A stretch of 24,295 nt of DNA from a virus (lineage: Duplodnaviria; Heunggongvirae; Uroviricota; Caudoviricetes). The notes below the pieces were generated by a model that did not search any database, was not told the origin of the DNA, and saw nothing but the letters and a program-made list of their open reading frames with translations. This document shows, in pieces, positions 1 to 24,295 of the stretch (position 1 is the first letter of the stretch; each line of letters starts with the position of its first letter). The stretch is taken from IMG/VR virus record IMGVR_UViG_3300042259_000129; one strand, 5' to 3'. The translations under genes were made by a program, and so were the position numbers.

Positions 1-745
1 ATTCTTTCTTTTTAGAATCATAAATCCTATTAATATCTAATTTGGTTAATTGAGCATCTACACGTTTGGCTAATTCATCTTCAGCCATTTCTAAACTCAA
101 ATAAACAACATTATGACCTTTCATCATCTGGCGAACAGCCATATTTACCATAAGGTTGGATTTTCCAGCATGCATCGCAGCTACAATTACTGAAAGAGTA
201 TAAGGAGGTAATCCACCATTTAGATATTCATCTAATTGAGGAAAATACGTGGGAAGTCTTTCATTTTCAGCGGAAAACATCCTTTTTAGTCGTTCAGACA
301 GATCACCCCAATAATCTAACCCAATTTGCTTCTTTAGAGTTTTTGTTAAAGCATTTTCAATATATTCCCGAGCTTTAGAAATATCTTGTTTCTTTTTAAC
401 AAGATCAACACTATCCATAATAGCGTATTTGAAAGCAGACTCCTTAAGTCATTTTTCAGTCTGCTCATATAGAAACATCTGATTCGATACTTCTACTTGC
501 TCAACGTCTTCTAAATATTTTTTAATTTCATTTGGCTTCTTAGCTGAATTAATAATGATATCTTTTGTAGGAAGTTCTATATATTGTTGATAATATTCTT
601 TTACAATAGTAAAGATTTCAGATGCTTCTAGATTTTCAAAAAATCGTTCTTCTGTTTCTGAAGACAACAGGGTACAAAAATGCTTGTCCTCAATGAACGA
701 TTTTAAAATGACTTTTTCCAAATACTCTTGAGATAAAACTGACAT
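1..745 (-). CDS. gp41: Replicative DNA helicase, T4 gp41/DnaB-like (runs off the window edge; one in-frame TGA=Trp at 449-451)
   Basis: The track ORF stops at TGA (TEK*), but the frame stays open to base 1: TEK[W]LKESAFKYAI...FPQLDEYLNGGLPPYTLSVIVAAMHAGKSNLMVN...VVYLSLEMAEDELAKRVDA (Walker A-like GKS and SLEM motif). GAGGAG RBS upstream of the ATG at 745. Confidence 0.93.
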
Positions 746-785
746 TAATTTTAGATTCTCCTCTTAAATATGTTCTTCTTATTCA

Positions 786-814
786 TATTTAATTTGGTGG
801 AAAGTAAATGTAAA
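786..814 (-). promoter_or_regulatory. Sigma70/T4-early-like promoter for the helicase (TTTACA-17-TAAATA)
   Basis: Same TTTACA box that recurs in intergenic gaps at 1174, 7241, 8643, 9209, 12125 and 16805; the -10 is imperfect. Confidence 0.45.
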
Positions 815-849
815 TATGGAAAAATAAGTTATTAAAATAATTAAACTTT

Positions 850-1020
850 TTAGAAATCTTAGAAATCCTAAGAAAATGATGTATAAAACATTACGTTTTT
901 TTAGTGGAATTCGAGATTTTCTCGTAAGGTATTGAAATGATTAGGAAAACTAAGATTTTGGCGGATTTCTAAGTTATTGAAATAATTAAGCTTTCGGAAA
1001 ACCCTCAGAATCTCGAGATT
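850..1020. repeat. Cluster of short direct and inverted repeats in the divergent intergenic gap
   Basis: TTAGAAATC tandem (850-867); CTTAGAAATCC (858-868) inverted at 963-973; CGAGA-TTT-TCTCG (912-924); palindrome AATCTCGAGATT (1009-1020); 17/20 direct repeat at 925 and 970. Confidence 0.6.
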
Positions 1021-1173
1021 TCCGGACTTATTTCCATATAGTGTAAAAATACCACCATATTTTTAACTTTCCCTGTTTACATCTTATCCGGAATAGGTTA
1101 GTTAATATATTAACTTGGTACGGAGGGTATAGTATATAGAATTATATTGATTGGTGAAACAATAAAATAATAG

Positions 1174-1202
1174 TTTACAAAGTATTTGAATTTTGATAAT
1201 CT
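1174..1202 (+). promoter_or_regulatory. Early-type promoter GTTTACA-17-TAATCT with extended -10 TG
   Basis: TTTACA 1174-1179, 17 nt spacer, TGnTAATCT; lies 36 nt upstream of the ATG at 1239. Confidence 0.55.
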
Positions 1203-1238
1203 GAATTCATCAAATCAATTAAACAATTGAGGTTTGAA

Positions 1239-1907
1239 ATGAATTACAAAGAATTGATCAAAATGGTTCATCCTGATCTGAATCCTAATATTAAGGATGC
1301 TGGGGTAAAAGTTACTGAGATCATGAAGAATAAGAATGACCCCTCTGAACTTATGAGGCTTGCCATTCAATGGGGATTGATCAAAGGAGAACAGAAAACT
1401 CAACATACATATCGTCAGAAAAAATCTGATAATCTTTGGGCAAAATTTGATTTTGCAAAACATAGCACAATATTTAAATCTGGAATGAGAGCTAGATTTA
1501 AGGATAATAGAGGTATTCACGAAGTTTGGTTTATTAAGTCTTATAAGAGTACAGTTTATTTTACTAATGGATCTGGTATATTTACAATTAATCGCTCGCT
1601 CCAAGATCTCGATGGAAAATTTGAAATTTTAAGATCTCGTATTAATGATCTCTATAGGTGGGAAATTAAATATTGGAAAGATGAACTTAAGAAGATTAGA
1701 AAAAGTACACCTAAAAATTCTTCTAAGGTAACATTTGAATCTTTAGGTATTGAACCCCATAAGTATTATATGGGTAAGTTTATCGTTACCTATCGTGGAG
1801 TGGAATATGAACTTTTTCGAACAAATGCTCGCTGTGCTTTTATCAATTATAATGGAGAAGAAAAGAGAATTCTCCTCAAGTCTATTACAAAAATTCGGAG
1901 GAAGTAA
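1239..1907 (+). CDS. Hypothetical protein with an N-terminal truncated J-domain-like HPD segment
   Basis: YKELIKMVHPDLNPNIKDAGVKVTEI resembles J-domain helix II-HPD-helix III. ATG at 1239 follows GAGG, preferred over the track TTG at 1227. Confidence 0.6.
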   Translation: MNYKELIKMVHPDLNPNIKDAGVKVTEIMKNKNDPSELMRLAIQWGLIKGEQKTQHTYRQKKSDNLWAKFDFAKHSTIFKSGMRARFKDNRGIHEVWFIKSYKSTVYFTNGSGIFTINRSLQDLDGKFEILRSRINDLYRWEIKYWKDELKKIRKSTPKNSSKVTFESLGIEPHKYYMGKFIVTYRGVEYELFRTNARCAFINYNGEEKRILLKSITKIRRK

Positions 1908-1909
1908 AT

Positions 1910-2434
1910 TTGAATTACATTTTTATTATTAATGGTTCCGGTACCTCGGGTAAAGATACAGTTGTTGATTTTGTTAGAAATAATTTTTCAAAATATTTTA
2001 ATATCTATAATGTTTCATCTATTGATAAAGTCAGAGAAGCTGCAAAACTATTAGGGTGGACTGGATCAAAAGATGAAACGGACCGGGAATTTCTCCATCA
2101 ACTTAAAATGATTGCAAGTAAATTCTATAATCATTCACTCCTTTATATGCTAAGTTCTTTGAAAGATTTTGAATCTCCCTATATATGTTTTTTTCATGTT
2201 CGAGAACCTAAAGAAATTGAAATCTTTAAAGAAAGTCTTTTGAACTCACCAACCCCTGTGTTTACAATCCTTATACAACGTAATAATAATAAAGTATTCA
2301 GTAATGATGCAGATTCTAATGTTAAAAACTATAGATATGATTATATTATTGATAATAATGGTTCCAAGTATGATCTTGAATGTAAAGTAGTTAAACTTTT
2401 TAATAAAATCTTAGAAGGAACATTTAATGGATAA
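1910..2434 (+). CDS. P-loop nucleotide monophosphate kinase-like protein (T4 gp1-like dNMP kinase family)
   Basis: N-terminal GSGTSGKDT P-loop, HVREPKE segment and C-terminal DYIIDNNG typical of phage dNMP kinases. Confidence 0.65.
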   Translation: MNYIFIINGSGTSGKDTVVDFVRNNFSKYFNIYNVSSIDKVREAAKLLGWTGSKDETDREFLHQLKMIASKFYNHSLLYMLSSLKDFESPYICFFHVREPKEIEIFKESLLNSPTPVFTILIQRNNNKVFSNDADSNVKNYRYDYIIDNNGSKYDLECKVVKLFNKILEGTFNG

Positions 2435-2447
2435 TTGAGAGCAAGAT

Positions 2448-2876
2448 ATGCATTTAGGAATAATTGAAAGAGCTATAGAAGAAGCTCGATCGTCGGAGTA
2501 TCATCCGTATAAGATGGGAGCTGTGGTTTTTAAGGGACCTCGAATATTATCGTCTGGACACAATGAAATTCGCGGTAATGGTAAAATTCACCCCAAATAC
2601 AAATATTTTGATAATACGATTCATGCTGAACAATCCGCAATTCTTAATTTAAAACATTGGAATAAAGCTAAGAATGCTGATATTTTGATTGTTCGGATAA
2701 ACAATTCAGGGAAGTTTTCTTTGGCTTACCCGTGCCCTATGTGTCAGGGATTTTTAAAATTTCTTGGTATTAATAAGGTTTACTTTTCTAATAGAAAGGG
2801 TAATATTACCTTTGTAAAGGGAAGAGATCTTTCAGAAGATAATTATGAAAATTCTTGGAAATTGGAAGGTAAGTAA
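2448..2876 (+). CDS. Zn-dependent cytidine/dCMP deaminase-fold protein
   Basis: HAE and PCPMC zinc motifs; MGAVV...GHN N-terminal motif; substrate not determinable from sequence. Confidence 0.85.
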   Translation: MHLGIIERAIEEARSSEYHPYKMGAVVFKGPRILSSGHNEIRGNGKIHPKYKYFDNTIHAEQSAILNLKHWNKAKNADILIVRINNSGKFSLAYPCPMCQGFLKFLGINKVYFSNRKGNITFVKGRDLSEDNYENSWKLEGK

Positions 2877-3070
2877 TGAAAGTATGTATTGAACTCTTGT
2901 CAGGACCATATCCCTATAAACAACCGACTCAAGAATCAATTCAAAAGAATATTGATGCTATTCAAAGAGTAATTGAGGGTAATACACATGTCAGTGATAT
3001 GGTGTTGCTGAATGATACCAAATCAATATTAGTTGCAATCCAAAAACATCTACCTAATGAGGTGTACTAA
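2876..3070 (+). CDS. Hypothetical protein (64 aa)
   Basis: TAATG overlaps at both ends, in operon. Confidence 0.7.
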   Translation: MKVCIELLSGPYPYKQPTQESIQKNIDAIQRVIEGNTHVSDMVLLNDTKSILVAIQKHLPNEVY

Positions 3071-3675
3071 TGAAAAAATGCGAATTTGAAATTTTACCCA
3101 GGCAATTTGGGAAGACAGCTTCGTTTATTTCTTTATATAATAAACTAAATCATAATTTACAACACCCCATTAATGTTGTAGTGCCAACACACCCATGTAA
3201 AAGGGTATATAATGATGCTGGTATCGATGTTTTTACAATTCAAGAATTTATTTACAACATAAGGTCCAATACTCGTGGTAGAATATGTAAATGTAGTAAT
3301 CTATTTTTAGATGAATTTTTTCTATATAATGAAACACAACAATACATTTTATATGATGAATATGTAAAATATGTAGAAGATACCGTCTATATTAAAACTA
3401 GTCCTGTTAGAAGATATAATAAAAAACTTATAGATCTTTGTCGTTATTTAAAACAAATTAGTAATTTATGTTTGGACTATATTGATATGGATGTTGAATT
3501 CCACGATACAGAGAAACAAAATGACTTTAAATATTTATATGGTAGTTTTTTAACAGACCCCAACACAACAATTTATTCTTATTATGATGACTTTAAAAAC
3601 AGGTTATCAGAAGAACAATTTAAAACCCAAATTTTTGGACAATTTTTTATTAGTGAGGATACTAAAACATGTTAG
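3070..3675 (+). CDS. Small terminase-like P-loop ATPase-domain protein
   Basis: PRQFGKT Walker A, LFLDEF Walker B, C-terminal EEQFKTQIFGQF; only 201 aa. Confidence 0.55.
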   Translation: MKKCEFEILPRQFGKTASFISLYNKLNHNLQHPINVVVPTHPCKRVYNDAGIDVFTIQEFIYNIRSNTRGRICKCSNLFLDEFFLYNETQQYILYDEYVKYVEDTVYIKTSPVRRYNKKLIDLCRYLKQISNLCLDYIDMDVEFHDTEKQNDFKYLYGSFLTDPNTTIYSYYDDFKNRLSEEQFKTQIFGQFFISEDTKTC

Positions 3676-5534
3676 ATAAGTTAAATTTAATGTGTGAAGA
3701 TGATATCATTGAATTGCTAAAAGATGCAGACAATGCATATTATAATTCTGAAACATCGATGTTCTCAGATGAATTTTATGATGAATTAAAAGATAAAGCT
3801 CAAATGCTTTACCCCGATAATGAATATTTTCAATCAGTTGGCGCTCCAGTTCCAACAAAATCTCAAAAGATTAAGCATGATTATGTTCTTGGCTCTCTAA
3901 AGAAGTTTAAAACCGATACAATTTCTTCTTGGATAAAGAAATTTTCAAGTGATGAATTTTTTTGTATTATGCCAAAACTCGATGGTGCATCTATTTTTGT
4001 ACGATATGAAAATGGAGAACTTGTTTTAGCAACGACTCGTGGGGATGGCCACTTTGGATTTGATATTACACATAAAGCTTTGAAGTTTCTCCCAAAGAAA
4101 ATCAAAAACAAAAACCGGGTCGATCTTCGCGGTGAATGTCTTTTAAACAAAAATATCTTTGCTTCTCTAGGATTTTCAAATACTCGCAATGGTGTTGCCG
4201 GTCTCCTTAATAAGGATGGTGTTGAAGGTTGTGAAAACATTGATTGTTTGTTTTATGAATATATTAATTCAACTAATGAATCTTTAATTGTTGATTTTAA
4301 TGAACTTACAGAAATGGGTATTGATGTAGTAGAATATCACCTTCTTTCAGAACTTAAAGTTGAAGAGCTTAAAAGTATTTTGGTTTCAATGAAGATTGAT
4401 TACTGTTATGATTTAGATGGTCTTGTTATTTGCCCAACAAATCATAAGCGAGAAAATGTAGAACGACCCGAGAATAAGATTGCGTTTAAAGTAAATTCTG
4501 AAGGAATTGAAACTGAAATTGATTATATTGAATGGAATGTTTCTCGAACAGGAAGAGTAGTTCCAATTGCAATTTTCAAATCTCCTGTGCCAATAGACGG
4601 TACAAATGTTTCTAAAGCCACTGCTCATAATGCTAAGTATGTTTTAGACAACAAGATTGGAATTAGTTCAAAAGTAAAGATTGTAAAATCTGGTGATATC
4701 ATTCCTCAGATTATTGAAGTAACAATCCCCGCTGCTAAAATGGATATGGCAAAGAATTGCCCTTCATGTGGATCTGAACTTGAGATGAAGGGCGTTGATC
4801 TTATTTGTAAAAATAAAAAATGCTATGAACAAGTAATTGGGTTTTTAGAATATTTTTTTAGAGTACTTGGTGCTGAAAATATTTCTTCTCAAACTTTTAG
4901 AAATCTCAAAGTTAAAGATTTAACTGAAGTTTTTGAATTAACAGTTGATAATATTATGAATAGAGATGGATTTGGAGAAACCAGTGCTTCAATGATCATT
5001 GATGAAATTCATAAGTCTATCAAAAATGTAAAGCCTGAAACTTTGCTTGCAGCAGTAGGTGTACCCTTTTTTGGTACAAAAAACACAAAGAAGTTTATTG
5101 ATTCTTTAGATAAATCTTTAACTTCGAAAGAAAAATTTGAAAGTATTTTTTCTCTTAATGAAAATCTATTTACAAGTATTCCAGGCTTTGGTAAATCTAT
5201 ATTCAAATCGGTTGTCGACAGTCTTGAAAACGTTGCTCTTGTTTATCGTATCTGTCAAAACTATGGTTTAACTTTTAATGAGGAAACTCTAAGTGAGGAA
5301 AGTTCCAATGTCGTAAAGGTAACAGTTACAGGAAAGGGCCCTGCTTCTCGCAAAGAACTTGAAAAGCTTTTTAAGGAACATGGCTTTGAAATTATTAATT
5401 TTTCCAATGAAACAGAAATTTTGGTGTGTGATGATTTAAATTCTTCTTCATCTAAAATGAAAAAAGCAAAAAAGAATAATATTAAAATTGTAACCTATGA
5501 GGAGTTTTTTAATGAATATCAGATGTCTATGTAA
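3669..5534 (+). CDS. ligA: NAD-dependent DNA ligase
   Basis: Domain Ia DNAYY...SDEFYDEL, adenylation motif PKLDG, RGE, AFK, SRTG, C4 zinc finger CPSC...C...C, C-terminal BRCT-like region. Confidence 0.95.
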   Translation: MLDKLNLMCEDDIIELLKDADNAYYNSETSMFSDEFYDELKDKAQMLYPDNEYFQSVGAPVPTKSQKIKHDYVLGSLKKFKTDTISSWIKKFSSDEFFCIMPKLDGASIFVRYENGELVLATTRGDGHFGFDITHKALKFLPKKIKNKNRVDLRGECLLNKNIFASLGFSNTRNGVAGLLNKDGVEGCENIDCLFYEYINSTNESLIVDFNELTEMGIDVVEYHLLSELKVEELKSILVSMKIDYCYDLDGLVICPTNHKRENVERPENKIAFKVNSEGIETEIDYIEWNVSRTGRVVPIAIFKSPVPIDGTNVSKATAHNAKYVLDNKIGISSKVKIVKSGDIIPQIIEVTIPAAKMDMAKNCPSCGSELEMKGVDLICKNKKCYEQVIGFLEYFFRVLGAENISSQTFRNLKVKDLTEVFELTVDNIMNRDGFGETSASMIIDEIHKSIKNVKPETLLAAVGVPFFGTKNTKKFIDSLDKSLTSKEKFESIFSLNENLFTSIPGFGKSIFKSVVDSLENVALVYRICQNYGLTFNEETLSEESSNVVKVTVTGKGPASRKELEKLFKEHGFEIINFSNETEILVCDDLNSSSSKMKKAKKNNIKIVTYEEFFNEYQMSM

Positions 5535-5712
5535 TGCACTAAAGGAATTTCGTCCTATTAAAACTAATAATCCCGTTACATATCAGTGCATGATTTGTAA
5601 GAAAATTTATCTTGAAAAGGACATCAATCTTGAAGGAAGAAATATTGTTGGTATTGAAAAAACAGATAATCCCTTTCTTTCATATGTAAGAAAACCTACT
5701 AAAAAGGATTAA
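5512..5712 (+). CDS. Small putative zinc-binding protein
   Basis: CLC and CMIC pairs; ATG at 5512 preceded by GAGGAG; overlaps the ligase end. Confidence 0.5.
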   Translation: MNIRCLCNALKEFRPIKTNNPVTYQCMICKKIYLEKDINLEGRNIVGIEKTDNPFLSYVRKPTKKD

Positions 5713-5715
5713 AAA

Positions 5716-5973
5716 ATGAAAGTATCTTTAGAAAGGTCTATTGGAATTCCTACAGTTCCATTTGCCCCTCTGAAGGTTACAGTATCACTAGAGGGAGATG
5801 TTGAGTCTCCCTCTGATATTGAAAAACTTTCAGAAAAATTAGATTCAATTATGGCTATTGAGATTATGAAAACCCTCGATGAATCGGTAACAATCACCGA
5901 TGTTGGATATAAGAAGTATCTCGAAGGTTTGAAGAATATGTATAATGACATTGTTAATGAATTGGAGAAATAA
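5716..5973 (+). CDS. Hypothetical protein (85 aa)
   Basis: In-operon ORF with AAGGA upstream; fills the gap exactly. Confidence 0.7.
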   Translation: MKVSLERSIGIPTVPFAPLKVTVSLEGDVESPSDIEKLSEKLDSIMAIEIMKTLDESVTITDVGYKKYLEGLKNMYNDIVNELEK

Positions 5974-5974
5974 T

Positions 5975-6751
5975 ATGAAAGTAACTCTAATTGGATATTC
6001 TACTCCAAATATAACACAAACTTATAGTGAGGAAGATTCCCCAGATAAAGTTGTGTACACTGCGTTAGCTCAATGTTATAATGATTCTTTTAATCCAATG
6101 AATAAGCAATATCCTGAAGTTGAAACAATGAAGAAAACTATTAAGCACGTACTTTCTTCTGGTCATCATTCTGTTGCTGAACATGTTTCTTTTACATTTC
6201 TAATTGAGGGTGTTAGTCGAGCATTAACACATCAACTTGTACGCCATAGAATTGCAAGTTATTCTCAAAAGAGTCAAAGATATGTAAATGAAAAGAATTT
6301 TACATATGTAACTCCATATACAATTCAAAAGAATAAGTTTCTAAATGAAACATATAACAATTTCATGAATAATATTATGGAATTTTATACAAGACTTACT
6401 AATAACGGAATCCCAGCAGAAGATGCTCGATTTATTCTTCCTAATGCTTGTACTACTAATATTGTTATGACAATGAATATTCGTTCTCTTGGAGAATTTT
6501 TTGCTAAAAGAATGTGTAAGCGTGCTCAGTGGGAAATTCGAGAAATGGCTGAAAAGATGTCTTCAATGTGTCGAGATATCGCACCAACATTTTTTAAAGA
6601 TAACAAGCTTGGATTTGCTGCCTGTATTCAAAATGGATTTTGCAAGGAAGCAAAATCTTGTGGTATGATGCCAAAGCTTTCAGATTTACAAAATGCTTAT
6701 AAGATTGTAGAAAATAGTAAAAAAGAAATGGAGGAAAAATTTAGTGTTTAA
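5975..6751 (+). CDS. thyX: Flavin-dependent thymidylate synthase
   Basis: ThyX motif RHRIASYSQKSQRY, GHHSVAEH, EDARFILP, RAQWEIR; start moved to the ATG at 5975 after GGAG. Confidence 0.96.
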   Translation: MKVTLIGYSTPNITQTYSEEDSPDKVVYTALAQCYNDSFNPMNKQYPEVETMKKTIKHVLSSGHHSVAEHVSFTFLIEGVSRALTHQLVRHRIASYSQKSQRYVNEKNFTYVTPYTIQKNKFLNETYNNFMNNIMEFYTRLTNNGIPAEDARFILPNACTTNIVMTMNIRSLGEFFAKRMCKRAQWEIREMAEKMSSMCRDIAPTFFKDNKLGFAACIQNGFCKEAKSCGMMPKLSDLQNAYKIVENSKKEMEEKFSV

Positions 6752-7235
6752 ATTTTGTAAAGTTCGTGATGTAAAGAGCCCCAATCGTGCTAATCCTACA
6801 GATGCAGGCCTCGACTTTTTCGTTCCAAATTGATCTAAAGAATTTGTTAATGATCTAAGGGATAAGAACCCTGGACTATATATTACCGAAGAGGGTATTC
6901 ATCTAGCTCCTCTTGAAAGGGTTCTTATCCCTTCTGGAATTAAAACATGGTTCCCTGATTATCATGCACTTATTGCTTTTGATAAATCTGGCGTAGCTTC
7001 TAAGCAGGGAATTACTCTTCTTGCAAAAGTGATCGACACGGATTATTTAGGCGAGCTTCATCTCAATCTTGTTAATGTTTCAAAAAATGAGCAAACAATT
7101 AAATATGGGCAAAAGATTACACAATTTATTCTTATCCCAATTAGTTGTAGTATGCCTGAGGAAATTGGTATTGATGAGTATGAGAAGCGAGAAACTTCAC
7201 GAGGCTCTGGCGGATTTGGTTCAACAGGAGTTTAA
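6744..7235 (+). CDS. dut: Trimeric dUTPase, 163 aa (in-frame TGA=Trp at 6831-6833)
   Basis: GTG start after GGAGG; DAGLDF (motif I) lies upstream of the TGA, and KSG, IDTDYLGE, ITQ and RGSGGFGSTG (motifs II-V) lie downstream in the same frame. Confidence 0.93.
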
Positions 7236-7240
7236 ACTTA

Positions 7241-7286
7241 TTTACATTTAAGAATATGGGGATTAGATTATTTTTATCTAATCCCC
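7241..7286 (+). promoter_or_regulatory. TTTACA-17-TAGATT promoter overlapped by an 11-bp inverted repeat (possible terminator or operator)
   Basis: Arms GGGGATTAGAT 7258-7268 and ATCTAATCCCC 7276-7286, 7 nt loop, followed by only TTTG. Confidence 0.55.
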
Positions 7287-7298
7287 TTTGGAGTTTAT

Positions 7299-7976
7299 AT
7301 GTCAAAAATTGTTTTATTTGAAGGTCTTGACAATTGTTTCAAAACTACTAATGTAAAAGCTCTTTTTAATTTTTGGAATAAACAAAACAAAACAGCTCAT
7401 GTCCTTCATTATTCAGGAGTCAAATCTATAAATTCTGAAGAAGCTAGAAAACTTTCAAAACAACTTTATACAGAGATGTTCGAAGCTTTTGAATATTTTC
7501 ATTCCAAAAACATTAATATAATTTGTGATAGATCACATCTTGGGGAAAATGTGTATTCTAGATATAGAGGGTATAATCCTTCATATCTATGGAAGCTTGA
7601 AGATCAATTTATGAATCATAAATTTTGGAATGATGTTTATTTAATTTTCCTTAGAGATAATATTGATAATACTCTTGAAAGAGATGATGGGTTATCACTT
7701 TCTACAGATAGAAATGATAAGATTTTTGAAAGACAGAAGTTTGAAGAAGCTGTTATGATAACAGAAATTCCTAACAAGAAAATTATTGATGTCACAAATA
7801 AATCTAAAGAAGAGATTCTAAATGAAATTTTGATCTTTTTAAAAGAAGATGATATTGAACAAAAGGCCATGAAAACCCTAGATACTATTATTGAAAAACT
7901 TAATTGTTGTAATGATGTACAGAGTAAAAAATATGATGAATCAGTATATGAAATTGTAAAACTTATACGAGGTTAG
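7299..7976 (+). CDS. Thymidylate kinase-like nucleotide kinase
   Basis: IVLFEGLDNCFKTT P-loop variant and ICDRSHLGENVY (DR motif). Confidence 0.8.
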   Translation: MSKIVLFEGLDNCFKTTNVKALFNFWNKQNKTAHVLHYSGVKSINSEEARKLSKQLYTEMFEAFEYFHSKNINIICDRSHLGENVYSRYRGYNPSYLWKLEDQFMNHKFWNDVYLIFLRDNIDNTLERDDGLSLSTDRNDKIFERQKFEEAVMITEIPNKKIIDVTNKSKEEILNEILIFLKEDDIEQKAMKTLDTIIEKLNCCNDVQSKKYDESVYEIVKLIRG

Positions 7977-7978
7977 AG

Positions 7979-8638
7979 ATGAAAACTATTAAGGATATTA
8001 GAATCGCTTTTATTGACAAACTCAAAAATAAAGAGTTTGTCATTGATAAGACCGGGGTTAAAACAATTGAATTAGTTGGTGAATCCTATATTGCAGATGA
8101 AGAAGTAATTTTTGGTTCTCTTAATATGGACTATGCTGCTCGTGAAGTAGAATGGTATGAATCACAGTCACTAAATGTGTATGATATTCCAAAATGCCCA
8201 CAGATTTGGAGACAAGTTTGTGATAAAAATGGATATATTAATTCAAATTATGGCTGGATAATTTATTCTAAAGAAAATGGTGAACAATATAAAAATTGTC
8301 TAAGAACATTACGTAGAGATAAAGATTCACGTAGAGCAATGATGATTTATACAAGACCTTCAATGCAATGGGAATATAATGTAAATGGAATGAGCGACTT
8401 CGTTTGTACTAATTCCGTTCAGACACTTATTCGAAACAATAAATTACATTATATCCTTAATCAACGTTCGAGCGATGCAGTATTTGGGGCCAAGAACGAT
8501 TTGTATTGGGCAAGACATGTACATAATAAACTTCTTAAAGATCTGAAGATTGATTATCCAGAATTGGAACTTGGAGATCTCATTCACCAAGTGGGCTCAA
8601 TTCATGTTTACGAGCGCCATTTCCATCTTGTGAAATAG
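7979..8638 (+). CDS. gp42: dCMP hydroxymethyltransferase (T4 gp42-like, thymidylate synthase fold)
   Basis: DKTGVKTIE, INSNYGW, DSRRAMMIYTRPSMQ, GMSDFVCTN (catalytic Cys), RSSDAVFGAKND (Asp at the dCMP-specificity position) and GSIHVYERHF follow the T4 gp42 sequence as I recall it, end to end. Confidence 0.9.
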   Translation: MKTIKDIRIAFIDKLKNKEFVIDKTGVKTIELVGESYIADEEVIFGSLNMDYAAREVEWYESQSLNVYDIPKCPQIWRQVCDKNGYINSNYGWIIYSKENGEQYKNCLRTLRRDKDSRRAMMIYTRPSMQWEYNVNGMSDFVCTNSVQTLIRNNKLHYILNQRSSDAVFGAKNDLYWARHVHNKLLKDLKIDYPELELGDLIHQVGSIHVYERHFHLVK

Positions 8639-8642
8639 TTTG

Positions 8643-8671
8643 TTTACATTATAGGGAAATTTGAATAAATA
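8643..8671 (+). promoter_or_regulatory. Early-type promoter candidate GTTTACA-17-TAAATA
   Basis: Recurrent GTTTACA box directly after the gp42 stop; imperfect -10. Confidence 0.4.
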
Positions 8672-8700
8672 AATTATTACTTAAACACATTGGAGTTTTT

Positions 8701-9192
8701 ATGAATTTCTATTCATATATAAATGAGGGCCACGAACCCATGTTCAAATTTCCCTATAAGAATGTTAAGATTTTTTGGAATACCGGGAAAGCTGGTGAAG
8801 AACACACCATGGATTCCAGACTTGAGAGAATTGGTAAAACCAAAAAAGAAGTTTATGAATACATGAAGAAATTCATTAACATTCTTAAGAAGGAAAATAA
8901 AAATTATGGTGTGTATGCTATAATCTTCGATACCTTTAAAATGATTGCCACATATTCTAAGAATAGAATCTTCATTAATACATTTTTATCTAAGAATATG
9001 ACAGTATCTCATTATGATTTTCAACTTCAAATTCTGGAAGCATTAGAGAATTTTACAGGGGACAAATATGATGAAAATTCTTTTACTGTTGTAAAAATGT
9101 TAAGGGAATCTATTTGTGTTGAACGGGGTACTGACTATATTGACATTTATGGAATGCATAATTCAGTTTTTGAAGTAATTGAAATTGATTAA
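8701..9192 (+). CDS. Hypothetical protein (163 aa)
   Basis: GGAG RBS, own promoter candidate, TAA stop; no family recognised. Confidence 0.75.
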   Translation: MNFYSYINEGHEPMFKFPYKNVKIFWNTGKAGEEHTMDSRLERIGKTKKEVYEYMKKFINILKKENKNYGVYAIIFDTFKMIATYSKNRIFINTFLSKNMTVSHYDFQLQILEALENFTGDKYDENSFTVVKMLRESICVERGTDYIDIYGMHNSVFEVIEID

Positions 9193-9208
9193 CTAAATAA
9201 ATTACTTA

Positions 9209-9258
9209 TTTACATTAGGGTGGCAAATGATTAAAATAAAAATTATTTGCCACCCTAA
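9209..9258 (+). promoter_or_regulatory. TTTACA-17-TAAAAT promoter embedded in a 14-bp perfect inverted repeat
   Basis: TTTACA 9209-9214, TAAAAT 9232-9237; arms TTAGGGTGGCAAAT 9215-9228 and ATTTGCCACCCTAA 9245-9258. Confidence 0.6.
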
Positions 9259-9300
9259 ACATTTAAGAGGTTAGAATGACCTTCTATGTATTTTGGTTTT

Positions 9301-9308
9301 TATAAATA
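9301..9308 (+). promoter_or_regulatory. T4 late-promoter-like TATAAATA upstream of the homing endonuclease
   Basis: Exact consensus 20 nt before the ATG and just upstream of the AAGGAG RBS; the 8-mer is also common by chance in AT-rich DNA. Confidence 0.35.
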
Positions 9309-9327
9309 TATAGAAGGAGATCTAATA

Positions 9328-10311
9328 ATGAATAAAGTGAGACCCTATGTTTATAAAATTACACAAAAATTAACAGGTGAGTACTATTTTGGAGCCAAAT
9401 ATAGTAAATACAATTCAATACCAGAAAAATTTTGACAAAATTATTTCACATCATCTTTTTATATTAAAGAAATAATTGATGTTTATGGAAAAGATATTTT
9501 TATACCAGAAATATTATTTATTTTTGACGATGAAGATTTTAATATTGCTGTTAAGAACGCTTTATTAAAAGAAAGAGAATATATTGAACAACATATTAAT
9601 GATCCTTTATGTTTGAATATGAGATTATGACCTTGTAATCCTGATCCAAATAAAAAAAGACGTTGGGTAAACCCTAAAACAGGCGAATCCTCTTATACTT
9701 TAGGGGCTAAGAAAGGTGCATGAACAAGAAAATATACTATTTGTGAAAATGGATTAACAATACAAGAAAATTCAATTATAAAAACTAAAAAAACATATAA
9801 AGCAAATCCTAAAATTATAGAAAATAGAAAAGAGTTATGTAAAAAAATAATGTCAACAGTTGATGAAACTGGTTTAACTCGATATCAGAAAGCAGGTTTA
9901 AAAATAAAAGGAGATAGAAATCCCGCTTGCAGGCCAGAAGTTAAGAAAAAAATTTCTGATAGTGTTCGAAGGTGAGTAAAAGAAAATCCGGATATAATTA
10001 AAAAAAATACTGAGAAAATGATATTTAGTAGATCACAAATCCAAGAGGACGGTTTAAGTGCAAATCAAAAACATTCCTTATTTATGTTAGAAAATAATCC
10101 AGCATCAAATACAATATGAATAAACAACGGTTTAATAAATGTAAGACATCCAAAAGAAGAAATTGTGCCTGAAGGGTTTACATTGGGCCGAATTAAATTT
10201 AAACATAAGAAAGAAAAAATAATACGAATTTGCCCTTGATGTGGGAAAGAAGGAAGTGGTGGAAACATGACTAAATATCATTTTGATAATTGTAAAAATA
10301 AGGAAAAATAA
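9328..10311 (+). mobile_element. Freestanding GIY-YIG (Seg-like) homing endonuclease, 327 aa, six in-frame TGA=Trp
   Basis: YVYKIT...YYFG catalytic motif, F[W]QNYFTSS, NPA...VKKKIS (NUMOD3-like), TI[W]INNG, C-terminal CP[W]CGKEG...HFDNCK. TGA at 9433, 9628, 9721, 9973, 10117 and 10237; strong RBS; ends 7 nt before the topoisomerase ATG. Confidence 0.9.
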
Positions 10312-10318
10312 ACAATAT

Positions 10319-12124
10319 ATGAAAGAAGAAAAAATTGTTCATTTAAGCGATAGAGAACATGTGTTGAAGCGTGGAACTATGTGGATCGGGTCAGTTAAGA
10401 GAAACATTGTTGAAGAATATATTTTTGAAAATAAGTCTTTTGTTAAGAAGGAATTTGAATATGTTCCGGGGTTCATAACTGCTTTTAAAGAAATTATTTC
10501 AAATTCTCTAGATGAAAATTTAAAGACCAAAGGAGAATTTGCTAATATCATTAAGGTTGAGGTAAATTCAGATTTTATTTCTGTAAGAGATAATGGAAGA
10601 GGTATCCCTTCTGATAATGTTGAAGGACTCGATGTCCCTGCATCTGTTGCTGTTTTTACAAATCTCAAAACAGGAAGCAACTTCTCTGATGATAGCACTT
10701 CTATTGGCCAGAATGGTGTTGGAGCAAGTTTAACTCAAATTTTTAGTAAAAGGTTTTTTGTTGAAACATGTAACAATGGAAAGGTTACAAAACTTACATG
10801 TAAGAATAATGGTTCTGACATTAAGTATGATATTAAGGATAAAGAAGGTCATTATACTTTTGTAGAATATTGGCCTGATTTTGAAAGATTTTCAATGACT
10901 GAAATTGATGATATTCATAAAGATTATATCAGGAAAACCATTATAGATTATTCAATTTGCTTTCCCGATATCACATTTTATTTTAATGGTAAAAAGCTTG
11001 CTGGTAACTTTAAGAAGTATTGTGAGTATTATTCTTCTAATATAGAAACTTTCTCATATGAAAATATTGATATCTGTGTCTATCCAGGTGAATATGAACA
11101 GACTTCATTTGTAAATGGTTTAAACACAAAACGTGGTGGAAATCATGTAGATCTTATTGTGAACAAGATTACTTATACTCTTAGAGAACTTATTGCTAAA
11201 AAATATAAAGAGATTAAACCTCTAGATATTAAAAATAAAACATGTTATATTATTAACTTTAAGAATTTTACTGCACCCAGATTTGATTCCCAAACAAAAG
11301 AAAATCTCATTAACACTACCAAAGAAGTTCAAGAACTTATTAATGACATTGACTTTAGTGTTATTGCTAAGAAGCTTTATAAAAATGATGAAATGATGTT
11401 TCCTATTATTGAAACATTCAAAATTAAAGAAGAGCTCAAGAAAAGAAAAGATCTTAAATCAAAGGAATCTAAAGTTTCTAAGAAAAAGATTGCAAAGCTT
11501 ATTGATGCAAATACTACATCAAGAAAAGATACATTGCTTTTCCTTGCAGAAGGAAATTCCGCATTGAGTACATTTATTGAGGTTAGAAATCCTAATGAGG
11601 GTGGGTATCCACTTAGAGGTAAAGTAATTTCTCCTCAAGATACACCTTTGACTAAGCTTATGCAAAATGCTGAAATTGTAGATATTTTGGCTGCTTTGAA
11701 TCTTAAACTTTCAGATCCTTCTATTGATAATATGAATTTTGGAAAAGTTGTTATTATGTCAGATGCTGATGAAGATGGAAACTCTATTGCTTGTACTCTT
11801 ATAAATTTCTTTTATACATTTTGGCCAGATATGATCAAACAAGGGAAACTTTTAAAAGCTATTTCTCCTATTATTGTTGCTAAGAATCCAAAAACAAAAG
11901 AAATTAAAGAATTTTATAATTTGACAGATTATAAAAATGATCCTGATTTTGAAATCTTGGAAGTAACATCCCATAACAAAGGGCTCGGTTCCTTGGATAA
12001 AAAAGCATATAGGAAAATGCTAGATACATTAATTGAAGTTACTGAGGATGAATTTTCTAGACAAACTTTAGATATGGCCTTTGGTAAAGATTCCCAACCA
12101 AGAAAAGAATGGCTCCTAGCCTAG
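10319..12124 (+). CDS. gp39: Type IIA topoisomerase ATPase/TOPRIM subunit (T4 gp39+gp60 in one ORF)
   Basis: EIISNSLDE, DNGRGIP, GQNGVGA, EGNSA, PLRGK, DADEDG, KGLGS; start moved to the ATG at 10319. Confidence 0.95.
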   Translation: MKEEKIVHLSDREHVLKRGTMWIGSVKRNIVEEYIFENKSFVKKEFEYVPGFITAFKEIISNSLDENLKTKGEFANIIKVEVNSDFISVRDNGRGIPSDNVEGLDVPASVAVFTNLKTGSNFSDDSTSIGQNGVGASLTQIFSKRFFVETCNNGKVTKLTCKNNGSDIKYDIKDKEGHYTFVEYWPDFERFSMTEIDDIHKDYIRKTIIDYSICFPDITFYFNGKKLAGNFKKYCEYYSSNIETFSYENIDICVYPGEYEQTSFVNGLNTKRGGNHVDLIVNKITYTLRELIAKKYKEIKPLDIKNKTCYIINFKNFTAPRFDSQTKENLINTTKEVQELINDIDFSVIAKKLYKNDEMMFPIIETFKIKEELKKRKDLKSKESKVSKKKIAKLIDANTTSRKDTLLFLAEGNSALSTFIEVRNPNEGGYPLRGKVISPQDTPLTKLMQNAEIVDILAALNLKLSDPSIDNMNFGKVVIMSDADEDGNSIACTLINFFYTFWPDMIKQGKLLKAISPIIVAKNPKTKEIKEFYNLTDYKNDPDFEILEVTSHNKGLGSLDKKAYRKMLDTLIEVTEDEFSRQTLDMAFGKDSQPRKEWLLA

Positions 12125-12152
12125 TTTACATATTTAATTAAAAGGATATAAT
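12125..12152 (+). promoter_or_regulatory. Early-type promoter GTTTACA-16-TATAAT
   Basis: Consensus -10 ends 6 nt before the ATG at 12159. Confidence 0.5.
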
Positions 12153-12158
12153 TTAAAT

Positions 12159-13466
12159 ATGAAGAAAAATATTACTGAATTTATTAATGACGAATATAAA
12201 AGTTATTCTAAATATGTTCTTTATAATAGAGCTATTGGATCTGTTGCTGATGGATTTAAAGCTGTTCATAGAAAAATTTTCTTTCTTATTAAAGACCAAA
12301 AAGAATTTATCAAAACTGCATCTCTCGCAGGAAATTTAATTTCTAAAGCTGGATATAATCATGGTGACGCATCTGGAGGATCAGCTGCTTCCCTTATGGC
12401 TCAGTCTTTTGTTGGATCAAATAATGTTCCACTTCTAGATTCAAAGGGTTCTTTTGGTAATAGATTTATTAATGACCCTTCAGCAACAAGGTATACATAT
12501 GTAAAGGCAGCTAAAGTTCTTCCGTATCTTTTTAAGGACTTTGATCTATGCCCTGAAAATATTGATCCTGAAAATCCAGAACCTTTATATTATCTTCCTA
12601 TTGTTCCCACAATTCTACTTAATGGTATCAAAGGTATTGCTGTTGGATTTGCCTGTGATATTCCCTCTTTCAACATTCACGATCTGATTAATGAGTCTAT
12701 AAGGATTCTGTCCGGAGGTCTCTGCGAGGATGTGTACCCCTTCTATAAAGGATACAAAGGTGCACTTATTCAAAATGAAGAAGGAAATCTTGTTCAGACT
12801 GGCATTTTTAGAAAAATTAATGAAGGGAAAATTCATATTACCGAGGTACCTGTTTCCTATGATAGGGAAAAGTATATCTCATATCTCAATACCCTAATTG
12901 ATAAAAATCTAATTTCTAATTATACAGATAATTCTAAGGAAGAATGGGATATTGTAGTTTCCCTTCCTCGAAAATCTAAAGTTTGGGAAGACCCTATCAA
13001 ACACCTCAAACTCTACAATAATATCAACTATAATCTTACTTGTATTGATGAAAACGAGAACCTTAAGATTTTTAATTCTCCAAAAGAGATTATTGAATAT
13101 TTTGTAAAATTTAGAGTTGAATATTTTGAAAAGAGAAGACTAAAGAGGATCAAAGAGTTTAATGATCTTATTAATTTCAATATGGATAAGATTAAATTTA
13201 TTAAAACTGCTATGGAGTATGATTTTAAGAATAAAACAAAAGAAAAAATTTGGAAAGATTTTGTAAAAGATTTTGTTCCTGAAAATCTTGAAAAATTTCT
13301 TAAAATGAGTATCTCAAATATAAATAAGGATACTATTGAAGAATTAAAAGTAAAAATTAAAGGGTATCTTGAAGAAAGAAAATATTATCAAAGCACTACT
13401 AAGGAAGCTTTATATATTAAAGATCTTGAGGAACTTAAAACATTTTGTGAAAAGGAGAAAATGTAA
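12159..13466 (+). CDS. gp52: Type IIA topoisomerase DNA-cleavage subunit (T4 gp52/GyrA-like)
   Basis: DGFKAVHRK, YNHGDAS, catalytic ATRY, LLNGIKGIAVGFA. Confidence 0.95.
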   Translation: MKKNITEFINDEYKSYSKYVLYNRAIGSVADGFKAVHRKIFFLIKDQKEFIKTASLAGNLISKAGYNHGDASGGSAASLMAQSFVGSNNVPLLDSKGSFGNRFINDPSATRYTYVKAAKVLPYLFKDFDLCPENIDPENPEPLYYLPIVPTILLNGIKGIAVGFACDIPSFNIHDLINESIRILSGGLCEDVYPFYKGYKGALIQNEEGNLVQTGIFRKINEGKIHITEVPVSYDREKYISYLNTLIDKNLISNYTDNSKEEWDIVVSLPRKSKVWEDPIKHLKLYNNINYNLTCIDENENLKIFNSPKEIIEYFVKFRVEYFEKRRLKRIKEFNDLINFNMDKIKFIKTAMEYDFKNKTKEKIWKDFVKDFVPENLEKFLKMSISNINKDTIEELKVKIKGYLEERKYYQSTTKEALYIKDLEELKTFCEKEKM

Positions 13467-13702
13467 TGGGACTATGTAGAACTTGTCATGAATTTTTGCC
13501 CCCTGATTTTATGAATGAAGATAAGGAATGTGCTTTTTGTAAAAGGGATACTAATGTTCTAATTGGGGATGGGGACATTATGTACACGAAACAAGAAGTA
13601 GTATTAGATTACAAGGTTCTTCTTGGTGAACTAAAGGATGCTCAATCTATCAAAGATGCGTTTGTTCAAAATGTAGTAAGAAAGGAAGGATTGGATGGCT
13701 AA
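13466..13702 (+). CDS. Small zinc-finger protein
   Basis: CRTC...CAFC; TAATG coupling to gp52. Confidence 0.65.
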   Translation: MGLCRTCHEFLPPDFMNEDKECAFCKRDTNVLIGDGDIMYTKQEVVLDYKVLLGELKDAQSIKDAFVQNVVRKEGLDG

Positions 13703-14756
13703 GAGGATCAATGTAAAGCCCCAAGGCAGATTCATGCTTCACACTTGGGGTTGCGATACGGGCGGTTGCGGAATTATACGAACCTGAATTCCCAGTATCT
13801 TAATGTCTTCTTTTAGATACAAAGCAGCTTCCTTTATTTCAACATATGGATATTCCTATATCTCAGACCCTAAGTATTATGAGAATTTATTCTTTTGCAA
13901 GTTTCAGAGACCTGCAGAAGAAGCCCATGTCCAAATGATTAAAGACATTAAACATAGAATTCGGCAAGCACCTGTAATTGCAGATTATGATGATTTAGTA
14001 TTTGATATTCCAGAGATTAATATTGCGCACCAATATTACGAGGAAAGAAAAAAATATATTGAGGAAGCATTGACATTGGTCGAAGGGATCACTGTGTCTA
14101 CAGAATTTCTTCGAAATAAACTTCTCAAATATAATAAAAATATTTCTATTGTTCCAAATTATCTTCCTAAATTTTTGTGGAAGGAACCTGGTGCTATTGA
14201 TATTGTAAAGAATCATAAGAAGCCCAGAATTCTTTATCCAGGTTCAAGCACCCATTTTAATCCAAATGGAGAAGGGGGAGACTTTGCTGCAGAACTAATT
14301 GAATATATTAAAGAAACTTCTGAAAAATATGAATGGCACTTTATTGGGGGTCACCCGACTGAGCTTAAAGATAATAAGAATATTTTTATTCACCCTTGGC
14401 AATCATATTTTGAATATCCAGATTTTATTAAGAAGATTAACCCAAATTTAGCTATTGCTCCATTAGTAGTTAATGATTTTAATAAATCAAAATCCAATAT
14501 TAAATTTCAGGAGTATGTTGCTTCTGGTATATGTGGCATTTATCAGGATATTGAACCTTATAAGAATGCTACATTAAAAGCTAATTCTGCTGAAGATTTT
14601 ATTAAGTTAATTGAAGAACATATCTTAGATTTTAATAAACAATATGATGTATGGTTAAAAGATTACAATACTTTAAAGAATGATCTTTGGTTTGAGGGAA
14701 ATGAATTGAAATGGTTTAACAGACATCTGAAATTATTTAATAGGGAATTAAAGTAA
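13695..14756 (+). CDS. GT-B fold glycosyltransferase, 353 aa (in-frame TGA=Trp at 13785-13787)
   Basis: Reading through TGA adds MAKR...CDTGGCGIIRT[W]IP from an ATG overlapping the previous stop; body has FQR, DYDD, ITVSTEFL and IAPL..NDFNKSKSNIKFQEY..SG motifs of phage GT-B proteins. Confidence 0.8.
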
Positions 14757-15040
14757 TGCCTGGTATAGTTAGATTAGGAGACTATTGTTCTGGTCATGAT
14801 GGCTGACCCCCTAGACCCAATATAGAAGCAAGTGAAACAGTTTTTGTTAATGGATTAGGTGTTCATAGATTAGGAGATCAATGGGCCATCCATTGTAATG
14901 ATAGCTGTCACTCCGGAGTTGCATCCTCTTCTAGTCTAACTGTGTTTTGTAATTCTAAAGGGGTTTGTCGTGTTGGGGATTCTGTCAGTTGTGGTTCCAC
15001 CATGGCTGAGGGATCAACAGATACATTTGCAGGAGATTAA
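14756..15040 (+). CDS. PAAR-repeat spike-tip protein (T4 gp5.4-like), 94 aa (TGA=Trp at 14804-14806); absent from the ORF track
   Basis: MPGIVRLGDYCSGHDG[W]PPRP...VFVNG..VHRLGD..H...H...VF.N.KGVCRVGDSVSCG...EGS; GHxxWPP matches gp5.4 GHEAWPP; TAATG coupling. Confidence 0.92.
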
Positions 15041-15044
15041 AATA

Positions 15045-15332
15045 ATGACCAGAAAAGAGTTTAATGAGCTTTCAACGATTGAAAGAACATCCCTTAATAA
15101 GAAATTAGATAAAATTAATTTAGCCCTTTTAGATATTATTGATAGTATTGTTGAAATTGATGAGGACACAATAGGAATCAAGCTTACCAAGAATCTTGTA
15201 GTTTACAATGAAGGCAGCTGTGTTAGTATTAATAAAGGATATAATATTCAGGTGGCTAAAGAAATTCACCTGAATCCTTCTAAAACTGTAGATGAAAGTG
15301 TTACAAAAATGTTAGATTTCAATAAGGAGTAA
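15045..15332 (+). CDS. Hypothetical protein (95 aa)
   Basis: ATG at 15045 after GGAG; the longer track start overlaps the PAAR gene. Confidence 0.7.
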   Translation: MTRKEFNELSTIERTSLNKKLDKINLALLDIIDSIVEIDEDTIGIKLTKNLVVYNEGSCVSINKGYNIQVAKEIHLNPSKTVDESVTKMLDFNKE

Positions 15333-15335
15333 TTT

Positions 15336-16226
15336 GTGAGTCAAGAAATTTGGTGTTTCAAGTATGCACCACAATCATTAGATGAGATGATTCTCTCTGA
15401 TGATAAGAAAGAAGTTCTTAAAAAGGTTATTAAGGAATGTCCTAATGTCCTTCTAGCAGGGAAACCTGGCACAGGAAAGGGCACCTTTATGGATATTTTC
15501 CTTAAGGAAACTGGTTATGATTTCCTTAAGCTAAATATGTCTGATGAGAATTCTGTAGATACTGTTAGAGATACAATTAAAACGTTTGCAACCTCTTTAG
15601 GTTTCACTAATAAGAAAATCGTTTATGGAAATGAATTTGATGCTGTAAGTTTACAGGGTCAATCAGCAATTCGCGATTTACTAGAATCAGTTCAGAAGAA
15701 CTGTAGATTTTTCTTTCTAGCTAACTATCCTCAAAAGATTATCGATCCAATTAAATCTAGATGTCAAACTATTACACTAAATGAGCCGCCAAAAGATCAA
15801 CTTCTTAAATTTTGTTTTAAGATTCTTAAAGCTGAGAATATTGAAGTCAAAAATAAGTCTGGTGTTGTTGAGATCATCAAAGCTCACTACCCAGATATAA
15901 GACAAATTGTTAATACTCTACAACTTAATTGTGTAAATGGTGTTTTCGATACTGTAAAGATTTCAACTACTTCTGATGTGTTTGAAAATATCTTTACTTA
16001 CATGAAAGAAGCTGATATTGAAAACATTAGAAAAACTCTACGATCTGAAGGTGTTGACTATCCAGCATTGTTTAACTATCTTTATGAAAAAGCCCCAGAA
16101 GTTAAGTCGCCAGGAGATTTTGTAATTGCTTTAGGTGAGTATTTATATAGGGATGCTTTTGTTGCTATTAAGGAAATCAACTTTATGGCATTTTATTTTG
16201 AAATGATGAAGAAGGGAGTATTATAA
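15336..16226 (+). CDS. gp44: Clamp-loader AAA+ subunit (T4 gp44/RFC-like)
   Basis: WCFKYAP, GKPGTGK, NEFD, SRC motif, YPDIRQIVN. Confidence 0.93.
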   Translation: MSQEIWCFKYAPQSLDEMILSDDKKEVLKKVIKECPNVLLAGKPGTGKGTFMDIFLKETGYDFLKLNMSDENSVDTVRDTIKTFATSLGFTNKKIVYGNEFDAVSLQGQSAIRDLLESVQKNCRFFFLANYPQKIIDPIKSRCQTITLNEPPKDQLLKFCFKILKAENIEVKNKSGVVEIIKAHYPDIRQIVNTLQLNCVNGVFDTVKISTTSDVFENIFTYMKEADIENIRKTLRSEGVDYPALFNYLYEKAPEVKSPGDFVIALGEYLYRDAFVAIKEINFMAFYFEMMKKGVL

Positions 16227-16465
16227 TGATTTATTCATTAAATATGTATTCAAGAGAGCTATTAGAAGAAGCATATGATTCTCTTGGAAAAATTTATTTA
16301 AATTGTATCCCACATAAAAACGAACATATTACATATGAAAAGGATATTTATCTCGTGGAAGAGATTTTTTATAAACTATCAGGACAATCTCATGAGTCCG
16401 AAATTAATTTATATTGTTTATATGTAGGAAAAATAAATTCAACAAAAGAATTAATGAGAAAGTAA
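16226..16465 (+). CDS. Hypothetical protein (79 aa)
   Basis: TAATG overlaps on both sides. Confidence 0.7.
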   Translation: MIYSLNMYSRELLEEAYDSLGKIYLNCIPHKNEHITYEKDIYLVEEIFYKLSGQSHESEINLYCLYVGKINSTKELMRK

Positions 16466-16800
16466 TGGAAAAACAAACTATTTTTGATTTTCTCAATTCA
16501 ATCAATAACAAGAAGAAAATTGAGATCAATGAGAAGGATTTTTCTGGGTATATGGTAAGCTTATGGTTTAGTCATGCCCAAGATTGTATTGATGTAGTTA
16601 ACAGGATCAATCCCTATATCTTTAATACTCCTTCCAAAGCAATGTATGAATATTATTTTGATAAAATTTCAAAGAAGAAACGATTTATCAAATTTACGAA
16701 AAAAGAAAAAGATGAAAAAGCAAATGCAGAAAAGGAAACTTTTAAAACAATACACAATCTTTCTAAAAAGGAGATGAAATTATATAAAGATTTTTTCTAG
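16465..16800 (+). CDS. gp62: Clamp-loader small subunit (T4 gp62-like)
   Basis: FDFLNSIN...KKRFIKF pattern and position after gp44; ATG at 16465 by TAATG coupling. Confidence 0.7.
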   Translation: MEKQTIFDFLNSINNKKKIEINEKDFSGYMVSLWFSHAQDCIDVVNRINPYIFNTPSKAMYEYYFDKISKKKRFIKFTKKEKDEKANAEKETFKTIHNLSKKEMKLYKDFF

Positions 16801-16804
16801 TTTG

Positions 16805-16833
16805 TTTACATATAATATAGTTGAATATAATGT
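16805..16833 (+). promoter_or_regulatory. Early-type promoter GTTTACA-17-TAATGT
   Basis: Intergenic, upstream of the AAGGAG RBS of the 16859 gene. Confidence 0.5.
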
Positions 16834-16858
16834 TAATAAAAAATGTTAAGGAGATCCT

Positions 16859-17614
16859 ATGATTGTTAATGTAAAGAAGTTTAATAATTTTCTACGAAAG
16901 GCAACATTGAATTTTTCAATTAATTCTTTCAGTTGTGATATTAGTCCAGAGCGTGTTGTTTCTCGAATGATCACAAAATCTAATGATGCTATTGCGTGTC
17001 TGGATTTTGAAAATGACATTTTTAAGGAAAATAAGGAAAATCTTTCTTTTAATTTTATTGATCCAAATAGCTCTATTGTCCCTTATCTTAATCTTGTTGA
17101 TTCTGAGGAAGCTGAACTTATTGCAAGGGATGAAAAACTTATTCTTAAGAATGGTAAGCAGAAGTCAAATATTTTCTTTTGTGAAGAAATGATTCCTTCT
17201 AAGTTTGGCGCATCTGAACCCAAAGTGCAGTTTTCCCCATTTATCACAATTGATGTTAATGAAGAATTTCTAGAAACTTTCAACAAAATCAAAAAAATTG
17301 GAAACAAGTTCGGAAAAATCTATTTTACTGTAATAAATAATATTCTACAAATGGAGACCACCGATAAGAAAAACAAGTTCTCTAATGGTCTTTCCTTTGA
17401 CATTGCAGAAAATGTAAATTCTAAAGATATTTCAATTTGTTTTGATTTTGGTAATATGAATAATATGTTTGCTGTTCTAGATGATGATGTTTCTTACAAA
17501 TTAGATTTTATTTATGTTAAAGAAAAGGATATGGGTCTAATGACGTGCAAACGAGCTAACCCAAATTCAGAAAGCATTGAAAGTTACTATTTGACATCTA
17601 AGATGGAGGTTTAA
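16859..17614 (+). CDS. Probable sliding clamp (T4 gp45-like)
   Basis: 251 aa, predicted alternating beta/alpha pattern, adjacent to clamp-loader genes; assignment rests mostly on size and context. Confidence 0.55.
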   Translation: MIVNVKKFNNFLRKATLNFSINSFSCDISPERVVSRMITKSNDAIACLDFENDIFKENKENLSFNFIDPNSSIVPYLNLVDSEEAELIARDEKLILKNGKQKSNIFFCEEMIPSKFGASEPKVQFSPFITIDVNEEFLETFNKIKKIGNKFGKIYFTVINNILQMETTDKKNKFSNGLSFDIAENVNSKDISICFDFGNMNNMFAVLDDDVSYKLDFIYVKEKDMGLMTCKRANPNSESIESYYLTSKMEV

Positions 17615-17869
17615 GTGAAACTAATTAGAATTGAGTATATTTTAAACAATAACAATTGGAAGTGTAATGTTATTGCTAAAGATACTAAAGATGGAGTAAG
17701 TTTTTTAGAAAAATATCTGAGGGCACCCTTTAGTATTACATCAACTGAAGAAGTGTGTGATATTCATGGAATCAGTGATACTATGAAGGATAATTTTTTA
17801 AAGACTGTTGAAGCAAAGGTTGAAACAAAGAGTGAACCTAAGTCAAAGTTGGGAAGGCCAAAGAAATAA
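17615..17869 (+). CDS. Hypothetical protein with a basic C-terminal GRPKK tail
   Basis: GTG after GGAGG; last gene of the + strand block. Confidence 0.7.
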   Translation: MKLIRIEYILNNNNWKCNVIAKDTKDGVSFLEKYLRAPFSITSTEEVCDIHGISDTMKDNFLKTVEAKVETKSEPKSKLGRPKK

Positions 17870-17871
17870 GT

Positions 17872-17896
17872 AGGGGGTCATATGACCCCCTTTTTT
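17872..17896 (+). terminator. Rho-independent terminator between the convergent blocks
   Basis: Perfect 20-bp palindrome AGGGGGTCATATGACCCCCT followed by a T run. Confidence 0.85.
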
Positions 17897-17903
17897 ATAA
17901 TTC

Positions 17904-18461
17904 TTAGTTAACATTCTCAAGAGAGCATCAAAAGATAGTCTCTGCCATGACAGCCACTTCTACCCACTCACCAGTTTCCTCATCGAGGACCTCCTTCGTC
18001 TCGCCAGTATCAACAAGATAGGCTTCTTCAGGCAACACCATCTTCACATGGCTAAAGTAGAAACCCATAAAGTCACCAAAAAGAGCCGCACGGCCCTCAA
18101 GGATGTCTTCGTAGGGCACACCAGCATCGAGGTCACTCTGAATAAGCGCAGCAGCTACAGGGTGCATCGTACTCAGATCAGGCTCAATCCCCATCATCAG
18201 CGCACCAACAACAGGATCGGTAGCGAGGCCGTCAACTTCCCACGAAGAGATGTCGAAGGCTTCAGCGTGTTTAGCCTTAGCGTCTGCAAACTCTCCCTTG
18301 TAGAAGTGGATGCAGCGAAGTTTGTAGGTTGTGTCGTCCACGGTGAACACACCGCAATCCTGGGAGTTCTCCCAATGGATACCGTAAAGATACCCAGAGG
18401 GAGAATCTACACTCACTTTATAGTAGGCCGCAAAGCGCGGTCCTCGGTCTATGAAAGGCAT
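17904..18461 (-). CDS. Fibre-associated hypothetical protein (177 aa to the TGA at 17928; 185 aa to the TAA at 17904 if TGA=Trp)
   Basis: TAATG-coupled to the fibre gene; about 53% G+C on line 18121-18180; acidic; a chaperone or assembly role is only a positional guess. Confidence 0.75.
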
Positions 18462-21400
18462 TATGCCACCATCCTTGTTTCGATTTCGGTGTCGGACATG
18501 CCGCCCTTGTTGCTTACCATGACTCTGCGGAACCAGATTGGAACAGTGTTACCATAAGCGAGTCGCAGGTGGGTTAAGGTGTTAAAGCTACCATCGAAGG
18601 ATATCCAACTACTCCATTGGATAGCAGAGTTGATGCCGATGCGTTTATATCCAACTCGGAATTGTGTACCGTCAGCATTAGTTTGGATAAGTTTGATATG
18701 GCGTTCATAACGGTTCCACGAGAATCCTGCGACGTTTGTACCATTTGTCCCATCCCAATCTTTGACAATAACAGGAGTTGTATAAATATTGTCATACCCA
18801 TGTCCAAGAAAGCTGTTCCATGTAGAACCCGTGTTCGGGGCGAGGATGTTGGCCCACGTTGACATACCCAACCCAGCCAAATCCCCGCTCCCAACACCCA
18901 TCGTCACTTCAGCCGCCACCGTGCATGTAGCAGGTTTGAGTTTCTGGACGGAGATATTGTCAATGATTACTGTATTTCCAGTTGATCCATATAGATTACC
19001 AACACGTACATAACAAGAGGCTGACGTTGGCGTAAAACTAAATGTAATAATACCAGAGCCTGTCTGCGATATATTTTTATACTCACCACCACTTAATGTT
19101 GAACCCAGGCGAATATTAAGACTTCCAGGGTTTCCGCCAAGAAGTTCCACTGAGAAGATATATGTCTTCCCAACTTCTAGTGTTAATAGCTGATATACAT
19201 ATCCAGAATACGCATCACTATTTGTTATTGTTAACAGTCCATCGGATACAGTTTGGACGCCATAGTTGGTCACCGTCCACCCACTCACATCACTATCAAA
19301 CGTCCCATTCGTAACCAACTCCACCCCATCAGTTTCACTCTTCTCAAAGCACTGCATGAGAGGAGAGGAGAGGCGTTGGACGGAGATGTTGTCCCATTCA
19401 GAGTAGAGTCCATCACCCATGCCATAAAGTGTAATATAAAGGACTGACGACTCTGCTACAAAGTCATGTACATTAACTCCATCACTAGTAATTGACGCTA
19501 TTTGTGAACTACCAGCAGAATAGTACCCTAGTCTAATTTCTGGCGAAGCGGCTGTTGGAATCGTTACGCCTGTGAACCTATACTTTGCACCAACAATAAG
19601 GCTCACTGTCGTACTTGCAGCATATGCCCCATCACCAGCGTTACCAGACACATGAAGTTTACCATCAACTACACTTAGTATACCATAACTTACAGAGGTC
19701 CACCCATCAGTTGTACTATCGAAAGTACCATTATACACCAACTCCACACCATCAGGCTCTTCGGCCATATCGAAGTAGATACCGTTGTTGCCAGAGGTTC
19801 CAGCAGCGGAGGCTACGGTTGTTCCTGGGGGGACGTAGGGCATGGGGGCTGATGTGGCGGTGAGTTGAGGACATGTTATATAACAATAGAAGCCACCAGC
19901 ACCACCAGAAGAGTTAGGATAAATATAGGTCCGCAAAGAATTACCTACTGTAAATCCACTGATCGTACAGGATAATTCATACCAGCCATCATCTAATTCA
20001 ACCAAACCAAAAGTTCCACTGCCAGATTTAATGGTTATATTAAGGGTGTCCCAATTAAATCCTATTTGAACAACATTAGAGCGAAGTGTTGCGTCCCAAA
20101 ATAGCAGGTCTGTATTAAATGCAGTGCCTCTTTTGAGTTTAACACTAAATGTTGCGTTACTAGATGGAAAGGTGGCCACTGTCTGAAGACTGTATGCTCC
20201 AGTTGATAGGGATTCTGCCTTGAAAACAGGTGAGTTCCCAAACCTAAGGTTCGTAAGCTCATAATCTACTAAACCACCACCCCATAATGTTGAGGCAAGG
20301 TTTTCGCTACCAACCGCAAGCAAGTTCCCATAACTCGGCCCACACCACACACCCTTATCACCATGAATAGCAGGCACGTAGTCTGTTAGTTCGTTAACAG
20401 TGGTGAGCGGGGGTACGTACGGGGCGGTAAAAACTGTTGTTAGCTGTGGGTTTTGAATGCTAATTCCAGAGACACCATCCCCGAGATAATTTCTATTTGA
20501 TGCCCAATTGGTATCCTTTGCAACTCTAACATCAAGAACAATACTGGTTGCAGATGTAGCTACTCCACTTACATATACGGTAATTGATCCATCATTATTC
20601 CTTATAGACCTGAAGACAGGTGAGCCAGAGACGCTAGCCAATGCGCCAGTAATTAAATCCACAGACACAAAGTAAACGAGGCCGCCGCCATTCAAGCCAA
20701 CATACGCAAAATTTCTACCATTCGGTTTAATAGTAATACTGCCAGTATAACTCACGCCAATAACGGCTGTGATACCACTTGTAACATAATGAGCTTCGGC
20801 TAGTACTGATTCGGTAACTTTGTACCAATCCCCATCAGTGGTTATCGTCGCCCCTGTTTTGCTCCAAGTTGTAATGTCATTAGAGGTAATGTGGTTCGTA
20901 TACCCAGGCCCACTCCACCAAAGCCGCCCATCACCATTAAGGTCAGTAGGTTCATTCAGCCCAACATAGCTCCCATCTTCAGCATACATCCTGTCACTGT
21001 AAGACCAGTTAGGATCGGGACCAACAGCACTACGCTGCCCACCGTCTTCTACGCGATAGAGGAGCTTAACATCATCGAACCGTGTAACCTTCCCATACAG
21101 ACTATCGCTCTGGGGAATTTCAATCCACCACAATCCAATGTTCAAATATACTTTCTTAGGCTCATACGCATCCACAATACAGAAAGTGCCCTGCTGGTAG
21201 TCACCAACATTGGGAAGGTTCTGAGAACGAATGACAGTGTAGGGCATCCAATCTCTATCAATCTTACCCTGACTGTCTGCACGCACAACCTTGTCGGCGG
21301 CGGGGGAGGTAGAGGTTTCAGACTGATTGACAGCGTTGATCTGCGTAGTTGTTACGCCATGAGGATTAGCTGTGCTCGCAATGTGAGACTGAATGTTAGA

Positions 21401-21736
21401 GTTTGCAGGTTCAGCACCAACCTGAGAGTAGGTAACGCCATGAGGATTAGCTGTGCTCGCAATGTGAGACTGAATGTTAGAGTTTGCAGGTTCAGCACCA
21501 ACCTGAGAGTAGGTAACGCCATGCGGGTTACTGGTGTTTGCTATATGACTTTCAAAATCTGATATATCAGAAATATCTATACCCGCTGCTTGTCACCCAG
21601 TATCTGTTCCATAATATAAATGATTTATATCCTCGACATAAATCATTCGACCTTCATCAGTGGATTGTCATGTAGGAAGTGTAGACACCTTTTGGTGAAT
21701 AAACTTACCCTTCATTTCTATACCGTGAAATTTCAT
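18461..21736 (-). CDS. Long tail fibre / receptor-binding protein, 1091 aa (TGA=Trp at 21668-21670 and 21593-21595)
   Basis: True start ATG 21736 after GAGGA, in frame with track ORF 18461..21286; HIxxxxNPH repeats, two ELVxNGTFD...W...DNISVQ beta-sandwich modules, Gly/Ser/Thr-rich. Confidence 0.85.
21354..21523. repeat. Perfect 81-bp tandem duplication (two units plus 8 bp) encoding HGVTYSQVGAEPANSNIQSHIASTANP
   Basis: ACGCCATG recurs at 21354, 21435 and 21516 with identical intervening sequence. Confidence 0.95.
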
Positions 21737-21847
21737 CTATTTGTCCTCAAAAAGAAAGAAGTTAGAATTTCATTTTCGTGTTAACTTTTTAGGTTAAAAA
21801 TAACAGGACTTGGGGATCCCTCGAAAATAAAATTTTGATTATAAATT

Positions 21848-21855
21848 TATTTATA
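21848..21855 (-). promoter_or_regulatory. T4 late-promoter-like TATAAATA in the gap upstream of the fibre gene
   Basis: Exact consensus, intergenic, correctly oriented; chance occurrence is plausible. Confidence 0.3.
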
Positions 21856-21859
21856 AAAA

Positions 21860-22636
21860 TTAATACTTAATACAGGGAAGCAATGCAATGTTTCTTGGTC
21901 TTGTTTCAGTTCCTCCCGTGTATCCAATACAACCTGGATCACTTGCTGCTCTTTCTGCATCATCAGCATACAATCCCGGGGCATACAACTGAGGACTGTT
22001 CGAACCTCTATCATTGCCATATTGTGTATGTCTATGACTTTTTAGTTCATCACTTTGAAAACTTCCAAAGCTTCGCCCAGAATCAATTCCTCTACCAGCA
22101 TCTCAACACCTAATAAATTCGCCTCTAAGATCAGGAACCCCGAATGTTGTAGTTCCATTTCCCGCCCCAAATGTTGTTCCAATTGCAGAAAATAATGAAG
22201 AATAAGTAGTTCTTGAAACAATAGAGCCGTTACAAATTAAATATCCTACCGGAGCAGTATTTCTTGCAAAATAAAGAATGGCTCCAGGGGGGACTAACTG
22301 ATTTTGAATTAAATCAACAGTATCATGAGGGTCATTTGTATCCGCTACATGGGCATTAAATGTAGATAAAGGTGTTGCTCCAATTTGAACAGAGGTCACT
22401 TGATGAGGATTATTAAAATCATTAATGTGATTATTAATTTCATCAATAGCTGTGTCTACATCATCTGAAATAAGTAGTCGTACTCACTCAGTTTGAGATC
22501 CGTAATAAACAACACCACCCATTTCTGAGCTTATATAAACATATCGACCAATATCAGAGTCAACATCAAATTCTGGAAGAGCATCAAGTTTTTCCAGAAT
22601 CATCGGTCCATCCATTTCTATTCCATAAAATTTCAT
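21860..22636 (-). CDS. Tail collar-domain fibre protein, 258 aa (TGA=Trp at 22484-22486 and 22103-22105)
   Basis: PPGAILYFA...APVGYLICNG...LFSAIGTTFG...PDLRGEFIRC[W]DAGRGIDSGR...GGTETRPRNIALLPCIKY is the canonical collar domain; ATG after GAGGT. Confidence 0.93.
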
Positions 22637-22646
22637 TTCTTACCTC

Positions 22647-23684
22647 TTAAAAATAGCCAAAGATTTTAACAACAGCATTTGGATTTGATCCAGCTTTAAT
22701 CTTAACTTCATTTTCATCAATACTTTCAATTTCTGTTAATGTTAAAACTTTCTTTACATCCGTATCCCAACATGTTACAGAAGGGTATTCCTGATTCAAA
22801 TTGTGAACAATATTGAAAGAATATACTCCGCCACCTTCATCAGTCCATGCTGTAATAGTTTGGGTAAATGTAGAATTTGAAAATCTTTCATGAATATCAT
22901 AAATTGTTTTATTGCTTACAATTCTATTATAAACAACATCATCTGAGCTGGGATCTACCTCATATAGTCCATGAGCATAGCCTGAGGGAGCTGCAGATAG
23001 AGACATTGTTTCAAAAATAAAATTTCTATGATCTTCTCAACCTTTAGCAATTGTATTATTTAAAATCTTATTAAAGGTTGGATCCTCATTATAAGCATTA
23101 ACAGGTTGAAGATTGTGAGGATTTGTAGGATCAGGAGAAATCAATATTGAATTAAATACAGCATTTTTATGCGTTTGTCATCCATTTGCAAGAAAATTAT
23201 TAACAACTTTATTATATGTTTCATCGGTCTGTGATAAATCAACATTTGTTAAACCATGAATAGGAAGTCCATTATAAACGACATCATGGTTAGTATGCGT
23301 ATAAAAAATATTTGCTAAAGCATTACTAATAAGTTTATTTTTATATGTCGAAGATGTATCAAATTCATCTACACCCTCAACAAGAGGAAAAACATCAATA
23401 TAATCAATAATGCCGGAAGAAATGCCATCTCTTTCCCAAGCTATTTTAAATTTAGTACCCCTGGAATATCCAAGAATTGTATCTTCTTCATCTGCAACTC
23501 AAAATTCAAAATAACCATTGGATGTTGTAGTTAATTGGGGCGCCACATTGAGTGATGTTGTTAAATCCTCTGAAGTAAAAATATTAGCAGGTGTACTTGT
23601 TCCAGCTAAAAATACAGAAACACTAGCACCATTAATAGGCTGCCCTTCCTGATTTAAAAGAAATTGTCAAAAGTGATATCTCAT
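22647..23684 (-). CDS. Virion structural protein, 345 aa, with head-binding-like N-terminus and four internal repeats (TGA=Trp at 23667, 23499, 23178, 23037)
   Basis: GQPINGASVSVFLAGT...NGYFEF[W] N-terminus, repeated VD...YNK..N..A.G[W]..H units, C-terminal W...HNL module; ATG after AAGGA. Confidence 0.8.
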
Positions 23685-24295
23685 TTATAACTTCCTTATA
23701 GATACTCTATAGAATATTGTCATTGTAAAATTTTGAGATTTATAAATGTTTGAACAAAGAGTTTCAAATAAAACTTCATCCAAATCTGTCAATATCTCAA
23801 TTTTATTTATAGTCATTAGAACTTCTTTTGGCACATCTAATCTAAAATATATAAAATTTTCATCATTTCACATTTCAGTAATTAGACTTTCATAAGTCAA
23901 ACTTGTTAAATTATTTGACAATTTAAACTTTGTAAGTTTAAGAATATCTGTAAAAATAGGTGAACCTATTGCTACTAATACAGCATATCCGGAAATTTCC
24001 CTATCAAATTCAATAATAGTATTATTTTCATCTAATAGAGTTATATTCTTAGGATATATTTTTTTATTTTCATCATTATATATATTTACTAAAACACCCG
24101 AATACCCTAAATTGTGGTTTATATTTCAAACATTTGAAGTTGTATTATTATGAAGATATGTATATCTATCTATAATAATTTGTCCTGTTTTAATACTAGT
24201 ACTTACTTTATTTACTTCATCTAATTTTATATATGATGGAATAAACTCTTGTTTTTCTAAATCAAATATTTGTGTATAAACTTCTTTTACATTTA
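23685..24295 (-). CDS. C-terminal part of a virion structural protein (starts outside the window; TGA=Trp at 24126 and 23868)
   Basis: 203 codons open apart from two TGA; V[W]NINHNLG motif; its TAA abuts the next ATG. Confidence 0.8.

Follow-up and report, generated by a model that had tools for sequence, protein, structure and literature searches.

Does TGA terminate translation in this phage, and if it does not, which amino acid does it specify? The question arises because long reading frames in the 24,295-nt stretch of DNA analysed here (the window) fuse once TGA is read as a sense codon. We conclude, with a probability of about 0.9, that the DNA comes from an uncultivated wastewater myophage, T4-like and deeply branching, which reads TGA as Trp (table 4) and terminates translation at TAA and TAG alone.

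The window has 30% G+C and carries T4-type replication, nucleotide-metabolism and tail-fibre genes, including the T4 core genes gp41, gp39, gp52, gp44, gp62, gp45 and gp5.4 and those for collar-domain fibres. No terminase gene was found within the 24 kb. G001, a syntenic 165-kb relative from a different metagenome (CheckV, 69% complete; 31% G+C), codes for a T4-type DNA polymerase, major head protein, baseplate hub and terminase. A second relative, G002, spans 97 kb (CheckV, 35% complete; 23% G+C). As judged from the gp39 topoisomerase, the nearest cultured phages are Vibrio phage nt-1 and its relatives, at only 37% identity, and all 2,258 phage records matching gp39 are at most 60% identical to the window protein. 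The genes that bear in-frame TGAs, and the block in which several of them lie, are listed below; single positions are the lowest plus-strand coordinate of each triplet.

2–745, minus strand: gp41/DnaB-type replicative helicase, N-terminal 248 aa (3′ end beyond the window); TGA 449–451 (codon 99)
1227–17869, plus strand: replication/nucleotide-metabolism block, by PHROG assignments
6744–7235, plus strand: dUTPase (phrog_135 match, 9–163); TGA 6831–6833 (codon 30)
9286–10311, plus strand: SegE-like GIY-YIG homing endonuclease (phrog_314, PF19835); six TGAs, at 9433, 9628, 9721, 9973, 10117 and 10237
13695–14756, plus strand: glycosyltransferase (phrog_7162 match, 21–296); TGA 13785–13787 (codon 31)
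14756–15040, plus strand: gp5.4-type PAAR spike-tip protein (phrog_281 match, 1–94); TGA 14804–14806 (codon 17)
17904–18461, minus strand: 185-aa gene of the imported fibre cassette of 45% G+C, downstream of the fibre gene; TGA 17928–17930 (codon 178)
18461–21736, minus strand: 1091-aa tail fibre; TGAs 21593–21595 (codon 48) and 21668–21670 (codon 23)
21860–22636, minus strand: tail-collar-domain fibre protein, 258 aa (PF07484, phrog_523); TGAs 22484–22486 (codon 51) and 22103–22105 (codon 178)
22647–23684, minus strand: 345-aa fibre/virion protein; TGAs 23667 (codon 6), 23499 (codon 62), 23178 (codon 169) and 23037 (codon 216)
23685–24293, minus strand: large fibre protein, C-terminal 202 aa (5′ end beyond the window); TGAs 24126–24128 (codon 56) and 23868–23870 (codon 142)

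The block comprises genes for a dNMP kinase, a dCMP deaminase, an NAD ligase, a ThyA-like protein, the dUTPase, a dTMP-kinase-like protein, a ThyX-like protein, the topoisomerase II subunits gp39/gp52, the clamp loader gp44/gp62 and the clamp gp45, and its Trp codons are nearly always TGG. Altogether, 21 TGA codons lie securely in frame, in ten genes. The preliminary description had counted 20 in nine genes; all 20 were recovered, and the total rises with the codon at 17928–17930. We left out of the count the TGAs at 2436, 5930, 10268 and 13448, which lie at most 11 codons from the longest possible start; translation probably begins downstream of them. The ten genes are intact only when TGA is read through. 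Under code 11, the endonuclease is invisible (no plus-strand ORF of at least 50 aa), the gp5.4 gene is hidden, the dUTPase is called only as a 68-aa remnant (7029–7235) and the collar fibre falls into three pieces, while the glycosyltransferase is shortened to 13803–14756, the 1091-aa fibre to 18461–21286 and the 345-aa protein to 119 aa.

Conversely, TGA does not act as a terminator in any of the 30 genes of our model, which end in TAA (25) or TAG (5); the earlier tally of 29 native stops (24 TAA and 5 TAG) needed only this enlargement. The sole TGA near a C-terminus, in the 185-aa gene, is followed by seven conserved codons and then by TAA. Homologues of this gene in standard-code contigs (L023–L026) align end to end at 51–88% identity, have Arg (CGT) or Ser (AGC) opposite the TGA, and continue in frame through the conserved C-terminal tail. 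Moreover, if each affected gene is read as far as its last TGA, the 1,247 codons passed in total include neither TAA nor TAG; at the off-frame frequency of 5.75%, some 72 should occur (P about 1e-32). The affected genes in full, 3,279 codons, have neither TAA or TAG nor a frameshift, and none need be invoked, as had been stated. At the TGA sites within 4296–24295 there was no base difference in Logan contigs from four wastewater runs, a comparison of assembled contigs rather than raw reads in which the runs may share one sampling campaign; runs X1 and X9 gave long identical contigs over those sites.

Comparison of coding density across codes, which had been suggested as a check, gave the highest greedy ORF coverage with TGA as sense: it rose from 0.793 to 0.889 in the window, from 0.777 to 0.908 in the whole of G001 and from 0.608 to 0.909 in the whole of G002. 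Controls in which TAG or TAA was made sense gained less in all three; the exception was a 22-kb excerpt, L002, in which TAA-sense coverage was higher. That the recoding is genome-wide, as the preliminary description proposed, is not demonstrable from 24 kb alone, but the two relatives (165 kb and 97 kb) bear it out, having 279 TGA to 423 TGG and 239 TGA to 120 TGG, respectively.

The proposed assignment to Trp (code 4) over Gly (code 25) is supported by codon-level comparison with the relatives and with standard-code homologues. Opposite the window TGAs, G001 has eight TGA, four TGG and one Phe codon. In the reverse direction, every TGA of G001 faces TGG (nine) or TGA (eight) in the window, and those of G002 face eleven TGG, five TGA and a mixed remainder without Gly. 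Gly was found opposite none of the window TGAs among 13 aligned partners in G001 and 6 in G002. The window and its relatives exchange TGA for TGG, or the reverse, in 24 cases, which shows the two codons to be interchangeable between related phages. In addition, homologues that translate under table 11 have TGG-coded Trp at seven window TGA sites. In homologues, in-frame TGA aligns with Trp; exceptions include the sites of gp41 and gp5.4 and three in the endonuclease.

In the helicase, the phrog_19 match (residues 2–245) spans the TGA. T4 gp41 (PDB 8due), aligned to residues 11–243, has Tyr opposite it; G001 has TGG there and TGA in place of window TGG146, and G002 has TGA at both positions. 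The gp5.4 codon is TGA in G001; the best two homologues of known structure (PDB 9vyi and 4jiv) have Phe there. Both positions, the first within a TEK-W motif, had been taken for family Trp sites; because Tyr and Phe are found there, they are aromatic, not Trp, sites in the solved homologues. The TGAs of the dUTPase and the glycosyltransferase are kept as TGA in both relatives, and five TGG codons of the latter (18, 162, 214, 320 and 332) are TGA in G001. Among the virion genes, Trp occupies site 178 of the collar protein in 113 of 120 homologues, one of them from a bacterial chromosome; of 36 homologues aligned at site 51, 22 have Trp and 33 an aromatic residue. G001 has TGA at 51 and TGG at 178. 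In the 345-aa protein, W6, W62 and W169 are invariant (n = 18 homologues). All three are TGG in two standard-code contigs (L027 and L028), as is codon 216 in L028. G001 has TGA, TGA and TGG at codons 6, 62 and 169, respectively, together with TGA at window TGG codons 83, 280 and 306. The large fibre fragment matches the C-terminus of a 923-aa ORF in G001; opposite its codon 56, two G001 paralogues have TGG and G002 has TGA, and at codon 142 the two paralogues differ, one having TGA and the other a Ser codon. Two G001 paralogues of the 1091-aa fibre have TGA at codon 48 and Phe at codon 23.

The endonuclease gene, with a probable start at 9328, is inserted directly upstream of the topoisomerase II large-subunit gene, a location shared by homologues (P0002 and P0003) that translate under table 11. 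Of its TGAs, three fall on sites at which Trp prevails in homologues, sites 50 (Trp in 6/6), 230 (6/10) and 278 (7/8), at each of which table-11-translating homologues have TGG-coded Trp. Site 146 is variable, site 318 is His or Tyr, and site 115 is Gly in 6/10.

This last site, together with a Gly opposite collar site 178 in one solved collar-domain fibre, is what could be said for TGA as Gly (table 25), the code of Absconditabacteria and Gracilibacteria phages. Against the near-constancy of Trp at collar 178, the TGG-coded Trp at seven sites, the 24 interchanges and the lack of Gly partners in G001 and G002, we regard a Gly code as very improbable. We find it just as hard to credit that the frames are pseudogenes, products of assembly or sequencing error, or sites of selenocysteine insertion or leaky readthrough. 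Homing endonucleases often decay, and the one in the window, for which G001 lacks an orthologue, accounts for six of the 21 TGAs, yet it aligns with intact homologues over 96% of its length. Further against decay or error are the uninterrupted 3,279 codons of the affected genes, the retention of eight TGAs as TGA in G001, from a separate metagenome, and the identical sequence in contigs of four runs. The partners are Trp, never Cys, and the window has no Rfam match.

TGA as Trp is not evenly used. The 13 genes of the replication/nucleotide class (those of the 1227–17869 block plus the helicase at 2–745) have 2 TGA to 26 TGG, versus 11 to 4 in the virion genes of the window (Fisher p = 1.4e-5), and G001 shows the same partition, 11 to 121 versus 76 to 50 (p = 1e-19). 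At the level of single G001 genes, the TGA/TGG counts are 0/11 for the DNA polymerase, 7/0 for the baseplate hub and 7/4 for the terminase. TGA thus makes up 73–86% of Trp codons in virion genes and the homing endonuclease and about 7% in replication/nucleotide-metabolism genes, an approximately 10-fold depletion in replication relative to virion genes. Codons for Lys, Glu, Gln and Leu show no difference in A/G ratio between the classes, with an A-ending fraction of 0.6–0.8 in G001. In virion genes and the endonuclease, TGA is as strongly preferred to TGG as A-ending codons are to G-ending ones in other two-fold pairs, and so is neutral there; its depletion in replication genes is in keeping with the published model of a late-gene code switch in a host that uses the standard code. 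TGA nevertheless occurs in essential early genes, the helicase and dUTPase of all three phages and the topoisomerase and ThyX-like genes of G002, and must therefore be partly readable early in infection. The base following in-frame TGAs showed no bias of the kind expected from release-factor competition (p = 0.46).

Both TGAs of the 1091-aa fibre lie in its AT-rich native N-terminus, and the C-terminal part, of 45% G+C, has 24 TGG and no TGA. Residues 166–1091 are 45–71% identical to fibres of standard-code phages of 42–46% G+C, and the fibre tip cassette is common to podophages of this kind, whose terminase and portal resemble those of the Vibrio phage ICP2 group. The imported cassette has so far acquired one TGA.

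Taken with the codon partition, these observations lead us to infer that the host probably uses the standard code and that TGA decoding becomes efficient only after the onset of infection. Infection would then begin before TGA is efficiently decoded, and the TGA-rich late genes and the homing endonuclease would be held back until it is. The decoder would most likely be a phage tRNA-Trp with anticodon UCA, encoded elsewhere in the genome: the window has no tRNA and matched no Rfam family, and neither a tRNA(UCA) nor an RF-1 domain nor a class-Ib tRNA synthetase was found in the incomplete G001 (165 kb) and G002 (97 kb). Less likely, though conceivable, is that TGA is read as Trp without a canonical phage tRNA(UCA), an unrecognised phage function switching it from stop to sense during infection, for example by modifying a host or phage tRNA-Trp(CCA) or by inactivating release factor 2. 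Such a switch, if real, would explain the lack of a decoder in about 290 kb of three genomes, the presence of tRNA-Trp(CCA) in G002 and the approximately 10-fold avoidance of TGA by early genes.

A host that itself reads TGA as Trp, with the phage merely matching a table-4 bacterium and driving no code change, is unlikely. Most cultured table-4 phages do infect Mycoplasma or Spiroplasma (PMC11210395). A native table-4 host would also accord with the lack of a suppressor tRNA, RF1 or TrpRS in the 24, 165 and 97 kb of this lineage, with the TGAs in early essential genes and with the absence of a +4 context bias. It would not, however, impose a 10-fold depletion of TGA in replication genes while leaving other A/G pairs unchanged. 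Moreover, the receptor-binding cassette is one found in standard-code podophages related to gamma-proteobacteria phages, G001 codes for a gp5-type baseplate hub/lysozyme family protein, and, among free-living bacteria, those known to use table 4 are wall-less Mollicutes.

A standard-code host with a delayed switch to TGA decoding therefore remains our preferred reading, and the consequences for annotation follow from the recoding itself. The default table loses or cuts ten genes, among them those for the helicase, dUTPase, spike tip and homing endonuclease and most tail-fibre genes, so that annotation, host-range inference and protein clustering of this lineage must use table 4. A T4-type lineage is now added to the recoded phages, and since few phages have an infection schedule as well understood as the T4 type, stop-to-sense timing of late genes becomes directly testable. 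G001, G002 and the imported fibre cassette of the window also form a graded series for studying codon capture.

In gene content and local order (gp41, gp39/gp52, gp44/gp62/gp45, gp5.4 and collar-domain fibres) the lineage resembles T4 and T4-type phages, and, as in T4, a Seg-type GIY-YIG endonuclease sits between essential genes; T4, however, uses the standard genetic code. Stop-codon recoding itself is already described in phages, as the preliminary description recognised (bioRxiv 10.1101/2021.08.26.457843; PMC11210395), and the window clearly adds a further case, from a T4-like lineage. Borges et al. reported TGA-to-Trp (code 4) gut phages such as the 'Agate' and 'Jade' clades (bioRxiv 10.1101/2021.08.26.457843), and Cook et al. 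found that table 4 raises coding capacity from 78.0% to 90.4% (PMC11210395); suppressor tRNAs were found in 35% and 15% of recoded phages, respectively, in these two studies. As in 'Agate' and 'Jade', TGA here aligns with Trp, is never a terminator, piles up in structural genes and is rare in those for replication; the genomes likewise exceed 100 kb and are AT-rich, and many members of those clades lack a detectable suppressor tRNA. Unlike those clades as described, the present lineage is T4-like and comes from wastewater rather than the gut, and an RF1/TrpRS 'code-change operon' was not found in the window or its two partial relatives. Mycoplasma and Spiroplasma table-4 phages also read TGA as Trp and need no phage suppressor tRNA (PMC11210395). 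They match the code of their hosts, and a difference between gene classes would not be expected in them, whereas early genes here strongly avoid TGA and the fibre cassette is indicative of hosts that standard-code phages infect. Another parallel is with TAG-to-Gln (code 15) crAss-like and Lak phages, in which the stop is reassigned mainly in late genes and temporal control of late and lytic functions has been proposed (PMC9523058; PMC7886860). Those phages differ in codon and amino acid, and code 15 has been validated by metaproteomics (PMC9523058), whereas the reassignment of TGA in this T4-like lineage is known from sequence.

Gene identities were assigned by PHROG and Pfam searches run on table-4 translations of the window, that is, with TGA read as Trp. 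These searches identified a T4-type gene set with the following organization:

2-745, minus strand: gp41/DnaB helicase
1227-17869, plus strand: replication and nucleotide-metabolism block, with a dNMP kinase, a dCMP deaminase, an NAD-dependent ligase, a ThyA-like enzyme, a dUTPase, a dTMP-kinase-like and a ThyX-like enzyme, and further with topoisomerase II gp39 and gp52, a glycosyltransferase, gp5.4 PAAR, the clamp loader gp44/gp62 and the clamp gp45
17904-24293, minus strand: tail-fibre cluster

The 24,295 bp have a G+C content of about 30%, except for a stretch of 45% at 18-21.3 kb. The gp39 protein is only 37% identical to those of the nearest cultured phages (Vibrio phage nt-1 group and Morganella phage MP1), and matches at the DNA level are marginal. 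At least 13 wastewater metagenome runs contain the window sequence (99-100% of sampled words); one exact 40-mer taken from it is absent from IMG/VR, and an Rfam search of the window returned no matches.

Reading TGA as a stop splits the helicase, cuts the dUTPase to 68 aa, leaves 9193-10282 (1.1 kb) without a plus-strand ORF of at least 50 aa, removes the N-termini of the glycosyltransferase and of the fibre, eliminates the PAAR gene and breaks three fibre genes into fragments. Reading TGA as sense restores every affected gene to one frame, terminated by TAA or TAG. Secure in-frame TGAs number 21, spread over ten genes, with those at 2436, 5930, 10268 and 13448, near doubtful starts, left out of the count; the terminators of the window are 25 TAA and 5 TAG. 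The preliminary description, with 20 TGAs in nine genes and 24 TAA plus 5 TAG stops, was therefore essentially reproduced. The additional TGA (17928-17930) lies 7 codons ahead of a TAA, and four standard-code homologues have Arg (CGT) or Ser (AGC) opposite it. Because their alignment crosses this codon and continues into the conserved C-terminal tail, the TGA is read through. The codons that precede the last TGA of their gene, 1,247 in all, include no TAA or TAG, against about 72 expected (P ~1e-32). The TGA sites within 4296-24295 showed zero differences in the contigs of four runs, which are assemblies and not raw reads.

Coding density was measured by a simple greedy ORF cover under table 11 (the standard code) or with TGA, TAG or TAA as sense. 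We included two relatives, found in IMG/VR by a gp39 search and then retrieved whole: G001 (164,754 bp, 31% G+C), which shows synteny with the window and has a gp39 85% identical to its counterpart there, and G002 (96,884 bp, 23% G+C), whose gp39 is 58% identical. The highest cover was obtained with TGA as sense in all three.

Greedy ORF cover under alternative codes
Sequence Table 11 TGA sense TAG sense TAA sense
Window 0.793 0.889 0.827 0.851
G001 0.777 0.908 0.818 0.856
G002 0.608 0.909 0.626 0.797

The most direct evidence on the amino acid at TGA is the codon-by-codon comparison with these two relatives. Window TGAs are partnered in G001 by 8 TGA, 4 TGG, 1 Phe and 1 gap, and the doubtful TGA at 2436 has Asn opposite. 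Conversely, G001 TGAs face 9 TGG and 8 TGA codons in the window, and those of G002 face 11 TGG, 5 TGA and, for the remainder, scattered residues. Neither Gly nor Cys was found as a TGA partner in this comparison.

Wider sets of homologues were examined at individual codon positions. Trp is invariant at sites 6, 62 and 169 among 18 homologues of the 345-aa fibre protein, and two of these, on contigs read with table 11 (L027 and L028), have TGG at all three sites, L028 also at 216. The collar-domain protein has Trp at site 178 in 113 of 120 homologues, one of bacterial-chromosome origin, and Trp or an aromatic residue at site 51 in 33 of 36. Sites 50, 230 and 278 of the GIY-YIG endonuclease are Trp in most homologues, including two that translate under table 11 (P0002 and P0003); site 318 is His or Tyr, site 146 is variable, and 6 of 10 homologues have Gly at site 115. 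Codon 99 of gp41 is Tyr in T4, codon 17 of gp5.4 is Phe in two solved homologues, and the PDB alignments stopped short of dUTPase site 30. The earlier proposal that the TGAs fall on family Trp sites is supported overall, but the gp41 and gp5.4 positions are aromatic, and not Trp, in the solved homologues. Its preference for Trp over Gly is borne out by the TGA/TGG interchange with the relatives. Since just one of the 21 sites (endonuclease 115) is of Gly type, table 25, in which TGA is Gly, is unsupported.

The use of TGA depends on gene class. The 13 replication and nucleotide-metabolism genes of the window contain 2 TGA and 26 TGG, against 11 TGA and 4 TGG in the virion genes (PAAR, three fibre genes and the native fibre N-terminus; Fisher p = 1.4e-5); the endonuclease has 6 TGA and 1 TGG. 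Both classes have the same proportion of A-ending codons for Lys, Glu, Gln and Leu (TTA/TTG), 0.61-0.84, and therefore the class difference is specific to TGA. In G001, 11 TGA and 121 TGG are found in the minus-strand block at 115-155 kb, which includes the DNA polymerase and RNA ligases, and 76 TGA and 50 TGG in the plus-strand block at 50-80 kb, with baseplate hub, tail and adaptor genes among its members (p = 1e-19). The same contrast is seen in G002, where TGA is more frequent overall. An exception among the late genes is that for the G001 major head protein (15184-16425, L009), with 0 TGA and 4 TGG; the other G001 virion genes, unlike this one, are mostly TGA-rich. TGA may be avoided here, in the late gene with the highest expression. 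We counted 7 copies of the T4 late-promoter octamer TATAAATA in the window, a non-significant excess over the 4.7 expected; those at 9301, 21848 and 23804 are only suggestive, the first of them (9301-9308) lying 27 nt ahead of the endonuclease ATG (9328).

We found no tRNA gene in the window, seven in G001 (Arg, Met, Pro, Thr, Tyr, Leu and Ala) and three in a row in G002, Leu(UAA), Trp(CCA) and Asn(GUU), at 55378-55642 (L020 15378-15642), none with a UCA anticodon. Under relaxed ARAGORN settings that allowed introns and used an 80% threshold, the dozens to hundreds of calls were of low quality, and none was a credible tRNA(UCA); Infernal, run with the tRNA model up to an E-value of 10, gave no further tRNA. 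Neither an RF-1 domain nor a class-Ib synthetase gene was found in G001 or G002, and a protein from the end of G001, used to extend it, matched G001 alone. The classical Hirsh UGA suppressor carries a U11:A24 D-stem pair; the tRNA-Trp(CCA) of G002 has C11:G24 instead. It is puzzling that G002, with 239 TGA vs 120 TGG the relative in which recoding has gone furthest, retains this TGG-reading tRNA. The nucleotide at +4 showed no difference between in-frame TGA, TGG and background (p = 0.46), a result that does not tell the host alternatives apart. The helicase and the dUTPase contain TGA in all three phages, and some decoding must therefore occur early in infection.

A host that natively uses table 4, with the phage simply following, seems improbable to us. 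The absence of a decoder is weak evidence, because both relatives are fragments (CheckV completeness 69% for G001 and 35% for G002) and published surveys found an opal suppressor in just 15-35% of table-4 phages (10.1101/2021.08.26.457843; PMC11210395). We favour, with a probability of about 0.7, a standard-code host in which the phage drives a switch of TGA reading. A 45% G+C cassette (17904-21240, minus strand), coding for the last ~925 aa of the fibre and for the next gene (185 aa), is embedded in this 30% G+C phage. Its homologues (45-88% aa identity) lie in IMG/VR podophage contigs (L023-L026) that are 42-46% G+C throughout and free of in-frame TGA, and whose terminase and portal regions resemble those of the Vibrio phage ICP2 group and other proteobacterial phages. 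That a receptor-binding cassette is common to both may hint at a common, standard-code host. No close relative of the cassette was found among 185,579 prokaryote genomes, and its matches to cultured phages are only weak.

All base variants listed for four wastewater runs fall between 18,093 and 21,161, as do most contig breaks, 9 of the 12 listed 'skips' (210-505 bp) and raised depth. The cassette has the look of a receptor-binding module that is hypervariable and exchanged.

Several other loci deserve mention. The SegE-like endonuclease (9286-10311) lies directly upstream of the gene for the topoisomerase II large subunit and is absent from G001, and its homologues P0003 and P0002 occupy the corresponding position in two further phage contigs, of standard code (L032 3001-4038; L033 1036-1812); this shared position, together with the absence from G001, suggests that gp39 has a homing site at its start. 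The 481 bp that separate the helicase from the divergently oriented plus-strand block (746-1226) are without genes; this region has five copies in G001 (72-76% identity, near 3.7, 27.7, 52.7, 100.4 and 120.4 kb), and one Logan contig ends within it, near 1135. Nucleotide-metabolism genes are dense at 1910-8638 and 13695-14756, glycosyltransferase included, and this set could form a modified-base pathway comparable to T4 hydroxymethylation/glucosylation. Other sequence takes the place of the ThyA-like gene (5945-6751) in G001.

Stop-codon-recoded phages are described, as already recognized in the preliminary description, and TGA-to-Trp recoding in phages is established (10.1101/2021.08.26.457843; PMC11210395). 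Full-length table-4 calls for relatives of the window genes are already in the protein collection, and thus current gene callers handle recoding. A full-text search of an incomplete collection found no paper on a recoded T4-like phage. The window adds three things: TGA recoding in a T4-type lineage is cleanly demonstrated at codon level; the partition between early and late genes is shown by a strong control to concern TGA specifically; and an imported standard-code cassette is present, so far with a single acquired TGA. The same class pattern in TGA-recoded phages has been read as control of late/lytic genes in standard-code hosts (Borges et al., 10.1101/2021.08.26.457843), and the density shift in the window and its relatives nearly equals that of table-4 gut phages, in which coding capacity rises from 78.0% to 90.4% (Cook et al., PMC11210395).

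Follow-up and report, generated by a model that had tools for sequence, protein, structure and literature searches.

TGA codons, read as tryptophan, are partitioned by gene class and linked to late promoters in a T4-like wastewater phage

The DNA analysed here (24,295 nt, hereafter the window; IMG/VR record IMGVR_UViG_3300042259_000129) is part of a T4-like wastewater phage of ~166 kb in which UGA means tryptophan where it is tolerated; on the reading that we favour on balance, UGA would become readable late in infection, the codon perhaps serving as a lock on late genes. TGA has been eliminated from the genes that make up early transcription units, as well as from those for the most abundant virion proteins. 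Its use drifts neutrally in genes that follow T4-type late promoters, which are those for the baseplate, fibres, portal, terminase, and homing endonucleases, the lysis cassette, and some recombination genes.

Trp codons in the window were recounted under code 4 with gene classes taken from Pfam. Early replication and nucleotide-metabolism genes use 3 TGA vs 41 TGG, native virion genes (PAAR, fibre N-terminus, and three tail genes) 11 vs 4, and the GIY-YIG endonuclease 6 vs 1; by Fisher test the early genes differ from the structural genes (p=1.4e-6) and from the endonuclease (p=3e-5). The partition by gene class that an earlier note had described from a hand count is thus real in the window: its structural and endonuclease counts were reproduced, as were its three early TGA codons, and its 39 early TGG codons become 41. 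The three early TGA codons lie in the genes for DnaB (449-451), dUTPase (6831-6833), and a glycosyltransferase (13785-13787). TAA or TAG terminates each of the 30 complete gene models; TGA terminates none. A simple split between replication and virion genes does not hold, since DnaB and dUTPase carry TGA and the capsid, vertex, and tube genes are TGG-only.

Exact-word searches of viral and metagenome contig collections for the contig of the window gave no match, megablast of the window against GenBank phages gave zero matches, and amino acid identity to cultured T4-like phages is merely ~33-35%. The phage is nevertheless a T4-like (Straboviridae-type) myovirus by its core genes and by its late promoter motif, TATAAATA. 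T4-like replication genes found include those for the gp44/62 clamp loader, split topoisomerase II, a gp43-type polymerase, gp32, UvsX, UvsW, and gp46/47, and T4-like virion genes those for the sheath, tube, gp5, gp6, portal, and a gp23-type capsid protein. A sister phage, with a topoisomerase subunit 86% identical in amino acids to that of the window, has a closed genome of ~166.3 kb; the CheckV estimate of 69% completeness for its contig was rejected because a second contig closes the circle with a 1,503-bp gap. For the genome to which the window itself belongs, contigs Ga0451661_000200 (131 kb) and Ga0451648_000175 (89 kb) span the greater part. The phage occurs in wastewater sequencing runs, with no RNA run listed among them.

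The sister genome has 258 TGA and 398 TGG codons across 224 ORFs, with in-frame TGA present in 44% of genes, and the bias persists genome-wide when TGA and TGG are counted per gene and by class. DNA-metabolism genes use 19 TGA and 100 TGG vs 65 and 39 in structural genes (p=5e-13), and homing endonucleases use 15 and 2. Among genes with at least three Trp codons, 38 of 99 are TGA-free vs 10.8 expected, and a two-component mixture fits TGA use per gene with a likelihood-ratio statistic of 121. An early minus-strand block at 114-149 kb contains 128 TGG and 4 TGA, of which three belong to an endolysin/holin-like operon behind TATAAATA and the fourth probably precedes the real start codon, leaving as credible TGA codons in the block just those of the lysis operon. 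The sister genes for gp32, UvsX, UvsW, and gp46 also carry TGA.

Comparison of the window with the sister shows that in-frame TGA in genuine genes encodes tryptophan. In TGA-free early genes all conserved Trp sites are TGG in both phages (25/25), and 33% of the conserved K/E/Q sites in early genes differ by A/G. In permissive genes TGA and TGG are swapped at 13 of 23 conserved Trp sites, and seven aligned Trp sites are TGA in both phages. Swaps in permissive genes together with frozen TGG in early genes show that TGA means Trp and is selected against early. The partition is maintained by selection, with TGG frozen early and TGA/TGG turnover free in late genes.

Individual features show the same pattern. 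The N-terminal part of a DnaB-like replicative helicase (2..745, minus strand; Pfam DnaB_C) leaves the window; its one TGA and one TGG are swapped in the sister (site 99 TGA/TGG, site 146 TGG/TGA). An early nucleotide-metabolism and replication block on the plus strand (1227..9192; Pfam) encodes a dCMP deaminase, NAD ligase, ThyX, dUTPase, kinase-like and thymidylate-synthase-like proteins, and small ORFs with 22 TGG and 1 TGA, and its conserved Trp sites are all TGG/TGG between window and sister. The single TGA (plus strand) is codon 30 of dUTPase, 3' of motif I (AGLDF) and between catalytic motifs; it is also TGA in the sister, so the enzyme requires TGA as a sense codon. The large and medium subunits of topoisomerase II (10283..13466, plus strand) have 0 TGA and 7 TGG; six of the seven sites are also Trp in the sister, all six TGG/TGG, and large-subunit site 34 is TAT there. 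The plus-strand genes for the gp44- and gp62-like clamp loader, a candidate sliding clamp, and small ORFs (14970..17869) have 0 TGA and 4 TGG; the candidate clamp is without a family match and was assigned by its position after the clamp loader.

Most TGA-bearing genes follow late promoters of T4 type, both in the window and in the sister as well as on contig L023, which was assigned to the lineage of the window. Of the 44 occurrences of TATAAATA in the sister genome, 16 are 3-60 nt upstream of gene starts vs 3.9% expected (p=5e-12), and the motif precedes TGA-bearing genes on L023. In the window it stands at 9301..9308 (plus strand), 19 nt ahead of the ATG at 9328 of a GIY-YIG (SegE-like) homing endonuclease (9328..10311, plus strand; Pfam SegE_GIY-YIG). 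This endonuclease, with TGA at 9433, 9628, 9721, 9973, 10117, and 10237, is missing at the corresponding site of the sister (a synteny gap). A second plus-strand copy (13319..13326), within the 3' end of the topoisomerase gene and with an equivalent in the sister at 87321 on the minus strand, heads a unit of g18, glycosyltransferase, and PAAR spike tip. In this unit the glycosyltransferase and PAAR genes (13695..15040, plus strand) carry 1 TGA and 7 TGG (6 and 2 in the sister orthologue) and 1 TGA (14804-14806) and 1 TGG, respectively. On the minus strand the motif is found at 21848..21855, 111 nt 5' of the fibre start codon, and at 23804-23811, where it precedes the second and first of three tail genes. 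Both Trp codons of the native, AT-rich fibre N-terminus (21541..21736, minus strand) are TGA (21668-21670 and 21593-21595). The tail genes (21860..24293, minus strand) encode a tail-collar fibre protein, a 345-aa protein, and a 5'-truncated protein with TGA/TGG counts of 2/0, 4/3, and 2/0. As for the other TGA-bearing genes, gp32 has the motif 97 nt upstream in the sister and 50 nt upstream on L023, and among DnaB, dUTPase, UvsX, UvsW, and gp46 it is upstream of none of those tested. A k-mer comparison upstream of TGA-rich vs TGG-only genes gave no informative promoter signal, because most genes sit in operons.

The remaining minus-strand region (17904..21540) comprises a high-GC (45-50%) fibre-tip cassette and a downstream gene, g27, with 27 TGG and 1 TGA (17928-17930). 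The C-terminus of g27 aligns to its homologue only when this TGA is read through, which marks it as a sense codon that is read rather than an old stop. The cassette is shared with a T7-like phage of standard code (0 TGA, 130 TGG, and 3 TGA stops), and the phage genes include a tail lysozyme and an endolysin, which imply a walled host. This indirect evidence favours a host that is both walled and of standard code. The fibre tip and g27 had no useful relatives among cultured phages or 185,579 bacterial genomes.

The earlier note had proposed that the phage supplies a UGA suppressor or disables RF2; the suppressor half of this gained no support from our searches. No tRNA(UCA) is present among the seven tRNAs of the closed sister genome or the eight in the tRNA cluster on L023. 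Profile searches (PF00472, PF03462, and PF00579, which as controls matched 11, 11, and 14 of 14 genomes, respectively) found no RF-1/PCRF protein, RF1/RF2, or TrpRS in the sister, and a TilS-like PP-loop enzyme (PF01171) is absent from it. An Rfam scan of window and sister returned the known tRNAs and weak sub-threshold matches, with no other family at gathering score and no group I intron. Relaxed ARAGORN settings produced hundreds of low-score calls, a few of them 'tca' within coding genes, which were treated as noise. The cytidine/dCMP deaminase of the window was dropped as a candidate tRNA editor, having no PDB relative by sequence and lying in the nucleotide-metabolism cluster, and a 725-aa protein adjoining the tRNA cluster had no informative relatives. 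The base after TGA is A in 43% of cases vs 31% after TGG (p=0.018), which probably reflects local AT content and is no clear sign of competition with RF2.

Could the partition be a functionless artefact of local base composition, or of a recently imported standard-code early module? GC3 is 0.22 in early genes and somewhat lower in the structural genes (0.16) and endonuclease (0.14), TGA fraction correlates with GC3 (rho -0.43), and the TGG-only fibre-tip cassette is a genuine import. A codon-pair control nevertheless found that GC3 fails to account for the bias: in early genes of the window the other A/G two-fold pairs are 71% A-ending and Trp only 7% TGA (binomial p=7e-19), and Trp departs non-significantly from the other pairs in structural genes (73% TGA vs 79% A-ending) and in the endonuclease (86% vs 87%). 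Those other pairs barely differ between zero-TGA and TGA-bearing genes (0.73 vs 0.78), and within one narrow GC3 band of the sister (0.18-0.24) the split remains bimodal, with 18 genes at zero TGA vs 15 at 50% TGA or more. The early genes are moreover vertical orthologues, mostly 60-86% identical in amino acids, which remain without TGA despite heavy synonymous turnover. The codon-pair control, conserved sites, and GC3-band test have largely refuted an artefact, which we regard as extremely improbable. A host that itself uses code 4, so that phage machinery is unneeded and TGG-only genes reflect some other constraint, would fit a closed genome with neither suppressor tRNA, release factor, nor TrpRS, as well as the lack of TGA gene ends; in one survey 81% of cultured code-4 phage records infect Mycoplasma or Spiroplasma (PMC11210395). 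Such a host does not explain why TGG holds at 25/25 early Trp sites when the bias toward A-ending codons is 73%, or why TGA occurs in just 44% of genes. The tail lysozyme and endolysin imply a wall, unlike Mollicutes, and the phage sharing the receptor-binding cassette terminates genes with TGA but never uses it for Trp. We consider a code-4 host clearly unlikely.

The reading we prefer, a late-gene lock, would run as follows. In a standard-code host UGA would terminate translation at the start of infection and turn readable later, so that TGA codons would form a second, translational lock atop the late promoter, one whose effect should be greatest where a late or toxic gene sits within an early transcription unit. 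Late decoding would still be somewhat costly, a possible reason for the lack of TGA in the capsid and tail tube genes. Candidate routes to a readable UGA include action on host tRNA-Trp or RF2, or an RNA missed by current tools. Counting against this model, DnaB, dUTPase, and the gp32, UvsX, UvsW, and gp46 of the sister need TGA decoded, and the T4 counterparts of such genes act before or during replication. Timing alone is also insufficient, since the late genes for capsid, vertex, and tube proteins have only TGG. A different account has no timer: UGA would be read throughout infection at a cost (e.g. by host tRNA-Trp against RF2), and selection would strip TGA from genes whose products are needed quickly or in quantity, and tolerate it where products are toxic or few. 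It suits the genes for major capsid (0/4), vertex protein (0/3), and tail tube (0/5), which avoid TGA behind late promoters (0/12 together), the TGA-rich low-copy baseplate hub (7/0) and portal (2/0), the homing endonucleases, the TGA in DnaB, dUTPase, and gp32, and the suppressor tRNA not found in the sister or on L023. Proteins with 7-10 TGA codons and a tail sheath with 4 would, however, need efficient decoding, and the T4 tail sheath protein has ~138 copies per virion. Some 50 early ORFs are wholly TGA-free regardless of individual abundance, late promoters coincide with TGA-bearing genes inside early blocks, and the +4 context of TGA has no clear weak-terminator signature. Tuning of yield without a timer seems rather unlikely to us. 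Tentatively, the lineage might switch the cell to UGA as Trp with no phage tRNA, release factor, or synthetase, as a translational lock on late genes; this stronger claim, whose undescribed mechanism could be alteration of host tRNA-Trp, disabling of RF2, or an unrecognised RNA, we hold to be possible but doubtful.

In T4, hairpins that sequester ribosome-binding sites control e, soc, and I-TevI, late genes inside early transcripts. This phage would solve the same problem, how to keep early transcripts from yielding late or toxic products (homing endonucleases among them) ahead of time; T4 does so with RNA structure and late-promoter starts, and the present phage appears to add codon meaning as a lock. 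An early-to-late recoding model, including a TGA-preferring homing endonuclease, has already been published (Borges et al., bioRxiv 10.1101/2021.08.26.457843), and this phage is clearly a further example of its pattern of recoded late genes, unusual in that no phage-made TGA-reading tRNA was found. The Agate and Jade clades (10.1101/2021.08.26.457843) likewise have AT-rich genomes, in-frame TGA as Trp and unused as a stop, recoded structural and lysis genes, a TGA-preferring homing endonuclease, replication genes largely compatible with the standard code, and recoded modules scattered over a large genome. The present phage differs from them in being T4-like, from wastewater and no gut clade, in having TGA use tied to a defined late-promoter motif, and in the TGA-free genes of its most abundant virion proteins. 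In-frame TGA occurs in 26-71% of genes in recoded phages of standard-code hosts, a range that includes the 44% of the sister and is consistent with our model, and in ~90% in phages with the code of their host (10.1101/2021.08.26.457843). Suppressors occur in 35% of code-4 genomes (Borges et al., 10.1101/2021.08.26.457843), unlike the closed sister, which is without suppressor tRNA, RF1, or TrpRS; because suppressor tRNA(UCA) is found in only 15-35% of published code-4 phages (10.1101/2021.08.26.457843; PMC11210395), this is not a defining feature of the group. Dual coding in crAss-like phages (Mgcod, bioRxiv 10.1101/2022.06.29.495998) similarly sets standard-compatible stretches against reassigned-stop stretches, there as two large genome halves and here as small interleaved blocks, with single late-promoter units inside early blocks. 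Phages of Mycoplasma and Spiroplasma, code-4 hosts, also read TGA as Trp and need no suppressor, but their genomes should follow the host code throughout, whereas ~40% of informative genes here are strictly TGA-free, and, unlike them, this phage has peptidoglycan-degrading enzymes.

Gene calling with the standard code breaks most virion, lysis, and endonuclease genes, as seen in the JGI calls of related contigs. Comparison of the two phages gives clean evidence that selection underlies partitioned recoding of a stop codon, and TGA use is linked to a known class of promoter within a phage family that has a well-understood timing programme. A suppressor is undetected in the majority of code-4 phages; with a closed sister genome that lacks all known code-change machinery, this lineage is well suited to the search for UGA reading in suppressor-less code-4 phages and is a good place to learn how UGA gets read.

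The window has a G+C content of 30%, except for 45-50% at 17.9-21.5 kb, and its 24.3 kb carry a T4-type gene set: a DnaB-like helicase, a nucleotide-metabolism cluster (dCMP deaminase, ThyX, dUTPase and a thymidylate-synthase-like gene), NAD ligase, a split topoisomerase II, a gp44/62-type clamp loader, a PAAR protein, a GIY-YIG endonuclease and a tail-collar fibre protein. The topoisomerase is only 33-35% identical to those of cultured T4-like phages, and many wastewater metagenomes contain window DNA. With TGA taken as sense, all complete genes end in TAA or TAG, and 21 in-frame TGA codons are present. The earlier note's division of TGA by gene class was recovered on recounting: replication and nucleotide metabolism genes contain 3 TGA and 41 TGG (3 and 39 in that note), the PAAR, fibre N-terminus and three tail genes 11 and 4, and the GIY-YIG endonuclease 6 and 1 (both as counted before). 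The partition is real and strongly non-random (Fisher tests of early genes: p=1.4e-6 versus structural genes, p=3e-5 versus the endonuclease).

Window genes were aligned with orthologues from a related T4-like phage (IMGVR_UViG_3300028601_000019, hereafter the sister; 164,754 bp), whose gene order is syntenic and whose topoisomerase subunit is 86% identical in amino acids, and conserved Trp sites were compared. In TGA-bearing genes, 23 such sites comprise 13 TGA/TGG swaps, 7 TGA/TGA and 3 TGG/TGG; the single TGA and single TGG of DnaB change places between the phages, and the glycosyltransferase has 1 TGA and 7 TGG in the window and 6 and 2 in the sister. These swaps provide direct evidence that the two codons are synonymous, and the dUTPase TGA, which sits past catalytic motif I, supports a sense reading. 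Genes without TGA in the window have TGG in both phages at 25/25 conserved Trp sites (probability by chance ~3e-22), while in the same genes the A/G third base differs at 33% of conserved Lys, Glu and Gln sites and is G in both at 14%. This is evidence that selection removes TGA from one gene set and that TGA is neutral in the other.

Base composition was controlled with the A/G-ending two-fold pairs (Lys, Glu, Gln, Leu-TTR and Arg-AGR). Early window genes are 71% A-ending at control pairs versus 7% TGA at Trp (p=7e-19), whereas Trp is 73% TGA in structural genes (control pairs 79%) and 86% in the endonuclease (87%); late-class genes thus use TGA freely, and early-class genes avoid this codon specifically. 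TGA use in the sister correlates weakly with GC3 (rho -0.43), but the GC3 band 0.18-0.24 holds 18 TGA-free genes alongside 15 with at least 50% TGA, and other A/G pairs differ little between TGA-free and TGA-bearing genes (0.73 vs 0.78), so GC3 cannot account for the bias.

A 16-kb contig from another sample matches both ends of the sister record at 100% identity and spans 1,503 bp of nrdD between them, closing the genome at ~166.3 kb and ruling out the CheckV completeness of 69% as an underestimate. The sister's 224 plausible ORFs contain 258 TGA and 398 TGG, with TGA in 44% of genes and a bimodal distribution: of the 99 genes that have three or more Trp codons, 38 lack TGA (10.8 expected), and the counts fit a two-class mixture much better than a single rate (likelihood-ratio statistic 121). 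With classes assigned by PHROGs or Pfam labels, the bias holds genome-wide, DNA metabolism having 19 TGA and 100 TGG (28 genes), structural genes 65 and 39 (16 genes; p=5e-13 versus DNA metabolism) and homing endonucleases 15 and 2 (3 genes).

The T4-type late-promoter motif TATAAATA lies 3-60 nt upstream of start codons at 16/44 sister occurrences (3.9% expected, p=5e-12), the highest share among all same-letter permutations. In the window it lies 19 nt upstream of the endonuclease, heads the g18-glycosyltransferase-PAAR unit (conserved in the sister) and precedes the fibre gene and the tail genes. At 114-149 kb the sister has an early block on the minus strand, with genes for polymerase, RNA ligases and kinase plus numerous small ORFs, which contains 4 TGA and 128 TGG; three of the four TGA are in an endolysin/holin-like operon immediately downstream of the motif, and the remaining one probably precedes the real start codon. 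Just past this block (~150-152 kb), a homing endonuclease (5 TGA, 1 TGG) and gp32 (2 and 3) each have their own late promoter. On contig L023, tentatively placed in the window's lineage by gene content and wastewater occurrence, TGA-bearing genes also follow the motif, and the early-type genes Acb3, Tad3, GNAT and CCA enzyme use TGG only; terL and nrdDG flank the genes of the Acb3 (anti-CBASS) and Tad3 (anti-Thoeris) families (L023:3027-4336).

The fibre tip and g27 form a high-GC two-gene cassette (window 17904-21540; contig L029:10001-14631) that also occurs, at ~52% amino acid identity, in a T7-like phage of 42 kb, there joined to the N-terminus of a T7 tail fibre; contig L021, from a strain elsewhere 99.3-99.97% identical to the window, has a different fibre tip (73% identity). 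The lone, near-terminal TGA (17928-17930) of g27 (17904-18461, minus strand) was rejected as the donor's stop because the seven codons after it match the 194-aa homologue in the T7-like phage end to end (CSLENVN with CTLDKVN, TGA as Trp); the imported cassette has thus already acquired one TGA. The GIY-YIG endonuclease (9286-10311) is absent at the equivalent sister site, and an unrelated, TGA-rich homing endonuclease lies one gene off on the opposite strand behind TATAAATA (sister 91036-91818). The non-coding interval at window 804-1166, which separates dnaB from the first gene on the plus strand, has matches at four other sister loci (73-76% identity) and is a repeated intergenic cassette. 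The sister carries three higher-GC TnpB (Cas12f1-like) element copies (5048-6409, 36846-38027 and 161567-162820) with 1-3 TGA codons each, 5104-6441 and 36717-38059 each being ~88% identical to the third. Tandem hairpins (GGCTA, 10-nt stem, TCCTTC, complement, TTTCC) at sister 154038-154163 (minus strand) lie between the tRNA cluster and a conserved 725-aa protein, and the small ORF called across them is unlikely to be a gene. A short thymidylate-synthase-family gene, possibly dCMP hydroxymethylase (window 7979-8638), and a T4 beta-glucosyltransferase homologue (sister 146125-147237) suggest DNA with glucosylated hydroxymethyl-cytosine, like T4.

The earlier note read the partition as a translational early-to-late switch in a standard-code host, and this is partly supported. 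Class partition, selection and the late-promoter link favour it; against it, DnaB and dUTPase require TGA decoding and lack a perfect late-promoter motif, and sister UvsX, UvsW, gp46 and two more exonuclease-family genes contain TGA. The sister major capsid (0 TGA, 4 TGG), vertex-like capsid protein (0 and 3) and tail tube (0 and 5) have late promoters yet are TGG-only (p=2e-5 versus remaining structural genes), with the sheath intermediate (4 and 8), so yield seems to matter in addition to timing.

The phage-supplied UGA suppressor also proposed was not borne out: the seven tRNAs of the closed sister genome (Arg-CCT, Met, Pro, Thr, Tyr, Leu-CAA and Ala) and the eight in the L023 cluster include no UCA anticodon, and the sister has no RF-1 domain, PCRF domain, class-Ib synthetase or TilS-like enzyme. 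Beyond known tRNAs, an Rfam scan of the window and the sister gave no family at gathering score and no group I intron. In published surveys, suppressors occur in only 15-35% of code-4 phages (10.1101/2021.08.26.457843; PMC11210395), so their absence is typical. Indirect evidence of three kinds favours a bacterium with a cell wall and the standard code as host: the phage encodes an endolysin as well as a tail lysozyme of gp5 type; the fraction of its genes that carry TGA matches recoded phages of standard-code hosts; and the T7-like phage sharing the fibre tip and chaperone-like partner (52% identity) has 130 TGG and 0 in-frame TGA, with three genes, including RNA polymerase, ending in TGA.

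The switch interpretation is the same as the model of Borges et al., in which early genes are standard-code, structural and lysis genes are recoded and a homing endonuclease prefers TGA (10.1101/2021.08.26.457843). Block-wise dual coding is on record for crAss-like phages (10.1101/2022.06.29.495998), and our literature search found no description of a T4-like code-4 phage. The salient point is that UGA would be decoded here without any known machinery.

Follow-up and report, generated by a model that had tools for sequence, protein, structure and literature searches.

A tail fibre locus of a TGA-recoded T4-like phage that combines a native anchor with sequence shared with standard-code T7-like phages

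The window analysed here, a 24,295-nucleotide stretch of viral DNA (IMGVR_UViG_3300042259_000129), belongs to an uncultured T4-like phage with ~30% G+C and with TGA decoded as Trp, chiefly in its virion genes. The leftward tail-gene block of this phage is closed by a hypervariable host-range slot, in which the native start of a fibre gene was kept and the distal part together with the next gene was very probably exchanged, by recombination, for T7-like standard-code DNA. The first-pass annotation had proposed the recent capture of a host-range module from a code-11 donor. Import from a standard-code pool is borne out by near-identical blocks; the picture of one clean capture is not, as the locus is a composite mosaic with junctions at ~21530-21544 and 21241. 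Module swapping across phages is already well known; in this case the exchanged host-recognition parts cross a genetic-code boundary.

Composition and architecture of the fibre locus

The features of the locus are listed below by window coordinates.
17872..17891, no strand assigned: bidirectional terminator hairpin at the right edge of the variable slot, separating the cassette from the convergent clamp-module genes
17904..18461, minus strand: accessory gene, 185 codons under code 4; ATGA overlap with the fibre stop; TAA stop at 17904-17906
17928-17930, minus strand: in-frame TGA of the accessory gene (codon 178), aligned with CGT (Arg) in contigs L003 and L004
18461-21736, minus strand: fibre open reading frame, 1091 codons under code 4; 2 TGA (codons 23 and 48), 24 TGG
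18461..21241, minus strand: distal fibre, residues 166-1091, mosaic; all Trp codons TGG
20322-21241, 19707-19871, 18900-19390 and 18461-18562, minus strand: distal blocks resembling T7-like fibres, 88-100% identity
19872-20321, 19391-19706 and 18563-18899, minus strand: hypervariable distal blocks
21242..21529, minus strand: GC-rich NPH-repeat shaft and linker, codons ~69-165; G+C 50%, GC3 0.46
21354-21530, minus strand: 81-nt tandem array in the shaft, 2.2 copies; one copy more in contig L020
21530..21544, minus strand: junction J1, where AT-rich native codons give way to GC-rich ones, within the first H-x-x-x-x-NPH-x-VT motif
21545..21736, minus strand: native N-terminal anchor, codons 1-64 (MKFHGIEM...); G+C 34%, GC3 0.22
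21668-21670 (codon 23) and 21593-21595 (codon 48), minus strand: TGA-Trp codons of the anchor
21737..21859, minus strand: native AT-rich leader; G+C 25-27%; GAGGA ribosome-binding site; one TATAAATA
21860..22636, minus strand: native fibre with a collar domain, paralogous and with an anchor of the same type; 2 TGA, 0 TGG, low GC3; internal control for a native fibre

The long reading frames of the window are open under code 4 only. Reading of TGA as Trp also agrees with homologues: in an alignment, anchor codons 23 and 48 are TGG-Trp in most of the homologues L009-L017, and with the peptide MRYHFWQF, which has TGA at W6 in the window, as search pattern, two relatives matched from query residues 1-2. 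Of the 15 Trp codons of virion genes 11 are TGA, whereas replication genes have few or none, depending on which start codons are chosen. The first-pass figure of 11 TGA among 15 Trp codons in native structural sequence was reproduced by per-gene counts (11 TGA versus 4 TGG), with TGA/TGG counts of 1/1 in the PAAR gene, 2/0 in the anchor and 8/3 in three tail genes. Recounting of the fibre likewise located TGA at codons 23 and 48 only, as claimed, all 24 later Trp codons being TGG, as are three in the next gene. In Fisher tests the cassette (1 TGA/27 TGG) differed from the tail genes plus anchor (10/3) at p = 2.6e-6 and from all native reading frames plus anchor (24/46) at p = 0.0015; the anchor differed from the remaining fibre (2/0 versus 0/24) at p = 0.003.

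The G+C content rises from ~30% to 45-50% across 17938-21541, and 500-nt windows ranged from 43 to 51% over 18001-21500 versus 24-37% in windows before 18001. The 60-nt counts given in the first-pass annotation (18/60 at 21601-21660 and 31/60 at 21481-21540) were exact, and its breakpoint near 21540 agrees with a maximum likelihood change point at codon 65 (21541; 2-lnL support interval codons 41-77). The right-hand change point obtained by maximum likelihood was 17938. GC3 amounted to 0.42 in the cassette, whereas native tail genes had 0.15 and plus-strand genes 0.22. Relative synonymous codon usage (RSCU) of the cassette correlated at 0.77 with T7-like non-fibre genes versus 0.50 with native tail genes, although this correlation is a weak discriminator (0.77 versus 0.50-0.63).

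High G+C could also arise in a native gene from a Gly/Ala/Thr-rich fibre composition with no transfer at all, as distal fibre parts are often compositionally odd and GC2 of the fibre gene is high (0.47). We give this explanation next to no credence: GC3 is raised too, the cassettes of relatives differ, and it is ruled out by the 96-100% nucleotide identity to unrelated T7-like contigs described below.

Identity to the 81-nt repeat unit begins at 21530, within J1, and the native collar fibre carries the same H-x-x-x-x-NPH-x-VT motif in the same position behind its anchor. Searches with the NPH shaft (21242-21529) returned generic repeat-motif matches only, and no donor was found for it. The TATAAATA of the leader (21848-21855) is a candidate T4-type late promoter; its count of 7 in the window versus 4.7 expected is not above chance. 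The distal fibre contains two to three beta-sandwich domains, each of which opens with GVELVxNGxFD. Pfam CBM_4_9 gave no match on the window's own fibre protein and a sub-threshold one in the T7-like contig L006 (E = 0.01, 16.7 bits versus a cut-off of 25.9). A structure model of the distal fibre reached a mean pLDDT of 50 overall, with two domains mostly at 60-77. With Foldseek these two domains matched tandem CBM22 at E = 1e-9, and folds similar to it, yet with TM scores of 0.25-0.32 and from a low-confidence model, so that the predicted domains may be called weakly CBM-like. Indirectly, from the hypervariable blocks and the CBM-like beta-sandwiches, the distal fibre would be the receptor-binding part.

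The accessory gene has 51% G+C, a GC3 of 0.53 and three TGG Trp codons, and its product shares 88% amino-acid identity with that of the gene downstream of the L003 fibre. The left end of the cassette had been set at 17928, where code 11 places the stop of this gene. We revise this: homologues extend eight codons past 17928, and the end is therefore most likely the TAA at 17904-17906. The TGA at codon 178 occupies an Arg/Lys position in homologues and is followed by CSLE, conserved in most of 23 aligned members; since this family-conserved C-terminal motif comes after the TGA, the codon is most likely read as Trp. Differences in the accessory gene 3′ of this TGA are mostly synonymous. Profile searches of Pfam and PHROG found no match for the accessory family, and its confident model (pLDDT 89) had no Foldseek match in PDB or BFVD, the best VIA Z being just 3.5. 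For three copies of the fibre C-terminal domain together with the accessory protein, complex prediction gave 'no answer' (score 0.00), which is neutral on binding. The terminator hairpin that bounds the slot occurs at the same place in relatives, with different stem sequences.

Sequence shared with T7-like phages

Blocks of fibre residues 166-1091 and of the downstream gene were found to be 96-100% nucleotide-identical to podovirus contigs (L003-L008), and uninterrupted matches of 325 and 269 nt are shared between the cassette and T7-like fibre loci. Comparison of the window with these contigs detected no other DNA similarity outside the fibre cassette. At the protein level the L003 fibre matches residues 166-1091 with an overall identity of 71%. 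By gene content and order, L003-L008 can be classed as T7-like, the yardsticks being a fibre N-domain of gp17 type, a transglycosylase among the internal virion proteins, and portal, gp18 and terminase arranged as in T7. The donor contigs encode internal virion proteins, portal, T7-type terminase and gp18, and PHROG matches were to internal virion proteins, terminase and head-tail adaptor. The fibres of L006 and L007 match the T7 fibre N-domain PF03906 (E = 2e-35 to 4e-36), the N-domain of L003 and L004 differs (phrog_17462), and PF22530 and PF11123 were matched in L035. The T7-like loci use the standard code: each has 56-60 TGG, in-frame TGA is absent and one stop codon is TGA. The claimed code-11 donor is thus supported by contigs that encode Trp by TGG only and share blocks up to 100% identical with the cassette.

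The L006-type accessory protein was also found in runs SRR35175269 and SRR35174905, both of which contain contigs of the recoded phage too, and at least one T7-like type co-occurs with the recoded phage in the same sequencing runs. A metagenome scan with the fibre recovered anchor homologues only and no additional donors, and a search for contigs encoding the L003 accessory protein had no match.

The direction of transfer, judged from composition and from where the module is more diversified rather than from a rooted tree, would be from the T7-like pool into the recoded phage. A reverse or symmetric transfer, in which the source is the recoded T4-like lineage or an unsampled phage or prophage of ~50% G+C and the T7-like phages are co-recipients of a shared tip pool, is in our estimate quite unlikely. 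It would fit the G+C of the module, whose fibre region at 45-52% also exceeds the T7-like genome average (41-44%), the NPH shaft, which lacks a T7-like counterpart, the ongoing shuffling of blocks, and the fact that TGA-free blocks are readable under either code. Nevertheless, three T7-like lineages that have diverged from one another (L003/4/5, L006 and L007/8; 45-71% amino-acid identity) carry the distal module, and the close relatives of the recoded phage carry unrelated cassettes. Moreover, the cassette lies 15-20 points above the G+C of the recipient and has 27 TGG and 1 TGA, compared to 3 TGG and 8 TGA in native tail genes. As the cassette (45-50%) is also richer in G+C than the T7-like average, the ultimate source may be a third party. 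Window-specific substitutions polarised against L003 and L004 comprised 28 GC>AT versus 20 AT>GC; with no AT-ward bias the transfer is not dated by amelioration.

Import into the recoded phage very probably proceeded as follows. The phage retained its own leader and an anchor of ~50-65 residues (MKFHGIEM...), by which the fibre is presumably attached to the baseplate. The foreign part consists of the NPH-repeat shaft, a distal part of ~925 residues with the CBM-like beta-sandwich domains and the translationally coupled accessory gene, drawn from the gene pool of standard-code T7-like podoviruses in the same samples. One crossover took place in the short H-x4-NPH-x-VT motif common to native and foreign fibres and a second where the distal domain begins (21241), the shared breakpoint of the T7-like relatives; a sharp break at this position is indeed common to every one of them. 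The TGA within the accessory gene arose later, and a standard-code phage would now truncate the accessory product.

Independent assemblies and alternative cassettes

Chimeric assembly, in which a GC-rich T7-like stretch was spliced into a T4-like contig at shared sequence, was named in the first-pass annotation as a finding that would overturn its proposal. The setting is one in which assemblers err, since donor and recipient have blocks 97-100% identical and occur in the same runs, and Logan contigs of the recoded phage end within the fibre gene. However, L020, an independent 89-kb JGI contig, contains the locus in full, including both junctions. Its native flank is 100% identical to the window over 21354-24295, and over 7928-21533 the only mismatches are five SNPs in the cassette (20630-20788) and the repeat array, which holds one extra 81-nt repeat. 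The right junction was recovered in contigs of five Logan runs. The sequence around both outer junctions is found in the T4-like phage alone, and these junctions were reproduced in independent assemblies, in L020 with another repeat number. The reading frame is maintained across the fusion at a shared motif, giving a complete anchor-shaft-tip architecture, the accessory TGA ahead of a conserved motif fits residence in a genome that reads TGA as Trp, and a relative has the same design of anchor plus foreign cassette in different DNA. Taken together, a chimera appears very improbable. An exact 41-nt pattern spanning J1 had no match in IMG/VR, and a search for contigs encoding a 98-aa collar-fibre fragment found none. 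The exact 177-aa code-11 accessory product occurs on 12 contigs.

Two further contigs, L021 and L024, were 100% identical to the window over 7928-18550 and then continued with a block 98% identical to the T7-like L006. Two fibre alleles are thus present on one backbone, and the cassette is still being reshuffled. The consensus of shared blocks may be mixed with co-occurring T7-like reads. Contigs that end inside the fibre, where two unrelated phages have identical blocks, represent a recurring assembly hazard.

The comparison of relatives suggested in the first-pass annotation showed alternative cassettes behind the same anchor. Relatives L031-L034 share ~77% nucleotide identity with the window on the side of the replication module and 69-73% on the opposite side, across the tail genes, and possess the same anchor with TGA at W48. 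In these relatives the anchor is fused to an unrelated fibre with 56-60% G+C and seven Trp codons, all TGG, and is followed by a different accessory gene. In L029 yet another GC-rich gene fills the slot. Anchor homologues in nine further low-GC contigs (L009-L017) each have a different C-terminal module, and L019 represents a fully native recoded example with TGA throughout. A long vertical history of the whole gene, the other outcome that would have overturned the proposal, is contradicted by relatives whose clamp protein is 76-84% identical and which are syntenic on both flanks but contain different cassettes.

Genetic code, known systems and implications

The recoded phage could read the module straight away, since both codes assign TGG to Trp and TAA is the stop of the imported genes. 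Conversely, the anchor contains two TGA codons, and the whole chimeric fibre is therefore translatable only if TGA is decoded as Trp. The 'recoding control' ascribed to the anchor in the first-pass annotation would follow from this by logic, as translational gating, provided that the host uses the standard code, as the distribution of TGA may suggest: skews of TGA to particular gene classes have been tied to standard-code hosts (Borges et al., bioRxiv 10.1101/2021.08.26.457843). The one-way flow likewise rests on logic together with a single new in-frame TGA.

Alternatively, the import may be real and the TGA codons of the anchor without regulatory meaning, because the host reads TGA as Trp or decoding persists throughout infection, the anchor being kept for its fit to the baseplate only. 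Structural need would fully account for anchor retention, and the same anchor with TGG is found on many fibres of standard-code contigs. TGA at anchor Trp positions in four anchors (both paralogues of the window and of L031) does not go beyond the tail-gene background of 73%. A tRNA search of the 24-kb window detected no suppressor tRNA and no tRNA at all; suppressor tRNAs have been detected in just 35% of code-4 genomes (Borges et al., bioRxiv 10.1101/2021.08.26.457843). Against this explanation, the concentration of TGA in virion genes is the pattern of standard-code hosts described in that work, and T7-like phages with near-identical tips lack any TGA-Trp, which points to a shared standard-code host. 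We regard an anchor without regulatory meaning as possible, if on balance doubtful.

No GenBank phage matched the window at the DNA level, and the fibre protein gave weak matches only. The phage resembles 'Agate', a gut phage lineage of ~127 kb with TGA-to-Trp recoding (code 4), for which a role of recoding in blocking premature late-gene translation has been proposed (Borges et al., bioRxiv 10.1101/2021.08.26.457843). Both are large virulent phages whose TGA codons cluster in the structural genes and in a homing endonuclease that sits within an early gene, the replication genes being almost free of TGA; the resemblance is one of size (longest contig 137.5 kb) and of the TGA-rich homing endonuclease, not of placement in a tree. 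The preprint describes gradual TGA accumulation among close relatives, whereas the window points to import of standard-code modules; the terms 'horizontal' and 'recombination' are absent from its main text (Borges et al., bioRxiv 10.1101/2021.08.26.457843).

The closest parallel in kind is the host-recognition module of tail fibre and cognate chaperone shared by the Alteromonas schitovirus A5 and myovirus V22 (Gonzalez-Serrano et al. 2023, PMC10579305). There, as here, the distal fibre and the adjacent downstream gene travel together between a podovirus-type and a myovirus-type phage that keep their own virion-attachment ends. In our case the partners differ in genetic code and by ~12-15 points in G+C, the identity is far higher, with blocks up to 100%, and the downstream gene belongs to an uncharacterised family for which a chaperone role is not demonstrated. 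The donors L006 and L007 have the T7 gp17-type build, in which the PF03906 N-domain is followed by an Ala-rich coiled-coil shaft and then by the distal module of the window; the window fibre is devoid of this N-domain and shaft and has its own anchor and the NPH-repeat shaft instead.

Fibre loci of T-even and P2/Mu-type phages are reportedly mosaic, with recombination at short motifs, the 'His boxes', swapping adhesin specificity, in work ascribed to Haggard-Ljungquist in 1992 and Tetart in 1998. In the window, too, the proximal part is conserved and distal parts are swapped, with breakpoints in short conserved motifs and with conserved linkers that separate hypervariable blocks. It differs in its motif, which is H-x4-NPH-x-VT and not GxHxH, and in the exchange partner, a T7-like fibre with a gp17-type N-domain and coiled-coil shaft.

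A further step would be to regard the fibre slot as a standing capture site, in which the conserved TGA-bearing anchor of this clade gates the translation of standard-code modules received from co-infecting phages and subsequent gain of TGA, such as that at accessory codon 178, blocks back-flow, a ratchet that makes recoded phages net sinks of host-range modules. We consider this rather unlikely; if true, shared tips would expose the standard-code hosts of recoded phages. Independently of such a ratchet, the near-identical nucleotides show directly that a difference in genetic code does not shut a recoded phage off from the standard-code host-range gene pool of the same community. Imported sequence begins without TGA-Trp, so that gain of TGA could be tracked over time as a natural marker for the spread of recoding. 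Since phages with a common fibre tip probably share a host, such tips may also lead to the hosts of recoded phages.

Composition and Trp codons of the fibre gene

T4-type replication proteins encoded in the window comprise the large and medium subunits of topoisomerase II, the clamp loader gp44/gp62 and the sliding clamp; besides these, there are genes for a PAAR protein and for the tail, one of which encodes a collar-domain fibre. TGA serves as stop in none of the native ORFs of the window, in line with a T4-like phage that reads TGA as Trp. A neighbouring 345-aa protein begins MRYHFWQF with W6 as TGA, and this peptide, used as search pattern, retrieved two relatives with the match starting at query residues 1-2. 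The homing-endonuclease gene (phrog_314; 9286-10311, plus strand) directly upstream of the gene for the large subunit of topoisomerase II contains six TGA and one TGG, and the relative L031 lacks a counterpart to 9281-10325; the endonuclease gene resembles the "preferentially recoded intron endonuclease" of the Agate phages (Borges et al., bioRxiv 10.1101/2021.08.26.457843). Upstream of the PAAR gene, 13695-14756 (plus strand) is read under code 4 as a protein of 353 aa with a single TGA close to the start, and for L027, L030 and L031 code 11 gives homologues of this same length; this TGA therefore seems to be a gain in the lineage of the window, the relatives being without it.

The fibre gene and its downstream neighbour were delimited as follows.

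18461-21736, minus strand: fibre ORF, 1091 codons under code 4
17904-18461, minus strand: accessory ORF downstream of the fibre, 185 codons under code 4, overlapping the fibre stop

Within the fibre ORF (code 4), TGA occurs at codons 23 and 48 only, both in the N-terminal anchor, and TGG 24 times; in most anchor homologues of other contigs the two TGA codons pair with TGG-encoded Trp. In 500-nt windows, G+C content was 43-51% over 18001-21500 compared to 24-37% before 18001, with steps at ~17900-17950 on one side and ~21500-21600 on the other (100-nt resolution). Maximum likelihood placed the in-fibre change point at codon 65 (coordinate 21541; support, codons 41-77) and the right-hand one at 17938. 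GC3 was 0.42 in the cassette, comprising the GC-rich distal fibre and the accessory gene, compared to 0.15 for the three native genes of the tail and 0.22 for genes on the plus strand. Trp codons (TGA/TGG) amounted to 10/3 in tail genes plus anchor versus 1/27 in the cassette (Fisher p = 2.6e-6). The first-pass annotation had described two code signatures in this gene, which is borne out by the composition step and the Trp-codon split; its G+C counts of 18/60 and 31/60 were exact on recount, and its 11 TGA among 15 Trp codons of native structural sequence were reproduced (TGA/TGG: PAAR 1/1, anchor 2/0, tail genes 8/3).

T7-like fibres and the composite graft

Scanning IMG/VR with the fibre yielded six contigs (L003-L008), which match residues 166-1091 and are T7-like podoviruses. 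They have a G+C content of 41-44% and code for internal virion proteins with transglycosylase, a T7-type terminase, a gp18-like small terminase and a portal, and in L006 and L007 the fibre has an N-terminal domain of the T7 gp17 type (PF03906, E about 1e-35) followed by an Ala-rich coiled-coil shaft. These contigs use the standard code: there are 56-60 TGG per locus, no in-frame TGA was found with ORFs as long as 1721 codons, and only one TGA stop is seen. That single TGA stop ends an HNH endonuclease gene inside the terminase, the large subunit being encoded by two ORFs with this gene between them (L003:7397-9909, L004:7073-9585).

The fibre is 71% identical overall to the L003 fibre at the protein level, distributed as a mosaic in which residues 166-470, 630-670, 790-950 and 1000-1091 show 90-99% identity, with blocks of ~25% between them. 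Conserved blocks are 96-100% identical in DNA to T7-like contigs, and the longest exact run measures 325 nt for L003 and 269 nt for L004. The accessory protein is 88% identical to the product of the gene after the L003 fibre, and the two L003 genes overlap by 4 nt, as in the window. Capture from a code-11 donor, as previously claimed, is supported by this near-identity to standard-code T7-like fibres of the same samples.

Fibre codons 1-64 are of native composition. Codons 65-165 (G+C 50%, GC3 0.46) form a shaft of three H-x4-NPH-x-VT repeats plus linker, two of the repeats being an exact 81-nt tandem. This shaft has no counterpart in T7-like fibres, and elsewhere only generic motif matches were obtained. 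In the neighbouring native collar fibre an anchor of the same type precedes this motif, which is written there in AT-rich codons. In the fibre's first NPH motif the first half is AT-rich and identity to the foreign repeat runs from 21530 on, which places the first of two junctions in a motif that occurs in native and foreign fibres alike.

21530-21544, minus strand: junction J1, composition switch inside the NPH motif common to native and foreign fibres
21241, minus strand: junction J2, the exact position at which similarity ends in all T7-like relatives

A junction within a shared motif would be the expected product of homology-assisted recombination. In T-even and P2-type phages, the exchange of distal fibre parts at short motifs is a classical finding. 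A native leader and anchor are joined to foreign distal parts; the proposed graft is supported, as a composite, ongoing mosaic with the junctions J1 and J2.

PHROG tail-fibre families matched the repeat region of the fibre only. The distal fibre contains two to three domains starting GVELVxNGxFD, and a CBM_4_9 match in L006 was sub-threshold. The C-terminal 441 residues of the L003 fibre were modelled with low confidence (mean pLDDT 50, mostly 60-77 in two beta-sandwiches), and this model matched tandem CBM22 and other CBM-like domains with E about 1e-9 and low TM. Together, model and hypervariable blocks fit, without proving, a glycan-binding receptor-recognition module.

Fibre alleles and cassettes in independent contigs

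A chimeric assembly, raised as an objection in the first-pass annotation, was rejected, as the junctions recur in independent assemblies. L020, a separate 89-kb contig (JGI sample 3300042258), spans the locus completely; in the native flank it is 100% identical to window 21354-24295, and over 7928-21533 its mismatches are confined to five cassette SNPs (20630-20788) and repeat-array differences. The right junction was present in contigs of five Logan runs in the order clamp gene, 84-aa gene, terminator, accessory gene and fibre. The 81-nt (27-aa) NPH repeat array comprises 2.2 copies in the window (21354-21530) and one additional repeat in L020 (L020:6848-7108); since copy number differs between otherwise identical phage contigs, shaft length is polymorphic in the population.

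Two other contigs of the recoded phage, L021 and L024, are 100% identical to window 7928-18550, accessory gene included; divergence then begins inside the fibre, and the next block is 98% identical to T7-like L006 rather than L003. Because of this switch, at least two fibre alleles exist on one backbone, each akin to a different T7-like fibre. The L006-type accessory protein was found in runs SRR35175269 and SRR35174905, which also contain recoded-phage contigs, and donors and recipient come from IMG samples with adjacent numbers. Logan contigs of the recoded phage stop inside the fibre gene (L021:1-1302, L024:4457-5914). These breaks are likely caused by 97-100% identical blocks common to co-occurring T7-like phages, and such shared blocks represent a systematic assembly hazard for host-range genes.

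Relatives found via the TGA-free clamp protein showed 89, 84, 76, 70 and 62% identity. L031 (clamp 76%) is syntenic with the window, with ~77% nucleotide identity over 10326-17771 and 69-73% across the tail genes; of window 17771-21830, only 35 nt at the start of the fibre gene can be aligned. Its syntenic fibre starts with the same anchor, including TGA at W48, and beyond it has a G+C content of 56-60% and seven TGG; this unrelated Gly-rich protein of 362 aa is followed by a different GC-rich gene (162 aa). The relatives thus do not share the whole gene, the case named earlier against recent capture: the L031 cassette, an alternative behind the same anchor of the kind the annotation had proposed to look for, is common to L032-L034, and L029 (clamp 84%) holds yet another. 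Nine further low-GC contigs contain the anchor followed by differing C-terminal modules, and L019 is a fully native recoded example (TGA at 3/3 Trp codons, G+C 24-32% throughout). Within this clade, the content of the fibre slot has been replaced repeatedly.

Small ORFs lie downstream of the relatives' GC-rich fibre cassette (L031:8850-9450, minus strand; also L032-L034, L038 and L039). One has a lipoprotein-type signal (MKRIL...LPGC) and, by analogy to T5 Llp, may encode a superinfection-exclusion lipoprotein beside the receptor-binding gene.

The accessory gene and the code boundary

In the window and the T7-like donor loci examined (L003:4886-5440 in L003), the accessory gene lies directly downstream of a fibre gene. 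Its small family has 28 representatives at 50% identity, most of 154-194 aa. The protein showed no known family or fold; its AlphaFold model is confident (pLDDT 89) with no PDB or viral fold match (best Z 3.5), and by this model it is a candidate for a new fibre-associated fold.

Under code 11 the gene ends at TGA 17928-17930, where the cassette had been delimited; the gene most likely ends at 17904. The corresponding codon is CGT (Arg) in L003 and L004, whose proteins continue C-S-F-E-N-V-N and stop at the position of the window's TAA. After the TGA the window keeps C-S-L-E-N-V-N, three of four nucleotide differences from L003 being synonymous, and the family C-terminus is N-I-x-[R/K]-C-S-L-E (23 members aligned). 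Since the upstream fibre gene itself needs TGA as Trp, we read this TGA as a sense codon. The 177-aa code-11 product was found on 12 contigs, all of which carry the TGA by construction of this look-up. The codon is either later than the import or arrived with an older resident 3′ end, considered because identity to L003 is only 58-74% over the last ~180 nt. No other sign of the import acquiring the recipient's code has been found so far, and with this codon a standard-code phage would make a truncated protein; general AT-ward amelioration of the cassette was not found (28 GC>AT versus 20 AT>GC).

We infer that transfer went from T7-like to recoded phage, because three T7-like lineages hold diversified forms of the module and the recipient's relatives hold none, and because cassette G+C lies 15-20 points above the recipient's. 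The earlier interpretation of a foreign cassette on a recoded anchor is supported, with the corrections that the cassette is a composite mosaic and that its last gene most likely ends at 17904 instead of 17928. The host probably uses the standard code, as TGA use is partitioned by gene class, like in the recoded phages of Borges et al., whose TGA codons cluster in late genes, and as phages sharing the fibre tip use no TGA for Trp. Because its codons 23 and 48 are TGA, the chimeric fibre would be made only when TGA is decoded. This putative gating may be a by-product and not a selected feature, since the structural role of the anchor is sufficient to explain its retention.

Alteromonas phages A5 and V22 likewise exchanged a fibre and its downstream gene across podovirus and myovirus types (PMC10579305), and the process itself is ordinary. 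No description of standard-code modules imported into a recoded phage was found in the literature searched on recoded phages, and the words "horizontal" and "recombination" are absent from the main text of the Borges et al. preprint. What is new is that a code boundary is crossed, that one gene shows two code signatures and that this design recurs in a relative.
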